A stretch of DNA of 64,000 bases from Paludibacter sp. Lineage in GTDB: Bacteria; Bacteroidota; Bacteroidia; Bacteroidales; Paludibacteraceae. Below are positions 1-64,000 of the stretch, piece by piece; positions within the stretch are counted from its first letter, which is position 1; each line of letters starts with the position of its first letter. The stretch lies in NCBI GenBank assembly GCA_034927265.1, contig JAYFQH010000026.1:2220-66219 (forward strand), written 5' to 3'. Both the position numbers and the translations under genes were made by a program. The notes below the pieces were generated by a model. The model made no database searches. It saw nothing but the letters and a program-made list of their open reading frames with translations, and had not been told where the DNA came from.

Positions 1-1956
1 ATCAGACTCAGAGCTGACCAATCAAGTCTTACGATAGAATTCTTTGTGTCGAATTACCTGGCAGGTAAACACAATACTTTTGCGTACAAACTCGACGGAC
101 TGGACAAAGACTGGACAATAAGTACCGATAACCGTCAGGTGACTTATACCAATCTGAGTCCCGGTAAATACACTTTTATGGTAAAAGCTGCTAATAACGA
201 CGGGAAATGGAATGAGGAGGCAACAAGCCTCGAAATCAGGGTGCTGCCACACTGGTGGCAAACCTGGTGGGCGATATTACTATTTTTAATTACAGCAGGA
301 GTGATTGTCCGCTATATTCTTCGTTTTGTGAACCAACGGCGGGCGATGGACGAACAACTCAGGGCTGAAAGAATTGAAAAGGAAAAGATGGAAGAAGTGA
401 ATCAGATGAAAACCCGTTTCTTCATCAATATCTCCCATGAATTCCGTACGCCGCTTACCCTTATTCTTTCCCCTTTACAGGATATCATTGAACGTACAAC
501 GGATAAATGGCAACGGTCGCAATTGGTTCACATACAGAAAAATACCAATAAGTTGTTGCATTTGGTTAATCAACTCATGGATTATCGTCGTGCGGAGCTC
601 GGGTTCTTTGAACTCAGGGTAAAAAAGACTGATGCAAAAAATCAAATCCTCGAGATTTGTAATCTGTTCGACAAGTTAGCCAAACGAAAGAAAATAAACT
701 TTAATATTGAAGATCTTGCAGCCGACAAAGAATTCCTGATCGACAGTAATTATCTGGAACTTATACTTACCAACCTGCTTTCGAATGCCTTTAAATTTAC
801 TCCCGATGAAGGAAGGATAATTGTGAGGATGGAAGAGGATGTGAACTATTTTATCATTGAAGTGGAAGATACCGGTTGTGGAATCTCCGAAGATAAGCAA
901 ACCCTGATTTTCGACCGTTTCTATCAGGTCGACAATGACTATGTGGGTACGGGTATTGGCTTATCTCTTGTAAAAAGGCTGGTCGACCTGCATCACGGAA
1001 GAATTGAGGTGAAGAGTCAACCGGGCGAAGGGAGCACCTTTACGGTTTATATTCCACAGAATGAAGAACAATATGATCATCTGGAAATGGAAACACAACC
1101 AACTGAAGTTTCGGGGCAGACAAAACATAAAAATCTTGATTTTATTTTGGAAGATGCTGTCGTTGATGAAACGCAGACCGAAGAGGGCACAACAAAAACC
1201 GATGCCTTATTGATAGTCGAGGACAATGCGGAAGTTACCGAATATCTTACCGATCGCCTTTCTAAAAATTATCATATCTATACGGCAGCTAATGGGGCAG
1301 AAGCGCTGGAGTTGCTAAAAGACAATGAGGTAGATTTGGTACTGACTGATGTAATTATGCCGGTGATGGATGGTATCAAGCTTTGTCGGGCTATCAAGCA
1401 AAACATAAAAACCTGTCATATTCCGGTAATTATACTTTCTGCGCGGTCGAATACCGAAGATCAGCTGCAAGGACTGGAAGTAGGAGCCGATGATTATCTG
1501 CCCAAACCCTTTACTTATTCTGTGCTGAAAGCAAAAATTCAGAACATGCTCAAATCAAGGCGAAGAAGTCTGGAACACTATTCCAAATCGCTCGAAGTAG
1601 AGCCTGAAAAGATCACTTTCAACGTGATGGATGAGGAATTGTTGAAGAAGGCTATGAAGATTGTCATCGACAACCTCGACAATAGCGAATTTTCTACGGA
1701 TATTTTCTGTTCAGAAATGGGCATGAGCCGTTCCAATCTGCATCTGAAACTAAAAGCCATTACAGGCGAGTCAACCATTGATTTTATTAAGAAAATCAGG
1801 TTCAACGAAGCCTGCAAATTATTGCTCGACGGAAGGTATAATGTAGCTGAAGTAAGTACAATGGTTGGATTCAATACTCCTTCGTATTTTGCTACCAGTT
1901 TTAAGAAATATTTCGGGTGTTTACCTACTGACTACGTAAAAAGCCGAAGATTGTAA
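1..1956 (+). CDS. Hybrid two-component sensor histidine kinase/response regulator (HTCS), 5'-truncated by the window edge
   Basis: Frame 1 is open from base 1. The translation shows the end of a Y_Y_Y-type domain (FAYKLDGLDKDW), a TM segment, a HisKA H-box (ISHEFRTPLT), HATPase motifs (DTGCGI, GTGIGL), a receiver domain (LIVEDN...DVIMPVMDG) and a C-terminal AraC-type HTH. Confidence 0.9.
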   Translation: MRLRADQSSLTIEFFVSNYLAGKHNTFAYKLDGLDKDWTISTDNRQVTYTNLSPGKYTFMVKAANNDGKWNEEATSLEIRVLPHWWQTWWAILLFLITAGVIVRYILRFVNQRRAMDEQLRAERIEKEKMEEVNQMKTRFFINISHEFRTPLTLILSPLQDIIERTTDKWQRSQLVHIQKNTNKLLHLVNQLMDYRRAELGFFELRVKKTDAKNQILEICNLFDKLAKRKKINFNIEDLAADKEFLIDSNYLELILTNLLSNAFKFTPDEGRIIVRMEEDVNYFIIEVEDTGCGISEDKQTLIFDRFYQVDNDYVGTGIGLSLVKRLVDLHHGRIEVKSQPGEGSTFTVYIPQNEEQYDHLEMETQPTEVSGQTKHKNLDFILEDAVVDETQTEEGTTKTDALLIVEDNAEVTEYLTDRLSKNYHIYTAANGAEALELLKDNEVDLVLTDVIMPVMDGIKLCRAIKQNIKTCHIPVIILSARSNTEDQLQGLEVGADDYLPKPFTYSVLKAKIQNMLKSRRRSLEHYSKSLEVEPEKITFNVMDEELLKKAMKIVIDNLDNSEFSTDIFCSEMGMSRSNLHLKLKAITGESTIDFIKKIRFNEACKLLLDGRYNVAEVSTMVGFNTPSYFATSFKKYFGCLPTDYVKSRRL

Positions 1957-2105
1957 CAAAATTGATATTTTTTTCGACAAATTTCAATCATTGTACGCTT
2001 GAAATGAAGTTTTTTTGCAATGTGAAAACTATCCTTTAGTTGTTGATGCTGAAAAGATATACAACGCTACTGGAAAATATCAAATGCAAACAAAAATCAG
2101 ATACA

Positions 2106-3272
2106 ATGACACAGAAATTTTTATTTATTACCATCTTCATTTCTTCCGTTTTGTTCAGTTCATGTAAAAATGATACTGCCTGGGTGGATAAGAGTATTGA
2201 TACTGCTGCTTATCAGTTGAACCAACTCGCGACTGAAGTCGCTGATTCAGCTAAGTTACCCCGTTCTATCAAAAACGGACAAGTCCGGCTTGAGGATTTG
2301 TATGACTGGACAAGTGGTTTCTTCCCGGGAAGTTTATGGTACACCTATGAACTGACAAAAGACGAAAAATTCAAAAATCAGGCAATAAAATATACCAATC
2401 TGCTATACAATCTTAAGGACTTTGCAGGAACCCACGATCTGGGTTTTATGGTATATTGCAGTTATGGTAACGGTTTCAGGTTGACTGGTGATACTTCGTA
2501 TGTACACGTAATGGTACAGACAGCTGATAATCTTATTTCAAGATTTGACAGCACCACTCAGACCATTCGTTCATGGGACTTCGGCGACTGGCAATACCCG
2601 GTGATCATTGATAATATGATGAATCTTGAATTGCTTTTCTGGGCAAGTGATTATACTAAAAATCCAATATACAGGGAAATTGCGCTAAGGCATGCTGATA
2701 CAACCATGAAGAATCATTACCGTGCTGACTATTCTTCTTATCACGTAATCGATTATGATACCATTACCGGCGAAGTTAGGTCAAAAGGAACTTTTCAGGG
2801 ATATGCCGACGAAAGTGCCTGGGCACGCGGTCAGGCCTGGGGATTGTATGGCTATGTTGTCTGCTACCGTTATACCAAAGATCAGAAATATCTCGATTTT
2901 GCAGAGAATATTGCTGATTATATTATGAAAAATGTAAAAACAGAGGACAAAATTCCTTACTGGGATTACAATGCTCCTGATATACCCAATGCACCACGGG
3001 ATGCTTCGGCTGCTGCAATAACCGCTTCTGCGCTGCTGGAATTGAAAGATATGGTGAAGGACGGTTCAAAGTATTACGCTTATGCCGAAACCATCCTGAA
3101 AAATCTGTCGGGCGAACAGTATCTGGCGAAAAAAGGAGAAAACAAAGGTTTTATCCTGATGCACTCAGTTGGACATTTGCCCGCAAATTCCGAAATCGAT
3201 ACACCGCTCAATTATGCAGATTATTATTACCTTGAAGCGTTGAAACGTATTAAAACGGTGAATAAAAAATAA
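2106..3272 (+). CDS. Glycoside hydrolase family 88 (unsaturated glucuronyl hydrolase-like) lipoprotein
   Basis: The six-frame ORF starts at a TTG at 2040. The ATG at 2106 gives a lipoprotein signal (MTQKFLFITIFISSVLFSSC). GH88-type motifs are present: DNMMNLELL, GQAWGLYG, IPYWDYNAPDIP, RDASAAAI. Confidence 0.85.
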   Translation: MTQKFLFITIFISSVLFSSCKNDTAWVDKSIDTAAYQLNQLATEVADSAKLPRSIKNGQVRLEDLYDWTSGFFPGSLWYTYELTKDEKFKNQAIKYTNLLYNLKDFAGTHDLGFMVYCSYGNGFRLTGDTSYVHVMVQTADNLISRFDSTTQTIRSWDFGDWQYPVIIDNMMNLELLFWASDYTKNPIYREIALRHADTTMKNHYRADYSSYHVIDYDTITGEVRSKGTFQGYADESAWARGQAWGLYGYVVCYRYTKDQKYLDFAENIADYIMKNVKTEDKIPYWDYNAPDIPNAPRDASAAAITASALLELKDMVKDGSKYYAYAETILKNLSGEQYLAKKGENKGFILMHSVGHLPANSEIDTPLNYADYYYLEALKRIKTVNKK

Positions 3273-3281
3273 TGAATTACC

Positions 3282-3307
3282 TAGAGACGTTGCATGCAAC
3301 GTCTCTA
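3282..3307. terminator. Perfect 13+13 bp palindrome (tagagacgttgca/tgcaacgtctcta) just after the GH88 stop
   Basis: Read directly from the sequence. It lies 10 nt after the stop at 3272 and has no following T-run, so it could be a terminator, an attenuator or an RNA processing hairpin. Confidence 0.45.
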
Positions 3308-3364
3308 CAATAATGAAAATTTCTGTCCCTTTTGTGGTTAATGTTTTCTTTAAATCGATAAAAA

Positions 3365-5350
3365 ATGAAACAAAAAATATTTCTTCTGATACTTGCTTTT
3401 TCCTCGCTAGCATCAATAAATGCGCAGTCATTCCGAAAAGAAGTCTTTGAATTGCTTGATTTGAAAAAGCCGGGACTTGAAAAAGTAAATGAACTGGTTC
3501 AGGCGGGAAAACAGCAGGAAGCTGCTACGGCATTGCTCGATTATTATCGTAACCGCAGCAATGTGAAACATCCGAGTGTAAATCTGAAAAATGTAAAGAT
3601 AAGTGCTGAAGAGCAGAAATGGGCTGATGATGGGTTGAAACATGTGTTCTTTGTACACAAGGGCTATCAGCCTTCTTACTTCTACGGCGATGATATTAAC
3701 TGGGAATACTGGCCGGTACAGGACAATGAATTGCGCTGGCAGCTGCATCGTCATAAGTGGTGGACACCCATGGGGAAAGCCTATCGCATTAGTGGCGACG
3801 AAAAATATGCCCGCGAATGGACTTTGCAGTACATCGACTGGATCAAAAAGAATCCATTACTGAACCCAACAAAAGAAGAACGCGCTGCCATGAGCAGTGC
3901 TGACCTTAAGAAACTGGAGAATGTACGTTATGCATGGCGTCCGCTGGAAGTGAGCAACCGCTTGCAGGATCAAACAGACCAATTCATGTATTTTGTATCC
4001 AGCAAATACTTCACTCCTGAATTTCTTTCTGAATTTTTGGTAAATTATTACCTTCACGCGCAGCATATTTTGGGCAACTACTCCGATCAGGGAAATCACC
4101 TTCTTTTCGAGGCACAACGCATGATTTATGCCGGCGCATTCTTCCCTGAATTTAAAGCTGCTGAAGGATGGAGAAAAAGCGGTATCAATATTCTCAATCA
4201 GGAGATAAAAACTCAGGTGTACGACGATGGTTTCCAGTACGAACTGGATCCTCATTATCATTTGGCATCCATTAATATCTTTATTCAGGGCATTGAAATC
4301 GCTGATGTCAATGGTTTTAGAAATGATTTTCCTGTTTCGTATCTCTCAACAGTAGAGAAGATGGTGATGGCAGTAATCAATTATTCATTTCCCAATTATC
4401 AGAATCCTTGTTTTAGTGACGCAAAACTTGATTCGAAAGATGAAATGGTAAAGAACTTTAAACGCTGGTCGAAAATCTTCCCCGAAAACAAACAGATATT
4501 GTACATGGCTACTGAAGGTAAGAAAGGTGAACTTCCGTCTTATCTCTCCAATCGTCTGGCGACATCAGGATTTTACATTTTCCGTAATGGATGGAAAGAG
4601 AATGCTACTGTGATGGTATTGAAAGCCGGCCCTCCAGCCTTTTGGCATAATCAACCAGATAACGGTACTTTTGAACTGTACATCAACGGAAGAAATTTCT
4701 TCCCCGATGCCGGAAGTTATGTCTATGCCGGAAGTGAAGAAGTAAACAAGGAACGCAATTGGTTCCGTCAAACCATGGTGCATAAGACACTTACACTCGA
4801 TAATGCCAATCTTGAAAATACCGATTCAAAATGCCTGCTTTGGGAAACCGGAGCAAAAGTGGAAAAATTAGTGGTGGAGAATCAGAGTTATTCGAATCTG
4901 AAACATCGAAGGACTGTTTTCTTTGTCGATAAATCATTCTTTGTTATTGTGGATGAAGCAGCAGGTGATGCTACCGGCAATGTGGCCGTACATTATCAGT
5001 TAAGTGAAGGAAAAGTGACCACCGACAATTCAAAACTCAGTGTGCAAACATTGTATGATGATAATAATAATGTTGTGGTAAAAGGTTTCGGAGCAAAAGG
5101 TACCAGTCTTATCGAAGAGGAAGGATGGGTATCATATGCCTATCGTCAGAAAAGCAAACGTCCTGCCTTTGCCTATGAACTGGAAAAGAACAACTCCGAA
5201 CCGGCACGTTTTATCACGGTAATTTATCCTGTTGGCATGGATACGCCTAAGATTGATGCACAGTTTGCCGTAAAAGACATGGAAGAGAAAGCAGTGAAAG
5301 TAAATCTTAAAATTAACCGTAAGAAATATGCGTTACAAGCACAATGGTAG
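3365..5350 (+). CDS. Heparinase II/III family protein (PL12-like heparan-sulfate lyase candidate)
   Basis: 661 aa with a signal peptide. The size and N-terminal helical region (LLDYYRNR, WPVQDNELRWQLHRHKWW) followed by a beta-rich C-terminus are typical of heparinase III-like lyases. It sits between GH88 and a sulfatase. Confidence 0.75.
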   Translation: MKQKIFLLILAFSSLASINAQSFRKEVFELLDLKKPGLEKVNELVQAGKQQEAATALLDYYRNRSNVKHPSVNLKNVKISAEEQKWADDGLKHVFFVHKGYQPSYFYGDDINWEYWPVQDNELRWQLHRHKWWTPMGKAYRISGDEKYAREWTLQYIDWIKKNPLLNPTKEERAAMSSADLKKLENVRYAWRPLEVSNRLQDQTDQFMYFVSSKYFTPEFLSEFLVNYYLHAQHILGNYSDQGNHLLFEAQRMIYAGAFFPEFKAAEGWRKSGINILNQEIKTQVYDDGFQYELDPHYHLASINIFIQGIEIADVNGFRNDFPVSYLSTVEKMVMAVINYSFPNYQNPCFSDAKLDSKDEMVKNFKRWSKIFPENKQILYMATEGKKGELPSYLSNRLATSGFYIFRNGWKENATVMVLKAGPPAFWHNQPDNGTFELYINGRNFFPDAGSYVYAGSEEVNKERNWFRQTMVHKTLTLDNANLENTDSKCLLWETGAKVEKLVVENQSYSNLKHRRTVFFVDKSFFVIVDEAAGDATGNVAVHYQLSEGKVTTDNSKLSVQTLYDDNNNVVVKGFGAKGTSLIEEEGWVSYAYRQKSKRPAFAYELEKNNSEPARFITVIYPVGMDTPKIDAQFAVKDMEEKAVKVNLKINRKKYALQAQW

Positions 5351-6689
5351 AAAACTGACTACAGCTGCGCTGCTTGCTGCGGCAGTAACCGGTTTGAAAG
5401 CTGAAGGTCGTCCCAATATCATACTGATTATGACTGATCAGCAGACGGCAGATGCTATGAGTAACCGTGGCAACGGGAATGTGAAAACTCCCGCAATGGA
5501 TATGCTGGCTGCAGATGGCATCAGTTTTACAAATGCCTATTGTTCCTACCCGCTCAGTGGACCGTCGAGAGCTAGTCTATTTACCGGAAAGATGCCTGTA
5601 GAACTCAATGTCCCTGACAACGAAATAGGATTACCTGCCGCTGAAATACCTCAGACACTGGGATTCAAACTGGCAGAAGCGGGTTATGAATGCCTCTATG
5701 CTGGCAAATGGCATGTTCCTACTGTCGAAATTCCCGATGGTGAGTTTGGTTTCCGCAAGATCAGCGGAATGAATGATATGACGCTGGTGAACAGTATCAA
5801 AGATGAATTATCAGCAAAACGGGATAAACCCTTGTTTCTGGTGACATCGTTTCTGAATCCGCATGAGATTTGCGAATATGCCCGTTCACAAAACTTACAT
5901 TACGGGGAGGTGGACATTCCGTCCAATGCGAAATTACCATCTTTGCCCGCAAATTTTAATGCGGTGAAACAATTGCCAGAGGGGTTGATGATCCACAAGA
6001 CTATGTCCCCAAAGCTTTATCCGACGAGTAATTATTCTACGCTCGACTGGCGTAATTATTTGTACACCTACTATCGTCTGGTAGAACGGGTTGATCAGAA
6101 GCTTGGAGATCTCATCACTGAACTTAAGAATAATAATCTATATGATAACTCGCTGATTGTTTTTCTTAGTGATCATGGTGATGGGGTAGCAGCACACCAC
6201 TGGAACCAGAAACGTGCGTTGTTTGAGGAAACCATCAGGATACCGCTGATTGTAAAACCTCCGGTAAATGAGAGAAATAAGTTTGCAGGAAATACCAGTC
6301 AGGCATTGATCAATATAGGCATTGATATTTATCCAACCCTGTGTGAATACGCCGGCACAGCTATTCCTGCCGACAGAAACGGTCGCAGCTTGAAGGCCCT
6401 GATGGAAGGTACGACTGATATGCATCACAAAAATATCTTTATTGAAACCCTGCTCGACGGAATCAATCTCCGCGGATGGTGTGTTATCGAAGGAAATTAT
6501 AAATATGTGTACTACCGCATGTTTGCCGGTAAAGAGCAGCTGTTCGACCTGAAAGCCGATAAAGGAGAGAAGAATAATCTGGTAAAAAAAGCGGCCTATG
6601 CTGAAATACGGAAAAATATGCGTCGCACCATGCTGGAGTATGCTTTGAAGACCAAAGATGTAATGCTACAGAAAGAAATGCAGCATTGA
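5328..6689 (+). CDS. Sulfatase (S1 family, Ser-type formylglycine motif)
   Basis: NIILIMTDQQ metal-binding start and the sulfatase signature S-G-P-S-R-A-S-L-F-T-G-K (nt 5556-5570 for SGPSR). The start overlaps the upstream stop by 23 nt, consistent with operon coupling. Confidence 0.9.
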   Translation: MRYKHNGRKLTTAALLAAAVTGLKAEGRPNIILIMTDQQTADAMSNRGNGNVKTPAMDMLAADGISFTNAYCSYPLSGPSRASLFTGKMPVELNVPDNEIGLPAAEIPQTLGFKLAEAGYECLYAGKWHVPTVEIPDGEFGFRKISGMNDMTLVNSIKDELSAKRDKPLFLVTSFLNPHEICEYARSQNLHYGEVDIPSNAKLPSLPANFNAVKQLPEGLMIHKTMSPKLYPTSNYSTLDWRNYLYTYYRLVERVDQKLGDLITELKNNNLYDNSLIVFLSDHGDGVAAHHWNQKRALFEETIRIPLIVKPPVNERNKFAGNTSQALINIGIDIYPTLCEYAGTAIPADRNGRSLKALMEGTTDMHHKNIFIETLLDGINLRGWCVIEGNYKYVYYRMFAGKEQLFDLKADKGEKNNLVKKAAYAEIRKNMRRTMLEYALKTKDVMLQKEMQH

Positions 6690-6726
6690 TGAAGGATTAA
6701 CTAAACAGACTAAATCTAATATTCAC

Positions 6727-9700
6727 ATGAGACGATATATTGCCTTGATTTTTATTCTTCTCTTTTTTACAGGCTTTTCTGTCTTCGCCGGTACCATCTA
6801 TTCTTTCGAGGATGGGTTTGTTCCATCGGTATTCAAGGCGAAACGCGGCACTTTGTCTGTTAGCTCCGAAAAAGCTAAATTGGGGAGCTGTTCGTTGCAA
6901 TGGAACTGGGTTGCCAATGATACTTTGGTGGCTGCACCTGTCTCGATGAATACTGCCAGCGTACAAACGAACGGAGGCATTACCACCTGGATTTATAATG
7001 AAAATCCTTCAACGCAAAAACTCATTCTCTGGTTTTATGAATACGAAACTTCCACCACACGTCGGTGCAGTCTGCAGGTCAACCTAAATTTTAAGGGTTG
7101 GCGCTGTATCTGGGCACGTTTCCGTGCTGATATGGGTCATACCGGATATACGCTGCGAAGCATGAAATGGGAGAGTCCCAAATCAGGTTCTGGAAAGATA
7201 CTGATCGATTATCTTGAGTTTGTAAATGAAGTGTCGTGGGAACGTATCTCCGACATGCAGTACTCGGTGAATAACGTTTCTACAGAACTGGAGGATTTTG
7301 TGGCGATTCGCAATACAACTCCGGTTACTCCTCCTGCTTCGGTTACAGAAACGCAGTGTAATGCTGTTCAGACAATCAAACAAAGGATGGACGAATGGCA
7401 TCTGGGTTCGGGGAAATACGACAGTAATACATTAATGATTTACAGAAAGAATGCCATCAACAGTTATGTACAATCGGCACTTAACAAAACCGGTGATATC
7501 GTTCTGACGACACTGGCTGATGGCACAGTAAAAGGAGAGGGTTTGTTCCCAATGGATTATTATGGATTAACTATTGATGGTATTGCAACAAAGGCTTTCC
7601 GTGAAATCAACGAGAAATTTCTGATACAACTGGCCTATGATGCTCGTAAAAACAATAAGACAAATTCCCGCGATCTGATACTGAAAATATTTGATTGGTA
7701 TTACGATCAGGGTTGGGCCGACGGCAGTGCGTTGGGCCGCTTGCGTTTTGAGATGTTACGCAGTGCCGGATTCTTCCATTCAGCCTATCTCATGCGTGAT
7801 GCTATGTCTGCTGCTCAATTCACAAGGGTAATGGACGCGATGAACTGGTACACCATGTTTGGAAAGGTATATCAAACCCCTGAGGAAAAAGGTGCTTCGG
7901 CCGATCAGATCAGAACGTTATTGCTACCGAAGCTGTTCTATGCCGTATCCATAAAAGATGAATTGCAACGGGCAGCTGCTATGGAAAGTCTTGTGCGTTA
8001 TGCGAATAATGCACTGACACCTGCTCCGGGTTTTCTCGATTGTATTAAACCTGATTATTCGGGCTATCATCATCGCGGACCGTATTTCAATGCCTATTAC
8101 CCTGATGCTCTTTACGCAGGTTCTTTGCTGTGTTACTTCCTTTCGGGGACACCTTATGCTTTGAGTGAGGAGACATTTACACATTTGAAGAATGCTTTGC
8201 TGACCTTCGGTTTTTTATGTGCGGGTTATGATACTCCGGGAGCTATTACCGGACGTTTTCCGGCACAAACGGAAATACTGGAACAGATGTTACCGGCTTT
8301 TGCCTATGTGGCTTTGTCGCGCCCGACACCTGACCCCGAACTGACAGCTTTCTTTAAAAACAGATGGAAGCCAACTGTGGAGCCTCTGAAATCGTTGATA
8401 TCGAGAGCACGTACGGATATTGGTTTTAAAAATACCCCGGGAGAAGTGGAGAAAATGATTGAACTGGCAGAAACCACCATATCGGCGGCTCCTAATCCGG
8501 TTGGCACCAAATTTATGCCTTATTCGGGATTACTGGTTTCCCGTCAACCTGACTGGGTGCTTACTGCAAAAGGCTACAGTAAGTACATCTGGGATTTTGA
8601 AAGTTCAAGTACCGAAAATCTCTATGGCCGTTACCTGAGTTCTGGACATGTAGAGTTGACTAAACTAAGTCAGAATCTTAAAAGCTATCGACCATCGAAT
8701 GCCGATTGGGACTGGAGTCATGTCCCCGGAACGACAGCCAAATACCTGACAAAAACAGAACTGAATTATCAAAACAATCCTGCTTTGCACCGCAATTTCT
8801 CTGATGAACCTTTTCTGGGAGGAGTTGCTTTCAGTAAGAATGTGTCGGTTTTTGCCAACCTCTTGCACGATAATACTTTTGATAAAAGCTTCTATGCCCG
8901 TAAATCCGTTTTCCAGTTCGATAGCATTTATACTTGTCTGGGTAGTGGTATTAAAAATGCTGATCAGAATTATTTTGTACATACAACTTTGTTTCAGAAT
9001 CAGAAAATCAACAGTGCCGATGTGATAAATGTTAATGGCAATACGGTGAATACTACCATAAATTCACTCATTAATCCGGTTTTGAAAGATAACTACGGCA
9101 ATGCTTATATTGTAAAGGATGGAACGGTGAATCTTGATTTTACAAACTCATTCATTACAGGATACATCAATCACGGTAAGGTGTTGACAGCAGGCAAATA
9201 TGCTTATCAGATGGTTACTGGAGTTTCGGACAATGATCTGAATACGATTAGCTCAACAACAAACGCACCGGTGGAAATAGTACGAAATGATGACGCGGCA
9301 CAGATCGTTTACCATTCATCGACGAAAACTATGGCTGCTGTGGTATATGATGCATCGGCCATGATTAATAACGGAAAACTCAATCGGGTGAATATTCCTT
9401 CCATTATTGTGATGCAGGAAAGAGGTGATACGCTCGAAGTTGCTTTTACTGACCCGGACATGCATCGTCCCAGCGCGACAAATATATCGACACTCAGTTC
9501 CTCGGTTATCAGTGCCGATGGTGAATTGTCGACCCTGCAAATTGAACTGAATGGTGCTTATGAATTGATTTCAGCAGAAAACGGAAGTTCTATTACCACC
9601 AACGGAAACGGAACCACCACTATTCAATGTTCAAAAATGAAGGATGGTCAGACTTTCCGGGTGCTTCTTTATATGCCTTCTACTGCTACTCAAAAACCTC

Positions 9701-9954
9701 TGACAAGTGAAAGGTCAGCTTTCAGGATATTCAATCATGGAATCAACAGTTATCGCATCGAAACGCTTGAAGATACTTTGTTTAATTACAAAATTTTCAG
9801 TCTGGCGGGAAACCTGATGAAAGAGCAGAAAAATCTTCTGGCATCGGTGGACCTCAATCTGACACCTTATCCTGAAGGGGTTTATTTCTTGCAATTAAGA
9901 TCGGAAAAGGAAGAAAAATGTGTGAAACTGTTCAGACAATGCGCATCTTTTTAA
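6727..9954 (+). CDS. Polysaccharide lyase family 8-like (chondroitin ABC lyase-like) protein with a T9SS C-terminal sorting domain
   Basis: 1075 aa with a signal peptide. Its size and architecture resemble chondroitinase ABC, and GYHHRGPYFNAYYPD resembles the His/Tyr catalytic region. The last ~80 aa (YKIFSLAGNLM...GVYFLQLRSEKEEKCVKLF) form a type A Por/T9SS CTD. Confidence 0.6.
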   Translation: MRRYIALIFILLFFTGFSVFAGTIYSFEDGFVPSVFKAKRGTLSVSSEKAKLGSCSLQWNWVANDTLVAAPVSMNTASVQTNGGITTWIYNENPSTQKLILWFYEYETSTTRRCSLQVNLNFKGWRCIWARFRADMGHTGYTLRSMKWESPKSGSGKILIDYLEFVNEVSWERISDMQYSVNNVSTELEDFVAIRNTTPVTPPASVTETQCNAVQTIKQRMDEWHLGSGKYDSNTLMIYRKNAINSYVQSALNKTGDIVLTTLADGTVKGEGLFPMDYYGLTIDGIATKAFREINEKFLIQLAYDARKNNKTNSRDLILKIFDWYYDQGWADGSALGRLRFEMLRSAGFFHSAYLMRDAMSAAQFTRVMDAMNWYTMFGKVYQTPEEKGASADQIRTLLLPKLFYAVSIKDELQRAAAMESLVRYANNALTPAPGFLDCIKPDYSGYHHRGPYFNAYYPDALYAGSLLCYFLSGTPYALSEETFTHLKNALLTFGFLCAGYDTPGAITGRFPAQTEILEQMLPAFAYVALSRPTPDPELTAFFKNRWKPTVEPLKSLISRARTDIGFKNTPGEVEKMIELAETTISAAPNPVGTKFMPYSGLLVSRQPDWVLTAKGYSKYIWDFESSSTENLYGRYLSSGHVELTKLSQNLKSYRPSNADWDWSHVPGTTAKYLTKTELNYQNNPALHRNFSDEPFLGGVAFSKNVSVFANLLHDNTFDKSFYARKSVFQFDSIYTCLGSGIKNADQNYFVHTTLFQNQKINSADVINVNGNTVNTTINSLINPVLKDNYGNAYIVKDGTVNLDFTNSFITGYINHGKVLTAGKYAYQMVTGVSDNDLNTISSTTNAPVEIVRNDDAAQIVYHSSTKTMAAVVYDASAMINNGKLNRVNIPSIIVMQERGDTLEVAFTDPDMHRPSATNISTLSSSVISADGELSTLQIELNGAYELISAENGSSITTNGNGTTTIQCSKMKDGQTFRVLLYMPSTATQKPLTSERSAFRIFNHGINSYRIETLEDTLFNYKIFSLAGNLMKEQKNLLASVDLNLTPYPEGVYFLQLRSEKEEKCVKLFRQCASF

Positions 9955-9968
9955 ATTAGAATGTAAAA

Positions 9969-11513
9969 ATGAAGAATTATTTTCTGGCTTCGGCCGCCGT
10001 ATTGAGTCTGACTGCCTGCCATCAGCAGAAGATTAATAAACAGCCCAACATCATTTTTATGATGACGGACGACCATACCACTCAGGCCATGACCTGTTAC
10101 GGAGGCACTTTGTTGCAAACACCCAACCTCGACAGAATTGCCAATGAGGGAATCCGCTTCGATCATTGTTATGTTACCAACGCACTTTCCGGTCCGTCGA
10201 GGGCTTGCATCCTTACCGGTAAATTCAGTCATGTAAATGGCTTCAAAGATAATGCTTCGGTGTTTGATGGCAGTCAGCAGACTTTCCCGAAACTCTTGCA
10301 AAAAGCCGGTTACCAGACAGCAATGATAGGGAAGTGGCATCTTATTTCAAAGCCTGAAGGGTTTGATTACTGGAGCATTCTTACCGGCGATCATGAACAG
10401 GGACATTATTACCAGCCTGAATTTAATGAAAATGGTAAGGTCATTACTGAAAAAGGTTATGTGACCGATATCGTAACTGATAAAACAATCCGTTTCCTTG
10501 AAAAAAGAGATAGGTCGAAGCCCTTTTGCATCATGTACCATCAGAAAGCACCGCATCGCAACTGGATGCCTGCCCAGCGACATCTTGGAAAATTTAACGA
10601 TGTGGTTTTTAAAGAACCGGTGAATCTGTTCGATAATTATGAAACCCGTTCAAGAGCTGCATCGGAACAGGATATGAATATCGAAAATACGATGAAGGAA
10701 CGTTGGGATCTGAAAATTGCCACTCCCGAAGAACTCCGCGATACGACCCTGAAAGATAAGTTTTACGAGGCATATCACCGTATGACACCTGAGGAACAGA
10801 AGAGATGGGATGAAGCCTATGCTCCGAGAATCAAAGAGTACAGGGAAAACAAACTTACCGGCAAAGATCTGGTGCGCTGGAAATATCAACAGTATATGCG
10901 CGATTATCTTGCTACTACTCTGGCGGTGGATGATAATGTGGGACGCCTGCTTAAATATCTGGAAGATATAGGCGAACTGGATAATACCATCATCGTATAT
11001 ACTTCAGATCAGGGCTTTTTCCTCGGTGAACATGGCTGGTTCGATAAACGCTTTATGTATGAGGAATGTCAGCGCATGCCTTTACTGATTCGTTATCCCA
11101 AGCTGATACAACCTGGTTCAAAAAGCGATGCACTTTGTATGAATGTTGATTTTGCACCTACTCTGCTCGATATGGCAGGTGTGAAAGTGCCCGGTGATAT
11201 GCAGGGAAAATCTTTGCTGTCTGTTTTGAAGAATAAGGGTGAAATACCCGAGAACTGGCGAAAGGCGGTATATTATCATTATTATGAATATCCTGCCGAA
11301 CACAGTGTGAAAAGACATTACGGTATCCGTACGCGCGACTATAAACTCATCCATTTTTATAATGATATTGACGAATGGGAAATGTATGACCTGCAGAAAG
11401 ATCCGCTGGAGATGAATAATATATATAACAATCAGCTATATTTAACAAAAAGAGAGGAGCTGGTGCAGCTGCTGAAACAGATGCGAGCTTCTTATAATGA
11501 TACAACCGAATAA
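9969..11513 (+). CDS. Sulfatase (S1 family, Ser-type) lipoprotein
   Basis: Lipobox LSLTAC, NIIFMMTDDH, and the signature S-G-P-S-R-A-C-I-L-T-G-K (nt 10188-10202). A C-terminal extension of the kind seen in GlcNAc-6-sulfatase-like enzymes is present. Confidence 0.9.
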   Translation: MKNYFLASAAVLSLTACHQQKINKQPNIIFMMTDDHTTQAMTCYGGTLLQTPNLDRIANEGIRFDHCYVTNALSGPSRACILTGKFSHVNGFKDNASVFDGSQQTFPKLLQKAGYQTAMIGKWHLISKPEGFDYWSILTGDHEQGHYYQPEFNENGKVITEKGYVTDIVTDKTIRFLEKRDRSKPFCIMYHQKAPHRNWMPAQRHLGKFNDVVFKEPVNLFDNYETRSRAASEQDMNIENTMKERWDLKIATPEELRDTTLKDKFYEAYHRMTPEEQKRWDEAYAPRIKEYRENKLTGKDLVRWKYQQYMRDYLATTLAVDDNVGRLLKYLEDIGELDNTIIVYTSDQGFFLGEHGWFDKRFMYEECQRMPLLIRYPKLIQPGSKSDALCMNVDFAPTLLDMAGVKVPGDMQGKSLLSVLKNKGEIPENWRKAVYYHYYEYPAEHSVKRHYGIRTRDYKLIHFYNDIDEWEMYDLQKDPLEMNNIYNNQLYLTKREELVQLLKQMRASYNDTTE

Positions 11514-11526
11514 TAATTAATCCAAC

Positions 11527-13158
11527 ATGACAAATATGAAAACAATTTTCGTTCGACTGAATGTCTTACTTGCCATGGTGACATTCCTTTCAGCCTGTGG
11601 TGAAAAAAAAAATGCGCCTGCGGCTGAAACTTCCCTGGCCAACGATTCCATGAATATCTATTTTGGAGATATACATAACCACTGTAACCTGACTTATGGT
11701 CATGGTGATATGCGTGACGCTTTTGAAGCGGCCCGTCAGCAACTCGATTTTGTGTCGGTTACTCCTCATGCGGCATGGCCCGACATACCCGGTAAGGACG
11801 ATGCCCGTCTATCATGGGTCATCGATTACCATACCTCTGCTTTTAAGCGTTTGCGTGAAACCGGATGGAAGGAATATGTGAAGATGACTAATGAGTATAA
11901 CAAAGAAGGTGAATTCCTGACTTTCCTGAGTTATGAGTATCATAGCATGAAATATGGTGATCATGTAGCGTTGACTTATCGCCTCGATGCGCCACTGGTA
12001 GAAGCAACTTCCATTCCTGATCTGAAGGATAAGCTGAAAGGAGAAAAGGCTTTTGTAACTCCACATCATATGGGTTATCAGGAAGGATTCAGAGGTTATA
12101 ACTGGAATTTCTTCAAAGAAAGTAAAACACCTTTTGTTGAAATATTTTCCCGTCACGGACTGGCGGAAGAAGATCTTGGTGATTTTCCTAATCTGCATGA
12201 CATGGGACCACGCAATTATGAAGGTACCATGCTTTACGGACTGAATAAAGGATATAAGTTCGGGGTTATCGGCTCCACCGACCAACATGCGGGCTATCCC
12301 GGAAGTTATGGCGACGGACTTATTGCTGTTGTAGCACCGACCAACAGTCGCGCCGATATTTGGGAAGCGATGGAAAAACGTCATGTATATTGCGTTACAG
12401 GTGATAAGATTAAACTTGATTTCAGAATAAATAACGCCATCATGGGCGACGAAATCAATGGAAACAAACGTAACATCAGCGTAAAGGTAGAAGGACAGAA
12501 TTTTATCGATTATGTGGATATCATCAAGAATGGAAAAAGACTGACCCGCATCAATGTGCCTTTTAGCAGCACAGAACCGAAGACTGATATGGTACGAGCC
12601 AAAATAAAGGTGGAATTCGGTTGGAACCGCTTTGAGGAACCGGTACATTGGCTGGGTAACCTAAGCATCAACGAAGGCGAAATTCACAGCGTGACTCCCT
12701 GTTTCAGGGGAGCAGCGTACACATCCCCACAGAAAGATAAGATTGGCAAAACAGATTTGCATGGCACACTGGTCAATCGTATTACCGGTCGCAGCGATAA
12801 AAAAGTAGAGCTGGATATGTTCACCACCAAAAACCCGAATACGCTGACTGCGGCAACACAAGCGGTTATCCTCGATGTTACCATGCCCCGAAATACCAAA
12901 CTGACGGCGAACTTCAACGGAAAAACTTTCAGCTATACCATGGATCAATTGTTACGTGGCACTTATTCAAACTTTATGATTGGCTGGTTGAGTGAAGCCA
13001 TACAGTTCCATCGCGCTGCCACTGAAGAAGTGTATAAGATTGAATACACTATGACCGATGATGCACCCGAGAAAGATACCGATTACTATTATGTGCGTGT
13101 CCGTCAGAGGGATAATAACTGGGCATTCAGTTCCGCAATCTGGGTAAATAAAGAATAA
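11527..13158 (+). CDS. PHP/CehA-McbA-like metallohydrolase lipoprotein of unknown function
   Basis: Lipobox FLSAC. A GDIHNH metal-binding start, later His clusters (TPHA, TPHHMGY, GSTDQHAGYP) and RHVYCVTGDKI resemble PHP-superfamily (DUF3604/CehA-like) hydrolases. It is the last gene of the sulfatase/lyase operon. Confidence 0.55.
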   Translation: MTNMKTIFVRLNVLLAMVTFLSACGEKKNAPAAETSLANDSMNIYFGDIHNHCNLTYGHGDMRDAFEAARQQLDFVSVTPHAAWPDIPGKDDARLSWVIDYHTSAFKRLRETGWKEYVKMTNEYNKEGEFLTFLSYEYHSMKYGDHVALTYRLDAPLVEATSIPDLKDKLKGEKAFVTPHHMGYQEGFRGYNWNFFKESKTPFVEIFSRHGLAEEDLGDFPNLHDMGPRNYEGTMLYGLNKGYKFGVIGSTDQHAGYPGSYGDGLIAVVAPTNSRADIWEAMEKRHVYCVTGDKIKLDFRINNAIMGDEINGNKRNISVKVEGQNFIDYVDIIKNGKRLTRINVPFSSTEPKTDMVRAKIKVEFGWNRFEEPVHWLGNLSINEGEIHSVTPCFRGAAYTSPQKDKIGKTDLHGTLVNRITGRSDKKVELDMFTTKNPNTLTAATQAVILDVTMPRNTKLTANFNGKTFSYTMDQLLRGTYSNFMIGWLSEAIQFHRAATEEVYKIEYTMTDDAPEKDTDYYYVRVRQRDNNWAFSSAIWVNKE

Positions 13159-13221
13159 TAATACGAATCAGTAGTAGAAAGGTTATTATCAAAAGTATTT
13201 GAAAAAAGAGCAAATGTGTTA

Positions 13222-13432
13222 TTGCTTCGTTTACGAAGCAAAGTTTTGTAACTAGTAAGCTTGCTTACTGGGATATGGATAATACTCAACTTTTTATCTT
13301 TCTGCTTCCGTAGGAAGCAAACTTCATACGCTATGAGTTCGCTGCCTATGGCAGCAGAGTGTTGTGTGGGTTTGCTCTTTCCAGTAAGCAAGCTTACTGG
13401 TTACAAAGCTTTTCTTCCTACGGAAGCAGGAA
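13222..13432. repeat. Array of six short perfect hairpins of two related types in a ~380 bp intergenic region
   Basis: 13222-13241 ttgcttcg/ttta/cgaagcaa. 13254-13269 agtaagc/tt/gcttact. ~13304-13320 tgcttcc/gta/ggaagca. ~13341-13356 gctgcc/tat/ggcagc. 13381-13400 ccagtaagc/aa/gcttactgg. ~13414-13426 cttcc/tac/ggaag. The units at 13243-13272 and 13381-13409 are about 27/29 identical in inverted orientation. Confidence 0.7.
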
Positions 13433-13541
13433 GAAAAAACAATTTTAAGTCCTGATTCACATTAATAATTAAGATTTCCTGTGTTTTTTTAAACAATATC
13501 ATTACTCTTTGGGTTAATAATATTGTTTAAATAATACAGCA

Positions 13542-14105
13542 ATGGGAAATACAAAAGAATTATCGCCCGAACATCGCGAAGAACTTATCAAGGTTCTAAA
13601 AAACCGTTTTGAAAAAAACATGCCCCGTCATAAAGGTATCGATTGGGCAAAAGTACAGGCAAAGCTCGAAGCGAAGGCCGAAAAGTTGTGGTCGCTCGAT
13701 GAAATGGAAAGCACCGGTGGAGAACCGGATGTGATCGGTTATGATGAAAAAACAGGTGAATACCTTTTCTGCGACTGTGCGCCTGAAAGTCCGAAAGGCC
13801 GGCGGAGTCTCTGCTACGACCGCGATGCCTGGGAGTCGAGAAAAGAATTCAAACCTGAGAATAATGTCGTGGATGTAGCTGCAGAAATGGGCATTGAACT
13901 TTTGACGGAAGATCAATACCGGGCTTTACAGGAATTAGGCAAGTTTGACCTGAAAACCTCCAGTTGGGTGAAAACCCCGGCAGAGATCAGAAAACATGGA
14001 GGCGCTATCTTTTGTGATCGCCGCTACGAACATGTTTTCATGTATCACAACGGAGCCGAATCTTATTATGCAGCCCGAGGTTTCCGCGGTTTGCTGAGGG
14101 TCTGA
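13542..14105 (+). CDS. DUF4256-like conserved hypothetical protein
   Basis: 187 aa cytoplasmic protein. I recognise the overall sequence pattern (STGGEPDV...CDCAPESP...CYD...YHNGAESYYA) as the DUF4256 family, from memory only. Confidence 0.5.
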   Translation: MGNTKELSPEHREELIKVLKNRFEKNMPRHKGIDWAKVQAKLEAKAEKLWSLDEMESTGGEPDVIGYDEKTGEYLFCDCAPESPKGRRSLCYDRDAWESRKEFKPENNVVDVAAEMGIELLTEDQYRALQELGKFDLKTSSWVKTPAEIRKHGGAIFCDRRYEHVFMYHNGAESYYAARGFRGLLRV

Positions 14106-14111
14106 TTTTCA

Positions 14112-14525
14112 ATGGAGAATGATAGCGGCTCTTACATACTTCTTTTTGATGGCGTGTGCAATTTATGCACTGGCATCGTGAAATTCGTCATCAAAAGAGA
14201 CAGAAGGAAAGTGTTCCGATTTGCTGCCCTGCAATCTCAGAGCGGTCAGGCTTTACTCAAAAAGTTTGATTTGCCGGTTGCTGATTTCGATACTTTCGTT
14301 CTTATCATTGGAGATAAATACTACACCAAATCAACAGCGGTGCTTCATGTGCTGAAAGCATTGGGAGGAGGTTGGAAAATGCTTTATATCCTGTATCAAA
14401 TTATTCCTCAATCACTGAGGAATTTCATCTACAACAAGGTTGCCGGAACGCGCTATCGTATCTTTGGAAAAAAAGAAACCTGCCTTGTTCCGTCGCAGGA
14501 AATCAAAGACAGGTTTTTAGAATAA
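14112..14525 (+). CDS. Thiol-disulfide oxidoreductase, DCC family (DUF393)
   Basis: N-terminal FDGVCNLC motif (D-x-x-C-x-x-C) and ~135 aa size are typical of DCC proteins. Confidence 0.75.
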   Translation: MENDSGSYILLFDGVCNLCTGIVKFVIKRDRRKVFRFAALQSQSGQALLKKFDLPVADFDTFVLIIGDKYYTKSTAVLHVLKALGGGWKMLYILYQIIPQSLRNFIYNKVAGTRYRIFGKKETCLVPSQEIKDRFLE

Positions 14526-14590
14526 ATGTTTTCAAAGTGAATTGTTTGAAACTAAATAAATTATTGTTAGACTACTCCTATGGAGTAAAC

Positions 14591-15619
14591 CTACTGATAT
14601 TGTATATAAATAGGCTTCGGAACCAGTTTCATCAGTTCTTCGGGTTTTAGCATCCGGTTGGGCGATTGCTTCAGATCGTTCTTGTAAAAAAGCTTGAATC
14701 CGGTGAACTGCACAGGTTCGCGATAAACATAGCGTTTGTAAGTGTTGTTCTTCAGCGCCGGAGCACCCCATCCATCCATATTGATCACGATTTGTACTTC
14801 GGGATGCAGTTTGATTTGATGGTAATTTTTGATCATTCCCTGCGTAAAACGGTGAACAATAAGAATCTTTGGTGGTAGTTTGTGTGTGCGTACCAGTTTT
14901 GCCAGATAGTCGCTGCAATAGTTGATGTCCGAAGCATCCATCCAACCGATCTTTGTTCCCGGTTTGTTACCTTCTTTCATCGAAAATTCAGGGTCGATGC
15001 CCAGATGAACCTGTGGCATCATCAGGTATTTCTCTAACAGCGGTACCTCATTTTGTACCTTACTCAATGCTACCTGAATATCCAGAAATACAATTGCATC
15101 TCCCATGCGGGCGATACTGATTGCCGAGTCAATCTGCGCCTGAGGCATCCGGGTGCGGTACATCCCGTCTTTGAGTGGACTGCCCTGAGCTACCACTGCA
15201 ATATAATGAATGGCCGGTTGTACAGGTGTAGCAGGGTCGGCGAGTTTCCATGCTTCGAGTTCGGCATTCAGTCTATGCCATAATTCAGCAGGCGGATATT
15301 CTCCAAGGATTCCCATCCGGTTTGAATACAGATTCCCGTAGTAAGCAACGATTCTTTTATAAGGAAGAATGGCTCCTGCGTAGGGATATGGCTGTTTTTT
15401 TACCGGCCACAAACCGGTGGTGTCGCCATTGGCCAGGGCCTGAATTTTTTGTTGATACACAAGAGTGTCGACAATGGAAATCTCTTCCTTCTCCTCAATA
15501 ACTTCTGTCAACTCTTTAATAAATGTTTTGACAGTTTTCTTTTTATTTTCATCGGAGGAACATCCTGTTATCATCAGTAGGATGCAAACTGAAAACAGAG
15601 CAAAGTGTTTTCTTGTCAT
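14591..15619 (-). CDS. Hypothetical lipoprotein
   Basis: Lipobox LLMITGC and a 342 aa ORF with good coding appearance. I recognised no family. Confidence 0.6.
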   Translation of the reverse strand: MTRKHFALFSVCILLMITGCSSDENKKKTVKTFIKELTEVIEEKEEISIVDTLVYQQKIQALANGDTTGLWPVKKQPYPYAGAILPYKRIVAYYGNLYSNRMGILGEYPPAELWHRLNAELEAWKLADPATPVQPAIHYIAVVAQGSPLKDGMYRTRMPQAQIDSAISIARMGDAIVFLDIQVALSKVQNEVPLLEKYLMMPQVHLGIDPEFSMKEGNKPGTKIGWMDASDINYCSDYLAKLVRTHKLPPKILIVHRFTQGMIKNYHQIKLHPEVQIVINMDGWGAPALKNNTYKRYVYREPVQFTGFKLFYKNDLKQSPNRMLKPEELMKLVPKPIYIQYQ

Positions 15620-15632
15620 AGTACTAAATAAG

Positions 15633-16022
15633 TTATTTCCTGAGTTCCACTATTTGTACCTGAGCTGCTCCATCAGTTGATTTTATTTTTTGATATTTTG
15701 CTTTACTTTCAACTACTATCCATGTTTTGACAAAGTCAGATTCTTGTCCGTTGATAGTAAGCAGGTTGTCTTTCAGTGTCCAGCTGAAAGGAGTTTTGTC
15801 TTCTTTTTGAGCCCCGAGAATGGAAAATGAAAGATCTTTTACACCGGTTCCGTTTTTCTGAAAAGTAATGGTGCCAATATTTTTAGCTGACATTGTTTCG
15901 TTACCCTGTGTTATTGTCTGAAAACTTTCAACTTTCCAAACGCCAACAATTTTAGGTGAGCAAGAAGAGAAAATAGCCATAATACTCAATAAAACAAAGA
16001 AGTTCATTGTTACTTTTTTCAT
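15633..16022 (-). CDS. Lipocalin-like small lipoprotein
   Basis: The internal ATG at 16022 gives MKKVTMNFFVLLSIMAIFSSC (lipobox). VGVWKVESF...LTINGQ...WIVVE is a typical lipocalin-like beta-barrel pattern in Bacteroidota. Confidence 0.6.
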   Translation of the reverse strand: MKKVTMNFFVLLSIMAIFSSCSPKIVGVWKVESFQTITQGNETMSAKNIGTITFQKNGTGVKDLSFSILGAQKEDKTPFSWTLKDNLLTINGQESDFVKTWIVVESKAKYQKIKSTDGAAQVQIVELRK

Positions 16023-16126
16023 ATGATTATAACTTTTAGTCATTCCTACTCTCAGGGTTTTCGGACTTTCCCCCTTTTATAGATGTGTGGTCATCATTAC
16101 ACTATTATAAATCACTTAATAAACTA

Positions 16127-16134
16127 CAAAAATA
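16127..16134 (-). promoter_or_regulatory. Candidate Bacteroidota -7 box (TATTTTTG on the - strand)
   Basis: Matches TAnnTTTG, about 90 nt upstream of the lipocalin-like gene start. Confidence 0.3.
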
Positions 16135-16164
16135 TATAAAAACATGTAGGATGCAAATTTTATT

Positions 16165-18462
16165 TTAAAACGGATATCCTATGGCGATATTCAGCATCAG
16201 ATTTTCTCTTCTCCAATCGGCTTTGAAAGGATTGATTTCATTAACCACCCAACGATCGGCAGATGGCAACCAGGGCTTACGCAGCGGTGTTGCCAGATCG
16301 AAGCGCAACACAAAGAAGGATACATCCAGTCGTAGTCCGATGCCGGAACCCACTGCCATTTCGCTCAGAAAACTGTTAAGCCGGAACGGATTGCCCAGAT
16401 TTACCGGATTGGAAGCCTGTAGCCATACATTGCCCGCATCCACAAAGAGAGCTCCTTTCAGAAAACTGTAGATGTCGAAACGGTATTCAGCATTAATTTC
16501 TATTTTTATATCACCACCTGTTTGCAGAAATCCCCCAGTAGTCTGCTGCTGATAATCGCCAGGTCCAAGAGAATTAATTGCAAAGGCTCTTACACTGTTG
16601 GGACCACCGCTGAAGAATTGCCGGCTGTAGGGTAGGGAGGCCGAATTGCCAAAGGCTTTCCCTGCTCCGGCGTAGAAACGCATTGCCAGCTTATCTTTGT
16701 TGCCAATATTTATGTAGGTTCTGGCATCGGCATCCAGCCGTACAAACTGTGAATACACCATTCCGAGGATAGTGCCGGGATGATCCGGTGACGGATGGTT
16801 GCCGCTAATGCTGTTGATCAGCGAAAAGAGCCCTCCTGCCGATTCGGCACGCAACTGAAGAAAATGCTGAGCAACTTTCTCTGTTGTTGATGGATCATTA
16901 TACGTGAATGAATAGCTCTCGCCCGCTACAAATTGTTCATCATAGCTTTTTTTCAGGTAAGGATTTGCTACCAGCAAGGCCTTAAAATCATCCGATTCGT
17001 TACTCAGCGATGTGTTGCTGATATTTATCGGTGTCAGTTCATGGGTTATCCGGGCATTTTTCTTCCATTTATATCCATAACTGAACAACAAAGAGTTCAT
17101 GTCGAAATAGTTGACTCTTTTGATGTAATTATAGGCAAAAGCAAAACGCGTTTGAGGAGTGTATATATTGTGTGATGGTTTCAGTTGGAAAGGAACCAAT
17201 AGCCGGGGGAAGGTGAGTTCCAGCTGGGGATTGAAGGTGTAGGAGAACAGACCTTTGTTGATTGCATTAAGCTGTGCCTCGAACGATCCGGCCATGTTGA
17301 GTTTCAGTTGTTCAGAACCGCCGAAGGTGTTGCGGTTCAGCAGACTCACATTCATCCGCGGACCTGTATAGTTATTTGATTTTGTTACGAGTTCCATTTC
17401 TGCCCTGAAAGTGTTGATGGGGAGTGGGGTCAGTAGGATGGCAACATCCAGCAAACCTGTGCTGTCGTTGTCGGTGAACTTCATCTGTACAAATTTGAAA
17501 TTACCCATCGACATCAGGCGATTCAGGGTGATGTTGTGGTCGCGGCGGTTGTAGAGCTCATCTTTTTTAAGATAAACTGCCCGCAGAATGACTTCGGGAC
17601 GAATAACCGGTTTGTTTTTATTCCTCAGGAAAATCACGTCGTCAAATAGAGTGGTATCCTGACTTGTGTTTACATTATCAAGTGAGTAATGCTGGTCGAT
17701 TGTGATCCGTCCGATACGCTGTGTATGTAGCGCATTGGCATGTGTTTCTGTTTTCAGGCCAAGTCGCAATGTCATCTCTTCGTTAGTCGTGTCGGCTTCA
17801 AAGATCAGATAATCAGGGTTGAAATAGAAATATCCGCTGTCTTTCAATATCTCATCGATGCGGTTTCTTTCGTTTTGCAGGTTTTCGAGCCGGTAAACAT
17901 CACCTTTTTTAATCACAGCGTTTTTCTTCTCCGATAGAATGAGTCCGTTGAGAGTACTGTCAGCAATTACAATCTGATAATTTTTTATTTTATATGGTTG
18001 ATGAATGTGCGAAGTGTAAATAATTTTTGCGGTATGCTCTTTTTCCTTAATCTCATAGGTCGTTTTACTGTTAAAGATTCCGAGGTTGAATAATTTTGCA
18101 TCAATAATAGCAGCAGTAACCGATGGTTTCACATCGCTTAATAACACCGGGGCTTCCCCGTTTTTCCTCATCCATTGCCTGATTTTTCCCTTTGGATTTT
18201 CTCCGGTACTCATATACAACCATAACCTGGGCCGCATGCCTAATACACTGCTGTTGGGTTGCGGTCGTACAGCCTCATCAACCACCGGTTTGATTTGCCG
18301 GGCATCCACTTTCTCATCACTCACAAGATTCGTCACTGCACCAACATACAACTTTTCGTCCGCAGGCAGGTGTTTCGTTCCGCTGCAACCGGATAGGAGG
18401 AGCAGGAGAACAAATAGTTGAGAGTTGAAAGTTGAGAGTTGAGAGTTATTTTTTTTCAACAT
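16165..18462 (-). CDS. tamL: Omp85-family translocation and assembly module outer-membrane protein (TamA/TamL type, lipidated)
   Basis: The C-terminal Omp85/surface antigen barrel has GGPNSVRAF, EINAEYRF and FVDAGNVW motifs. A lipobox LLLSGC is present, and the gene lies immediately downstream of tamB. The start ATG lies inside the 3' end of the four-helix-bundle gene. Confidence 0.8.
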   Translation of the reverse strand: MLKKNNSQLSTFNSQLFVLLLLLSGCSGTKHLPADEKLYVGAVTNLVSDEKVDARQIKPVVDEAVRPQPNSSVLGMRPRLWLYMSTGENPKGKIRQWMRKNGEAPVLLSDVKPSVTAAIIDAKLFNLGIFNSKTTYEIKEKEHTAKIIYTSHIHQPYKIKNYQIVIADSTLNGLILSEKKNAVIKKGDVYRLENLQNERNRIDEILKDSGYFYFNPDYLIFEADTTNEEMTLRLGLKTETHANALHTQRIGRITIDQHYSLDNVNTSQDTTLFDDVIFLRNKNKPVIRPEVILRAVYLKKDELYNRRDHNITLNRLMSMGNFKFVQMKFTDNDSTGLLDVAILLTPLPINTFRAEMELVTKSNNYTGPRMNVSLLNRNTFGGSEQLKLNMAGSFEAQLNAINKGLFSYTFNPQLELTFPRLLVPFQLKPSHNIYTPQTRFAFAYNYIKRVNYFDMNSLLFSYGYKWKKNARITHELTPINISNTSLSNESDDFKALLVANPYLKKSYDEQFVAGESYSFTYNDPSTTEKVAQHFLQLRAESAGGLFSLINSISGNHPSPDHPGTILGMVYSQFVRLDADARTYINIGNKDKLAMRFYAGAGKAFGNSASLPYSRQFFSGGPNSVRAFAINSLGPGDYQQQTTGGFLQTGGDIKIEINAEYRFDIYSFLKGALFVDAGNVWLQASNPVNLGNPFRLNSFLSEMAVGSGIGLRLDVSFFVLRFDLATPLRKPWLPSADRWVVNEINPFKADWRRENLMLNIAIGYPF
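18417..18447. repeat. Tandem heptamer array GTTGARA x4.4 (left arm of the cassette)
   Basis: Reads gttgaga gttgaaa gttgaga gttgaga gtt. It is the reverse complement of the TTCAACT-type units at 18830-18864, and is translated as the NSQLSTFNSQL part of the TamL signal-peptide n-region. Confidence 0.85.
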
Positions 18463-18805
18463 TATTTTTTGATGTTTTTACAATACTTGCTAATAAGCGG
18501 ATGAGTTCATCGCAATTATTATGTATTGAAGTATATGTTTTATCATTTAAATAATCACTGTCTTTTAAAAGCATTAGCCAATATTCTGTTTCGTTTGCTT
18601 CCTTCAGAGCTATATTCATTTTGCTGATAAAATCAGCTTTCGATTGAGCATGTTCAGCCTCCTTTATCAAGGCACCAATAGCCGTTCCACTCCGCAACAT
18701 TTGTTTCGATAAAATAAATTCATGTTGCTCTTTTGTCAAATACTTGTATGCCTTTACTATCCGTAGTGCAAATGCATACGATTTCTCTCCAACAATACTC
18801 TTCAT
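18446..18805 (-). CDS. Four-helix-bundle protein (23S rRNA intervening-sequence protein family)
   Basis: 119 aa. The pattern YAFALRIVKAYKYL...RSGTAIGALIKEAEHAQSKADFISKMNIALKEANETEYWLMLL is characteristic of the S23p/IVS four-helix-bundle family. Confidence 0.85.
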   Translation of the reverse strand: MKSIVGEKSYAFALRIVKAYKYLTKEQHEFILSKQMLRSGTAIGALIKEAEHAQSKADFISKMNIALKEANETEYWLMLLKDSDYLNDKTYTSIHNNCDELIRLLASIVKTSKNNVEKK

Positions 18806-18829
18806 AATTATAGGTTTTAAATATTAATT

Positions 18830-18885
18830 CTCAACTTTCAACTTTCAACTTTCAACTTTCAACTCTCCACTCTCCACTCCCCACT
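18830..18885. repeat. Tandem heptamer array, 8 units (CTCAACT, TTCAACT x4, CTCCACT x2, CCCCACT); right arm of the cassette
   Basis: Exact period 7, read directly. The last unit overlaps the tamB TAG stop codon (18884-18886). Confidence 0.9.
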
Positions 18886-21800
18886 ATTCCGGTTTCCTGA
18901 ACAACTCCTTCCACCAGTTAAAATCCCGCACATACACTATTCCTGCACCTGTTTCAACCAATTGCCCTTCAATAACCCCTTCATACTGATTATTTCTGAA
19001 CCCTTTCAGGCGATAACGTCCATCCTCAGTGAGTTTATATTCTACGGTTACATCCCCCGCAATGTTGCCCGCCGAATTTTGCTTTGCTTTTTCTCCTTCC
19101 ACATCCACCGATCCTCCAATTTCTACTGTCAAACGGTTGTTGAACAATTCTTTTTTCAGTCCGACTTCTACCTGTGTCCTGCCTTCGGCATTTCCGCTCT
19201 GATAATCTTCGTAGGATTGAACATCGAAATTCAATTCGACACCCGGCACAAAACCCGAACTGAAACGGTTCAGTTGTTCTGTCAGGAAACTGCTCACTGT
19301 GGAACGCAGCAGTGCTGAAGTACCTGCCGACTCCGATTGAAGTGGGTTTTCCTGTACAAACCTGCCCAGCACTAACAGGGCAAAAACCTGCTTGTTCAGT
19401 GCCGAGGGATCTTCGTTGAGCAAATTCAGCTTTTGTTGCATGGCGCCTGATAAGATGCCTTTGTCCTCAGGCAGTAACTGAATTTCGAAACTGATTTCCG
19501 GCTGCATCATTTCACCCCGCATTTTCAGTAACACAACAAAAGGATATTGTTGCTTGTATCCTGCCTGCTCAGCATTGGTGAGTCCAGCCATCTGTTCTGC
19601 CACCAGATTATAGGGCGCTGTGCGGACCATGTAACTTGCATTGATATTGATGTTGGCATCCATCGGATCGCCATTCCATACAATGGTACTGCCGGGAACT
19701 ATCCCGAATTTCTTTTTGATGATGGATTCCAGCGAAACGAGATAACTGCCTTCGTTTACTTCATAAGTGCCGGTCAGACTCATCTTTCCGCTTCTGTCCA
19801 TGGTCAGACTCAGCGCGGCATTTCCTTTTACCACCAGCGAATCGGAGGATGCGGGATCCATGAATAAGCGCAGGGTGGCATCCTTGTCGACTTCAATAAC
19901 CGACGACAGATCGAAACCGCTGAAACCTGCGACAGCTGTTTCTTGCTGTAAATATTCCTTTTTAGTGCTGTCGGTAAAAACGACGATGTCTTCTCCCTTA
20001 TAGGTGGTGAGTTGTTCTTCGGGCACCACGAAACTGAAACGGGAGCCCGCCTTCATCTTTAAACGGGCACGTACAACCGGCACCGAAAGCGGACCGCTGA
20101 TGTCAATGTCACTATCGATGATCATTTTTCCGTAGAACAAATCATTATCTTTTGCTGTGGTGTTGAACAAAAGGAAATCTTTTGAATTTACATTCAGATC
20201 AAAACGAAAATCAGAGAATTCTTTCATCTTTATTGATCCGTCAACCACAGCTTTTTGTTGATTGACATCCCGGATGGTAAAGGCGTTGAAATAAATCCCG
20301 TCAGTTCTCAGCGTGATACTTTCATCTTTCAGAAAGATGGTATTATTCAGGAAAGCAGGTTTCATCTCTGCGTTTTTGAAAGTCAGGTTTCCGTTGATCT
20401 TCGGATGATTCGTATTTCCTTCCACCACAAATTTTCCACCGACAAGACCTGATGCCTGCGAAAGTTGTCCCATCGAAAATGCTTCGATGGTTTTCATTGA
20501 GAGGGAGTGCAATACGGCATCAACTTTAATGGCATTGTCTTCGCCATTCAGGAGATAATAACCGTTGGCTGACAAATCGTTTCCTTCGCCGGTCAGACTC
20601 AGGTCTATATCGACTCTGTCGGTAACGGGGTTTGAAGCTTTTAAACTCAGATTGCCGACAGGGATACCCTGCACTGCTAACTGCGCGATTTCAGCATCAG
20701 CAGTGATACTGTAACCGCTACTCATTTTTTTTAGCAGGGCATTCGCTTCCAACCGACCTTTCAGCAGGTCATTGTTCTTAAAATGCGAGTCGTCAATGGA
20801 GGATAGATGTGCGCTAAGCTGATTGTCGGCCACTTTTCCTTTCAGGCGAATGTTATCCACCTGCATTTGTCCAAAGGAAAACGATGAAGTGAAAAGTTGA
20901 TAATTAAGTGCACCGGCATCGGATTTTAATTCAAATCCGATGTCTTTTATCTCATTGTTGCCATAAATGAGCTTTTGAATGCCTGCATTTATGTTGAGTG
21001 CTTCTTTCGAACCGTCATAATTTCCATGGATAACCCCGGGAATAAATTCATGTAAGTCAGGTAAAAATTCAGCAATAAAGGGATGGTTGTATGGTTGTAT
21101 ATCGAACTGAAATACTATATTGGTATATTTCTTTGCCACCGGTTGAGTGTCGGTCAATGCAAAATACCGGTTGATAAACTGAGTGCCCCATTCTGCCAGT
21201 GCCAACGGTGAAAGATTCCCGCTATAGCTGAGAGCAAGCAAATCGCTGCGGAGTTTCAGTTCGTTTTTTTGCTTCTGCTGGGTGAGGTCCACAATGATGG
21301 AGTCGAGCAGATATGCTTTCCCATTTAAGCCCAGATTTAGTTCGTTGATTTCCGCATGTAGCATATTCAGGTCAAAGCCCTTTCCCTCTGCACTGGCATT
21401 GAGCGACAGCTGACCATAGGATTTGTCTTTCATCAAACTTCCCAGATCAAAGGGTGTCAGTTGTAGATCAACATTATATCTTTCACCTTTAGCCAGCGAG
21501 GCTGTCATCAGCGCATTACCATAAGAGCTAAATAAGCCTGCCGAACTTTCAAAATCACTGATACCTCCATAAAAATCAACATTCAGGCGGATGTTATCCG
21601 GTAGTTCGATGCTTTCAGGAATGAGGTTTCCGGCCATCATCAGCAAATCCTTTTTATTCGACTGTATGGTAAGATTCGGAAAATCAAAATGTGCCTTTTC
21701 CATATCAGGCAGGCCAGAGATGTGAAAGCTCGTATTTAATACAGTATTACGACCTGCTTTTACGATAAGGTTTTTTCCTTTCAGATTATTTATTTGTCCG

Positions 21801-22867
21801 TCAATACTACCTTTCAGGGTCGTAATATGCGCTTTGTTTTTGAAGAAACCAATGGTTGCCGGCATCGGACTGAAATATACAATATCAGCATTGCTAAAAC
21901 CCGATTGCCTGATGTAGGCTTTGATTTTTAGTTGTCCTAATGAATCCGCAATCGATGACAAAGAAGCAAATTGCAGTTGCACCTCACCATCAATAAAGGA
22001 GGTTGAGGTATTTGCCTTCAACGGTGCCAGAGTAATCGAATGGGCATCCATTTTAAAGATTGTTTCAAAACGGGTAATGGTGAAATTGTTTTGATCAGTG
22101 GCACTGAACTGCTTAACCGTGAATTCCTTCTTTTCAGTACTGTACAAGATATCCCTGAGTTCTAAATTTAGCTTCCTGAATTGTAGATTGCCTGCATCAA
22201 AAACTTTTTTGTTCGCAGGATTTCTCTCCGTTTGATAAGTGATAGCATTATCTTTCAACGATATTTCATTCAATTTAATACAGAACTCACGGGTGTTGAT
22301 GGAAATTCCCTTCACTCCGAGCCGATAGATGGTTGCTGAGGTATATAGCTGGTTATAAACATCTTCATACAATATGCGCGAGTTCCTTATATTAAGTTGA
22401 TCCAGATTAAATGCCCATGGGTTTGACTGGGCATTTGTGCTAGTGTCGCTACTGAAAGCTGTGAGCAGAAACTGATAGTTAAACAGCGAATCTGTTGGGG
22501 TATTGTACACTTTAACAATCGCCTTATCCAAATAGAGATGACGAACATTGATATGATTATTGAAAACATCTTTCAGTGAGAAGTTCAATCTGGCTTCACC
22601 GGCATAAAGCAGCGTATCCTTCTGAAGGTCTTCGATAAAAACACCCTCAAGCGACAATGCATTTGGAAATGAAATACCCAGGTGCTCAATTTCAACGCGG
22701 GTGTGGGTTTTGTTGCTGATGTATCCTGTAGCGAAACTAACCAAAGCATTCTGAACAGATGGAAGTTGAATAATACCGGCAAGGAGAATGAAAAAAAACA
22801 CGAAAACTGCAACAACCCAAAGGATTGCTTTGAAAATTCTTTTAAATATTTGAAGCGCTTTATGCAT
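18884..22867 (-). CDS. tamB: Translocation and assembly module protein TamB (AsmA-like/DUF490 family)
   Basis: 1327 aa with an N-terminal membrane anchor (AILWVVAVFVFFFILLAGII), a long beta-rich repetitive body and a conserved C-terminal domain. It is adjacent to the Omp85 partner. Confidence 0.8.
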   Translation of the reverse strand: MHKALQIFKRIFKAILWVVAVFVFFFILLAGIIQLPSVQNALVSFATGYISNKTHTRVEIEHLGISFPNALSLEGVFIEDLQKDTLLYAGEARLNFSLKDVFNNHINVRHLYLDKAIVKVYNTPTDSLFNYQFLLTAFSSDTSTNAQSNPWAFNLDQLNIRNSRILYEDVYNQLYTSATIYRLGVKGISINTREFCIKLNEISLKDNAITYQTERNPANKKVFDAGNLQFRKLNLELRDILYSTEKKEFTVKQFSATDQNNFTITRFETIFKMDAHSITLAPLKANTSTSFIDGEVQLQFASLSSIADSLGQLKIKAYIRQSGFSNADIVYFSPMPATIGFFKNKAHITTLKGSIDGQINNLKGKNLIVKAGRNTVLNTSFHISGLPDMEKAHFDFPNLTIQSNKKDLLMMAGNLIPESIELPDNIRLNVDFYGGISDFESSAGLFSSYGNALMTASLAKGERYNVDLQLTPFDLGSLMKDKSYGQLSLNASAEGKGFDLNMLHAEINELNLGLNGKAYLLDSIIVDLTQQKQKNELKLRSDLLALSYSGNLSPLALAEWGTQFINRYFALTDTQPVAKKYTNIVFQFDIQPYNHPFIAEFLPDLHEFIPGVIHGNYDGSKEALNINAGIQKLIYGNNEIKDIGFELKSDAGALNYQLFTSSFSFGQMQVDNIRLKGKVADNQLSAHLSSIDDSHFKNNDLLKGRLEANALLKKMSSGYSITADAEIAQLAVQGIPVGNLSLKASNPVTDRVDIDLSLTGEGNDLSANGYYLLNGEDNAIKVDAVLHSLSMKTIEAFSMGQLSQASGLVGGKFVVEGNTNHPKINGNLTFKNAEMKPAFLNNTIFLKDESITLRTDGIYFNAFTIRDVNQQKAVVDGSIKMKEFSDFRFDLNVNSKDFLLFNTTAKDNDLFYGKMIIDSDIDISGPLSVPVVRARLKMKAGSRFSFVVPEEQLTTYKGEDIVVFTDSTKKEYLQQETAVAGFSGFDLSSVIEVDKDATLRLFMDPASSDSLVVKGNAALSLTMDRSGKMSLTGTYEVNEGSYLVSLESIIKKKFGIVPGSTIVWNGDPMDANININASYMVRTAPYNLVAEQMAGLTNAEQAGYKQQYPFVVLLKMRGEMMQPEISFEIQLLPEDKGILSGAMQQKLNLLNEDPSALNKQVFALLVLGRFVQENPLQSESAGTSALLRSTVSSFLTEQLNRFSSGFVPGVELNFDVQSYEDYQSGNAEGRTQVEVGLKKELFNNRLTVEIGGSVDVEGEKAKQNSAGNIAGDVTVEYKLTEDGRYRLKGFRNNQYEGVIEGQLVETGAGIVYVRDFNWWKELFRKPE

Positions 22868-22964
22868 ATTGGCGTTCCATGATTCATAGCAAATATCCGA
22901 AAATTCTTTGAATAATCCGATTATATTTGATATAAATTCTTGATTCGCTTTAATTCCAAATTAT

Positions 22965-22972
22965 TATCTTTG
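22965..22972 (+). promoter_or_regulatory. Candidate -7 box TATCTTTG
   Basis: TAnnTTTG match 43 nt upstream of the lactonase ATG. Confidence 0.45.
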
Positions 22973-23014
22973 TAATTTGATGAAATAAATACAAATCCAG
23001 TTTATCCAAATATC

Positions 23015-24121
23015 ATGAAACGAATTTTAATTTTATCACTGTTCTCAATTATCTTCATACAATTTCATGCCCAGTCAACCGAATACCGCCTCCTCATCGG
23101 CACCTACACCAGCAATGGTAAAAGCGAGGGCATCTACAGTTACAAAATAAATGTGGAAAGAGGAATCTTCGAAAAGCAATCGGTAGCGAAGGAAATAAAG
23201 AACCCGAGCTTTCTGGCACTAACTGCCGATAAGAAATTCCTTTATGTGGTGGGAGAATCGGACAAAGCCAGTAGGGCAGGAGCTTTTGCTTTCAACCCTA
23301 AAGATGCAACTTTCCGGTTTATCAACAGTTCGGAAACAAAAAGTAAAGGTCCCTGCTACATTTCGGCAAGTAATAAGCATGTTTTTACGGCCAATTATGG
23401 TGGTGGTAGTATCTCGGTATTCGGTCGCCAGTCTGATGGAGCACTGAGCGAACTTCAGCAGTTAATTGTACACACCGGTAGCAGTATTCATCCCGAACGT
23501 CAGACCAAACCCTATGTGCACCAGGTGTTGCTGACACCCGACAAGAAATACCTGATTGCGAATGATCTGGGTACGGACATAGTTACGGTATACCGTTATG
23601 ATGAAAATGCCACAACGCAGGTACTCACACCTCATGACAGTATTAAGGTGAAATTGGGCAGTGGTCCGCGTCACATGGCTATCAGTAAAGATGGTAAATT
23701 TGCTTATCTGATGCAGGAAGTGGATGGTACGGTAACTGCCTTTTCATTAAAAAACGGTAAACTGACTATTTTGCAGGAAACCACAGTGATCACACCGCAA
23801 TCGGGCGATGAGGCACGTGCTGCCGATATTCATCTCTCTCCCGATGGGAAATTCGTGTATGCTACCAACCGCGGAACGGCCAGCAATATTACCTGTTTCG
23901 CAGTGGGAAAGGACGGAAAACTAACTTTCGTTCAACAAATATCCTCAGGAGGAGTTGGTCCACGCAATTTTAACCTGACGCCTGATGGAAAATATGTATT
24001 TGTGGCCAATCAGAATTCTGATAATATAGTGGTTTTTCAAAGAGATAAGAAAACCGGAGCATTAACAAATACCGGAAAAATGATGCAGGTTGGCGCTCCT
24101 GTCTGCTTAGTATTCTATTAA
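23015..24121 (+). CDS. Lactonase family protein (7-bladed beta-propeller, 6-phosphogluconolactonase-like) with a signal peptide
   Basis: 368 aa with repeated propeller-blade patterns ([52 protein letters not shown]), typical of YbhE/Pgl-like lactonases. Confidence 0.75.
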
Positions 24122-24128
24122 ATTTTTG

Positions 24129-24136
24129 TACCTTTG
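24129..24136 (+). promoter_or_regulatory. Candidate -7 box TACCTTTG
   Basis: TAnnTTTG match 35 nt upstream of the nagB ATG at 24171. Confidence 0.4.
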
Positions 24137-24170
24137 TGTCTTTAAAAATAACACAGTAAAACTATCAATT

Positions 24171-24965
24171 ATGAGATTAATTATTCAGAAAAATTACGAT
24201 TTGGTTTCAAAATGGACAGCACTTTACATTGCCGGTAAAATTAACGATGCTAAACCAACTGCTGCCAAACCTTTTGTACTTGGTTTACCTACCGGATCAA
24301 CACCGCTTGGTACCTACAAAAACCTGATTGACCTTTACAAGCAGGGTAAAGTTTCGTTTAAAAATGTGGTTACTTTTAACATGGATGAATATGTGGGAAT
24401 ACCACAAAGCCATGAACAAAGCTATTACACCTTCATGTGGAATAATTTTTTCAGTCATATTGATGTGCAAAAGGAAAATGTAAACATTCTGAATGGCAAT
24501 GCTCCTGATCTGAATGCTGAATGTGCTGCTTATGAGGCTAAAATCGCTTCTTACGGAGGTATCGATTTGTTCCTTGGAGGTATTGGTCCCGACGGACATA
24601 TCGCTTTCAACGAACCAGCATCGTCCTTATCTTCCAGAACACGTATCAAAACATTGACACAGGATACAATTATTGCCAACTCCCGTTTCTTTGATAATGA
24701 TGTAAACAAAGTGCCTAAAAATGCCCTGACCGTGGGTGTGGGAACGGTTTGTGATGCTAAGGAAGTGGTGATCATAGTTAATGGTCATAATAAGGCCCGT
24801 GCATTACGCCATGCCGTTGAAGAACCAGTTAATCATATGTGGACCATCAGTGCGCTGCAACTGCATCCTAAAGCAATTATCGCTTGCGATGATGCTGCCT
24901 GCGCTGAATTGAAAGTAGGAACATATAAGTATTTCCTGGATATTGAAAAAGAAGCAATAATGTAA
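24171..24965 (+). CDS. nagB: Glucosamine-6-phosphate deaminase
   Basis: MRLIIQ start, [16 protein letters not shown] and [13 protein letters not shown] motifs. The six-frame ORF start at 24126 is an upstream extension. Confidence 0.92.
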
Positions 24966-24982
24966 GATCGTTTCGATATTTT

Positions 24983-25017
24983 CAGCCCCGGAAACTACCA
25001 AACGGTTTCCGGGGCTG
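24983..25017. terminator. Bidirectional intrinsic-type terminator hairpin (13 bp GC-rich stem)
   Basis: cagccccggaaac / 9-nt loop / gtttccggggctg, located between the convergent nagB and GH88-DUF2264 genes. Confidence 0.7.
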
Positions 25018-25074
25018 ATTGTTGATACAAGGTATCTTTCATATTTTCTCCTCAACTTTTACGAGTGTACTTTC

Positions 25075-27456
25075 TTAATCTTTCAACGCCTTATCTGCAT
25101 TCAAATCGACACCGTCCCATGCTTTTTTTGATGTCCATCTGGTCGGTGGATTACTCCAGAACGGATCGCTTTCGGGTAATCCGAGAGCGATGAACACGGC
25201 TGAGCACAGGTAAAGACTTCCGGTAGATATATATGTCTCACCGATAGCGGGTTGATAACCGACCATACCGACTCTTAACCAACCATTCGGATTGAAAGTT
25301 CCGGGTGCATTGATCTGCCGGTTGATAATGGCAGAAAGACCGCATCTTACCTGGGCGGGATCTATGCTCCCGGGCAACAGTTTGCGGTAGGCTGCATCGG
25401 AAAGCGCCTGAAATGCCCCGAAACGATACGCTAACGAGCGTCCGACAACAGGATAAGTACCTTCGGGAGAGATCAGCCGTTCCTGAAGTTCGGCATAACG
25501 GGCATATCGTGAAATTTCAACATTATAAAAATCCGCATCTTCGGCGTCATGTTTTTTCATGACGGAAAGAATCTCCACCATCATGGGTTGTATGACAAAA
25601 CTGTTGTAGTAGTCTAAGTGAAAGTTAGGTCCGTCTCCGTACCATCCGTCGCCTTTATACCATTGTTTATGCCTTTCCATGGCATACTTTATACGATCGA
25701 ATTTCCATTCGCCGGTGAATTCTTTCAGGGCAGCCTCCACCATGGCCGAGAAAAATAACCAGTTGCTTTCAGATGGTTTAATAACCCGGGATGATTTCAA
25801 TTCCTGAATAACCCGTTGTTGTGTAACCGGATCCAGTTTATCCCATAACTGAGTACGTGCCCGAAGCAGGCCATGTGCCAGAAAAGCCGCATCGACCAAA
25901 GGCTGACGTCCGTTTTTAAAATTCAGGTAATCGGGAGATGAAGGATCTACGCCCTGAGTAATGGACCGAAGCGCCAGGTCGATATATTTTGCTCTCAAAC
26001 GACCTTCTACAGTTTGATCAGGTCCTAACTCCAACCAGGGAGAGATGCCTGTTATAAGGCGTCCCAAAGCTTCCAGATGGGTTACTTCTTTTCTTTTTTC
26101 CATATCGGCGGCATTGGACTCCACAGGCATGTTTTTCCGCAGTTCTCCTTTGCTCATATTGGTCAGCAGGGGATTGGAAATTCGATCCAAAGCACTCAAC
26201 CACAAGGCTCTGTCTTTGTTTTCGGAATAAACGGTGATCAGGTCAGTAACGGGTTTTCCTGCTTTCAGTTTTTTATACCTGATCAAGGCTTCTACAAAAT
26301 AATAATCGGCATAAGTGAGCGGAGCGTCTATTTCATAATTTTTAGCGACAAAGCCGGTTGAATGCTGAAGGATAAAATGATGATTATCCCCTATCTTTTT
26401 AGCTCTGTATGCTGATGAAGCCAGTGATTTCAACTGTTGTTCACCGATTTTCAGAAAATCCTGCGATAATTTACCATCTAAATAAGTACTCATTTCGATA
26501 AAAGCAGAGGCCATAATGGCTCCTGCAGAAGCATCTCTGTATTCTTTAGGGATATTTGGAGCATCAAAATCCCAATAAGGAATTTTATCTTTAGGTAGAT
26601 TCGGATGGTTCATAATAAATCGACCTATTTTTACGGCCTGATCCAGATAAGCTTTTTTACCTGTTTGCCTGTACATCATGGTGAATCCATATAATCCCCA
26701 GGCTTGTCCGCGTGACCACGAAGATCCGTCGTTCACACCTTGATGCGTTATCTGATTCAATACTTTACCGGTAACAGAATCATAGCTCACTACCTGAAAA
26801 GAACTTCCGTCGGGCCTGAAATGATTCTTCATGGTTTTGTCGGCATGCGATTTAGCCATATCATAGTAGGTATTATCGCCTAAGTAAGAAGAAGCTACCG
26901 TTAGCAGTTCCAGGTTCATCATATTATCTATAATGACTGAAAACTGATATTTCCGGCTGTTCCACGAACGGATGGAACCTACTTCGGGAAGAAATCGTTT
27001 GGACAAGGAACGCGCTGCTGTAGTGATCACCTCGCGATAGGCTTCATTTCCCGTGATCCTGTATGCATTTCCGAAGCTGCAATTGATAGTAAAACCCACA
27101 TCATGACTGGAAGTAGTATATTGCTCTCCTTTTACCCGGGCCAACATCTGTTCTGCGGCTTTCCTGACGGATTCATCCCGGCTGTATTCATACAAATACC
27201 ACAGAGTTCCGGGATAAAAACCGGAAGTCCACCAGTTCGACCGGCAGGTGATCAGCTTTCCGTTTTCGACGGTACGGGGCAATATTCCTGGTTCATCCTT
27301 GATTGTTTCATACATTTTCATCGATTGCCTGAGGGAAAAGTCGAGCGCTTCGTCTACCGTTTTTTCCATTGAACTCCGTTGTGAAGATAAGGCAGGTATT
27401 GAAACGCACACCATCAATACCATCAAAATACATTGATTCTTTTTGTTCTTTGTCAT
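25075..27456 (-). CDS. Fusion protein: N-terminal GH88-like domain plus C-terminal DUF2264-like domain
   Basis: The first ~400 aa are paralogous to the GH88 at 2106-3272 (DNMMNLELL, GQAWGLYG, IPYWDFDAPNIP, RDASAGAIMASA). The remaining ~390 aa resemble DUF2264 (WYGDGPNFHLDYYNSFVIQPM, YPVVGRSLAYRFGAF). Confidence 0.7.
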   Translation of the reverse strand: MTKNKKNQCILMVLMVCVSIPALSSQRSSMEKTVDEALDFSLRQSMKMYETIKDEPGILPRTVENGKLITCRSNWWTSGFYPGTLWYLYEYSRDESVRKAAEQMLARVKGEQYTTSSHDVGFTINCSFGNAYRITGNEAYREVITTAARSLSKRFLPEVGSIRSWNSRKYQFSVIIDNMMNLELLTVASSYLGDNTYYDMAKSHADKTMKNHFRPDGSSFQVVSYDSVTGKVLNQITHQGVNDGSSWSRGQAWGLYGFTMMYRQTGKKAYLDQAVKIGRFIMNHPNLPKDKIPYWDFDAPNIPKEYRDASAGAIMASAFIEMSTYLDGKLSQDFLKIGEQQLKSLASSAYRAKKIGDNHHFILQHSTGFVAKNYEIDAPLTYADYYFVEALIRYKKLKAGKPVTDLITVYSENKDRALWLSALDRISNPLLTNMSKGELRKNMPVESNAADMEKRKEVTHLEALGRLITGISPWLELGPDQTVEGRLRAKYIDLALRSITQGVDPSSPDYLNFKNGRQPLVDAAFLAHGLLRARTQLWDKLDPVTQQRVIQELKSSRVIKPSESNWLFFSAMVEAALKEFTGEWKFDRIKYAMERHKQWYKGDGWYGDGPNFHLDYYNSFVIQPMMVEILSVMKKHDAEDADFYNVEISRYARYAELQERLISPEGTYPVVGRSLAYRFGAFQALSDAAYRKLLPGSIDPAQVRCGLSAIINRQINAPGTFNPNGWLRVGMVGYQPAIGETYISTGSLYLCSAVFIALGLPESDPFWSNPPTRWTSKKAWDGVDLNADKALKD

Positions 27457-27489
27457 AAATAATTTAATTAAATATCATATCATTTTATA

Positions 27490-30400
27490 TTACCAGGTCA
27501 TTAAAACAGGCTTATCCGCAGATTCGCGTGAGGAGATAATGAACTGCTCTCCGTTATCGGCATCATCTCCCAATTGCCTGAGCTCGCGAATAAAAATGAA
27601 AGTTATGCTTTTCCCTTTTATCCGGCGTAGAATGTCGGTAACATCGATTGCGCAATCGGTTTGTTCCATTCCGGCAACCATTTCTCCGGCCAGAAAAGTA
27701 TCCGAACCGGTACTTACCCAACTGCACGTTACATCTCCGCTGAGTTGAGGCGCGTTGTCCCGGTTGATTCTATCTTCTTTCCAGCCGGTATTTTCCGTAG
27801 CGTATACATGCAGCCTGAAAGGAGCGGAGGAAGTAGTATGAGCAGATATTTTCAGAATAGCTGCCTGAAGTTTGTCCCTGTCGATCCGATTCAGGTCGAA
27901 ACGCATGTAACCGATTCTGTTGTCTTCTGGCCTGGCGGCATGCATTTCTACTTGTACTTCCGGTAGGTTGCCGTAATTTTCTTTTGCAAAGCGGCCGCCT
28001 TGCACAGTCGCGTCCGCCGCAGATGTTATTTCCCTATAGTTTTGACTTCCTTTCGCCGGAATGGTGAGGAGCATTACACTTTGAGCCGGTAGTTTCAGTG
28101 AAACGGACCGGTTGTTGTCTATGGACTTCACCATGGTAACGTTTCCGTAATTTTTCCCACTGACTTCTTCGGCAATGACGCGGGCATCTTTCCCTATATT
28201 CAGGCGACTCAGATCGATTGTTACCGTGTCGCAGACAATTTTTCTTTGTACTAACCAGATATAATACACCCCGGATAAGTTGTCGTACGATACCATTACG
28301 TCGGTATCCCGGTTGCCTGGCGAACTAACGGTTGTTTTTAACAAGGGACGTTCATCCTTGAAACCTTTGGCGAACAAGCGGATGACTTCTCCCGTGCGGT
28401 GTATGCCGCTGATGCTGTACGACGGCTGGATATTTTTCATGGAAGCAGCATCGAACAGTTTAATTTCACGTATCTTGATGCTTCCGGCATCCGTTGAAAC
28501 AAATCGAACTTTGTCGGTTTCTACGCGAGTATTAAATATGAAAAACGATTGTACATATTTTGCTCCTTTCTGAACGGTTTCTTCTATGTCGATCCATTCG
28601 TTTTCCTTCATATATTGTAATTTGAAATTTTTCACCCTATCGGGACCTGTGAATACGCCGTATGCAGAACCGGTATAAACTACGGCACCACCTATGGAAT
28701 ACATTTTCCCCAGGTCTATTTCCAGATATTTATCATTATTGGTTAACGGCGACAGCCAGGCGGAGCTGTCACTTTTATCTCCGTCACATATTCCGGCTAT
28801 TTTTACAGGTGTTCCGGATGTCCGATCGAAAACAGGCTTATCTTTTGCGATATTCAGATAAGCGTCTTCCACAATTCGTTGTCCCTGCCAGGTCAGGTGA
28901 TGCCCCGATTTGATACCGCGGGGATAAGTTCCGCTTGCGGTATTCGCCATTTTAAATGCCCACATACCGTAACATCCGTTCAGTGTATTATTGGTATATT
29001 CTCCCGCCCATTCGGTAAATAAGGAGGGAGAGTCCATGGTTTCGTATTTATCGATCAGGTGAGCATTCATCCAGCGCCCGGTTTCGGTAAAAACAATTGG
29101 CAACGACTTTTTCTGCGGATGATTTTCTGTAATAAGTTCCCTGATCTCCGATACTTTGGTTGCATAACCGGAGGCCGGGAGATTATAGGCATGGGTGGAG
29201 AATATGTCTATCAGGTCGCGGTTTCCCGGTTTACCGCTGTAATGCGTGCGGATATTTTTCATAACTTCAACCCACCAGTCGATGTTGGTTCCTGCTGTTA
29301 TTGGAGATAATATCTTTGCTGTCAGTTTTTTACCGTATCGTTTGTTGACATCTTCCACAGCACAATGCACGGCATCCGATACGATTTGTAAACCGGAAAT
29401 GTATGTTTCGATTTTCATCGGACCTGCAGCGTGGTGATTCGGTTCGTTTTGCATGGCAAACATGCTCACATCACCTGTTTTGGCGGCATAATAGGCTAAA
29501 GCGTAAAAACGCTGCCACTGTTGCCATTTGTTCGACCAGTTATTATTGAAGTTCCGGTCGTTTATCTGTAGAACAACATCAATTCCGAGCCGCTTCGTTT
29601 CTTCCAATGCATACCTCAGTTCCGTGGCATTGGTTCCGTACATGATTGTTTCGCAGACCGGAATGATTTGTTCCCAGCGAATGAAGGTGTTGTGTTCCGG
29701 ATTATTTCTCAGCATTTGTTTGTTGACTTCGAAGCGGGATAGTGAATTTACCTGTTCATCCGCGGATATGCATGAGACCGGTACGTAATCGTTCAGAGAA
29801 GCCCATACACGCAGACTGTTTACGTTCGAATACCGTAACCAGTCGCTCGCATTACATCCAGGCACGAAATATCCTTGATTATAGGCAACGTACTTCATTG
29901 ATTTGCCGGTAGTTTCCGGATAAACAGAAATCCGTATGTTTTCACCGGCCTGCTCGGCATAGGGTTGCTCTTTTGCTTCGGGTGCATCAGGTAACGGCAT
30001 ATTTTTTTTGACCGTACCAAATATCTCTATTTCGTTAATACGGATGGGTTCGCCGTCGGTTGAAATCAGACGAAACTGAAAAGTAGTCAGCGCCGGCTTG
30101 AAACGGAATAAAATAGTATCTTTTCTGTTTTCATATATTTCAGTCTGTGGAAGATCGGTCCAGTTAGCATCGTCCCAATATTGCATTCTCATGTTTTTGA
30201 CAGACCAGAAGCCGGGCGCCTGGCCTTTTTCAGCATTTTTTTTTTCTGTTTCCGGTATACCGCTATAGATAACTACACGGTTTACATCGCAATATTGTTT
30301 GAGATTGATTGTTACCTGATGCGGAGGACGGACAGAAGCATGGCTCATCCATGCATGGTTCCGGGATATTCTACCATCCGTAATGTTGAACGCCGGAGAA

Positions 30401-30522
30401 TTCCCGTCTTCGGAAGAAACGGCAACAGGTTTGTGCAAAGCGACGTTTATTTCCTGCGCAAACAGGCTTGACGCAGCAATTAAAAAGTATAAGAGACACA
30501 GGAACAATCTGAAATTCGGCAT
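27490..30522 (-). CDS. Secreted multidomain glycoside hydrolase candidate: F5/8-type C (CBM32-like), clan GH-A TIM barrel, second F5/8-type C, beta-sandwich tail
   Basis: The ATG at 30522 gives a signal peptide (MPNFRLFLCLLYFLIAASSLFAQ). There are two discoidin-like modules (IRINEIEIFG and IKIREIKLFD endings). Clan GH-A style catalytic motifs are present: MQNEPNHH (acid/base) and IVFTETGRW (nucleophile). The C-terminal module has GYMRFDL. Confidence 0.6.
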   Translation of the reverse strand: MPNFRLFLCLLYFLIAASSLFAQEINVALHKPVAVSSEDGNSPAFNITDGRISRNHAWMSHASVRPPHQVTINLKQYCDVNRVVIYSGIPETEKKNAEKGQAPGFWSVKNMRMQYWDDANWTDLPQTEIYENRKDTILFRFKPALTTFQFRLISTDGEPIRINEIEIFGTVKKNMPLPDAPEAKEQPYAEQAGENIRISVYPETTGKSMKYVAYNQGYFVPGCNASDWLRYSNVNSLRVWASLNDYVPVSCISADEQVNSLSRFEVNKQMLRNNPEHNTFIRWEQIIPVCETIMYGTNATELRYALEETKRLGIDVVLQINDRNFNNNWSNKWQQWQRFYALAYYAAKTGDVSMFAMQNEPNHHAAGPMKIETYISGLQIVSDAVHCAVEDVNKRYGKKLTAKILSPITAGTNIDWWVEVMKNIRTHYSGKPGNRDLIDIFSTHAYNLPASGYATKVSEIRELITENHPQKKSLPIVFTETGRWMNAHLIDKYETMDSPSLFTEWAGEYTNNTLNGCYGMWAFKMANTASGTYPRGIKSGHHLTWQGQRIVEDAYLNIAKDKPVFDRTSGTPVKIAGICDGDKSDSSAWLSPLTNNDKYLEIDLGKMYSIGGAVVYTGSAYGVFTGPDRVKNFKLQYMKENEWIDIEETVQKGAKYVQSFFIFNTRVETDKVRFVSTDAGSIKIREIKLFDAASMKNIQPSYSISGIHRTGEVIRLFAKGFKDERPLLKTTVSSPGNRDTDVMVSYDNLSGVYYIWLVQRKIVCDTVTIDLSRLNIGKDARVIAEEVSGKNYGNVTMVKSIDNNRSVSLKLPAQSVMLLTIPAKGSQNYREITSAADATVQGGRFAKENYGNLPEVQVEMHAARPEDNRIGYMRFDLNRIDRDKLQAAILKISAHTTSSAPFRLHVYATENTGWKEDRINRDNAPQLSGDVTCSWVSTGSDTFLAGEMVAGMEQTDCAIDVTDILRRIKGKSITFIFIRELRQLGDDADNGEQFIISSRESADKPVLMTW

Positions 30523-30572
30523 GATCTTTTTTATAAATATAAACGTAATAAGTACATAGGGCACAAAAGAAA

Positions 30573-30616
30573 GTGATGAGTGATAAGTGATAAGTGATGT
30601 CACTTATCACTTATCG
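30573..30616. repeat. Heptamer-repeat hairpin: GTGATRA x3.7 facing TTATCAC x2; perfect 16 bp stem with a 2 nt centre
   Basis: 30582-30597 gataagtgataagtga and 30600-30615 tcacttatcacttatc are exact reverse complements. It lies between the stop of the 308 aa gene (30641) and the start of the next gene (30522). Confidence 0.9.
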
Positions 30617-30640
30617 TCAATCTTAATGGCCTTATATGAT

Positions 30641-31567
30641 TTATTTAATAACTGTTTTTATCATTTCCGTACTACGATCCGGCGACGAAATTTTAATGAT
30701 ATTGAAACCCTGAGGCAAGGTAACAGATGCCCCGTTTGACAATACATTATTTCGCACAATTGCTCCTACCTGGTTATATACGGTTATAGATATGTTATCT
30801 TTAGCAATCAGTTCATTACCGGTAATTTGAGCTACAGAAGTCGGGGATGCGGGTTTAAGACCAGTGCTGGTCCTGATGCCGGTAACGGTTACATTGTCAA
30901 CGCGGGAAATTCCTCCACTTCCCAATGGACCTCCACCTACGGCAATATCATTCACACACCATCTGAAAGCAACTTTTACCTGATTATTGCATGCAGCCGG
31001 TAAAACATGCGTCCACAAATCAGCCGGGTTGCTTCCGATTTTAGAACTAGACGAGGCACCTGTACGAACATCTTTAAATACGTCGTCCACCCATGCACCA
31101 TCTCCTACTTTATATCCAAACCGGAATTGTGTCATTCCCACAGTTCCTACACTTACCAGATACAGGCTTACCTCTATATTTTCCTTATTTAGCGTAGTAA
31201 GACTATCCAACAACCAATACCTTGTTGTTCTACCCAATGCGTCATCTTTTTGCCAGGCAGACTGACTGATGCAATTTGTACCAAAATTTGTTGTTGTAAC
31301 CAGAGTATGATTATTTTCATAAAAGCTAACAGCCTCTTCTCCGTTCATTCCTTCTCTGAAAGCGCCGAAAGTAGCATCTTTTTTATTCTTATACTCATTA
31401 TACGCATAGAGCCTTGTCCCTCCTGTTTCTTCATCGGATCCCCAGTAAAGATAATCAGCAGTACCGGCATTAAATCCCCAATACGCCAAAGTGTCACGTT
31501 GTGCAAACATTGCGCCTGCACATAATGTAAAGACCAAAGTCCATACGATTTGTAATTTTTGTTTCAT
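30641..31567 (-). CDS. Secreted hypothetical protein with a T9SS C-terminal sorting domain
   Basis: Signal peptide ending AQ, a beta-rich body, and a C-terminal ~80 aa (ISITVYNQVGAIV...GFNIIKISSPDRSTEMIKTVIK) typical of a Por/T9SS CTD. Confidence 0.6.
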   Translation of the reverse strand: MKQKLQIVWTLVFTLCAGAMFAQRDTLAYWGFNAGTADYLYWGSDEETGGTRLYAYNEYKNKKDATFGAFREGMNGEEAVSFYENNHTLVTTTNFGTNCISQSAWQKDDALGRTTRYWLLDSLTTLNKENIEVSLYLVSVGTVGMTQFRFGYKVGDGAWVDDVFKDVRTGASSSSKIGSNPADLWTHVLPAACNNQVKVAFRWCVNDIAVGGGPLGSGGISRVDNVTVTGIRTSTGLKPASPTSVAQITGNELIAKDNISITVYNQVGAIVRNNVLSNGASVTLPQGFNIIKISSPDRSTEMIKTVIK

Positions 31568-31653
31568 AATACAATAAAATTTAATGATTAATAAATTATT
31601 AGAAATTAGAAATTAAATTATATAAGCTATGTAAATAATATTTACTCTTCGTT

Positions 31654-31680
31654 ATTCACTATTATTTTCCACTATTCACT
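31654..31680. repeat. Short heptamer array (ATTCACT ATTATTT TCCACT ATTCACT) overlapping the stop codon of the 1028 aa gene
   Basis: Read directly. It uses the same unit type as 57474-57508 and the CTCCACT units at 18865-18885. Confidence 0.6.
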
Positions 31681-34600
31681 TGATAACAATCTTTCGATTT
31701 ATATTCTGTAAACCGTCAAACAACCTGACTACATAGATGCCTGCCGGAAAACCTGCATCAATCCGTTTGCTCGGCGCTATTTCTCCTTTCCACACACAAA
31801 CGCCTGAGATATTATAAATACTGCCTTGTAATATTTCCTGAAAACCGGAAAAACAGATTTGATCACCCTGCTGGTAAATTTTTGTTTCCGGCTGTCCCGG
31901 CAATTGTGTGCCAGAGGTCTGATTTGCGCGGATATTCAATATCAACTGTGGTGATAAGGTTCCGTTTTCTTTGGAATACCATGCAGAAGGTTGTGTGGCA
32001 TCGCTGTTGTCCGTAATCCTGAATGTAACGTATTCCGGTCTGTCAACACCTTTTATCAGCCAGTTGCGTACGTTCAGGTCGATATAATTCTTACCGGCTG
32101 ATATACGGCTTTTCTTTGCCCGTAACTTGCCGAATGAATTACGCATTTCAGGAATAGAGGCGGCAATGGCAGCATTGAATGTTGTTTCATCCCAATCCGT
32201 ATTCGCGACGCCGAAAATCTTGAGATCCCTGTCGGTATAGTTTCCTGAAGCATCGTACAACCTGAGCACGGCATTTTCTATGTATTGCAACGAATCTTTG
32301 TAATTTCCCAAAGCAAATTTCAGAAAAGCCTCGCTTTCGCCGGTAGCCGCGGCAGCATTGCCAATCTGCAGGGTTGTTTCCAGTCCTTTAACGGCAGAAT
32401 TTTCCGGTAAACTGATGTATGTATCACCTGCAGGATACAACACGATTTCTTTGGTTGTTAAAGGAGCATAGACGCGATCATCAATAAAATCCACTATGCG
32501 GTAAACCTGGTTATTCAATTCCTTCATGTAAGCAATCATTTCCGTCCATGGTTCATTATTGACCGAAACAATCCCTTTATTGGAGGTTCCGTCGTCGATC
32601 CAGCGGAAATATTGCCAACCTATGAAATATCCGGACTGAAGCACTTCCAGACAAGTATTCTGATAGAACACCCCTCTGTCGTTTTGCGTCCTGACCATGT
32701 AACCGGCGCCATCCTGAAGATCAATGTTGCTGGGTTCCAATCCTTTTACATAAAACTCGGTAATCAGACAAGGTTTGTCGTGCGTCCATTCTGTCCATTT
32801 TTTCGGATGCGTGATCTCTTCGTTGGGTGTGGGATAGTTGTAGAAATTGACGGAGATTACATCGCACCAGCGGGCAGAAGCTTCCACCACCTGCCGGATA
32901 CCGCGCGGCCGTCCGTGCAGACGGCTGCCCAGATACAAATGATTGGGCATATGTTTTTTCAGTGCAGCCGACACCTTACTGAAATACCATTCGGCTAATA
33001 TACCGGCATATTCTTCTTTCACGGCATTCGGTACCGATCCATAATTACTGATAACCGTGGCTTTGGATATTCCTTTGGACGTAATGAAATTTAATGCCGA
33101 AATATAATTAGGATCCGTTTCAGGCAGGTCTTTGAGAAAGTTCTGTATCTGATCCTGATTGAAATTGATCTCATTATCGGAAAATACGCCCATCAGGTTC
33201 CGTTCATTGGCCGAAGGGGCAAAATAGTTTTTCGCATGCGTGTCGCAAAACTCTTCAAATTCGGGATCCATGATGGTGATGTAGTTTCCATTGTCCAAAT
33301 TAGATGGGAAAGTATATCCTTTAGTCAGACGGTAAGCCCTGTAACGTTGGAAAAATCCTCCCGATGAGGATGGCCCTACATTCCCCCTGTCGCCCAATCC
33401 GCGACGGGTGTAAGAAAACGGTTCGAAAGATTTATTGTTATATTGCGTAACAGGCAGATTCTCAGGAGTAATAAAATTTCCTGCTCCATTGTATCCCAAT
33501 CCTTTCATCAGATCGTAAGCCCAGTCAGCCACGTTAGCAGCTGTGTTGATGGTAGTAACCGCCATATTCAGACCGGCGTATCCGTCCGGGTCGACGAGCC
33601 ACCAGCGACCATCTATTTTCTTTACATAGAAAAATCCTGTTGAATCAGTACGGATATTGAAATTACTTCCGTACCAGTTGAAATCGTCTGTTGCATCAGG
33701 ATCGGACTGAAAACCCGACATCCGTGAAACAAGTTGCGCATTGCGCGTATAACGATTGGAAGCCGAACTCCATAAATTGAGTTCCACCGTCGTACTTCCC
33801 GTATTTTCGTCTTTCTTTTCAAAAACAACGGTATAGGTTTTCTTTGTAACATTATCCAAAGCGGTAACCTCAATTATTGCCGTACGTTCCGCTAATTCTC
33901 CGTCGATAGATTGCGCCTGAGTGATTGTTACCGAAGCGCCTGACCGGGAAGGCGTTGCAGTCAATACCGGTACATTGACAGCCTGCAACGGCAGGTAGCA
34001 GATATATTCCGAATGCTGATCATTATAATCGGAAAAAGGTTGAAAATTACCGTCGCCTTCTTTATCGATTGAGATCGAGGACAGGTTCGCATTGGATGAT
34101 GCTTCCGAAATTACCAATTGCGGTTTGTTGGTAGCGCTTTCTTTGGAAAGGAAATACATATCACTGGAACCTTGTCCGCCGGAGGTAGCTGATTCATAGA
34201 CGATGATGGAGAATGTCATCTGTCCGGCTGCTTTTTTGGCTTTTACAAAATCAGTCAGATCCCATTCCCAGTACACGCCTGTGGTAAAGGTGGAACGTTT
34301 GGTGGAACTGATGTCGACACGAGCGCCCTCTGTTAAAGCAACATAACCTGAAAACTGACTGTTTTGGGCTGTTGCCGGGTTAGGTACGCTATAGGGAGTC
34401 AATGTGGCTTCCGTCCACGTCCATTCCGGTAATTCAGCGACAATCAACTGACGTTGGATATCATTGTAAACCAATGAACTGCCGCTTCGTTCTTCCTTAA
34501 AATACAACCGAAACAATACATCACCAGTAATATTCCCTGTATAAGACGATACATCGAATTTGAAGATCGCGTAGCGGTTATACAAAGGCTCGTCAATTCC

Positions 34601-34762
34601 GCGGCGAACCGGTAAGTTAGTAGCGGAACCTGTCTCCGGAATTGTTTTCAGACGTTGAAGAAAAGTATCGTCCGTCGGAATCAGAACAACATTTTCCGCA
34701 CAAACCGGCATTGCTCCGGAGAAAACCATCAATATAACTGAAATGAAAAATATCTGTTTCAT
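31676..34762 (-). CDS. Large secreted T9SS cargo protein, putative glycan-active enzyme of unknown family
   Basis: Signal peptide present. N- and C-terminal beta-sandwich modules share the (I/L)FKFD/FLKFAL motif. A cadherin-like module is present (NANLSSISID...KKTYTVVFEK). The central region with DGRWWLVDPDGY, FSDNEINF and LITEFYVKG suggests a TIM-barrel hydrolase. The T9SS CTD is at the end (GIYVVRLFDGLQNINRKIVIK). Confidence 0.5.
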   Translation of the reverse strand: MKQIFFISVILMVFSGAMPVCAENVVLIPTDDTFLQRLKTIPETGSATNLPVRRGIDEPLYNRYAIFKFDVSSYTGNITGDVLFRLYFKEERSGSSLVYNDIQRQLIVAELPEWTWTEATLTPYSVPNPATAQNSQFSGYVALTEGARVDISSTKRSTFTTGVYWEWDLTDFVKAKKAAGQMTFSIIVYESATSGGQGSSDMYFLSKESATNKPQLVISEASSNANLSSISIDKEGDGNFQPFSDYNDQHSEYICYLPLQAVNVPVLTATPSRSGASVTITQAQSIDGELAERTAIIEVTALDNVTKKTYTVVFEKKDENTGSTTVELNLWSSASNRYTRNAQLVSRMSGFQSDPDATDDFNWYGSNFNIRTDSTGFFYVKKIDGRWWLVDPDGYAGLNMAVTTINTAANVADWAYDLMKGLGYNGAGNFITPENLPVTQYNNKSFEPFSYTRRGLGDRGNVGPSSSGGFFQRYRAYRLTKGYTFPSNLDNGNYITIMDPEFEEFCDTHAKNYFAPSANERNLMGVFSDNEINFNQDQIQNFLKDLPETDPNYISALNFITSKGISKATVISNYGSVPNAVKEEYAGILAEWYFSKVSAALKKHMPNHLYLGSRLHGRPRGIRQVVEASARWCDVISVNFYNYPTPNEEITHPKKWTEWTHDKPCLITEFYVKGLEPSNIDLQDGAGYMVRTQNDRGVFYQNTCLEVLQSGYFIGWQYFRWIDDGTSNKGIVSVNNEPWTEMIAYMKELNNQVYRIVDFIDDRVYAPLTTKEIVLYPAGDTYISLPENSAVKGLETTLQIGNAAAATGESEAFLKFALGNYKDSLQYIENAVLRLYDASGNYTDRDLKIFGVANTDWDETTFNAAIAASIPEMRNSFGKLRAKKSRISAGKNYIDLNVRNWLIKGVDRPEYVTFRITDNSDATQPSAWYSKENGTLSPQLILNIRANQTSGTQLPGQPETKIYQQGDQICFSGFQEILQGSIYNISGVCVWKGEIAPSKRIDAGFPAGIYVVRLFDGLQNINRKIVIK

Positions 34763-34774
34763 AAATAGATTTTT

Positions 34775-36439
34775 TTATTTGTACACGTCATGTTGCGGAA
34801 AATTATCCGCTCCCATCTGGTCTATTTCACTTTGAGGGATCGGCCAGTTCTCGTATCCTTCCTTGAAATAAAATCTCCGGTCGGCCGCAGCAGCCGGGGC
34901 AGGGTAGGACTGGCGATAAGATGTAGGGATATTGACTCCTTTGTTTCTGCCGGCAGCAGAGGCATTGGATGTGTATTCTCCGCCATAATTCCGTACCTGG
35001 TCGTACAATTTACCGATCCGTTTCAGAAATGAGAAGCGATGTCCTTCCATACAAAGTTCGCGGGCATGTTCGTCCATGATCATTTGGAGGGTGATGTCTC
35101 TGGTTTCTTCATTATTTCCGGCACGCATCCAGGTTTTGTTATAATACTTCCGGGCATTTACCTGGTCACCCTTGTTCATATAAGCTTCCGCAGCGATCAG
35201 GTAAGTTTCGGCCAGACGGTACATAATCACATCTTTGAAACTATTGGTTTGATCGGGAGTCAGAAGCGTCCATTTATCCACAAACTTGGTACACTGCGGA
35301 TGGAAATTTTCCCAATACTGACCCGAGCTGGCCGGGAAGATGGTATCGCCCAGTTCTTTTCCGACAGGAACCTTATCTGTTACATTGTAAGTGAAATAAT
35401 GTCTGAAATATTGTTGAAAACGTTTATCTTTCACCTTATCATAAAGGCTGAATAAATAATTATTCGGCATTAAACGTCCCCATCCGTAGGCGCCGAGTTC
35501 CAGATCGCAATAACCCATGATCAAACGGTATTGTGCAACAGTAATAATGCCCAGCCGGTGTCCGACAAATTTACCGCTTGATAAACCGCCTCCACCTCCG
35601 ATGTCGTCTTTGAACTGATAAGCAAATAAGGTTTCCATATGATTCAGGTTAGCACCTTCGAACACATCTTTCGGATTGGGTAACAGATCATATCGATGCG
35701 ATTCGAAAATGTCTTCGGTTTGTGCGATTGCTTCATCCCAGTCCTGTTGCCACATGGCTGCTTTTGCCTTGATATGTTTTGCTACTGCTTTATTATACCG
35801 CCCCCACATGGTTATTCCTGCGCCTGTGGCAGGTGTATTCCAATCTAAGTTGGCAATGGCGGTATCGAGATCGTCATTGATCAGTTTCCATACATCTTCT
35901 TCTTTGGCCGGTGTATAAACGGCTTTATCAATGGTTTCGAAAGTTGTCGGTTCGGTTGTCAGATAGATTCTTCCAAACTTGATCTGTAACCAGTAGTAGG
36001 CATGTGCCCTGAACAGGGAGGCTTCACCTGTAATTCTTATAACCAGTTCATTTTCCTGGTCCATCGTTTTGGCGGCAGCCAGTATTTCATTACATTTTCC
36101 GATGATCAGGTACTGATGCACCCAAAATTCCTTTACATTACTATTTCTCGTGTTGATGTTGTTGTAAGCGGCGAAAGTAGAACCTCCGCCTCCCCGGAAC
36201 CAGTCGATATCGGTGCCGATATCCAGCATATAAGCATAAACACTAACCTGTTCGTCCTTTTTAAAGTAAGATCGATCGATTGAATACAATGCGATGACAG
36301 CCCGTTCCAGCGCTTCCGGATCGGAATATAAAAATTCAGAAGTTATTTTGGTCTTATGTTCTTCTTCCAGCCAATCGGTACATGCAGCGGACAACAGAAG
36401 AAAAACGCATGAAATCAAGATATATATAGTTTTTTTCAT
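34775..36439 (-). CDS. susD: SusD/RagB family nutrient-binding outer-membrane lipoprotein
   Basis: Lipobox LLSAAC, 554 aa, TPR-like SusD motifs (RAHAYYWL, LIAAEAY), and position immediately downstream of SusC. Confidence 0.9.
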   Translation of the reverse strand: MKKTIYILISCVFLLLSAACTDWLEEEHKTKITSEFLYSDPEALERAVIALYSIDRSYFKKDEQVSVYAYMLDIGTDIDWFRGGGGSTFAAYNNINTRNSNVKEFWVHQYLIIGKCNEILAAAKTMDQENELVIRITGEASLFRAHAYYWLQIKFGRIYLTTEPTTFETIDKAVYTPAKEEDVWKLINDDLDTAIANLDWNTPATGAGITMWGRYNKAVAKHIKAKAAMWQQDWDEAIAQTEDIFESHRYDLLPNPKDVFEGANLNHMETLFAYQFKDDIGGGGGLSSGKFVGHRLGIITVAQYRLIMGYCDLELGAYGWGRLMPNNYLFSLYDKVKDKRFQQYFRHYFTYNVTDKVPVGKELGDTIFPASSGQYWENFHPQCTKFVDKWTLLTPDQTNSFKDVIMYRLAETYLIAAEAYMNKGDQVNARKYYNKTWMRAGNNEETRDITLQMIMDEHARELCMEGHRFSFLKRIGKLYDQVRNYGGEYTSNASAAGRNKGVNIPTSYRQSYPAPAAAADRRFYFKEGYENWPIPQSEIDQMGADNFPQHDVYK

Positions 36440-36451
36440 TATATAAACGTA

Positions 36452-39400
36452 TTAAAATTGAACATTTAATCCAAAGATAAATTGACGGGCTTCAGGATAA
36501 GCATTGAGACTCAATTCAGGGCTATAGGATAAGTATTTCGTACTTGTCCACAGATTCGTCGCAGTAAAATAGAATCTCAGTTTATCTACAAAAAATGCTG
36601 AAGTCAGTGCATGTGGAAGCGTATAACCTAAGGATAGGGTTCTCAGACGTACATAGGAAGCATCCTGGTAGCCCAGCGCGTCGTCGTAGGTATCCTGTTT
36701 TCCGTAATTAGGCCGCGGATATTCATTGGAAGGATTTTCCGGCGTCCAGTAATTCACTTTAACGGCATTCAGTTTTCCCTGCAGGTTTCCGTTTTTCAGA
36801 TAGGTGTTATTTTTCAGGATTCCCTGTACCGTATAAAGTTCGGCATATAAATCAAATCCTTTGAAAAACAAAGTAGAACTTAAGGAACCTGTCCAGTCCG
36901 GTTCTCTCGAACGAATATCCTGATCGTCCACCGTGATATATCCGTTTCCGTCCATATCCTTTACTTTCACATCACCGGGTTTGGCATTTTCCATTATTTG
37001 CCTGTCGGGTACACCATCGCCGTCTGTATCGACTGTTTTGTCAATAAACCCGTCTCCGTCGGTATCATCGCTTTTTTGCCAGATACCATCAAAAATATAC
37101 GACCGGAAAACACTGATAGGCTTGCCGATGTACCATCTGTTATCAATGTCATCCATTGGTTTTCCTTCGGCATCGATCTTATCATTCACCCTGACGATTT
37201 CGGATCTTGCAGTAGCAAATGTGGCATTGATCTGCCAGTCAAAATCTTTTTGATGGAAGATAACTCCACCCAGTGTAGCCTCCCAGCCCCGGGTTTTGGT
37301 TTCGGCAAGATTATCCCAGAGATAGGTATAGCCGGAAGTGGATGTAATGTATCTTTTCACGAGCAGGTCGGTCGTTCTTGTGTTGTAACTTTCCACGCTC
37401 CCGGTAATTCTGCCGTTGAAGAATCCGAAATCGAGTCCAATATTGGTTGATGCGGTGGATTCCCATTTCAGATTGGGATTTTTCAATTCGTCCGTCGGAG
37501 AATAGCCCATGAACAGCAGGTCATCGCCGAAACGCATTTCATAACTGTTAGTAATACCTAATGTACGATAGGATGGAATTGCCTTGTTTCCCACCATACC
37601 GTAACTCAACCTGAGTTTCAGGTTAGATATCCATTCGATGGGTTTGATGAACGCTTCTTCGGAGATTCTCCAGGCCAAAGCTGCAGAAGGAAAATAGCCC
37701 CATTTGTTATTTTTTCCGAATACCGACGAGGCGTCAGCTCTCATGGAGGCGGTTAATAAATACTTTTCGAACAGTGAATAGTTTACTCTTCCCAGATATG
37801 AAAGAAAAGTTTCGTCCGATATTGTCCTTGTTGTGCTGTTGATGTTGATTGCATCGCCCAGACCGTCCCATTTAAAAAAGTCTACCGGAACCTGGCTACC
37901 TCCGAATCCGGTTGTTTTGGTTTCCTCTTTTTCGGCACTTTGAACGAAGGTGAACGTCAGCCGGTGATTTTTCCCAAAAGCCTGTTCGTATGTTACAATA
38001 TTTTCCAACAGGATATTGCTGTAATAGGAATCGGATATGGTACCGGAGTTTACGGTTTTGGGATAATTGTTGGTTTTATAATCACCCGATTCGGTAAACC
38101 GGGTTTTATAAGCGGCATTAATCCGGTAAGTGAATCCTTTAAATGGTTTTAAATCCACGTAAAGGTTCAGGTTCATCCGGTCAGCTACAGAACGCTGATC
38201 CGATTCCTGTATTTTATATAAAGGATTTTCAACACCTTCCGAATTGATGGTGGATGTATAACTGCCGTCGTCCTCAAATACTTTGGCGATCGGAGGCCGG
38301 GTAATAAATTCTTCGAAAGAGCCGTCTTCAGTTTGCGACCAGGATTTGATAAAGGAAAAATTAGTTCCGATGGTTAAAAACTTATTGACGTCATAATCTG
38401 TATTTAACCGGAAATTTGCCCGGTTGTAATTTGATTTTGCAACCATACCATCCTGATCGAAATATCCGAACACCAAAGCATATTTCATTTTATCCGTGGC
38501 TCCGCGTACACTCAGGTCGTGTTTTTGTTCCCATGCATTTTTAAACATGAGATTGTTCCAGTTCACAAATTCACGTTTTTCCCACATTTCCTGCATCATT
38601 GGATCTGAGAGAACTCTGTCCGGCGTCCGTTCGTCATCGGCTAATCCTTCGTAGTTTCTTTTGCCCTGCCAGCGGAGTTCATAAAATTCATCTGCATTAT
38701 AAAATTCAAAGTTTTTCCACAGGCTTTGGGTGCCCACATACGCATCATAGGTAACCAATGGCTTTCCGGATACGCCTTTTTTCGTCGTTATAAGGACAAC
38801 CCCGTTGGCAGCTCTGGCACCGTAAATGGCCTGTGATGAAGCATCCTTGAGCACATCTACTGATGCTATTTCCGTAGGATTGATCACATTGATGGATTCA
38901 ACCTGAACTCCGTCCACTATATATAAAGGAGTATTGGAGGCGGTAAGGGAGCGGTTGCCACGTATCCGGATATCGGAACCCGCACCTGGGCGTCCCGACG
39001 ATAGCGTTACCTGTACCCCGGCAGCTTTCCCACGCAACATTTCTGATAAACCCGACGTGGGGAAACTCAGGTCTGCTGCCTGGATGGAAGATACTGCGCC
39101 TGTGAGATCACTTTTTCTGACACTACCGTAACCGACTACTACCACTTCATCCAGTTGTTCCGAACTTTCCTTCATAATGACACGGAAAGTTTGCCGGTTA
39201 TTCACAGGAATTTCCTGGGGAATGTAACCGATAAAAGAAAATTTCAGGGTTGCTGTTGCATCGGCCTGCAGGGAGAATTCTCCATTCATGTTTGTGACCG
39301 TACCTGTTGTTGCGCCTTTAACAGTGACGCTTACGCCTGTCAACGGACCAAATTCATCGGAAACGGTACCCGACACGCGGATGTTCTGTGCATATGCAAC

Positions 39401-39463
39401 TGAAAAGAACATCATGCAGAGCATACCGGTCAATAGATGTTTTGTTAGTTTTGTGGTTTTCAT
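36452..39463 (-). CDS. susC: SusC/RagA family TonB-dependent outer-membrane transporter
   Basis: 1003 aa with a CarboxypepD_reg-like N-terminus (IRVSGTVSDEFGPLTGVSVTVKG), a plug (VVVVGYGSVRKSDLTGA) and a terminal F residue of the beta-barrel. Confidence 0.92.
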   Translation of the reverse strand: MKTTKLTKHLLTGMLCMMFFSVAYAQNIRVSGTVSDEFGPLTGVSVTVKGATTGTVTNMNGEFSLQADATATLKFSFIGYIPQEIPVNNRQTFRVIMKESSEQLDEVVVVGYGSVRKSDLTGAVSSIQAADLSFPTSGLSEMLRGKAAGVQVTLSSGRPGAGSDIRIRGNRSLTASNTPLYIVDGVQVESINVINPTEIASVDVLKDASSQAIYGARAANGVVLITTKKGVSGKPLVTYDAYVGTQSLWKNFEFYNADEFYELRWQGKRNYEGLADDERTPDRVLSDPMMQEMWEKREFVNWNNLMFKNAWEQKHDLSVRGATDKMKYALVFGYFDQDGMVAKSNYNRANFRLNTDYDVNKFLTIGTNFSFIKSWSQTEDGSFEEFITRPPIAKVFEDDGSYTSTINSEGVENPLYKIQESDQRSVADRMNLNLYVDLKPFKGFTYRINAAYKTRFTESGDYKTNNYPKTVNSGTISDSYYSNILLENIVTYEQAFGKNHRLTFTFVQSAEKEETKTTGFGGSQVPVDFFKWDGLGDAININSTTRTISDETFLSYLGRVNYSLFEKYLLTASMRADASSVFGKNNKWGYFPSAALAWRISEEAFIKPIEWISNLKLRLSYGMVGNKAIPSYRTLGITNSYEMRFGDDLLFMGYSPTDELKNPNLKWESTASTNIGLDFGFFNGRITGSVESYNTRTTDLLVKRYITSTSGYTYLWDNLAETKTRGWEATLGGVIFHQKDFDWQINATFATARSEIVRVNDKIDAEGKPMDDIDNRWYIGKPISVFRSYIFDGIWQKSDDTDGDGFIDKTVDTDGDGVPDRQIMENAKPGDVKVKDMDGNGYITVDDQDIRSREPDWTGSLSSTLFFKGFDLYAELYTVQGILKNNTYLKNGNLQGKLNAVKVNYWTPENPSNEYPRPNYGKQDTYDDALGYQDASYVRLRTLSLGYTLPHALTSAFFVDKLRFYFTATNLWTSTKYLSYSPELSLNAYPEARQFIFGLNVQF

Positions 39464-39502
39464 TCAATTAATTAGATTTAAGGGATATTAATAAATGCGT
39501 TT

Positions 39503-39510
39503 CAAAAGTA
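39503..39510 (-). promoter_or_regulatory. Candidate -7 box (TACTTTTG on the - strand) upstream of susC
   Basis: TAnnTTTG match about 40 nt upstream of the susC ATG. Confidence 0.4.
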
Positions 39511-39597
39511 TAAAAGAAAATTATGGACGTGTAACTCAATCATACGGATTTATCTCAAAATCGTACTGCATGCTATAAAACATATTTTACGTGGAAA

Positions 39598-41406
39598 TTA
39601 TATTTCACCGGTAACGTTACCCGGGGTGATACCGCTGTCGTTATAAGTATCTACCCGGTAATAGTATGGTGTGCCTTTAGTGAGAATGTGTACTAACAGG
39701 GAGACGGTATCATTCCCTTTCACCTGAATACACTGGTTCAGAAAATCGGGAGCGTAACCAAAACGTACCAAGTATCCGTCAGCATTATTTACTTTTTCCC
39801 ACGACAAAGAGGCGTATCGTTCGTCTTCTCTGTCTCTTGTGACCAACAATTTTTTTACCTGTGCTGGAGCCTTTGCTTTTCCAAAACCAAAGACACGCAA
39901 ATCTAATAATGCGAATTTGCCATTTCTTGGGGTGTACACATTTTCTATTTTGACGTACAAAACGTTCATTGGCCGTGCAAGTTCAATGTAATCATGCGGA
40001 ACGGGTTTTTTGTTCAGGCTTTTATCAGCTATCATTTTCCATTTTTCACCATCTGCCGAAACATATAATTTATAGGCATGATAATCCATGTCCAACGATG
40101 TTCCGTAATCTACGTCCTGTTCTGCAAAATTAATCTGGATGGCATTTACGCGTACCTTTTTTCCTAAATCCATTATCAGCGATTCGCCCGGATTTCCTGT
40201 AGCAGCCGACCACCATGTCCTGATATTTTCATCGCTTGCCTTGTAAGCCTCAAAACCAGATAATTCGGAAGAACCTACACATTTCTTCCGGTACGATTGT
40301 ACCATCCATCCAGCGATGTTAATATCTTTTGGTGTAAAGCTGCGTTGGGGCAGCGGAAGAGGATAATCACCCAATACCGTGTGTGTACGCATGCGTCCCT
40401 GCTTGTCGAAAGAAACGGGAAAAAGTCCGATACGCCGCTCAAATGCATCGTGATTACCCACCCACATCGTGGTTGCCTGCCACCAGTTTTGATATTTGTC
40501 CTGAAATACGCTGCTATGTCCTGCTCCTCCGATAAAACCTCCTACTTTAAGGGAAACGGGGTTATAGGGTTTTTCTTCAAAGGGACCTGTAGGAGAGTCG
40601 CTTTCTGTTACCACATCACAATACCAGGGATGTATCGTTCCTGGTGTGGCGTATTGCAGGTAATATTTATCGTTATGCCTGACGATCCAGGCGCCTTCGG
40701 GACAAGGCAGGTTTTTGAACTTTCCTTTCCATGCGGAGGCGTCCAGTTCATCCGAAAGTTCCCTTCTTCCGAAATGATAACCGGCTTTGCAATCGTTGAC
40801 ATCGGTAATATATTCCCGCAATAGTTTGGCCGATCCCGGAATTTCGGTCAAAGTAACCGGATCCAATTCATAACAGGTAGTTTGCTGGTTGGCTCCCAGT
40901 CCGTAATAAACGAAGTAACGACCTTTGTCGATAAATAAGCTGGGGTCGGCCATGCGTCTTACTTTTCCGCAAACTTCCCATTTACCGCTCATCGGGTCGG
41001 AGGAACGAATCAGGTCGATTTCTTTCAGACTTCTGTTTCTGTTGAAGTTGATGAAATAGAGATACTGATCGTCGGCGGCGACCGCCGGAGCTACGTAATG
41101 GTCGATATCTAAAGCCGAAGCATGGATAGCCGGATCGAAATAAATGTTTTGCCAGTGCATCAGGTCGTCCGATACCCGGTATCCGCCGATGTCCTGCGTA
41201 GTGAAAAGATAATATTTCCCTTTGAACAGTACGATGACCGGATCGGCGGATGTCCGGGCGTTCCGTATGGGACTGCTGAGGTTTCCCCAACCGTAATCCA
41301 GATTTAAGGGATTGCAGTAAGTACGGGGTGGGGTGCTGCGCAGATTTCCGTTGCAGGAAAAAATGATTGTTGTAGTCAGAATGAATAGTTGTGTGATGTG
41401 TTTCAT
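39598..41406 (-). CDS. GH43-like five-bladed beta-propeller glycoside hydrolase with C-terminal F5/8-type C and Fn3-like modules
   Basis: CNPLNLDY...SADPVIVLFKGKYYLF, DPSLFIDKGRYFVYYG and PEGAWIVRHNDKYYLQY match the GH43 Asp/Asp/Glu blade pattern. A discoidin-like segment (IRTWWSA...VNAIQINF) follows. Confidence 0.7.
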   Translation of the reverse strand: MKHITQLFILTTTIIFSCNGNLRSTPPRTYCNPLNLDYGWGNLSSPIRNARTSADPVIVLFKGKYYLFTTQDIGGYRVSDDLMHWQNIYFDPAIHASALDIDHYVAPAVAADDQYLYFINFNRNRSLKEIDLIRSSDPMSGKWEVCGKVRRMADPSLFIDKGRYFVYYGLGANQQTTCYELDPVTLTEIPGSAKLLREYITDVNDCKAGYHFGRRELSDELDASAWKGKFKNLPCPEGAWIVRHNDKYYLQYATPGTIHPWYCDVVTESDSPTGPFEEKPYNPVSLKVGGFIGGAGHSSVFQDKYQNWWQATTMWVGNHDAFERRIGLFPVSFDKQGRMRTHTVLGDYPLPLPQRSFTPKDINIAGWMVQSYRKKCVGSSELSGFEAYKASDENIRTWWSAATGNPGESLIMDLGKKVRVNAIQINFAEQDVDYGTSLDMDYHAYKLYVSADGEKWKMIADKSLNKKPVPHDYIELARPMNVLYVKIENVYTPRNGKFALLDLRVFGFGKAKAPAQVKKLLVTRDREDERYASLSWEKVNNADGYLVRFGYAPDFLNQCIQVKGNDTVSLLVHILTKGTPYYYRVDTYNDSGITPGNVTGEI

Positions 41407-41535
41407 AATAATATGTGATGAGTGATTTGTTTGTATTTACTTATGTGTCCTCATGTGACTAATGTGGTTCAATATTTATATATATCTTTTGTGTTCCCTT
41501 AGTCTTTTTGTTTGATTTTGAATGTTAAGTATGTT

Positions 41536-41623
41536 TTTGAAATTAGTTTATACTATTTTCAAATGAATAACAATCGGACAAATTATTCCGAAATCATTAA
41601 AAATAATATAAACTAATTTCAAA
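41536..41623. promoter_or_regulatory. 22 bp inverted repeat (1 mismatch) in the HTCS-to-PUL intergenic region
   Basis: 41536-41557 tttgaaattagtttatactatt and 41602-41623 aataatataaactaatttcaaa. The core 17 bp is perfect, with a 44 nt spacer. Confidence 0.5.
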
Positions 41624-41670
41624 TACGTACTTATGCAATTTTAATTGATATAATGTTTATTGAACGATTC

Positions 41671-44600
41671 TCATTTCTTTTGGAACTGTATCGGAGTCAT
41701 TCCATATAATTCTTTGAAACGCTTGATAAAATAACTGGGTGAGTTGAATCCGACTTCGTAAGCTATTTCCGAAACGGTTTTTTCACTGCCTTCTTCCAGC
41801 AGTTGTCTGGATTTTTTCAACCGCACATTCAGAATAAATCCATTGGGCGTCTGACCGGTTATTCCTTTGATCTTGAGGAAGAGCTTTGTCCTGCCCAGCC
41901 CGATTTCACGTGCGAAACGGTTTACGTCGAAATCGGCGTCACCGATATTGTTTTCGATGAGCTCCACGCATCGTGTCAGAAATTGCTGGTCGAAGTTGTT
42001 GGTAGTCAGAATATCTACACCTGTGTCGGTACGACCTGCATATTTTGATTGTAGCAACCGTCGGTTGTTCACTAAGTTGTTGCACCGGGTGAACAGGTGC
42101 TTTACACTGAACGGTTTGGTGATGTAGTCGTCAGCGCTCATTTTCAGTCCTTGTATGAGATACTCTTCCGAGTTTTGTGCGGTCAGTAAAATAACCGGGA
42201 TGTGCGAGGTGTCGAAATTTTCTTTGATTTTGCGGCACATTTCTATTCCCGACATTCTGGGCATCATGATGTCGCTTAAAATGATGTCCGGTTGTTTTTC
42301 CAACGCTTTTTCCATGCCATCAATACCATCTACGGCTGTAAATACCTGATATACTGAAGAAAATAAACGTTCCAGCAATTCCAGCAGTTCCAGATTATCT
42401 TCAACGATCAGAATAGACGGTTTGTTCCCGTTTCCATTTCCATTACTTTCCACGAAAACCAGCTGTTCGTCATCTTCCTGTAATTGAATATTTCCATGTG
42501 TGTTTAATTCTTCTATGCACGACATATCCACATTCCTGGCCGGTGCTTTTTGCGTATTTAAAATGTGTGAATCGTTTAATGGCAGCCGGATCACAAACGA
42601 AGTCCCTTTGCCGATTTTGCTGTCCGCCCGGATATCTCCCTGGTGTGCATAAATAATCTCCCGGGTAATCGCTAGTCCCAGACCAGTTCCCGTTGCACCT
42701 TCCATTTCATCAATCTGGTAAAAACGATCGAAAATACGCTCCAGCTTGTCTGCCGGAATGCCGATGCCGGTATCAGTAATCCGGATATACACATTATATG
42801 CGTCCACTTCCACCGAAATAGTGACGGAACCATTTGGATGCGTATACTTGAATGCATTGGATAACAGGTTGTTCACCGCTTTTTCCATTTGTTCTACATC
42901 GAACCAGACTTCCAGAAACGCATCATCAGTGCGCAGGAATATCAGACTGATATCTTTGAAACGGGAATATTCTTTGAACGACAAATATATTTCTTCCAAA
43001 AAACGGTAAATATCCTGTTTGCTGAATTTCAATTCTTTGTAGCCTTGTTCTTGTTTTCTGAAATCGAGCAGTTCCGTAACCAAACGTTTCATCCTGATCC
43101 CATTCCGGTGTACATGAACTAATTTATTATATACCTGTGGTTTGATGTCGGTTCGTTCAATGAGCATTTCCAGTTGACTTATTATCAATGTTAAAGGAGT
43201 TCTGAATTCATGGGATATATTTGTGAAGAAGCGTAATTTTGACTGGTTCAGGCGTTCAATCTGTGCTTTTTCCCTCTTTTCAAGTTCCAGCGAAGCACTT
43301 AATTTTAATTTGGACGAGTAAAAAGAAGCAATCAGGTAGATGACAATGATGAGTATCACTACATACAATATATAGGCCCATACTGTTCTGTAGAAAGGAG
43401 GCATCACGATGATATCCAGTTCTTTAAAAATACTCTTACCTTCATTTGAAGCATCGACGCTTTTGATCCGCAGCTTATATTTTCCTGGATTCAGGTTCGT
43501 GTACGTTATACTGTTCCTGAAATTCATATCAATCCAGGAATCATCAAAACCTTCTAATTTATAATAGATTTTGTTTTTGAGTACCGATACATAATTGGAT
43601 AAGGAAATATGGATGGTCAGTACTGAGTAATTGTGTTTTATCCGGATTCCGGACTGGTACAACAGCGATTCCTGCAAAATTCCTGAATCGTCGTTCGGAA
43701 GTACCTGTTTGTTGTTGACCTCCAGAGAAGTAAAATTCAACTGATAAGGCTTTACATACGAGTTTAATTCTTTCTCGTAGAATGAGATCATCATTTTAGG
43801 ACCCGCAAGGAATATTTCATCATCGTTCGTTACAAATATGCCGAAAGCGTTTACGGAAGTAAGAGGAAAACCATTTTGCTCGTTATAGTTGTAAAACTGT
43901 TGATTCTCAGTGTCAAAACGGGAGAAACCCTGGTTGGAAGCTATCAGCAGATATCCCAACAGCGACTCTTTGATGTCTAATATAAAATCATTGACCAAAC
44001 CGGAATTTTGGGAATTGTAAACTTTGAATGAATCGCTTGTCGCTTCATATAAAAAGATACCCGAACCGGAAGTCCCGATCCAGATACGACCTTTTTTATC
44101 CTGGAAGATCACATTGACTAAGTTATGTTCGATCGGCATATTGCCGGAAGTATATTCTTTCAACGCGTTTGTCTCAAGGTTATACTTTGTCAGCCCTGCC
44201 GAATGGGAAAACCACAGATTTCCGTTTTTGTCCAATATCATATCAATTATGAACCGTTGGTTGAGAAGGACATCTTGCTGCAAGCGTGAACAGCTTCCGG
44301 TAAGCGGATCAAAAATACAAATACCGTCATGCGTCATCAGGATCAGATGGTTTTTGAAAGGAAGTATTTTCCGTATACTATTGTTTATCAGTGATTTCTT
44401 ATCTCGTTTATCGTTTCTGTAATTCCTGATGTGTTTGGTCTTAATATCCATTCTATCCAATCCGCCCGATACTGAGCCTATCCACAAAATATCTTGTTGT
44501 TCATCTAAATATAAACCCTGCGTGGTGTTGGATGCAATGGAATTCTTATCAGGATGATGTTTGTAAACGGTGAAAACTTTTGTCTTTCTGTCTAAATAGT

Positions 44601-45681
44601 TCAGTCCGCCACCTTCAGTAGCTAACCAGATGTTGCTGTTTTTGTCTTCGAGCATTCTTCCGGCAAAAGGAGAACTCATTCTTCCCGGAGTGGAATCATC
44701 GGCATAGTAATATTTATATATTTCATACTCAGGATTGAACATGTTGATGCCCCCGTAGTAAGTGCCTATCCACAACGTCCCCTGCTGATCTTTCGATATG
44801 CAAACGACTGAAGAATTGCTCAGACTGTAAAGCCTCTTGTCTTTCTGATACAACGTGAATTGTCCGGTAGAAATATCTAATTTGTTCAATCCTTTGAACG
44901 TTCCGATCCAATAATTGCCGAAATTATCCTCACAAACAGAGCGGACATAATTGTCGGCAATGGAATTTTTATTGTAAGGGTCATATTTATACTGTACCAT
45001 CCTGCCGTTCCTGTCCATTCTGATCAATCCGTCGCTACGGGTGGATACCCAGATATTCATTTTTGAATCTTCGTATATACTGATAACATGCACATCAGGG
45101 AAATAATTCATACACTTGATGTTTTCATCAATGACGTATAATCCCTCGTGTTGCGTTCCGATGTATATTTTTTTATTGCTGCTTTCCAGTATGGAGGTAA
45201 TTTTTGGATTTGTTTCTGTAAAGCCATAATGAAGTTTCAGTTTTTTTCCTTTATTGTCGTATGTATAAACCGAATCGGACGCGCACACCCAAAGCTTATC
45301 CGAACCATAAGCAATAGCTTGTACGTGATTATCGCGTATGGTGTAGAATCTGTTCAGCCGCATATCGTATTCGGCCACGGCATATTTGCAACGCACGTAA
45401 ATATGACCGTTCCGGTCGCCGCATACCGACCCCACATTATTGTTAAATAAGCTGTTGGGGGCACCGGTTTTAGGTCTGAATACCTGTATGTTACTGCCGT
45501 TATAGACATTCAGTCCGTCTTTAGTGGCAATCCAGATAAGGCCGAATTCATCCTGATAAATGGAATTTATCGTGGGTTGCGACAGCCCGTCCTCTACGTT
45601 GAGGGTTTGAAAATGAATTTCCTGCGAAAAAGAGACTACGGAAATAAGCAGGAAAAAATATAGCGGGATATTTCGAAGCAT
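41671..45681 (-). CDS. Hybrid two-component sensor histidine kinase/response regulator (HTCS) with AraC-type output
   Basis: 1336 aa. N-terminal periplasmic two-component-regulator propeller repeats, Y_Y_Y, TM, HisKA (ISHEFRTPLT), HATPase (DTGIGI, GTGLGL), receiver (ILIVEDN...DIMMPRMSG) and AraC HTH. Confidence 0.92.
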   Translation of the reverse strand: MLRNIPLYFFLLISVVSFSQEIHFQTLNVEDGLSQPTINSIYQDEFGLIWIATKDGLNVYNGSNIQVFRPKTGAPNSLFNNNVGSVCGDRNGHIYVRCKYAVAEYDMRLNRFYTIRDNHVQAIAYGSDKLWVCASDSVYTYDNKGKKLKLHYGFTETNPKITSILESSNKKIYIGTQHEGLYVIDENIKCMNYFPDVHVISIYEDSKMNIWVSTRSDGLIRMDRNGRMVQYKYDPYNKNSIADNYVRSVCEDNFGNYWIGTFKGLNKLDISTGQFTLYQKDKRLYSLSNSSVVCISKDQQGTLWIGTYYGGINMFNPEYEIYKYYYADDSTPGRMSSPFAGRMLEDKNSNIWLATEGGGLNYLDRKTKVFTVYKHHPDKNSIASNTTQGLYLDEQQDILWIGSVSGGLDRMDIKTKHIRNYRNDKRDKKSLINNSIRKILPFKNHLILMTHDGICIFDPLTGSCSRLQQDVLLNQRFIIDMILDKNGNLWFSHSAGLTKYNLETNALKEYTSGNMPIEHNLVNVIFQDKKGRIWIGTSGSGIFLYEATSDSFKVYNSQNSGLVNDFILDIKESLLGYLLIASNQGFSRFDTENQQFYNYNEQNGFPLTSVNAFGIFVTNDDEIFLAGPKMMISFYEKELNSYVKPYQLNFTSLEVNNKQVLPNDDSGILQESLLYQSGIRIKHNYSVLTIHISLSNYVSVLKNKIYYKLEGFDDSWIDMNFRNSITYTNLNPGKYKLRIKSVDASNEGKSIFKELDIIVMPPFYRTVWAYILYVVILIIVIYLIASFYSSKLKLSASLELEKREKAQIERLNQSKLRFFTNISHEFRTPLTLIISQLEMLIERTDIKPQVYNKLVHVHRNGIRMKRLVTELLDFRKQEQGYKELKFSKQDIYRFLEEIYLSFKEYSRFKDISLIFLRTDDAFLEVWFDVEQMEKAVNNLLSNAFKYTHPNGSVTISVEVDAYNVYIRITDTGIGIPADKLERIFDRFYQIDEMEGATGTGLGLAITREIIYAHQGDIRADSKIGKGTSFVIRLPLNDSHILNTQKAPARNVDMSCIEELNTHGNIQLQEDDEQLVFVESNGNGNGNKPSILIVEDNLELLELLERLFSSVYQVFTAVDGIDGMEKALEKQPDIILSDIMMPRMSGIEMCRKIKENFDTSHIPVILLTAQNSEEYLIQGLKMSADDYITKPFSVKHLFTRCNNLVNNRRLLQSKYAGRTDTGVDILTTNNFDQQFLTRCVELIENNIGDADFDVNRFAREIGLGRTKLFLKIKGITGQTPNGFILNVRLKKSRQLLEEGSEKTVSEIAYEVGFNSPSYFIKRFKELYGMTPIQFQKK

Positions 45682-45713
45682 ATATTATGTGTTCTTTCAA
45701 TCGATTAGATAAA

Positions 45714-45721
45714 CAAAAGTA
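45714..45721 (-). promoter_or_regulatory. Candidate -7 box (TACTTTTG on the - strand) upstream of the HTCS
   Basis: TAnnTTTG match about 33 nt upstream of the HTCS ATG. Confidence 0.4.
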
Positions 45722-45838
45722 ATAGCAATTTCCAACAAACCTTACAATGAATCGTCGGAATTATATCATTTTTGTACAAAACAAGATCTTTATGAAAATC
45801 ACGGACAATAGTAATATGTCTATTTCGAAGAATAACAG

Positions 45839-45846
45839 TATTTTTG
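45839..45846 (+). promoter_or_regulatory. Candidate -7 box TATTTTTG
   Basis: TAnnTTTG match. The repeat hairpin at 45851-45927 lies between it and the ATG at 45939. Confidence 0.35.
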
Positions 45847-45850
45847 TAAT

Positions 45851-45927
45851 AGTTGAAAGTTGAGAGTTGAAAATTTCATTCATCATTCAGTTGTCATTCT
45901 CCATTTTCAACTTTTTTCAACTTTCAA
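45851..45927. repeat. Cargo-less inverted heptamer-repeat element (AGTTGAA/AGTTGAG units facing TTTCAAC units, 30 nt spacer)
   Basis: The left arm 45851-45873 (agttgaaagttgagagttgaaaa) pairs with the right arm 45904-45927 (ttttcaacttttttcaactttcaa) as 11 bp and 8 bp helices with a small internal loop. The units are the same as those flanking the four-helix-bundle gene. Confidence 0.8.
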
Positions 45928-45938
45928 TTATTATAATC

Positions 45939-47726
45939 ATGAAAATCAGGTTATTTCTTTTTTTTGCGTTCATATGTAACGCTTTGTTCTCTCAAACTGT
46001 TTATTGGAACGAAAACACCCGGCTTATTCCGTGGCGTTTGCCCCTTGTGAACAACAGGTCGTCCGTCACTTACGAAGACATCAACGGCGACGGTAAACCC
46101 GATATCATCCGCACGACCATACTCGATGGGATACCTGTCATCTGGATTGATGACGACCAGGACATGAAGGAAGGCGATATGGAAGGCGACACAGACAACG
46201 ATTGTTTGCTTATCGACAGAAATAAAGATGGTGTTTTCGGCGGGCCGGAAGATCTTTCGGTCGACTGGCTTGATACGGATGGCGACGGCATAGCAGATAT
46301 TCAGCTCGTGATCAGCAACGGAAGCCTCGACGCTCGTTATGGCTATGATTTCACGTCCGATTATATGTGTGTGATTGATACGGAAAAAGATGATATCAAA
46401 AACTTTGTCGACTGGAATCAGTTAGTCCTGCGTTGCTGGGAACATAACGGACATTCCAATTTTTTTCAGGATTATCATGGAAATACCTTGTTTTTGAAAA
46501 TGCACGCTTCCAGTTTCCGCATCAATGATACACGGTACAACTGGGAAAATCCTTTTATTTTCTACGACCACGATCAGGATCAGTTATCGGAGATGGCCAT
46601 CCGTATGCTTGATATTCCATATTTCAGGCCTAAGCCCGGTAAAAAACCGGACGAACGTTTTAAAAACGTAAACGAAAATATCGATGTTATTTACAGCCAG
46701 CGGATCAGTTGGGTAAGCATTGCATGGGATATGGACAACGACAACGGACAGGGAAACGAATTCGATCTGGATATGACCTTGCATTTCAGAGGAAAAGGAT
46801 TCGACTATTCCGATCAAATACATGCTTTTAAAAATCTCCGGGGACTTCCGGAAGCTGATAGGTTCCTTTACGATCCGCGTTGGCGACAAATGAACGAATT
46901 GATTTATCCTGATGAAAAAGTATCGTACGATATGACTTTTCAAAAGGGAGAATGGGATTATTGCTGGTTTACATTTGATGAGGACGATGACTGTAACCGC
47001 TGGGAACGTGTGGAATTGTACCAGCCTCTGAATCTGTTCAAAGCTGGCAGCCGGAATAACGGATTAGATAACAACCAACAGGCCGATGCCGTGGGGGATC
47101 GGGGTGAGTTTGATAGCGACAATTCAGGCAAAGGAAAACTTTATTTCTCGCCTTTCGACGGCCGGATACACCTCTACGGCGCTGAATGGGGAGCCTGGAG
47201 AATAGATCAGAATGCTGCTTATTTTCAGGGTTACGGCGGCTTATATCCTCCGATGAAAGTCAAAGAAAGACTATATGCCAGCCCTGATTCATGGGCTACG
47301 ATCAAATACGAAGATACCGATAACAACGGGTTCTTCGACCTGATACGTTACGATTTAGATGGAGACACGATTTTTGAAGAAACCGTTTCACTCATCGAAC
47401 TGGGCATCGACGATCAAGCTCCTTTGTATGATCCGGCAAACATGAATTACAACGATTTTACAAAACTTTTTGATAAAGCTACGAAAGAAATACAACAACG
47501 GGCAATAGATGTACAGGCCGTAGCCAGGAAATACGGATTGAACACGTCCTGGTATGCTTTTTGGAAACAACCGCGTACAAAATTCGAACAATATTCCTAC
47601 GGTTACTGGCTGACATTTTATATCTACCGGGATTTGAGGCACATGGCGAATGTGAATAAGAACGAAGAATTAGTTCGGAAACTAGATGTTGCGTATTATT
47701 CGGGAAACTGGAAGACGTTGTATTAG
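45939..47726 (+). CDS. Secreted hypothetical protein with FG-GAP/DxDxDG-type calcium-binding motifs
   Basis: The ATG at 45939 gives the signal peptide MKIRLFLFFAFICNALFSQ; the six-frame start at 45867 reads through the repeat. Motifs DINGDGKPD, DTDNDCLLIDRNKDG, DTDGDGIAD and DTDNNGFFD are present. I recognised no catalytic family. Confidence 0.6.
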   Translation: MKIRLFLFFAFICNALFSQTVYWNENTRLIPWRLPLVNNRSSVTYEDINGDGKPDIIRTTILDGIPVIWIDDDQDMKEGDMEGDTDNDCLLIDRNKDGVFGGPEDLSVDWLDTDGDGIADIQLVISNGSLDARYGYDFTSDYMCVIDTEKDDIKNFVDWNQLVLRCWEHNGHSNFFQDYHGNTLFLKMHASSFRINDTRYNWENPFIFYDHDQDQLSEMAIRMLDIPYFRPKPGKKPDERFKNVNENIDVIYSQRISWVSIAWDMDNDNGQGNEFDLDMTLHFRGKGFDYSDQIHAFKNLRGLPEADRFLYDPRWRQMNELIYPDEKVSYDMTFQKGEWDYCWFTFDEDDDCNRWERVELYQPLNLFKAGSRNNGLDNNQQADAVGDRGEFDSDNSGKGKLYFSPFDGRIHLYGAEWGAWRIDQNAAYFQGYGGLYPPMKVKERLYASPDSWATIKYEDTDNNGFFDLIRYDLDGDTIFEETVSLIELGIDDQAPLYDPANMNYNDFTKLFDKATKEIQQRAIDVQAVARKYGLNTSWYAFWKQPRTKFEQYSYGYWLTFYIYRDLRHMANVNKNEELVRKLDVAYYSGNWKTLY

Positions 47727-47807
47727 GAATCTTTTTTCCGTTTTTTCGACTTTATGAAGAATTAAACTACAAGTAGAATTGTATTTTAATTTTAAAATAC
47801 ATTTTTG

Positions 47808-47815
47808 TATATTTG
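47808..47815 (+). promoter_or_regulatory. Candidate -7 box TATATTTG
   Basis: TAnnTTTG match 26 nt upstream of the ATG at 47841. Confidence 0.4.
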
Positions 47816-47840
47816 AAAGTTCTAAAATTAAATATCTCTC

Positions 47841-48203
47841 ATGAAAAAGTTTTTAAATTATTTACCGGCCTTAGTGCTGATTGCGGTATTGTTTTCTTCC
47901 TGTCTGCCGGAAGAGAATTTCGATGAAGCATTGCTGATAGGCAAATGGCAATCAGGAACTTTATTTTATCGTTATGATACGGGTGGTACCGGTGTGAGTT
48001 GGGATACTTCTGATGATATTACTGAAGCGGAAGCACAAGCATTTACCTGGACGTTGGTAAAGGCAGAACTTACTCATATTCATGTGATTGAAATGATTGG
48101 AAATGTGCCAAAAGTTTATACCGTAACTAAACTGACAGAAACTATACTTGAATATAAAGATGACTTTGACAATCAATTCTCGTTTACAAAAGTCGTTCAG
48201 TAA
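47841..48203 (+). CDS. Small lipocalin-like lipoprotein
   Basis: Lipobox LFSSC, 120 aa, with GKWQSG...TWTLV...YTVTKLTETILEY, a typical lipocalin-like pattern. Confidence 0.55.
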   Translation: MKKFLNYLPALVLIAVLFSSCLPEENFDEALLIGKWQSGTLFYRYDTGGTGVSWDTSDDITEAEAQAFTWTLVKAELTHIHVIEMIGNVPKVYTVTKLTETILEYKDDFDNQFSFTKVVQ

Positions 48204-48247
48204 CTGATTTTCTCTCTGCTCAATCAAATATATAATCTTCTGGTCCT

Positions 48248-51200
48248 ATGAAAGTATTAAAAACCAGTTTATTCGTATTGTTATCCCTGATTGCTGTTTT
48301 TGCAATAGCTGCAGGTATCCTTATATGGGTGGTTTTTACTCCTGAAAAACTTACTCCCATAGTAAAAAATGAATTGGCCAAAATGCTTACCTGCGAAGTG
48401 CAGGTTAATCAGGTGGAGCTGACTTTCTTCAGCACCTTCCCTGAGTTTGGATTGCAGATTGATAATTTTCTGTTGAAAAACCCGATGCCGGGTGCTCCAT
48501 CTGATACGCTGCTGAGTGCTGAAAAGATGGTGGCTTCAGTGGATATTGCTGCCTTGTGGAAAAATAATCAGGTGATAGTGCATGAGTTGCTTCTTGAAAA
48601 GCCGGATATCTCGGTTTATGTGGATAGTACGGGGCGTGCCAACTATAATATCATGCCTCCGACTCCCGAAGATACCACTGCTTTTGAACTGCCTTTCGAT
48701 TTGCTGCATCTGGATAAAATCAGACTCGAAAATGCCAATATGAGCTATAAGGATGATGGTATGAACATGTTACTGACATTGAACGATCTGAAAGCCAAAA
48801 TACAAATGAGCATGAAGGGAGATTTGGTGGAAGGAAATCTGACCGGTACATCAAAGGCATTTTCGTTTAACTGGGACAAAACCGATTATTTGAAAAACGT
48901 ACCACTGGAGGTAGAAACACCTTTTACCTTTGGTGTCAATGAACAGAAACTTCAGCTTGAAAAAGGAAGTCTGGCCCTGAATCAACTGGGTTTTAGGGTG
49001 GATGCCTTTATTCATAATAAACCGGAAGAAATTTATACGGATATCGCTTTTAATTCGGATGAACTGGAAATCAAACCGGTACTTGACTTGCTTTCATTGC
49101 CTTTCGGCGAATATCTTGAAGGGATTACCATGAATGGAAAAACTTTGGTCGATGGTACACTGAAAGGTACTATCAGCGATACGCAATTGCCGGTATTTAA
49201 TTTAAAACTCGGTTTCAAAGAAGGTGATTTTGCCTATGAAGGCTTGCCGTATAAACTTTTTGATATGTCAGGAAAGGCTGAAGTGGCAATGGACCTGAAT
49301 GATGACAAGCTCTGGTTTGTTAAGGTGGATGAGTTTGATGGCAAGACCGGAAAATCTCATCTGTTAGGGACAGCCTTTATCGATCAACTGATGGGTGATA
49401 TGCGCTTCGATATCAATGCGAATGGGAGTCTTAACCTGGAGGATGCCAAGCCCATGCTGCCTGAGGATATGCCGCTGGATATTCAGGGACTGGCTATTGG
49501 AAACGCCAGTATAAAATTCCTGTATTCACAGTTCGAGTTGAATCAGTTCGATAAAATGTCGATAGGAGGTAAGTTCAAGGTGAAGGATCTGGTGGCTGAT
49601 TATGATACCATCAGCATGCGTTCGAAGACTGCTGATTTGGCTTTCACCATGCCGAATATCAAAAACAAACAGACCTCTTTCATTGCAATGGATGTTGCTA
49701 CAGGGCATCTGGATGTATTGATGGGTAAAGATATAAGAGCCGGCTTACAGGGGCTTGATCTCCAGTTGTCGACATCCAATATGATGACTGATCTACCGCT
49801 TGCCATGAGCGGTACCTTCAACGGAAATGCAGTCTCGGCAAATATGGGGGAAATGTCTGCATTTATCAATCAACCGAAAGGCAATTTTACCATGGTAATG
49901 GATATGGTGGATTCAACAGCGATACCCGTTTTTGATGTTAATTTTGATGTCAAGCAACTTATTGCAGCAATGGACACTATTGCCGTGGATATCACGCAAC
50001 CATCGGGTGTGTTTATGTATCATCCTGATCCTCTCAATGTGAAACAACCGAAAATTCAGCTGGATTACCGAAGCGATCGTCTGGCTGCCCGAATGGGACA
50101 GAAAAAGATTGATACCAAAAAGATCAGCGTGAATGCGGATGTGGCCTATGACGGTACTCAAAAGAGTATGTTGCTGCAATGGATTCCCAAAGGTTATGTG
50201 AAGATGGAGGAAGGTCATATTAATATGCCTGACCTGACTTCTGAGATTCAAATTCCTGCTATCGATTTTGATTTTACACCTGATGAGTACCTGATACGTG
50301 ACAGTCGCGTAATCATTGATCGTTCTGATTTTCAACTGACTGGAAAACTTACTAACGTAAATGCCTATCTGAAAGATGAAGGTTTGCTGAAAGGTGATTT
50401 CAACTTCCGTTCACATACCACCGACGTGAATCAGTTGATGAATCTCACCAGCGGTGTCGGTTATGAAGCTGAGCCAAAGGATACGACCTCTTTGCAAACT
50501 TCATCAGGACCTTATATGGTTCCGAAAGGAATGGATATTAATTTGTATGCAAGTATTAATCAGGCGCTTTTTGCTAATGATACAGCCAGAAATGTTCAGG
50601 GGAATATCACGGTCAAAGATGGGGTACTTGTGTTGGAAAGTATGCTGTTTACTACCTCAGCGGCTAAAATGCAGCTTACTGGCATGTATCGTACACCACG
50701 TAAAAATCATTTATTTATGGGCATTGACCTGCACCTGCTCGAAATTGAAATTGCCGAACTGCTTGACCTGATTCCAGACGTGGATTCCATCATGCCGATG
50801 CTGAAATCTTTCGGAGGAAAAGGGGAATTCCATATTGCTGCCGAGACTTACCTGGATTCACTTTATAATCTGAAGAAATCGACGCTAAGGGGAGCTGCTT
50901 CCGTGAAGGGACAGAATCTTGTGCTGATGGACGGTCAGACATTCTCTGAGATAGCAAAAACTTTACGCTTCAATAAGAAAACTGAAAATAAAGTGGATAG
51001 CCTGTCGGCCGAATTTACCATCTTCCGTAATGAAGTGGATGTGTATCCTTTCCTGATTGTGATGGATAAATACAAAGCAGTAGTAGAGGGAAAACACAAC
51101 CTTGATATGACTTTCGATTATCATATTTCGCTTACTGATAGTCCTTTGCCAATTCAATTGGGAGTGGATGTCAAAGGGAGTCTGGATGACATGAAGATTC

Positions 51201-51325
51201 GTCCTGCCAAATGTAAGTATGCCAACATGTACCGTCCTGCACAACGTAATGAGGTAGACGTGAAAAAGCTTCAATTGAGAAAAATGATCCGAGATGCACT
51301 GACAGCCAAAGTGAAAGAAGAATAA
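48248..51325 (+). CDS. AsmA family protein
   Basis: 1025 aa with an N-terminal anchor (LFVLLSLIAVFAIAAGILIWVV) followed by an AsmA-type repetitive beta-rich body and conserved C-terminal region. Confidence 0.7.
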   Translation: MKVLKTSLFVLLSLIAVFAIAAGILIWVVFTPEKLTPIVKNELAKMLTCEVQVNQVELTFFSTFPEFGLQIDNFLLKNPMPGAPSDTLLSAEKMVASVDIAALWKNNQVIVHELLLEKPDISVYVDSTGRANYNIMPPTPEDTTAFELPFDLLHLDKIRLENANMSYKDDGMNMLLTLNDLKAKIQMSMKGDLVEGNLTGTSKAFSFNWDKTDYLKNVPLEVETPFTFGVNEQKLQLEKGSLALNQLGFRVDAFIHNKPEEIYTDIAFNSDELEIKPVLDLLSLPFGEYLEGITMNGKTLVDGTLKGTISDTQLPVFNLKLGFKEGDFAYEGLPYKLFDMSGKAEVAMDLNDDKLWFVKVDEFDGKTGKSHLLGTAFIDQLMGDMRFDINANGSLNLEDAKPMLPEDMPLDIQGLAIGNASIKFLYSQFELNQFDKMSIGGKFKVKDLVADYDTISMRSKTADLAFTMPNIKNKQTSFIAMDVATGHLDVLMGKDIRAGLQGLDLQLSTSNMMTDLPLAMSGTFNGNAVSANMGEMSAFINQPKGNFTMVMDMVDSTAIPVFDVNFDVKQLIAAMDTIAVDITQPSGVFMYHPDPLNVKQPKIQLDYRSDRLAARMGQKKIDTKKISVNADVAYDGTQKSMLLQWIPKGYVKMEEGHINMPDLTSEIQIPAIDFDFTPDEYLIRDSRVIIDRSDFQLTGKLTNVNAYLKDEGLLKGDFNFRSHTTDVNQLMNLTSGVGYEAEPKDTTSLQTSSGPYMVPKGMDINLYASINQALFANDTARNVQGNITVKDGVLVLESMLFTTSAAKMQLTGMYRTPRKNHLFMGIDLHLLEIEIAELLDLIPDVDSIMPMLKSFGGKGEFHIAAETYLDSLYNLKKSTLRGAASVKGQNLVLMDGQTFSEIAKTLRFNKKTENKVDSLSAEFTIFRNEVDVYPFLIVMDKYKAVVEGKHNLDMTFDYHISLTDSPLPIQLGVDVKGSLDDMKIRPAKCKYANMYRPAQRNEVDVKKLQLRKMIRDALTAKVKEE

Positions 51326-51329
51326 AATA

Positions 51330-52568
51330 TTATTCGTACCGGATGATCGTTGCCGGAAGTATCTTTGTAATGAGATATGAAGGTCCGATCATCATCAGGA
51401 CGGAAGCAAGTAGTGTCCCTGCGTTTAACAAGAGTATCAACGGCCAGTTGAACAATATGGGAACTGTGGAGATATAATAAGCTTCAGGATCCAAAGGAAT
51501 GATACCTGTAAAATACTGTATGGCACAGAGTATCAAACCCACTGCATTACCCCATATCATCCCTTTTCCAATGAGGAAAAACGAATGATAGAGGAAAATC
51601 TTCCGTACCGACCAGTTGGTAGCTCCTACCGATTTAAGAATACCGATCATATTAGTGCGCTCAAGAATCAGTATTAATAAGCCTGATATCATGTTGAAGC
51701 CTGCCACAGCCAGCATCAGGAAAAGAATGACCCAAACATTCATGTCGAGCAGGTCCAGCCACGAAAATATCTGAGGATTGATATCCTTTATGGTTTGCGT
51801 ATAGTAAGCACTTCCATCAGGTTGCAGTTTATTGGCTGTTTTAAAATATACTTCATTACCAATAGCATCAATATCGTCAAAATCATTGATCAGCACTTCA
51901 TAACCACTTACGAGCGAATCGCTCCATTGATTCAGATTTCTTACCTGCCTTATGTCGGTAAGTACAAATAATTTATCATATTCAACGAAGTTGGTGGAAT
52001 AGATGCCTGAGATAGTGAATTTTCTGGCTCTTATTTTATCCTGAATAAAATAGGTGAAAAAGCTGTCGCCGGTTTTCAGTTTAAATAAATTAGCCAAATG
52101 CTTTGATATTACGACATTATTTTGCAAACTGTCGTTTACATTCAGGGTATCGCCATCCACCATATTGGCTTTAAAGAAATTCCAGTCAAAACTGCGGTCG
52201 ATACCTTTGAGTACTATGCCCTGAAACTGGTCATTGGTTTTAATAATTCCTGGTTTGGTAGCAAAAGGCTGGATATGGCGAACTCCTTTAATCGAGGCAA
52301 TTTCATGTTTCAGACTGTCGTTAATCGAGATGGGGGCCATCTCGTAGGTGTTGTTGCTGTCGAAGTTGGTGATTTGAATGTGTCCACCAAATCCTATGGT
52401 TTTATTCCTGATTTCCTGTTTGAATCCCAGTACTATACTCAAAGCAATCAGCATCACAGCAAGGCCTATGGCTATTCCGAGGATGGCTATACGCACAGCA
52501 GGACGGGAAACATTTTTCCTGTCCTGCCTGAAGTGAATACGTTTTGCTATGAAATACTCAAGATTCAT
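51330..52568 (-). CDS. ABC transporter permease, FtsX/LolC-LolE family
   Basis: 412 aa starting MNLEYFIAKR..., with a large periplasmic loop between TM1 and TM2 and a C-terminal FtsX-like 3-TM bundle (ILKSVGATNWSVRKIF). Confidence 0.8.
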   Translation of the reverse strand: MNLEYFIAKRIHFRQDRKNVSRPAVRIAILGIAIGLAVMLIALSIVLGFKQEIRNKTIGFGGHIQITNFDSNNTYEMAPISINDSLKHEIASIKGVRHIQPFATKPGIIKTNDQFQGIVLKGIDRSFDWNFFKANMVDGDTLNVNDSLQNNVVISKHLANLFKLKTGDSFFTYFIQDKIRARKFTISGIYSTNFVEYDKLFVLTDIRQVRNLNQWSDSLVSGYEVLINDFDDIDAIGNEVYFKTANKLQPDGSAYYTQTIKDINPQIFSWLDLLDMNVWVILFLMLAVAGFNMISGLLILILERTNMIGILKSVGATNWSVRKIFLYHSFFLIGKGMIWGNAVGLILCAIQYFTGIIPLDPEAYYISTVPILFNWPLILLLNAGTLLASVLMMIGPSYLITKILPATIIRYE

Positions 52569-52582
52569 TGGTTTTCATAGAT

Positions 52583-53785
52583 TTATTTATACGTTGCTCC
52601 GGGATAAACCTCCAAAGCCTTTCTTAATACGATCAGGGCTTGTTTCAAATCCTCCTTGTCGAGCACATAGGCGATTCTGACCTCATCGCGTCCGATACCG
52701 GGAGTGGTATAGAAACCTGAAGCAGGAGCCATCATAACTGTCTGACCTTCGAAGTCGAAGTCTGAAAGTAACCATGCGCAGAACTTGTCGGCATCATCCA
52801 CCGGCAGACGGGCAACGGTATAAAATGCACCCATCGGGATAGGAGAGTAAACGCCCGGAATGCGGTTCAGTCCGTCGATCAGGTATTTACGGCGTTCCAC
52901 ATACTCGTTGTACATCTCCAGCATATAATCTTCAGGAGTATCGATGGATGCTTCTGCAGCAATCTGTCCGATAAGCGGCGGACTTAGACGTGCCTGACAG
53001 AATTTCATTACATTGCGCAATACATCTTTGTTTTTCGTAACCAGAGCACCCACACGGATACCGCACTCACTATATCTTTTTGAAACTGAATCAAACAGGA
53101 TAACATTGTCTTCAATACCATCAAGATGAAAAGCTGAGATATAAGGAGCGCCTGTATAGCAGAACTCACGGTATACTTCATCAGAAAACAGGTACAAGTC
53201 ATGTTTCTTAACAAGTTTTTTGATGCTGTTCATTTCCGCACGGGTATAGAGATAGCCGGTGGGGTTGTTCGGGTTACAGATCAGAATTCCTTTGGTGCGT
53301 GGAGTGATCAGTTCCTCAAATTTTTCAACGGGCGGAAGGGCGAAGCCGTCTTCAATACTGCAAAAAATAGGCTTGATGATAGCGCCGGCAGCAATGGCAA
53401 AAGCAGTATAGTTGGCATAAGCAGGTTCCGGCACGATGATTTCATCACCCGGATCCAGACAGCTCATGAAAGCAAAGTTTACTGCTTCGGAACCTCCTGT
53501 GGTAATGATGATGTTTTCTTCCGTTACGTCGATATTGAAACGGTGGTAATATCCCGCCAGTTTGGTGCGCAGACTCTTTATTCCGTCACTCGGGCTGTAT
53601 TCCAGTATCTTTCTGTCAATATTGCGTATCGCGTCAATCGCCACCTGTGGAGTTTTCAAATCGGGCTGACCGATGTTCAGGTGATACACTTTAACACCAC
53701 GGGCTTTGGCTTTATCAGCAAGTGGTACTAATTTACGGATGGGCGATTCGGGCATGGCATTGCCCCGTTGCGAAGTTTGTGGCAT
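52583..53785 (-). CDS. Pyridoxal-phosphate-dependent aminotransferase (class I, aspartate aminotransferase-like)
   Basis: NLGQPD-type N-terminus (LNIGQPDL), NPNNPTG, and the SVSKRYSECGIRVG lysine motif. Confidence 0.85.
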   Translation of the reverse strand: MPQTSQRGNAMPESPIRKLVPLADKAKARGVKVYHLNIGQPDLKTPQVAIDAIRNIDRKILEYSPSDGIKSLRTKLAGYYHRFNIDVTEENIIITTGGSEAVNFAFMSCLDPGDEIIVPEPAYANYTAFAIAAGAIIKPIFCSIEDGFALPPVEKFEELITPRTKGILICNPNNPTGYLYTRAEMNSIKKLVKKHDLYLFSDEVYREFCYTGAPYISAFHLDGIEDNVILFDSVSKRYSECGIRVGALVTKNKDVLRNVMKFCQARLSPPLIGQIAAEASIDTPEDYMLEMYNEYVERRKYLIDGLNRIPGVYSPIPMGAFYTVARLPVDDADKFCAWLLSDFDFEGQTVMMAPASGFYTTPGIGRDEVRIAYVLDKEDLKQALIVLRKALEVYPGATYK

Positions 53786-53818
53786 GGTTATTTTGTTTTG
53801 CGTGCAAAATTAGTGAAA

Positions 53819-56296
53819 TTATTTAAAATCCACGATTAATTTTACATTAAATTGTCGGCCGGTAAGATAATTGGGAACAGCCATTTGTTGTCCGTAAATA
53901 TCTGTCACCCAATAATATGAATTTACATTCTTGAAATCCATCAGATTAAATACCTCTAAATTGAGCCAAATACTTTGTACGTGTTTCAGCCACGATTTGT
54001 TTAAAAGAGCATCTTTTCCGCTGACCAAGACCCTTGAACCACCCAGATCGACACGTTTATATGCCGGAGCACGCATCGCACCACGGTATAGGTTATTTCT
54101 CGGCGGACCAAAAGGCATACCGTCGGAATAGATGAATTTAAGCTGCACTTTGTATTTGGGATTGTTGGGTAAATAGTCCTGGAACATCATGGAGAAAGCG
54201 TAGCGTTGTTCGTTGGGGCGCGAAACCCATCCCGGGCTGATAAGTTCGGTGGAAGTAACATTTCTGTTTTCGTCGTAAGTGTTTTTTATATAACTGTCAC
54301 CGATAATGTCTTCCTTTGAATTCATCAGCGAAAAATTGATCCAGGAATCGGTTCCCGGCACCAGTTCTCCGAAAAGCTTGAAGTCAACTCCTGCGGTGTA
54401 AGCTTTGGCGTTGTTAACACCTGAATAGGTGATCTGCACATTGTCGACGTCATAAGTGATAACACGGTCGGCCAGCTTGAGATAAGCTTCGGTGGTGAAT
54501 TTGAAAGGACGACCGAAAGCTCTGAAATAATGATCGCCTCCGAGTACAAACTGCATGGAGCGCTGTGCCCTGATATCTTTATTCAATGAGATATTTACAT
54601 TACTAAGTGCATCGGTAACTGTATCCCTGATTTCTTTGTAAAAGGGAGCCTGATAATACAAACCCGTGGCAAATCTGAAACTGAAGTCCTTTTTCCAGTT
54701 GGGTACATAAGCGATGGATGCCCGCGGACTGACAAACAATTCGTTGTTGAAATTCCAGAAGTTGGCGCGTACACCACCTGTCAGCGTGTAATTACCATGT
54801 GTATCTTTCCATTTATAAGTATCCTGTAAATAAGCTGTTGTACGCCACGTGTTGAGGGTGTTCGACGACTTGATGTTGTAATACAGGTTTACCGTTTGAT
54901 TGTTATACGGCAGGGAGTAACCCGCTGAATCGCGCCATTCCCATTCGCTGATATTGTCTTTAATGATTTCGTACTGAAAATTGGCTCCCCACTTCAGCTT
55001 GTGCGACAGAGCATTGAACTCTCCTGCGTGGGAAATATTGGCAACTGTTGCTCTGAGGATGTTGCGGGCATGTTCCTGATACTTGCCTATCCCCAGCGAT
55101 GCTCCTTTGCGGTTTTCCTCATTGAGTTCCATTTTAACTTCACTCAGGATATATTCTCCTAAAATATCATAATTTTCACTTTCATTAGTGTTGAAGGCGG
55201 AAGCAGAAAAACTCAGTTTTACATTCTGCTTTGGCTTATAGTGATAACCTAAGGCACCGAAAGCTGTTCTGAAAATATCCTTTTCCTGTCCTTCAAAGAA
55301 GATCTTCAGGTTACGTCCCATATTATAGGTTCCGAATGAAGTGGAACGGGTTTGCGGAATAAAGTTGAAAAGATTCTGTGAGAAATTTCCAAGGAAGGTC
55401 AATTCTGATTTTTCCGATAATTTGTAAGTAAAATATCCCTGATAATCAATGAAAGAGGGATTATATTCTCCTTGTGTATCTAATCCTCCAAGAAGATAAG
55501 CCGACGTTTTGTAACGTATGCCGTGAATCTGGGTAAATTTGTTTTTTGAGGTTCCGAGATAAGCAGTACCCCCCAGAAGACTTGCCGATACCGACGACTC
55601 AAATTCTGTAGGTTTCTTGTACTCAATGTCCAGTACCGACGACATCTTATCACCATATTCAGCATTAAAGGCACCGGAAGAAAATCCGACTTTTTGCACC
55701 ATGTCCTGATTGATGAAACTCAGACCTTCCTGCTGACCGGCACGTACCAGCAAGGGACGATAAACCTCAGTTCCGTTTACATAGACAATGTTCTCGTCAA
55801 AATTACCTCCGCGCACATTGTATTGTGAACTTAATTCATTATTGGAAGTCACGCCTGCAAATGTAATAAGAATAGATTCGAAATTTCCCGAAGCATTCGG
55901 TATCATTTTGTATTTCGACGGATCGATAAAGTCCATGGAAGATGTTTGTCGGCGTTGCGCCACAACGTTCAGGTCTTTCATCTGGGTATTTGTGGCGCGC
56001 AGTGCAACGGATATCTGAACCACAGGCTGTGTAGGATGGAGTGTATGCCGGATGGTTTCATAACCTACCATAGAGTATACGATGGTGATGGAGTCTTTTA
56101 CCTCTGTCATCAATTCATAATATCCGTTGGGATTGGTTGAAGTTCCTATCGGGGTTTTTTCAAAGTAGACGTTGGCCAGCTCTATGCCTCGATTGTTCGT
56201 GTCAATGACATAACCATACACCCTGAGTTTTGTTTGAGCGGCGACTGAAGAAACAAGTATCAACAGAGAAAGATAGATAAACGTTTTTTTGATCAT
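53819..56296 (-). CDS. TonB-dependent receptor with a carboxypeptidase-regulatory-like N-terminal domain
   Basis: The ATG at 56296 gives MIKKTFIYLSLLILVSSVAAQ. A CarboxypepD_reg pattern (LRVYGYVIDTNNRGIELANV), a plug and a long barrel ending in F follow. The six-frame start at 56305 is a TTG. Confidence 0.8.
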   Translation of the reverse strand: MIKKTFIYLSLLILVSSVAAQTKLRVYGYVIDTNNRGIELANVYFEKTPIGTSTNPNGYYELMTEVKDSITIVYSMVGYETIRHTLHPTQPVVQISVALRATNTQMKDLNVVAQRRQTSSMDFIDPSKYKMIPNASGNFESILITFAGVTSNNELSSQYNVRGGNFDENIVYVNGTEVYRPLLVRAGQQEGLSFINQDMVQKVGFSSGAFNAEYGDKMSSVLDIEYKKPTEFESSVSASLLGGTAYLGTSKNKFTQIHGIRYKTSAYLLGGLDTQGEYNPSFIDYQGYFTYKLSEKSELTFLGNFSQNLFNFIPQTRSTSFGTYNMGRNLKIFFEGQEKDIFRTAFGALGYHYKPKQNVKLSFSASAFNTNESENYDILGEYILSEVKMELNEENRKGASLGIGKYQEHARNILRATVANISHAGEFNALSHKLKWGANFQYEIIKDNISEWEWRDSAGYSLPYNNQTVNLYYNIKSSNTLNTWRTTAYLQDTYKWKDTHGNYTLTGGVRANFWNFNNELFVSPRASIAYVPNWKKDFSFRFATGLYYQAPFYKEIRDTVTDALSNVNISLNKDIRAQRSMQFVLGGDHYFRAFGRPFKFTTEAYLKLADRVITYDVDNVQITYSGVNNAKAYTAGVDFKLFGELVPGTDSWINFSLMNSKEDIIGDSYIKNTYDENRNVTSTELISPGWVSRPNEQRYAFSMMFQDYLPNNPKYKVQLKFIYSDGMPFGPPRNNLYRGAMRAPAYKRVDLGGSRVLVSGKDALLNKSWLKHVQSIWLNLEVFNLMDFKNVNSYYWVTDIYGQQMAVPNYLTGRQFNVKLIVDFK

Positions 56297-56413
56297 GCAG
56301 TACAATACTTATTTCCCGTGGTTAGATTTTTTAATTACGGCCCAAATTTACTAATTATTCTTCGAAGAATTTCTTTCGACTTTAGGAAAACGAAACAACT
56401 TAAGAATTATTAT

Positions 56414-57289
56414 TTAAAAGAAGAACAAACTGACCCCGATGATACTGACGATGGCGCCAATAACATGATGAGGGGTGATTTTCTCTTTGAACATAATGGC
56501 AGAAGGAATGATGATGAAGACCGGTACCAATGCCATAAATGTGGATGCAATACCTGTCTGTGTGTTCTGAATGGCAAACAACGAAAGCGTAATTCCAAGA
56601 AAGGGTCCGAAAAAGGCTCCGATTGAAACCGACTTGAAACCGTTTCTGTCTCTGAGTGCTTCCATCACTTTCGGCCATCTTCCTATTATGGTGATCAAAA
56701 TGATAAAACAGACCATTCCGAAAACTATTCTGATCTGAGTTGCCGAAATCGGATCATAGTCGCCGATGCCTTTTTTACTTAAGATGAGTCCCACAGCTTG
56801 TCCCACAGCTCCACCAAAAGCATACAACAGACCTTTAAGTGGTACGCGGATCTTCAATCGACGGTCGGCTATGGCAATCACAATTCCGGAGATGCTGACG
56901 ATGATGGCGAGAATACTTTTGAGAGAAAGAATCTCTTCGAGGAAAAACCATCCTATGGTAGCAGTGATGACAGGCACTGTACTCATAATCAGTGTGGCAG
57001 TTCGTGATCCTATCAGTAAATATGATTTGAATAGTAATAAATCGCCAATAAATAATCCAACTACACCTGATAACCCCAACCAAAACCATTGGTATGCCGT
57101 GGCATCAGTAGGAAAAAATGTGTGTTTGGTAAAAAGCAGGGTGACTCCCAATAGCAGGAATGCCCATACCAACCGGATGATATTTACCGACAAAGAGCCA
57201 ATCTTCCGGCCAGCCTTTTCAAAGAATAAAGCACTGAGAGTCCAGCAGATGGCTACAACAAGCGCGGAGATTTCACCAAGGAAGTTCAT
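56414..57289 (-). CDS. EamA/DMT family transporter
   Basis: The ATG at 57289 gives 291 aa with about 10 TM helices and duplicated EamA-like halves. The upstream part of the six-frame ORF is AT-rich non-coding. Confidence 0.8.
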   Translation of the reverse strand: MNFLGEISALVVAICWTLSALFFEKAGRKIGSLSVNIIRLVWAFLLLGVTLLFTKHTFFPTDATAYQWFWLGLSGVVGLFIGDLLLFKSYLLIGSRTATLIMSTVPVITATIGWFFLEEILSLKSILAIIVSISGIVIAIADRRLKIRVPLKGLLYAFGGAVGQAVGLILSKKGIGDYDPISATQIRIVFGMVCFIILITIIGRWPKVMEALRDRNGFKSVSIGAFFGPFLGITLSLFAIQNTQTGIASTFMALVPVFIIIPSAIMFKEKITPHHVIGAIVSIIGVSLFFF

Positions 57290-57458
57290 TATATAGTGAT
57301 AAGTGATTTTAGCCTGCAAATGTAATACATTTCTGAATGTTATATGCCGTGAACAAAAAAATAAAGTTTTGTTATCTGACCAGTGAAGTATGCTGTATAA
57401 TTCTATCATTATTATTTTCATGAACTTTATTACAATTTATTTCTTTAAAATAAAGTCT

Positions 57459-57466
57459 TATCTTTG
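57459..57466 (+). promoter_or_regulatory. Candidate -7 box TATCTTTG
   Basis: TAnnTTTG match 50 nt upstream of the rlmB ATG. Confidence 0.45.
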
Positions 57467-57473
57467 CAAAAAA

Positions 57474-57508
57474 TATCGCTATTACCTATTCGCTATTCAT
57501 TATTCACT
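57474..57508. repeat. Five tandem heptamers (TATCGCT ATTACCT ATTCGCT ATTCATT ATTCACT) in the rlmB 5' leader
   Basis: Exact period 7, read directly, between the -7 box and the ATG at 57516. Confidence 0.75.
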
Positions 57509-57515
57509 AAATAAA

Positions 57516-58283
57516 ATGATTCCCCACTACCAAAAGAAAGCCCGTCCCGAAAAGGACATGATATTTGGCATACGTGCTGTAATTGAAGCCATTCAGGCCG
57601 GAAAAGACATTGATAAGATACTGCTTCGCAGGGATATGTCGAGCGAACTGGCACGCGAGCTTTTTGCTATACTCGAAGGAATGAACGTTCCTGTACAAAA
57701 AGTTCCGCTCGAAAAGCTCAATCGCATCACCATGAAAAACCATCAGGGAGTGATTGCCTTTATTTCGCCGGTGACTTATCAACGTATTGAGGACATCATT
57801 CCCGGAATATATGAGGAAGGGCGTGTCCCGTTTATTGTGGTGCTCGACAACGTAACTGATGTCCGAAACTTCGGAGCTATTGCCCGTACCTGCGAATGTG
57901 CGGGTGTAGATGCTATCGTGGTTCCCATGAAAGGTGGTGCCGCTTTGAATGCTGATGCTGTGAAAACCTCTGCCGGAGCTTTGTTGAAAATACCCGTTTG
58001 TCGTGAAGAAAGCATTTCTAATGCTCTGAAATTTCTCTCTTTTTCAGGCATAAAGCTCATCGCTGCTACTGAGAAAACAGATCAGAACTATACGAAGGTG
58101 GATATGAAAGATCCGGTGGCTATTGTCATGGGTTCAGAGGATGAAGGCATTGCCCCGGAGCACTTACGTCTTTGTAATGAACTGGTGAGTATACCTCTTG
58201 CCGGAACCATTGAATCGCTCAATGTGTCGGTTGCGGCAGGAGTGCTGATTTATGAAGTGATCAGACAACGTTTAATCGTTTAA
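57516..58283 (+). CDS. rlmB: TrmH-family 23S rRNA (guanosine-2'-O)-methyltransferase RlmB
   Basis: MIFGIRAVIEAIQAGKDI N-terminal SpoU-substrate-binding motif. SpoU methylase motifs are present: LDNVTDVRNFGAIARTC, IVMGSEDEGI and IPLAGTIESLNVSVAAGVLIYE. Confidence 0.88.
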   Translation: MIPHYQKKARPEKDMIFGIRAVIEAIQAGKDIDKILLRRDMSSELARELFAILEGMNVPVQKVPLEKLNRITMKNHQGVIAFISPVTYQRIEDIIPGIYEEGRVPFIVVLDNVTDVRNFGAIARTCECAGVDAIVVPMKGGAALNADAVKTSAGALLKIPVCREESISNALKFLSFSGIKLIAATEKTDQNYTKVDMKDPVAIVMGSEDEGIAPEHLRLCNELVSIPLAGTIESLNVSVAAGVLIYEVIRQRLIV

Positions 58284-58334
58284 TCGTTGAACTGTTTAAT
58301 CGATTCAACAATTCAACAATTCAACAGTTCAACA
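58270..58334. repeat. Composite tandem octamer repeats: GTTTAATC x3 and ATTCAACA x4, with a 9 bp inverted pair (gttgaactg / cagttcaac)
   Basis: Read directly. GTTTAATC at 58270, 58278 and 58294. ATTCAACA units at 58303-58334. 58286-58294 is the reverse complement of 58326-58334. The array spans the rlmB stop and the leader of the pseudouridine synthase gene. Confidence 0.75.
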
Positions 58335-58340
58335 TCAATC

Positions 58341-59018
58341 ATGACCATTCTCTACGAAGACAACCACATCATAGCCGTCAATAAATCTACTTCGGAGATT
58401 GTACAGGGCGACAAAACAGGCGATGAGCCGCTTTCGGATACCATTAAGAAGTATCTGAAAGAAAAATACAACAAGCCCGGAGATGTATTTCTCGGTGTAA
58501 CCCATCGACTCGACCGCCCGGTGAGCGGGGTGGTGTTATTTGCCAAAACAGGCAAAGCGCTTACCCGCCTCAATGATATGTTTCGCAATCAGGAGGTAAA
58601 AAAGACCTATTGGGCAATTGTGAAACAACAGCCAGAAAAACATGAAGGACGCCTCGAACATTATATGGTGCGCAATGAAAAGCAAAACAAATCAATGGCT
58701 TATGATAAAATGGTGCCTAATGCAAAAAAAGCTGCCCTTACCTATAAGTTGATTGCCAAATCAGATACTTTCTTTTTGCTTGAAGTGCATCTCGAAACCG
58801 GACGTCATCATCAGATCCGGTGTCAACTGGCTAAAATGGGTTGTCCCATCAAAGGAGACCTCAAGTATGGTTTTCCACGTTCCAACGCTAATGGAGGTAT
58901 TTCTTTACATGCACGAAATGTTGAGTTTATTCATCCGGTTTCAAAAGAACTGATTCAGATTACTGCTCCTGTGCCGGAAGATGATAAGTTGTGGGGAGCT
59001 ATGGAGAAAATGGTGTGA
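58341..59018 (+). CDS. RluA family pseudouridine synthase
   Basis: The ATG at 58341 gives MTILYEDNHIIAVNK. The catalytic motif HRLDRPVSG and the HQIRCQL motif are present. Confidence 0.88.
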   Translation: MTILYEDNHIIAVNKSTSEIVQGDKTGDEPLSDTIKKYLKEKYNKPGDVFLGVTHRLDRPVSGVVLFAKTGKALTRLNDMFRNQEVKKTYWAIVKQQPEKHEGRLEHYMVRNEKQNKSMAYDKMVPNAKKAALTYKLIAKSDTFFLLEVHLETGRHHQIRCQLAKMGCPIKGDLKYGFPRSNANGGISLHARNVEFIHPVSKELIQITAPVPEDDKLWGAMEKMV

Positions 59019-59046
59019 GATACCTGAATTATTTTTACGGACATTC

Positions 59047-59089
59047 ATCCCGGAATTCTATTATAGAGTTTCGGGATTTTAGTTTTTTT
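59047..59089 (+). terminator. Intrinsic terminator candidate (atcccgg...tcgggat stem followed by a T-rich run)
   Basis: A 6-7 bp stem at 59047-59053 / 59071-59077 is followed by ttttagttttttt. Confidence 0.45.
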
Positions 59090-59168
59090 ATGATTGAGTG
59101 CTTTGATAATAATTGTATTTTTGTGTCTGTATAAACCTCAAAACCTGAATCATCTTAACTATATTCTT

Positions 59169-60104
59169 ATGGATAATTTAGCTGTTTTACCTTCTGATTT
59201 TAATATTGATAACAAGATTTACACAATTCGTGGAGTACAGGTGATGATTGATAGTCACTTGGCTGAATTATATGGAGTTGATGTCAAAAGAATCAACGAA
59301 CAGGTAAAAAGAAATATTGAACGGTTCCCTAAAATGTTTATGTTTCAACTGACTGAGAATGAATGGGAGTATCTGAAGAATCTGTTGGTTGAAAACAAAA
59401 GTAATAAACAGAATATTTCTCTAAGGTCGCAATTTGCGACCTTAGAAAAACAACAAGGAAAACATAGAAAATATCTTCCATATGTATTTACGGAACAGGG
59501 TGTTGCGATGCTGTCTGCGGTTCTTAAAAGTCAAACAGCCGTTAAAGTAAGTGTTCAGATTATCCATGCTTTTGTTGAAATGAGAAGGTACCTGTCTGAT
59601 AATGCTTATGTTTTTGCCAGACTTGACAGCATTGAAAAACATCAGATAGAAAATGATCTTAAATTTAATGAGATATTTAAGGCTTTAGAACAAACAGATA
59701 TTCAACCTGAAAAAGGTATTTTTTTTGACGGTCAGATCTTCGATGCGTATAAATTCATCTCCGATCTGATCCGTAAAGCTACAAAATCGATTATATTGAT
59801 CGATAATTATATTGATGATAATATGCTGACAATGTTTTCTAAAAGAAATGAAGGCGTAAAACTGACTATCTACACAAAGCAGCTAAACAAACAGATGATT
59901 TTGGATGTTCAAAAATTCAATCAGCAATATGCGCCTGTGGAAATCATTGAAATGAAACTGGCACACGACCGGTTTCTCATCATTGATCACACAGAGCTAT
60001 ATCACATAGGTGCATCACTAAAAGATCTTGGGAGAAAATGGTTTGCTTTTTCAAAAATGAATTCGGAAATACTACCTTTATTAAACAAATTAAATATGGG
60101 GTAA
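59169..60104 (+). CDS. ORF6N (KilA-N-related) domain protein with a C-terminal degenerate HKD/PLD-like module
   Basis: The ATG at 59169 is the likely start. ORF6N motifs are IYTIRGVQVMIDSHLAELYGV, RFPKMFMFQLT and RKYLPYVFTEQGVAMLS. The C-terminal HDRFLIID (nt 59964-59987) has HxKxxxxD spacing with K replaced by R, followed by HIGASLKDLG. Confidence 0.7.
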   Translation: MDNLAVLPSDFNIDNKIYTIRGVQVMIDSHLAELYGVDVKRINEQVKRNIERFPKMFMFQLTENEWEYLKNLLVENKSNKQNISLRSQFATLEKQQGKHRKYLPYVFTEQGVAMLSAVLKSQTAVKVSVQIIHAFVEMRRYLSDNAYVFARLDSIEKHQIENDLKFNEIFKALEQTDIQPEKGIFFDGQIFDAYKFISDLIRKATKSIILIDNYIDDNMLTMFSKRNEGVKLTIYTKQLNKQMILDVQKFNQQYAPVEIIEMKLAHDRFLIIDHTELYHIGASLKDLGRKWFAFSKMNSEILPLLNKLNMG

Positions 60105-60175
60105 TAATTCATTCAATATTGAATTTTAGAGTTTAGTTTTACCCAAAACCTAACAATCTTTCACTTCAAAACATT

Positions 60176-60943
60176 TTAAAATCTGGCTTTTAAGGTCAAT
60201 CCTACTGAAGCCGATGTGTTAAAGTTCTGAATTGAAGCCGGTTGAATATACGGACTGAGTTTTAATTCAAAGGAGGAAAGGTTCTGAAGATCCCGCATAT
60301 ACATATTCTTTACTTTCGCTACACGTACAGCATCGACTATACTATAAATGTCAACAGTTATCAAACCGATAAGTCCACCAATAGCTAATACGGTTCCCAT
60401 TCCCATAACGGAGGTATTTACGTCACCACTATAAGGGTCCATACTTCCCAGTACCATTGCTCCTCCAATTCCGTAAATAAGGGCACATCCTACTGAACCA
60501 CCCAAAAAGCTGAAACCTCTTCCTACTTCGCCGGATATCATTTGTCCTAAACCGGGAATGAAGAATGAACATAATCCGGCAGCAAAAAGGTTATGTGGAT
60601 CGCTATAATGTGGCGTATAGAGGTTGTAATCGTATTTTTCCTTAAGTTCTTTGTACATCATTCCCGGACGAATTCCTTCCGGAAAGCTCTTTTGGGCTTT
60701 GTCGTTTTGAGTAAATACCTCTTTGTTACCATTTTCATATTTAATCAAAAAAACATCGTTAATAGGTAGTGTATAAATAGGTCCTTCCAGATTATCGAAT
60801 TTCTTGTACTTGATTTCAGTCTGGGTTATCTCGATGATCTTAGCGTTGATGTCGTCTCCGTTTAACTTCGTGATAACGTCCTGAGAATAAACGCCGGAGA
60901 TGAAGAAGAGTCCCGAAAGGACAGCATACATTACTTTTTTCAT
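60176..60943 (-). CDS. Hypothetical membrane protein (signal peptide, soluble N-domain, Gly-rich TM2-like C-terminal region)
   Basis: MKKVMYAVLSGLFFISGVYSQ signal, with C-terminal hydrophobic segments FIPGLGQMISGEVGRGFSFLGG and VLAIGGLIGLITV. Confidence 0.55.
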   Translation of the reverse strand: MKKVMYAVLSGLFFISGVYSQDVITKLNGDDINAKIIEITQTEIKYKKFDNLEGPIYTLPINDVFLIKYENGNKEVFTQNDKAQKSFPEGIRPGMMYKELKEKYDYNLYTPHYSDPHNLFAAGLCSFFIPGLGQMISGEVGRGFSFLGGSVGCALIYGIGGAMVLGSMDPYSGDVNTSVMGMGTVLAIGGLIGLITVDIYSIVDAVRVAKVKNMYMRDLQNLSSFELKLSPYIQPASIQNFNTSASVGLTLKARF

Positions 60944-61091
60944 TTTAAATAAGTTTTAATGGTTTGCGATGATTATGGCTTGTATTAAGATTTTAATAAA
61001 ATCACACAAAATTAAAATAAAATTTATTAAATACAAGCATGTCCTCTGAAAAATGCCATCAGTAATGAATATAATTGCAAAAAAATAGATT

Positions 61092-61099
61092 TATCTTTG
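61092..61099 (+). promoter_or_regulatory. Candidate -7 box TATCTTTG
   Basis: TAnnTTTG match only 9 nt upstream of the mutS2 ATG at 61108, which implies a near-leaderless transcript if it is used. Confidence 0.4.
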
Positions 61100-61107
61100 C
61101 AGCCAAT

Positions 61108-63540
61108 ATGCTATATCCTAAGAATTTCGAACATAAAACAGATTTTACTTCTATTCGCCTTATCCTTCTGGAGAAATGTATTTCGACATTAGGGAAAGAA
61201 AAGGTGGATGATATTGCTTTTTCCTCCGATTATAGTTTAGTGACGAAATGGCTCAGTGAGACGGATGAAATGCTGCGTTTGATGAACAATGCCGATGAAG
61301 CGCTTCCGATGGGTGATTTCTTTGATGTCCGTGAGGGCTTGTCGAGGGTGAGGGTGGAAGGACTATTTCTGGATGAACGTGAGGTGTTTGAACTTCGCAG
61401 GGCTTTGGAGGCGGTACGTAGGATGGTGGATTACATTGCCAAACAGGAAGTGTCACTTTATCCGCATTTGCACGAATTATTGGTTGGTGTCAATCTTTTT
61501 CCCGAAATCATCCGGCAGATAGATAGTATTCTTGATAAATTCGGAAAAATAAAGGACCATGCTACACACGAACTGACACGCATCCGCAGGGAAATGCTGC
61601 AGGTGCAGAGTTCTGTCTCGCGTTCGCTGAATGCGATACTGCGTCAGGCACAGGTGGATGGTTATGTTGAAAAGGATGTGACGCCTACGGTGCGCGAAGG
61701 CCGTTTGGTGATTCCTGTTTCTCCTGCCTTCAAAAGAAAAATTTCAGGGATTGTGCATGATGAATCGGCAAGTGGCAAGACCGTTTTTATTGAACCGGCA
61801 CAGGTGGTAGAAGCGAATAACCGCATTCGTGAACTGGAAGGAGAGGAGCGAAGGGAAATCATCCGCATCCTGATTGAATTCACGAATTTTGTGCGTCCTT
61901 ACACTGAGCAAATTGTACAATCCCAGTATTTCCTGGGCGAAATTGATTTTTTACGCAGTAAAGCTTTGTTTGCCGAACAGATTCATGCCATCAAACCAAG
62001 ACTTGATGATGTATGTCAGCTGGAATGGAACAAAGCGATACATCCCCTGCTTTTTCTTTCTTTACAGAAACAAAACAAGCAGATAGTTCCTCTGGATATT
62101 GTATTAAATGAAAAGCAAAGAATCCTGCTGATTTCGGGTCCGAATGCCGGCGGTAAATCTGTGTGTCTGAAAACAGTGGTGTTGTTGCAATACATGCTGC
62201 AATGCGGATTACTGATTCCGGTACACGATAGCAGCCGTTGCGGTATCTTCGAACGTTTATTTATTGATATAGGCGATGAACAGTCTATCGAAAATGATCT
62301 TTCAACCTATAGTTCGCATCTGCTCAACATGAAGTTCTTTGTCCGTAACAGTCAGGAAAAAACCTTGCTGCTGATTGATGAGTTCGGAACAGGAACTGAA
62401 CCGATGATAGGTGGTGCCATTGCCGAAGCAACGCTGGAAAGATTCAACCTTAATAAAGCCTTTGGGGTGATTACCACACATTACACCAACCTCAAGCATT
62501 TTGCGGAAGATGCTGAAGGCATTGTAAACGGCGCCATGTTGTACGATCGTCAGCACTTGCAACCCTTGTTCCAGTTGCAAATTGGCAATCCCGGCTCCTC
62601 ATTTGCCATTGAGATTGCCCGTAAAATAGGTTTACCTGAAGATCTGATTGCTGATGCCGCAGATAAAGTTGGTTCGGAGCATCTCGATTATGATAAACAC
62701 TTGCAGGACATTGTGCGTGACAAACGTTACTGGGAAAACAAACGTCAGCAAATTCGTATCAAAGAAAAGAAACTGGAAGAATTGGTATTGAAGTACGAAT
62801 CGGACATGGCGGAGATCAATCGACAGAAGAAAGAGATTACGCAGAAAGCCAAAGTGGAAGCTCAGCAGTTGCTGGCAGATGCTAATGCTAAGATAGAAAA
62901 TACCATCCGTCAGATCAAAGAAACGCAGGCAGACAAAGAAAAAACAAAAATCATCCGTAAAGAATTACAGGATTTCAAAGAAAAGATCAATATTCAGCCG
63001 GAGCTTGAGGCTCGTAAACCGAAAATTATCCTTCAAAACAGGCAAAAACCTCATACAGTAAAAGAAGAGAAACCTTTATTTGCTGTCGGGATGCAGGTGC
63101 GTCTGAAAAATCAATCGGCTACGGGTACTATTCTTGAATTGCAGGATAAAAATGCGTTGGTGGCTTTCGGGCAATTAAAGTCGACCGTAAAGCTATCGCA
63201 ACTGGAAGCAATCAGCAATAATCAGTTGAAGAAGGAAAATCGAAAACATCAAGCTGCCGATACAGTAACAGAAGAAGTAAGGCAGCGAAAACTCAATTTT
63301 AAATCGGAGATTGATGTGCGTGGTATGCGTGGCGAAGAAGCCCTTCAGGCAGTAATGTATTTCGTCGATGATGCCCTGATGGTGGGAGTTTCTTCCGTAC
63401 GTATTTTGCATGGTACCGGTACCGGAGCATTGCGTCAGCTTATCCGTCAATATCTTGGAACTGTGCATGGCGTAAAAAGTACACGCGATGAACATGTACA
63501 GTTTGGCGGAGCAGGAATAACCATCGTGGAACTCGACTAA
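61108..63540 (+). CDS. mutS2: Endonuclease MutS2 (MutS ATPase plus C-terminal Smr domain)
   Basis: Walker A ISGPNAGGKS, LLLIDEFGTGTEP, a coiled-coil region, and a C-terminal Smr domain (IDVRGMRGEEAL...ILHGTGTGALR). Confidence 0.92.
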   Translation: MLYPKNFEHKTDFTSIRLILLEKCISTLGKEKVDDIAFSSDYSLVTKWLSETDEMLRLMNNADEALPMGDFFDVREGLSRVRVEGLFLDEREVFELRRALEAVRRMVDYIAKQEVSLYPHLHELLVGVNLFPEIIRQIDSILDKFGKIKDHATHELTRIRREMLQVQSSVSRSLNAILRQAQVDGYVEKDVTPTVREGRLVIPVSPAFKRKISGIVHDESASGKTVFIEPAQVVEANNRIRELEGEERREIIRILIEFTNFVRPYTEQIVQSQYFLGEIDFLRSKALFAEQIHAIKPRLDDVCQLEWNKAIHPLLFLSLQKQNKQIVPLDIVLNEKQRILLISGPNAGGKSVCLKTVVLLQYMLQCGLLIPVHDSSRCGIFERLFIDIGDEQSIENDLSTYSSHLLNMKFFVRNSQEKTLLLIDEFGTGTEPMIGGAIAEATLERFNLNKAFGVITTHYTNLKHFAEDAEGIVNGAMLYDRQHLQPLFQLQIGNPGSSFAIEIARKIGLPEDLIADAADKVGSEHLDYDKHLQDIVRDKRYWENKRQQIRIKEKKLEELVLKYESDMAEINRQKKEITQKAKVEAQQLLADANAKIENTIRQIKETQADKEKTKIIRKELQDFKEKINIQPELEARKPKIILQNRQKPHTVKEEKPLFAVGMQVRLKNQSATGTILELQDKNALVAFGQLKSTVKLSQLEAISNNQLKKENRKHQAADTVTEEVRQRKLNFKSEIDVRGMRGEEALQAVMYFVDDALMVGVSSVRILHGTGTGALRQLIRQYLGTVHGVKSTRDEHVQFGGAGITIVELD

Positions 63541-63593
63541 TAATTTTACCCTGTTTCATTGAAATTTTATTTTCACTCATCAAAAAAAAATCC

Positions 63594-63601
63594 TATCTTT
63601 G
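63594..63601 (+). promoter_or_regulatory. Candidate -7 box TATCTTTG
   Basis: TAnnTTTG match 83 nt upstream of the eno ATG. Confidence 0.4.
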
Positions 63602-63674
63602 TGCCCGGAAAAAAGGTTGACGTTTAATGCGTGTAATCCTTATCAGATAAGAAGAACAATTAATAATTTCATAA

Positions 63675-64000
<326 letters not shown>

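Follow-up and report, generated by a model that had tools for sequence, protein, structure and literature searches.

A four-helix-bundle gene between inverted heptamer arrays at a tamB-tamL junction: a probable operon counterpart of ORF-bearing 23S rRNA intervening sequences

To our knowledge, the function of the PF05635/TIGR02436 protein family is unexplained, and the only contexts described for it are the intervening sequences (IVS) of 23S rRNA and, for the related Avd protein, diversity-generating retroelements (DGRs). ORF-bearing IVS of Leptospira, Coxiella, Brucella and Xanthomonas, whose product is S23p, lie in helix 9, 25 or 45 of 23S rRNA. In Coxiella, the IVS spans 428-444 nt, is closed by a 28-bp terminal stem of unique inverted repeats, carries the S23p ORF and is cleaved by RNase III (PMC4990558). 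A separate line of work describes the STRR and TAACTGA-type heptamer repeats of Beggiatoaceae, Cyanobacteria and Bacteroidetes. These are intergenic tandem arrays of 7-nt units in two to six, sometimes many, copies, described as direct arrays of unknown origin with no associated gene, and no transfer mechanism was found for them (PMC4679880). In REPIN-RAYT systems, a single conserved gene is flanked by inverted short repeats that are also dispersed as gene-less hairpins, and descent is mostly vertical within species with occasional lateral transfer (PMC3116915).

We analyzed a 64,000-nt stretch of Paludibacter sp. DNA (the window), in which a small gene of the PF05635/TIGR02436 family lies between tamB and tamL (Table 1). 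The earlier note on this DNA had claimed that heptamer arrays bracket a 119-residue gene and that the upstream array touches the tamB stop. Both claims hold: the arrays are real, with coordinates that Tandem Repeats Finder (TRF) places within 1 nt of those first read, and the first heptamer of the purine-rich arm (R-arm) shares bases with the tamB stop TAG (18884-18886). Read in the sense of the gene, the R-arm consists of one AGTGGGG, two AGTGGAG, four AGTTGAA and one AGTTGAG, and its AGTTGAA run presents TGA in all three frames. The pyrimidine-rich arm (Y-arm) carries the reverse-complement heptamers (CTCAACT) and reads AACTCTC, AACTCTC, AACTTTC, AACTCTC and AACT. It starts within the TAA stop codon of the cargo gene, is open in all three frames and is translated at tamL as part of the TamL signal peptide. 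The TamL start, ATG 18460-18462, is the sole in-frame start upstream of the lipobox and falls within the last codons of the cargo, MLKKNNSQLSTFNSQLFVLLLLLSGC. The cassette is about 445 nt in size; the span 18416-18885 amounts to 470 nt.

Table 1. Features of the tamB-tamL locus and of the cargo-less hairpins in the window
Feature	Position	Strand	Basis and remarks
tamB	18884..22867	-	1327 aa; PF04357 TamB 2.6e-67; C-terminus ...NWWKELFRKPE*
R-arm, purine-rich, upstream in gene sense	18829..18885	-	8.1 heptamers, period 7 (TRF); sequence; inverted-repeat pairs I1-I6
AT-rich spacer, R-arm to cargo ATG	18806..18828	-	23 nt; sequence
Cargo gene, 119-aa four-helix-bundle protein	18446..18805	-	TIGR02436/PF05635; S23p/Avd fold
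Y-arm, pyrimidine-rich, downstream in gene sense	18416..18447	-	4.6 copies, period 7, 92% matches (TRF); sequence; inverted-repeat pairs; translation
tamL (lipoprotein)	16165..18462	-	NF052279 lipo_TamL 775 bits, cutoff 400; translation
Cargo-less hairpin, AGTTGAR/TTCAACT units, 30-nt loop	45851..45930		RNA fold -30.7 kcal/mol, z = -8.2
Cargo-less hairpin, AAGTGAT/TCACTTA heptamers	30571..30615		RNA fold -23.3 kcal/mol, z = -6.8
Octamer variant (CGTTTAAT/TGTTGAAT-type vs ATTCAACA)	58269..58334		weaker hairpin, fold z = -3.1

The two arms form inverted copies over 32 nt at 91% complementarity, or over 50 nt at 80%. The suggestion that they could pair into a long stem with the ORF in the loop is borne out by the predicted fold of the co-transcript, in which R-arm and Y-arm pair in one long stem enclosing the ORF (MFE -129 kcal/mol, z = -4.8). 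The window holds 15 matches to the repeat AGTTGARAGTTGAR with up to two mismatches, compared with 2.2 +/- 1.5 in shuffled sequences (0/100 shuffles reach 15), and all but two of these matches lie within the two arms or at 45851-45929. Cargo-less copies elsewhere in the window had also been claimed, and we located two heptamer hairpins and an octamer version. The hairpin with the cassette's own units sits in a divergent intergenic region, with its Y-arm ending about 10 nt before the ATG at 45940; the second lies between two co-directional minus-strand genes, and the octamer array between two plus-strand genes, with the upstream stop codon in its first unit.

Judged from its sequence, the 23-nt spacer appears to leave no space for a usable promoter. 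A sigma-70-like TTGAGA-16-TATAAT that ends 1 nt before the ATG was rejected as the cargo's own promoter, the promoter scan being one that does not cover Bacteroidota. A consensus scan of 18300-19000 found no intrinsic terminator (short GC-rich hairpin plus T-run) at the arms; one terminator-like site in this interval lies on the plus strand within the cargo ORF. Rfam gave no family at gathering score in the window.

The cargo matches PF05635 at 7.9e-30 (103.7 bits, cutoff 33.8), its only Pfam match, and TIGR02436 at 110.7 bits (cutoff 24), and is 61% identical to PDB 2RLD (E = 5e-40). The AlphaFold model of the monomer (pLDDT 91.5) has four long helices and superimposes on 2RLD with a TM score of 0.84-0.93, on 2GSC with about 0.84 and on Avd (4DWL) with about 0.75, and the cargo is accordingly modeled as an up-down four-helix bundle, its 119 residues falling within the ~110-120 of the family. 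The protein is under purifying selection (dN/dS ~0.1): dN/dS was 0.08-0.17 against orthologues at 94-95% protein identity, and comparison with the copy at another locus, L003, gave an uncorrected non-synonymous difference of 0.11 with synonymous sites saturated (0.77). A role in anti-phage defence was considered and dropped, PADLOC matching the cargo to 0 families.

The cassette is one member of a very large family that spans many phyla, and 10,208 clusters at 50% identity match PF05635/TIGR02436 at E <= 0.001. As the earlier note had anticipated, other copies of the gene are flanked by heptamer arrays, with at least one array beside 82 of the 83 close homologues and beside 10 of the 11 distant ones (41-55% identity), the latter including homologues on Nostoc, Anabaena, Euhalothece, Treponema, Monoglobus, Bernardetia and Chondrinema plasmids. 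Its impression that the association has not been formally described also stands, in that our literature searches gave no paper linking the PF05635/TIGR02436 family to heptamer arrays. Period-7/14 arrays numbered 149 in the 32.7 kb adjoining the gene and 105 in the 363 kb farther off, a roughly 16-fold difference in density. The arms are complementary within a locus and different between loci: the complementarity score had a median of 18 for arms of one locus, 9 for arms of different loci and 7.5 for a control of the same geometry (p ~1e-25 and 1e-36), and 62 of 77 loci exceeded the 99th percentile of that control. Arm type also tracks protein similarity, across phyla too. The Mantel correlation between unit distance and protein distance was 0.24, a value reached in 0 of 2000 permutations, and proteins that are 69-81% identical in different phyla share AATTGAA/AGTTGAA units.

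The architecture is tight throughout the family. Median gaps are 14 nt from the R-arm to the ATG and 5.5 nt from the stop to the Y-arm. Of 66 upstream arms, 42 carry a stop in each of the three frames; of 67 downstream arms, 47 are free of stops in every frame. Both neighbours lie on the gene's strand in 45 of the 57 loci with both flanks scorable. Arm length clusters at ~4.5 units (~31 nt), 52% of the arms having 4.0-5.0 units, whereas period-6 background repeats decay as 187/13/1/1. Two apparent extensions of this picture were discarded. The "cassette" at L110 with 525-nt spacing resolves into two independent hairpins on either side of an ordinary gene for a secreted protein, and phages are not the main carriers, with only two phage records (one examined, without arrays) and three viral contigs (two with arrays).

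Comparison of junctions points to gain and exchange at the tamB-tamL site. Empty sites are found in relatives: 29 tamB-tamL junctions have space for a signal peptide only and none for an insert, and in the five of these examined in sequence the tamB stop either overlaps the tamL ATG or lies immediately next to it. Three other junctions (L085, L001, L002) are filled with the same cassette with different unit numbers. Two close relatives, L084 and L086, instead carry at this site a different heptamer-armed insert, which is non-coding, has AGTGATR arms and retains a 2-unit remnant of a CTCAACT arm; its unit is that of the hairpin at 30571-30615 in the window. The Rfam search of this insert gave only chance C/D-box matches on its AGTGATG repeats. 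The gene also occurs at unrelated junctions, for example in a histidine kinase/response regulator pair (82% identical protein), type I restriction-modification (R-M) operons, ABC transporters and an RND operon. Together with the empty sites, these unrelated junctions support the proposal of a mobile or recombining element family whose cargo is the four-helix-bundle gene. Where the same type of junction recurs (ABC ATPase/permease; type I R-M), the proteins are not mutual closest relatives and are closer to copies elsewhere, and we therefore rejected vertical inheritance at recurrent junctions. There is likewise no sign of ongoing transposition, because identical proteins found on 23 contigs (P0104) and 12 contigs (P0076) always keep the same neighbours, so recent transposition was also rejected.

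How does the cassette compare with the described systems? It shares with ORF-bearing IVS the PF05635 cargo, a similar size (~445 nt, within the ~430-760 nt of IVS whose loop holds an S23p-family ORF), inverted repeats at both ends that can build a stem of ~28-32 bp around the ORF (20 bp or more being expected of an IVS) and a sporadic distribution that suggests horizontal transfer (PMC4990558). Of the claimed IVS geometry, the stem-plus-ORF layout, the cargo family and the size thus stood; the host site did not, since the cassette lies at a protein-gene junction and not in a 23S rRNA helix. Its arms further differ from those of the Coxiella IVS in being tandem heptamer arrays and in interacting with the neighbours' reading frames, with stops upstream and a start downstream. 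Rfam found no rRNA context in the five candidate related loci screened, and 23S motif matches in L010, L017, L031 and L078 were chance, Rfam giving no rRNA there.

The individual arms resemble STRR/TAACTGA-type repeats, being tandem 7-nt intergenic units beside start or stop codons. Common to both are the copy number, array ends that often fall a few nucleotides before a start codon, stops in all frames one way and open frames the other, indels in 7-nt steps and an overlapping phylogenetic range. The difference is that the cassette arms are inverted pairs around one gene family. The window units AGTTGAR/AGTGGAG differ from the published TAACTGA, which, rotated to ACTGATA, deviates at two positions from A-R-T-K-R-A-N, the unit consensus across the family; presumably they also do not match the canonical STRR1-3 unit sequences. 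Copies of the gene on cyanobacterial plasmids carry cyanobacteria-style units such as ACTGGTC, AGGTCGG and AATTCGC. Integron gene cassettes and MITEs are likewise small promoterless units on host transcription with imperfect foldable inverted repeats and exchange at one site. In contrast to these, the cassette is without attC/IntI or transposase, has tandem heptamers on both sides and carries essentially one protein cargo.

On balance, we favor the reading that the locus contains a promoterless, horizontally spread cassette (R-arm, short spacer, four-helix-bundle ORF, Y-arm) inserted between tamB and tamL, as the operon counterpart of an ORF-bearing 23S rRNA IVS. The cassette would be transcribed by read-through from the host operon, and its arms may pair in the RNA into a 30-50 bp stem. 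Such a stem would be a plausible RNase III substrate whose cleavage would, by analogy with the IVS, release or insulate the cargo mRNA. The purine-rich 5' arm, with stops in all three frames, would terminate the upstream gene, and the 3' arm, open in all frames, would allow the downstream gene to restart; TamL would start in the cargo's last codons and read through the arm. Spread may combine horizontal transfer with insertion or exchange at heptamer arrays already in place, which would serve as portable homology. The constant neighbours of identical proteins and the lack of rRNA at the five loci screened count against this scheme, and two further observations sit awkwardly with it. If the stem alone mattered, the unit sequence would be free, yet it is limited to ~32 variants. 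The TamL start through the arm is a local arrangement: an ATG at the cargo 3' end that reads through the Y-arm is found for TamL in the window, L001, L002 and L085 and possibly for the response regulator at L003, and a portable start codon was rejected as a family feature because most of the other genes downstream start at an ATG of their own beyond the arm.

Whether the arms act in RNA or in DNA separates this cassette reading from one modeled on REPIN-RAYT, to which we assign a small but real chance. There, the heptamer hairpins would be the replicating entity, acting as folded single-stranded DNA, and the four-helix-bundle protein a dedicated factor for their production, movement or maintenance; the gene would sit between two arms like RAYT between REPs, and complementarity would be kept by template switching or gene conversion, not by RNA selection. 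In the best alignments of 69 loci, arm-arm mismatches comprised 90 of G-U type and 90 of A-C type, a test weakened by register slippage; thus, there is no sign that selection sees sense RNA rather than DNA. Because of this ratio, the RNA-level model is kept only as something that we infer, and with RNase III excision known for the IVS and predicted here by analogy, the comparison with the IVS is therefore one of geometry and cargo, not of a demonstrated mechanism. The symmetry fits the DNA-level reading, as do the cargo-less hairpins in the window and near the cassettes in L021, L045, L048, L051 and L064 (same unit or one mismatch), the restricted unit consensus, which suggests sequence recognition, the exchange of the cassette at one site and the mixed layouts [R][Y]-gene-[Y] and [R]-gene-[R][Y], which resemble cassette-hairpin recombination. 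In both systems the repeat type differs between gene lineages and lateral transfer is occasional, on a background of mostly vertical inheritance within species, and the RAYT-REPIN link was itself first inferred from such a flanking pattern (PMC3116915). Against it, RAYT is an IS200-like HUH tyrosine transposase, whereas the cargo is a 119-residue helical bundle without a known catalytic, nuclease or recombinase motif; Avd, its nearest relative in function, serves as a cofactor of RT and RNA. REPs are unique 16-20-mers and not tandem heptamers, duplex DNA will not form a cruciform from arms separated by 400 nt, and we saw neither transposition intermediates nor signs of recent movement.

The arrays might instead be binding sites of the cargo protein, a pentameric ring gripping five 7-nt-spaced single-stranded RNA motifs as TRAP does and competing with the stem, which would give autoregulation and control of the flanking genes. 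Arms of 4-5 units would offer five cores such as AACT-N3-AACT, the Xanthomonas homologue Xcc0516/S23p is reported as a homopentamer (PMC4990558), 2RLD has five chains in the PDB, and solved Avd assemblies have five as well (4DWL, chains A-E in our fold search; the DGR ribonucleoprotein 8UB7). The conserved unit consensus and the co-variation of heptamer type with protein agree with recognition, but co-inheritance explains the co-variation equally well, an RNase III stem also needs 28-32 bp, units within a single arm are often mixed (AATTGAC/AATGGAT), and one single-strand specificity cannot bind both arms; we rate this reading slightly below the DNA-level one. Far less probable, and close to refuted, is coincidence, with the hairpins being generic intergenic terminators or stabilisers like REP/STRR and the gene merely lying in such DNA. 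In 0.5 Mb of unselected Bacteroidales DNA, no other tandem-repeat period is as common as 7, cargo-less hairpins lie between genes and after operons, and heptamer repeats upstream of start codons are known (PMC4679880). Background density, though, predicts flanking arrays at ~11% of loci, against the 82 of 83 observed; the ORF is tightly bracketed, with the Y-arm overlapping the stop codon in 19 of 68 cases; the association spans no fewer than nine phyla and persists at protein identities as low as 41%; and similar proteins in different phyla share units. We give hardly any credence to a remnant or accessory Avd gene of a DGR. The fold is shared, and there is a weak match to the Avd model NF033474, but at 20.6 bits against a cutoff of 80. 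The cargo stands alone in unrelated operons: its neighbours here are tamB and tamL, accompanied by neither a reverse transcriptase nor a template/variable repeat (TR/VR) pair, and at related loci the neighbours named or read are genes of ordinary operons, none of them a reverse transcriptase.

The PF05635/TIGR02436 family can thus be recast as the cargo of a discrete genetic element with inverted ~31-nt A-R-T-K-R-A-N arms. Stand-alone cassettes are a plausible source population for the unexplained IVS elements, and the STRR and TAACTGA heptamer repeats of Cyanobacteria and Beggiatoaceae are tied to a specific gene. Hitch-hiking of the cassette between genes explains the family's apparent "association" with R-M, CRISPR and transporter operons. 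A bolder proposal, which we hold as tentative and rather improbable, is that TIGR02436 protein and heptamer-array hairpins evolve together as a single system, a second partnership of the REPIN/RAYT kind or one of the TRAP kind, in which a pentameric protein recognises 7-nt-spaced motifs. If so, the STRR, Beggiatoaceae and Bacteroidota heptamer repeats would originate from or be maintained by cassettes, and ORF-bearing rRNA IVS would be the special case of a cassette that landed in 23S rRNA. In practice, the arms are a simple sequence signature for locating cassettes, and they flag assembly breaks and neighbouring starts or stops mis-set by gene callers, as with TamL here; in the orthologue L001, the gene caller chose the tamL start equivalent to ours.

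Re-reading of the arrays, the ORF and the genes in the sequence confirmed the layout described for the tamB-tamL region, in which a gene for a four-helix-bundle (4HB) protein lies between two heptamer arrays. The arrays are inverted copies of each other with a complementarity of 91% over 32 nt or 80% over 50 nt, and the window contains 15 occurrences of the double-unit heptamer pattern versus 2.2 expected, a count reached in 0 of 100 shuffles. In the sense of the gene, the purine-rich 5' array (R-arm) reads AGTGGGG, AGTGGAG twice, AGTTGAA four times and AGTTGAG; the tamB stop TAG shares bases with its first unit, and a 23-nt AT-rich spacer connects it to the ORF. The pyrimidine-rich 3' array (Y-arm; AACTCTC, 4.6 copies) is directly continuous with the ORF stop TAA. 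No start codon is present between the Y-arm and the lipobox in the TamL frame (18355-18462, minus strand), and the sole in-frame start 5' of the lipobox is the ATG at 18460-18462, within the final codons of the cargo gene. By sequence, TamL would therefore start MLKKNNSQLSTFNSQLFVLLLLLSGC, with the Y-arm translated in the signal peptide, where it would appear as NNSQLSTFNSQL. TamL would likewise start inside the cargo 3' end and read through the Y-arm in three relatives (L001, L002 and L085), and a gene caller chose that start in L001. Between 18807 and 18834 (minus strand), TTGAGA-16-TATAAT fits sigma-70 at 11 of 12 positions, its -10 element ending 1 nt before the ATG; the -35 hexamer (TTGACA/TTGAGA) is spelled once per R-arm unit, also in the AATTGAC-type R-arms of many loci. 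The promoter type of Bacteroidota differs from the sigma-70 consensus.

Features of the tamB-tamL region, related elements in the window and the insert in two relatives
Feature	Position	Strand or setting	Evidence
tamL	16165-18462	minus	NF052279, 775 bits
Heptamer array AGTTGAG/AGTTGAA, 4.6 copies	18416-18447	plus-strand reading	sequence
119-aa ORF	18446-18805	minus	PF05635, 103.7 bits; TIGR02436, 110.7 bits
Heptamer array TCTCAAC/TTTCAAC/CTCCACT, 8.1 copies	18829-18885	plus-strand reading	sequence
tamB	18884-22867	minus	PF04357, 2.6e-67
Cargo-less heptamer hairpin	30571-30615	between co-directional genes	
Cargo-less heptamer hairpin	45851-45930	in divergent promoter region, ends 10 nt before start codon	
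Octamer inverted arrays (8-nt period)	58269-58334	between two plus-strand genes	
Non-4HB insert	L084 1017-1573; L086 1372-2001	tamB-tamL	

The earlier note had proposed a search for empty tamB-tamL junctions in relatives. Among 80 loci encoding TamL relatives, the tamB end could be placed in 72, and 29 of these are empty, with at most 110 nt from TamB homology to TamL residue 27, leaving space for the signal peptide only. In the five empty junctions that were read, the stop of tamB and the ATG of tamL either share bases (ATGA or TAATG) or are immediate neighbours; TamL of empty-site relatives begins MTRSILNKYF..., its ATG overlapped by the tamB stop. The ancestral arrangement would have been coupling by overlapping stop and start, with tamB ending after the insertion at a TAG on the first heptamer. 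The 4HB cassette occupies this junction only in the nearest relatives (L085, plus L001 and L002), where unit numbers and unit variants differ. The next nearest relatives, L084 and L086 (TamL 76% identical), carry at the same place a different insert of about 450-520 nt, which is non-coding, has no Rfam match and is flanked by AGTGATG/AGTGATA (five units) and TCACTCA/TCACTTA (four to five units) arrays. It has an outer 27-nt inverted repeat (GTAGAGACrTGGCATGCC...), many small hairpins and GGGGTTGCTTCGCTTCGCTCGCAATGACG-like repeats in its interior and, on its 3' side, a two-unit remnant of the CTCAACT arm beside the TamL hydrophobic region. Judged from these sequences, the difference from the 4HB-filled relatives is a cassette exchange at one site. 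With empty, filled and exchanged sites, the proposal of a mobile or recombining element family with the 4HB gene as cargo is supported as far as sequence reaches.

Many other TamL relatives have unrelated, REP-like palindromic repeats spanning 100-250 nt at tamB-tamL (CCCCTAAAGGGG-type in L088, L092, L093, L105 and L120; GGGCTAAAGCCC-type in L124, L141 and L144), some of which apparently encode a long N-terminal extension of TamL. Small repeats seem to have a hot spot at this junction. In L095 and L155, about four direct AATTATG/AATTATT heptamers with no inverted partner stand immediately before the TamL start, an arrangement like that published for TAACTGA-type arrays, which precede start codons.

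Heptamer flanks also accompany other copies of the 4HB gene, as the earlier note had suggested checking. We collected 80 genomic loci of the closest relatives (56-77% identity, one genome per species), the majority from Bacteroidota and others from Chlorobiota, Desulfobacterales, Gammaproteobacteria, Spirochaetota, Acidobacteriota, Cyanobacteriota, Clostridia and Campylobacterota, together with three metagenomic loci. On reading, almost every locus has tandem heptamers 5' of the gene and their reverse complement 3' of it, and at least one array of period 7 or 14 lies within 200 nt of the ORF in 82 of the 83 loci. Such arrays are about 16-fold denser in the near flank (149 per 32.7 kb) than farther out (105 per 363 kb). 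Arm complementarity, scored by local alignment of the upstream flank with the reverse complement of the downstream flank, had a median of 18 within loci, 9 between loci and 7.5 in a control of random points at equal spacing within the same loci, and exceeded the 99th percentile of the control in 62 of 77 loci (Mann-Whitney p about 1e-25 and 1e-36). Because the within-locus score is higher than both others, the arms are complementary and their match is locus-specific. Among distant homologues on plasmids (41-55% identity), the bracket is present in 10 of 11 (four in Nostoc, and Anabaena, Euhalothece, Treponema, Monoglobus, Bernardetia and Chondrinema), with units including AATTCAA, ACTGGTC, AGGTCGG, AAGTCGC, AATTCGC, AATTAGG and AGTGATT; one phage copy of the gene is without heptamer arrays. 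The feature is a well-defined cassette of a new form, like the intervening sequences (IVS) of 23S rRNA with their protein S23p, and its architecture is unexpectedly uniform in at least nine phyla.

The insertion sites are diverse. An 82%-identical copy sits between a histidine kinase gene and its response regulator gene, and further copies occur within type I R-M operons, in an RND operon and at junctions of ABC ATPase and permease genes. On the plasmid pANACY.01 of Anabaena cylindrica (L182), the 4HB gene with its GTAAAAA-type arrays separates cas2 from cas1 and is encoded on the opposite strand, and such hitch-hiking may explain the listing of PF05635 among CRISPR-associated domains (PMC10910872). 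Proteins sharing a junction type are not mutual closest relatives, which favours independent insertions or exchanges over one ancient event. The proteins of L012 (Desulfobacterales) and L007 (Pseudohongiella) are 81% identical and both have AATTGAA units, and distances between units correlate with those between proteins (Mantel r = 0.24, reached in 0 of 2000 permutations); similar proteins in different phyla with the same units, together with this correlation, indicate that the arms travel with the gene. Where identical proteins were seen on 12-23 contigs, their neighbours never differed, which speaks against high activity. A tRNA gene is found no more than about 40 nt from the Y-arm in L005 (tRNA-Arg), L024 (tRNA-Val) and L054 (tRNA-Arg), on the same strand only in L054.

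After rotation to one register, the units follow the consensus A-[A/G]-T-[T/G]-[G/A]-A-N, and the unit sequence is non-arbitrary. Arm length has a sharp mode (median 31-32 nt; 4.0-5.0 units in 52% of arms), unlike background period-6 repeats, which decay monotonically (187, 13, 1, 1). The entire cassette measures about 445 nt. The R-arm and the ATG are separated by a median of 14 nt, the stop and the Y-arm by 5.5 nt, and in 19 of 68 loci the stop codon shares bases with the Y-arm. The 5' arm is rich in purines (median 0.67), the 3' arm in pyrimidines (0.31), with reversed composition in only two arrays per side; since the R-first polarity of a hairpin is identical on either strand, this polarity belongs to the hairpin rather than to the orientation of the gene. 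Most units include a TGA or TAA triplet; accordingly, all three frames hold stops in 42 of 66 upstream arms, and 47 of 67 downstream arms are stop-free in every frame. Of the 57 loci with both flanks scorable, 45 have the gene on the same strand as its two neighbours, and in many loci the R-arm stands directly at the ATG, with no space for a promoter. Variant layouts are [R][Y]-gene-[Y] (L033, L036 and Treponema) and [R]-gene-[R][Y] (L011, L037 and L083); L036 has tandem cassettes and L050 is a reversed case. The chromosomal copy of a member of Leptonemataceae (L023) is extreme, with about 38 AATTGAG units 5' and a long AATTGAT array 3' that are direct, not inverted. All four contigs listed for protein P0076 (L174-L177) start exactly 65 nt upstream of the gene, indicating that assemblies break within the heptamer array; breakage of the same sort has been reported for Elizabethkingia (PMC4679880).

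In the predicted fold of a tamB-tamL co-transcript, the arms pair into a ~50-bp stem with bulges around the ORF (MFE -129 kcal/mol, z = -4.8), in line with the suggested ability of the arrays to pair with the ORF in the loop. The cassette resembles ORF-bearing 23S rRNA IVS elements (PMC4990558) in geometry, size and cargo, and by this analogy we favour a promoterless, operon-resident, IVS-like element. Read-through from the host operon would transcribe the cassette, the stem would undergo processing or serve to insulate the cargo mRNA, and the arms would limit harm to neighbours, with every frame stopped at the entry arm and left open at the exit arm. Two results moderate this reading. Arm mismatches are 90 of G-U type and 90 of A-C type, equal counts that give no sign of the sense RNA being the selected object, and the narrow range of unit sequences and the fixed length of the arms suggest that some factor recognises them.

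Both points keep two rivals alive, namely a DNA-level system like REPIN/RAYT, in which the 4HB protein would serve the hairpins (cf. PMC3116915), and a TRAP-like one, in which a pentameric 4HB protein would bind five motifs spaced by 7 nt. Cargo-less copies of the arms had been claimed elsewhere in the window and were indeed found, for example at 45851-45930, and in several genomes they lie near cassettes with an identical unit or one mismatch; these hairpins fit either rival and also fit plain cargo loss. The predicted folds of the cargo-less hairpins in the window are clearer than that of the cassette (z = -8.2 and -6.8). The arrays at 58269-58334 (CGTTTAAT/CGTTGAAC vs ATTCAACA), whose first unit contains the upstream stop and whose last unit is followed about 7 nt later by the downstream ATG, appear to be an octamer counterpart of the heptamer hairpins; with them, the two cargo-less hairpins and the cassette, the 64-kb window has four such elements.

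TAACTGA heptamer repeats are known in Beggiatoaceae, Cyanobacteria and Bacteroidetes from a paper that makes no mention of the 4HB family (PMC4679880), cyanobacterial STRR heptamer repeats are known to us via citing papers, and Avd/PF05635 has been treated in PMC10053308. We found no paper connecting the 4HB family with heptamer arrays in the full-text literature searched, whose coverage is incomplete so that a prior description is possible; this agrees with the view that the association had not been formally described. The cassette offers a possible link to these long-unexplained repeats.

A close relative of the cargo protein with a solved structure is BT_0352 (PDB 2RLD, five chains; E = 5e-40). 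The AlphaFold model of the cargo protein (pLDDT 91.5) superimposes on 2RLD with a TM of 0.84-0.93 (61% identity), on Xanthomonas Xcc0516/S23p (2GSC) with about 0.84 and on Avd, a protein of diversity-generating retroelements (4DWL, 8UB7), with about 0.75. Strict identity with Avd was rejected (20.6 bits for the Avd model vs a cutoff of 80; no RT in the neighbourhood). The cargo protein is under purifying selection, with dN/dS of 0.08-0.17 in comparison with orthologues whose proteins are 94-95% identical; relative to the 82%-identical copy at another locus, non-synonymous sites differ by 0.11 (uncorrected) and synonymous sites are saturated (0.77). The family is very large: 10,208 clusters (50% identity) give a match at E <= 0.001, and 3,200 still do so when the limit is E <= 1e-10. 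Eight representatives (P0124, P0172, P0177, P0199, P0213, P0224, P0229 and P0240) have 150-180 residues, with homology beginning only at residue 40-57; gene calling may have run through stop-free heptamer arms (TGG-type units) in these cases, giving repeat-encoded N-terminal extensions.

Follow-up and report, generated by a model that had tools for sequence, protein, structure and literature searches.

In this study, a minus-strand gene cluster was analysed within a window of 64,000 nucleotides from Paludibacter sp. (assembly GCA_034927265.1, contig JAYFQH010000026.1). All open reading frames of the cluster, from a hybrid two-component sensor/regulator (HTCS) through to a GH88-DUF2264 protein, were found where the preliminary description had placed them, and their gene content and domain identities were established directly (Table 1). 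Searches with Pfam, NCBIfam and PDB sequences gave no PL family match for any of the 8 products, and the catalytic residues of GH88 were intact. The earlier claim of a PUL with GH88 but without a recognisable polysaccharide lyase was therefore upheld.

Table 1. Features of the cluster and of the divergent neighbouring gene (positions in the window)
Position	Strand	Feature	Evidence or remark
25075..27456	-	Predicted bifunctional GH88-GDH protein, 793 aa, N-terminal signal peptide	Pfam, PDB, alignment
25093..26274	-	Predicted beta-D-glucuronate dehydratase domain (PF10022, DUF2264/BcGHD, formerly GH154), residues 395-788	Pfam 393 bits
26263..27294	-	Predicted GH88 unsaturated glucuronyl hydrolase domain, residues 55-398	PDB 3wiw, 1vd5; catalytic D119, D177
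27490..30603	-	1037-aa ORF: CBM32-like domain, clan GH-A catalytic domain (residues ~215-600), 2x CBM32, CBM96	Pfam and model
30641..31567	-	308-aa secreted protein: CBM-like beta-sandwich and probable T9SS C-terminal domain	
31676..34762	-	Secreted 1028-aa enzyme: CBM96 (DNRLRE), cadherin-like, GH50-like (beta/alpha)8, CBM96, T9SS sorting domain	
34775..36439	-	SusD-type binding lipoprotein, 554 aa	Pfam SusD_RagB, SusD-like_3
36452..39463	-	SusC-type TonB-dependent transporter, 1003 aa	TIGR04056; Pfam Plug, TonB beta-barrel, CarbopepD_reg_2
39598..41406	-	GH43 + F5/8 type C (CBM32) + Fn3 enzyme, 602 aa	Pfam
41671..45681	-	HTCS, 1336 aa	Pfam Reg_prop, Y_Y_Y, HisKA, HATPase_c, Response_reg, HTH_18/AraC
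45939..47726	+	595-aa secreted protein, Ca-binding FG-GAP/propeller-like family	Weak FG-GAP_3 match; locus membership uncertain

The SusC protein matched TIGR04056 at 857 bits (cut-off 368), and the GH43 domain matched PF04616 at 83 bits (cut-off 32) in a protein that also contained PF00754 and fn3 and whose sole solved relative, 5joz, was a weak one (E 5e-6). In Bacteroides intestinalis, B. clarus, B. oleiciplenus and B. xylanisolvens, related PULs begin with an HTCS orthologue (62-65% identity), and orthologues of the GH43 protein (57-70% identity) lie beside the GH88-GDH fusion or beside the 1037-aa enzyme in 20 loci. Moreover, the core order of the SusC, SusD, 1028-aa, 308-aa and 1037-aa genes recurs on 5 independent contigs, counted as far as each contig reaches, which excluded a chance arrangement of the cluster. 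Around homologues of the fusion or of the 308-aa protein, precomputed Pfam calls covered ten neighbourhoods and contained no PL family. In Pedobacter heparinus, GH88 and the dehydratase are encoded by adjoining separate genes in one operon with a 1037-aa-type enzyme.

The 1028-aa protein had previously been described as a member of an unassigned family and as a candidate for a new lyase. Its catalytic domain (residues ~358-761), however, matched PDB 5t3b (BpGH50) with an E value of 1.8e-51 and GH50 agarases with E values of 1e-19 to 1e-24, and its SDNE and TEF glutamate motifs were identical in 8/8 orthologues. These sequence criteria place the protein with the GH50-like hydrolases of clan GH-A, which speaks against a new lyase. 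Its T9SS tail scored 25.4 bits with TIGR04183 (cut-off 23). The nearest solved relative, BpGH50 from the porphyran/agarose PUL of Bacteroides plebeius, is a 481-aa single-domain protein in which agarase activity was not detectable (PMC8260779), whereas the 1028-aa protein carries CBM96 twice, together with a cadherin-like domain and the T9SS tail.

The probable start codon of the 1037-aa ORF is the ATG at 30525 (MPNFRL..., signal peptide; 1011 aa) and not the GTG at 30603. Its catalytic domain matched no Pfam family even at E<=10 and no PDB entry by sequence even when a profile was used, and profile comparison found no relation to the GH50-like domain. The AF2 model (pTM 0.76) was matched by Foldseek to TIM barrels of GH39, GH5, GH53, GH30 and GH51 (TM 0.4-0.49, 10-14% identity), and a glutamate pair, NEP (E173) and TE (E293), was invariant in 82/82 orthologues. 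As modelled, the protein is a clan GH-A barrel of unassigned family, and at least 95 genome loci contain relatives. Apart from the fusion, every catalytic domain of the locus has a hydrolase fold and an intact Glu pair.

The 308-aa protein matched neither Pfam nor PDB sequences and had only 8 homologues among 5.8 billion proteins; its T9SS tail reached 16.6 bits with TIGR04183, which is under the cut-off of 23. The AF2 model, of moderate quality (pLDDT 65), was all-beta, and Foldseek matched it to GH2 N-terminal domains, CBM4, CBM61, CBM22 and an alginate-binding CBM, with no PL among the best 50 matches of this model. This protein had also been put forward as a new lyase, but the model resembles CBM-type sandwiches and not the jelly-rolls of PL7, PL14, PL18 or PL28. 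It is likely to be a surface glycan-binding protein.

The GH88 domain of the fusion aligned with PDB 3wiw (E 1e-105, 49% identity) and with the Bacillus UGL 1vd5 (E 3e-52). Loss of the catalytic Asp residues had been raised earlier as a reason to doubt its role; both were retained, the positions aligned to UGL D88 and D149 being Asp in the 793-aa protein and in 116/116 fused homologues. The dehydratase domain aligned with BcGDH (PDB 9o4u, 9nwf) with E values of 1e-107 to 1e-108 and 43% identity, and it retains 9/10 of the mutagenised active-site residues: E462, R466, N565, W566 and F569 correspond to BcGDH E74, R78, N177, W178 and F181, and Y617, R673, Y677 and Y742 to Y229, R285, Y289 and Y354. 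The proposed catalytic set of BcGDH (Y229, R285, Y289) is thus present, and it is invariant across the fused family, which comprises more than 115 clusters of ~790-aa proteins with 54-81% identity. All 116 aligned fused homologues hold both GH88 Asp residues, as well as eight of the ten residues of the dehydratase site. The fusion is accordingly predicted to have both activities intact.

Two positions of the dehydratase domain differ from BcGDH. N176 is replaced by S564 (Thr, Ser or Asn elsewhere in the fused family), and Y175, a mobile residue that touches the aglycone, is replaced by Glu, as in 101/116 fused homologues. These replacements suggest an acceptor-side specificity unlike that of BcGDH, and chondroitin would not be the expected substrate, given the altered aglycone-contacting residues. 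The activity of the fusion is a prediction from sequence, and 43% identity to BcGDH leaves its specificity unfixed.

The preliminary description regarded lyases as the sole source of 4,5-unsaturated uronates and a hidden lyase therefore as necessary. This premise is outdated, since DUF2264-family glucuronate dehydratases also produce them (PMC12269599). The PF10022 ("GH154") proteins BcGDH and BT_3677 were reported in 2025 to be beta-D-glucuronate dehydratases, and A232 assays, MS and crystal structures demonstrated that these enzymes form the delta-4,5 bond on saturated GlcA and so prime GH88 (PMC12269599). Points against such a role for the fusion are the slow turnover of model substrates by characterised dehydratases (kcat/Km about 0.35-0.54 per min per mM) and the earlier description of two family members as glycosidases (PMC12269599). 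Dehydratase reactions are reversible or reach equilibrium, with a partner hydrolase drawing off the product (PMC12269599, PMC8511951). The inference of a necessary lyase consequently fails, because GH88 here is fused to a DUF2264 dehydratase domain: the locus can do without a lyase since its last enzyme would itself make the unsaturated glucuronate for GH88. Most of the missing-lyase puzzle is already covered by known biology.

Among the closest known parallels is PUL25 of Bacteroides caccae, in which BcGDH and BcGH88 perform the same consecutive steps within a SusC/SusD PUL (PMC12269599). In BcPUL25, however, the two enzymes are separate, whereas in the window they are joined in a single protein, GH88 first and GDH second; moreover, BcPUL25 has a PL35, whereas the present locus is without a lyase, GH109 or peptidases and has GH43, GH50-like and GH-A enzymes as companions. 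BT_3677 of Bacteroides thetaiotaomicron, the founding GH154 member, belongs to the same family and dehydrates methyl beta-D-glucuronide, and it has a different extra domain and is 22% identical to BcGDH (PMC12269599). Unlike the dehydratase of the window, it is not fused to GH88. Its setting is said, by Cartmell et al. in 2018, to be an arabinogalactan-protein PUL for plant galactan with GlcA caps, with GH43 enzymes. That locus also employs a PL27 lyase. The same logic has been known since 2021 from ulvan degradation by Formosa agariphila, where the dehydratase P29_PDnc (CAZy PL37), unrelated in sequence to PF10022 (PMC12269599), reversibly converts saturated GlcA or IdoA into an unsaturated non-reducing end that an unsaturated uronyl hydrolase then removes (PMC8511951). 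P29_PDnc and its partner P33_GH105 are separate proteins, and that PUL also has ulvan lyases (PMC8511951).

Taken together, these data make it probable that the locus is a lyase-independent PUL whose target glycan has chains or side chains ending in beta-linked glucuronic acid. We infer the following enzymatic activities, cellular locations, order of steps and substrate. The polymer would be captured and cut at the surface by the GH50-like T9SS enzyme with the 308-aa binding protein, and the fragments would be imported via SusC/SusD. In the periplasm, the trimming of neutral sugars, probably galactose or arabinose, would fall to GH43 and to the clan GH-A enzyme with its flanking CBM32 modules, and the fusion would strip each saturated GlcA thus exposed in two steps on a single polypeptide. 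The C-terminal dehydratase would eliminate water across C4-C5 to give the 4,5-unsaturated uronate, which the N-terminal GH88 would hydrate and release as 5-keto-4-deoxyuronate; the fusion of the domains may draw the reversible, unfavourable dehydration forward. A breakdown product would be sensed by the HTCS. The earlier guess of a uronic-acid glycan with arabinose or galactose remains reasonable in the form of a uronic-acid-containing, probably galactose-rich substrate.

It is improbable, in our judgement, that a hidden lyase nevertheless exists, with the divergent 595-aa or, less likely, the 308-aa protein founding a family of polysaccharide lyases or dehydratases that supplies GH88 with unsaturated ends, and with the GDH domain only mopping up saturated ends. 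The 595-aa gene and the HTCS gene diverge from a common intergenic region of 257 bp. Its product had no convincing PDB match, and profile searches gave weak similarity to propeller blades and PL11, but the PL11 match covered 28 residues only (E about 0.1). Within its family of 345 representatives, fusions to GH88/GH105 (two proteins), to a Hepar_II_III_C/alginate-lyase region, to DUF4861 and to BNR_4 were found, and homologues are located in PULs next to GH105, heparinase-like and PF14099 lyase genes. A gene of this kind lies within 10 kb in 27/51 long loci; relatives adjoin Hepar_II_III-like genes in 23/51 loci and GH88/105 genes in 10/51. These fusions and neighbours tie the 595-aa protein to uronate glycans. 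However, relatives usually have a heparinase-like lyase alongside already, which suggests an accessory role for the protein and not that of the lyase itself. Moreover, a homologue was present in 0/86 loci related to the PUL or the fusion, the contigs of the closest relatives stopping short of that position. The CBM-like model of the 308-aa protein also argues against this proposal, and the fused dehydratase removes the need for a lyase.

A separate plus-strand locus of GAG type at 46-13158 of the window does contain lyase genes, one for a PL8 and one for a heparinase II/III, which lie about 15-20 kb away and are a possible source of unsaturated ends, against the lyase-independent reading. Relatives of either lyase were absent from all 86 related loci compared. 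The DUF2264 domain could be a plain exo-glycosidase (beta-glucuronidase/beta-galactosidase), in line with the first annotation of GH154, and GH88 could serve the products of lyases elsewhere, such as this pair (3365-9954); the closest solved relative of the GH88 domain is a Pedobacter GH88 (3wiw), a heparin-disaccharide-specific enzyme. This explanation is very unlikely, as the GAG locus owns a separate GH88 (2040-3272) and a separate HTCS, the fused family keeps the Tyr/Arg/Tyr catalytic set without exception, glycosidase activity was absent from highly purified BcGDH (earlier activities being put down to contaminants), BT_3677 itself has dehydratase activity, and the active site is without glycosidase-type acid/nucleophile geometry (PMC12269599). 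Furthermore, fusion to GH88 is functionally sensible only if the two steps are consecutive. In Pedobacter heparinus, GH88 and the dehydratase are encoded by adjoining separate genes in one operon with a 1037-aa-type enzyme.

The minus-strand PUL of Paludibacter sp. (25075-45681) is probably a lyase-free version, with two enzymes fused, of a pathway described in 2025. The 793-aa protein of the PUL joins a GH88 domain to a beta-D-glucuronate dehydratase domain (GDH; PF10022, DUF2264). In the present study, the cluster was found exactly as the preliminary description had outlined it, and searches with Pfam and NCBIfam gave the domains tabulated below. The organization was that of a Sus-like PUL, with SusC and SusD adjacent, the CAZymes co-directional and a sensor/regulator present. 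The intergenic gaps within the operon were 12 to 134 bp, and convergent genes abutted the end of the cluster. Moreover, the core gene order was seen again on five independent contigs (L004, L007, L167, L169 and L170), and the PUL is therefore a conserved unit rather than a chance arrangement. None of the proteins encoded in 25075-45681 matched a PL family in Pfam, in NCBIfam or among PDB sequences.

Features of the PUL, of its divergent neighbour and of the flanking regions (window positions)
Feature	Position	Strand	Locus	Basis
DUF4995 + GH88 protein	2040-3272	+	glycosaminoglycan-type locus	
Heparinase II/III	3365-5350	+	glycosaminoglycan-type locus	
Sulfatase, 23-bp overlap with previous ORF	5328-6689	+	glycosaminoglycan-type locus	
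PL8 chondroitinase-ABC-like lyase with T9SS tail	6727-9954	+	glycosaminoglycan-type locus	
Second sulfatase	9969-11513	+	glycosaminoglycan-type locus	
Omp85/TamA-like gene	16165-18462	-	flanks PUL region	
TamB gene	18884-22867	-	flanks PUL region	
793-aa GH88 + DUF2264 protein	25075-27456	-	PUL	Pfam/NCBIfam
1037-aa protein: two CBM32, C-terminal CBM96	27490-30603	-	PUL	Pfam/NCBIfam
308-aa protein: without family match, sub-threshold T9SS tail	30641-31567	-	PUL	Pfam/NCBIfam
1028-aa protein: CBM96 modules, T9SS sorting domain	31676-34762	-	PUL	Pfam/NCBIfam
SusD	34775-36439	-	PUL	Pfam/NCBIfam
SusC	36452-39463	-	PUL	Pfam/NCBIfam
GH43 + CBM32 + Fn3	39598-41406	-	PUL	Pfam/NCBIfam
HTCS	41671-45681	-	PUL	Pfam/NCBIfam
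595-aa protein	45939-47726	+	divergent neighbour of HTCS	
AsmA/YhdP-like 1025-aa protein	48248-51325	+	flanks PUL region	

The PDB sequence search split the fusion protein in two, with residues 55-398 matching GH88 structures and residues 395-788 matching 9o4u and 9nwf, which were titled "beta-D-glucuronic acid dehydratase" by their depositors (source paper PMC12269599). Across its (alpha/alpha)6 barrel, the GH88 half was closest to 3wiw (E 1e-105, 49% identity), also matched the Bacillus UGL structure 1vd5 (E 3e-52), and scored 39.8 bits against PF07470 (cut-off 26.6). The catalytic residues D88 and D149 of Bacillus UGL aligned with D119 and D177 of the fusion, so both catalytic Asp residues were retained, and Asp occupied both positions in 116 of 116 fused sequences (the window fusion and 115 fused homologues). 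The GDH half scored 393 bits against PF10022 (cut-off 25) with profile positions 1-353 of 353 covered, and matched 9o4u and 9nwf with E values of about 1e-108 (2e-108 for 9o4u) and 43% identity to BcGDH. A HMMER alignment was read against the residue numbering of PMC12269599 for ten active-site residues of BcGDH, nine of which were identical in the fusion: E74, R78, N177, W178 and F181 corresponded to E462, R466, N565, W566 and F569, and Y229, R285, Y289 and Y354 corresponded to Y617, R673, Y677 and Y742. The tenth residue, N176, was replaced by Ser, and the mobile aglycone-contacting Y175 by Glu. Across the same 116 sequences, the equivalents of E74, R78, N177, F181, Y229, R285, Y289 and Y354 were invariant, including the proposed acid (Y289), the proposed base (Y229) and R285, and the W178 equivalent was retained in 115; position 176 was T, S or N and position 175 was mostly E. 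The full-length ORF opened with a signal peptide and homologues spanned it end to end. Judged from sequence, both halves carry conserved catalytic sets, which predicts a GlcA dehydratase joined to a delta-4,5-uronate hydrolase, and the likely location of the protein is the periplasm.

Alvarez et al. (J Biol Chem 2025; PMC12269599) reported that BcGDH of B. caccae, once filed as GH154, is without glycosidase activity and instead acts on saturated beta-GlcA at the non-reducing end, yielding the delta-4,5-unsaturated residue, as demonstrated by an A232 assay, LC-MS/MS and a substrate complex; the product is then removed by BcGH88. The same dehydratase activity was found in BT_3677, the founding member of GH154, and those authors noted co-localisation with GH88 and GH105 genes and proposed that all of the more than 6000 family members are dehydratases (PMC12269599). 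PF10022 is already named "BcGHD" in the newer Pfam release behind the precomputed annotations. In addition, the sequence-unrelated dehydratase P29_PDnc (CAZy PL37), which is paired with GH105 in ulvan breakdown, has been known since 2021 (PMC8511951). The preliminary description had argued that only lyases yield 4,5-unsaturated uronates and that one of the unassigned proteins may therefore represent a new lyase family. That premise is out of date because the GH154/PF10022 dehydratases (PMC12269599) and P29_PDnc (PMC8511951) also make unsaturated uronates, and a missing lyase need not be invoked where the dehydratase domain is fused to GH88 itself. As a rule for annotation, finding GH88 or GH105 but no lyase is no evidence for a missing lyase where a PF10022 (ex-GH154) or PL37-type dehydratase is present, and both PUL annotation and substrate prediction should allow for such dehydratases.

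No description of a GH88-GH154 fusion was found in the literature searched. The dehydratase reactions reach equilibrium or are reversible (PMC12269599, PMC8511951), and fusion to the hydrolase that consumes the product would therefore provide a sensible forward pull. The best 120 matches of the fusion all had the architecture of approximately 790 aa, with 54-81% identity; natural fusions were spread over many more than a hundred protein clusters, and some of these clusters had thousands of gut-metagenome members, which lends independent genomic support to the 2025 proposal that "GH154" as a whole supplies GH88 with its substrate (PMC12269599). The source names included Prevotella, Dysgonamonadaceae and Rikenellaceae MAGs, and the nearest named relatives were from Prevotella, Dysgonamonadaceae and Bacteroidales MAGs. 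In the neighbourhoods with precomputed Pfam calls, the fusion lay within SusC/SusD PULs together with the same GH43+CBM32 enzyme, sulfatases, GH2, GH115, SASA esterases, BACON/Lcl_C proteins and stand-alone extra GDH and GH88 genes; no PL family was present in these neighbourhoods. Lyase genes do exist in this genome at a distance of 15-20 kb, since a separate glycosaminoglycan-type locus holds PL8 and heparinase II/III genes; relatives of either were found in 0 of the 86 loci compared. In Pedobacter heparinus, GDH and GH88 are separate adjacent genes, and their operon also encodes GH2, GH39 and an enzyme of the 1037-aa type.

A related PUL was also observed in B. intestinalis, B. clarus, B. 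oleiciplenus, B. xylanisolvens and others (loci L008-L020), with an HTCS 62-65% identical to that of the window and the gene order HTCS, GH2-like, SASA esterase, 1037-aa-type enzyme, SusC, SusD, BACON/Lcl_C and GH50-like (33% identity). The GH88-GDH fusion and a sulfatase were also present in two species of this set (L008 and L015). These cultured gut Bacteroides could serve to find the inducing glycan. In one further related PUL (L006, 8708-9669), a sulfatase gene appeared as three short ORFs (55, 124 and 156 aa), which points to a pseudogene or a fault in the assembly.

Three proteins had been put forward as possible members of a new lyase family, and two of them, the 1028-aa and 308-aa proteins, were rejected, leaving the 595-aa protein as a candidate. 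The 1028-aa protein was ruled out by homology to GH50, as its residues 358-761 matched BpGH50 (5t3b) with an E value of 1.8e-51 and the agarases 6xj9, 4bq4 and 5z6p with E values of 2e-24 to 2e-19. Around the GH50-like core lie an N-terminal CBM96, a cadherin-like domain, another CBM96 and a T9SS tail (TIGR04183, 25.4 bits, cut-off 23). Its SDNE and TEF motifs, which may hold the catalytic Glu pair of clan GH-A, were identical in eight orthologues. BpGH50, the closest solved relative of this core, is without agarase activity (PMC8260779).

Homologues of the 308-aa protein were rare (eight among 5.8 billion proteins), and a PDB sequence search returned nothing useful. Its model was all-beta and of moderate quality (pLDDT 65), and Foldseek matched it to the sugar-binding sandwiches of GH2, CBM4, CBM61, CBM22, an alginate-binding CBM and a chondroitinase CBM, with no lyase jelly-roll among the top 50 matches. 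On these matches, a role as a lyase was rejected. The T9SS tail scored 16.6 bits, under the cut-off of 23, and the model had a C-terminal beta-sandwich at residues 246-307. The protein may, with low confidence, be a T9SS-anchored glycan-binding protein.

The catalytic core of the 1037-aa protein comprises approximately 385 residues (residues 215-600; window 28804-29961, minus strand), and the likely start codon of the ORF is the ATG at 30525. The core gave no Pfam match, even with E values up to 10 included, and no PDB sequence match by phmmer or by an 18-sequence profile, which matched the flanking CBM32 only; no named family (GH5, GH39, GH30 or other) was assigned by sequence profiles of Pfam or PDB. 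One UniRef name, given to a fragment, reads "GH5 domain". A diverged GH50 was rejected (hhalign probability 0.4%). The AlphaFold2 model was a (beta/alpha)8 barrel (pTM 0.76; pLDDT of the barrel core 85-98), and the best Foldseek matches were GH39, GH5, GH53, GH30, GH51 and GH158 of clan GH-A (TM 0.4-0.49, 10-14% identity), with a probability of 1.0 for the GH39, GH5, GH53 and GH30 barrels. In the model, E173 of an NEP motif follows strand 4 (167-171) and E293 of a TE motif lies in strand 7 (289-294), and both glutamates were invariant in 82 of 82 orthologues. The model thus places the core in clan GH-A, with a predicted acid/base Glu after strand 4 and a predicted nucleophile Glu at strand 7, and the modelled fold is that of a retaining-type hydrolase and not of a lyase. 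Relatives with 49-73% identity were found in at least 95 genome loci (80 kept) from gut, soil and aquatic Bacteroidota, including Bacteroides, Alistipes, Pedobacter, Chitinophaga and Mucilaginibacter; GDH and/or GH88 lay within 10 kb in about 25 of those kept. A few relatives came from Planctomycetota-labelled bins (L037 and L056) and a single one from a bin assigned to archaea (L029); the contigs in question measure about 3 to 14 kb and may have been mis-binned.

The divergent, propeller-like 595-aa protein gave only a weak FG-GAP match in Pfam and no convincing solved relative in the PDB sequence search, and its relatives were all named "hypothetical protein" in their sources. The family had 345 representatives, and motifs of acidic, His and Arg residues were strongly conserved in it. 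Its members (approximately 600 aa; relatives P0190-P0339, loci L087-L166) were rich in Ca-binding, FG-GAP-like motifs, and WENPF, FDEDDD..RWE, GDRGE.D and HLYGAE were among the invariant motifs. Among longer relatives, the fusion partners were GH88/GH105 domains (E 1e-74 to 1e-78), a Hepar_II_III_C/alginate-lyase region, DUF4861 (four cases), BNR_4 and CBMs; in metagenome PULs, homologues adjoined GH105, heparinase-like and PF14099 lyase genes. These fusions and neighbours tie the family to the degradation of uronate glycans. Among 51 loci of at least 12 kb, a heparinase-II/III-like gene lay within 10 kb in 23, GH88/105 in 10 and GDH in none, which suggests that the family usually accompanies a lyase rather than replaces one. 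No homologue was found in the 86 loci related to the PUL, where the contigs of the closest relatives end short of that position. An assignment to PL11 (the YesW/YesX propeller lyases) was not supported, since the profile matches covered 28 residues (4cag, E 0.097; 2zuy, E 1.7) and Pfam gave no PL11 match. The protein is similar in size to P29_PDnc (PL37; 69 kDa), and a search of it for the spacing of the mutated P29 residues gave no match. Taken from sequence and gene context, the family is a candidate new carbohydrate-active family.

In the proposed pathway, the polymer would be attacked by the GH50-like enzyme at the surface together with the 308-aa binder, SusC/SusD would import the oligosaccharides, and the GH43 and CBM32-rich GH-A enzymes would take off neutral sugars. 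The fusion would then remove every beta-GlcA that becomes exposed, first dehydrating it and then hydrating and cleaving it off through GH88, and the HTCS would sense a product. A galactose-rich acidic glycan is suggested by the GH50-like enzyme, by the three CBM32 modules and by the GH2/GH39/GH115 partners that recur, and the substrate is probably GlcA-capped and probably galactose-rich. Arabinogalactan-protein (AGP) side chains are one guess; the GlcA-Gal-Gal-Xyl linkage region of proteoglycans is another, suggested by the nearby glycosaminoglycan-type locus and the enzyme set only. The boldest reading would make this PUL and its relatives a widespread, wholly lyase-free route for acidic glycans in Bacteroidota with the fusion as sole uronate step, the 1037-aa GH-A enzyme a new GH family, the 595-aa protein a member of a new uronate-active family (lyase, dehydratase or similar) and the substrate an unrecognised GlcA-capped galactan from AGP side chains or the proteoglycan linkage region; that all of this holds together is rather doubtful. 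The remaining interest lies in the unassigned clan GH-A domain, the putatively non-agarase GH50 branch, the uronate-linked 595-aa family and the glycan of a common Bacteroidota PUL type.

The glycosaminoglycan-type locus occupies 46-13158 on the plus strand and also contains the C-terminal part of a second HTCS and a DUF3604 protein. The outer-membrane biogenesis genes at 16165-22867 (minus strand) and 48248-51325 (plus strand) are probably unrelated housekeeping genes. At 23015-24965 on the plus strand, the end of the PUL is faced by two convergent genes, one for a 7-bladed lactonase and the other 6-phosphogluconolactonase/glucosamine-6-P-isomerase-like.
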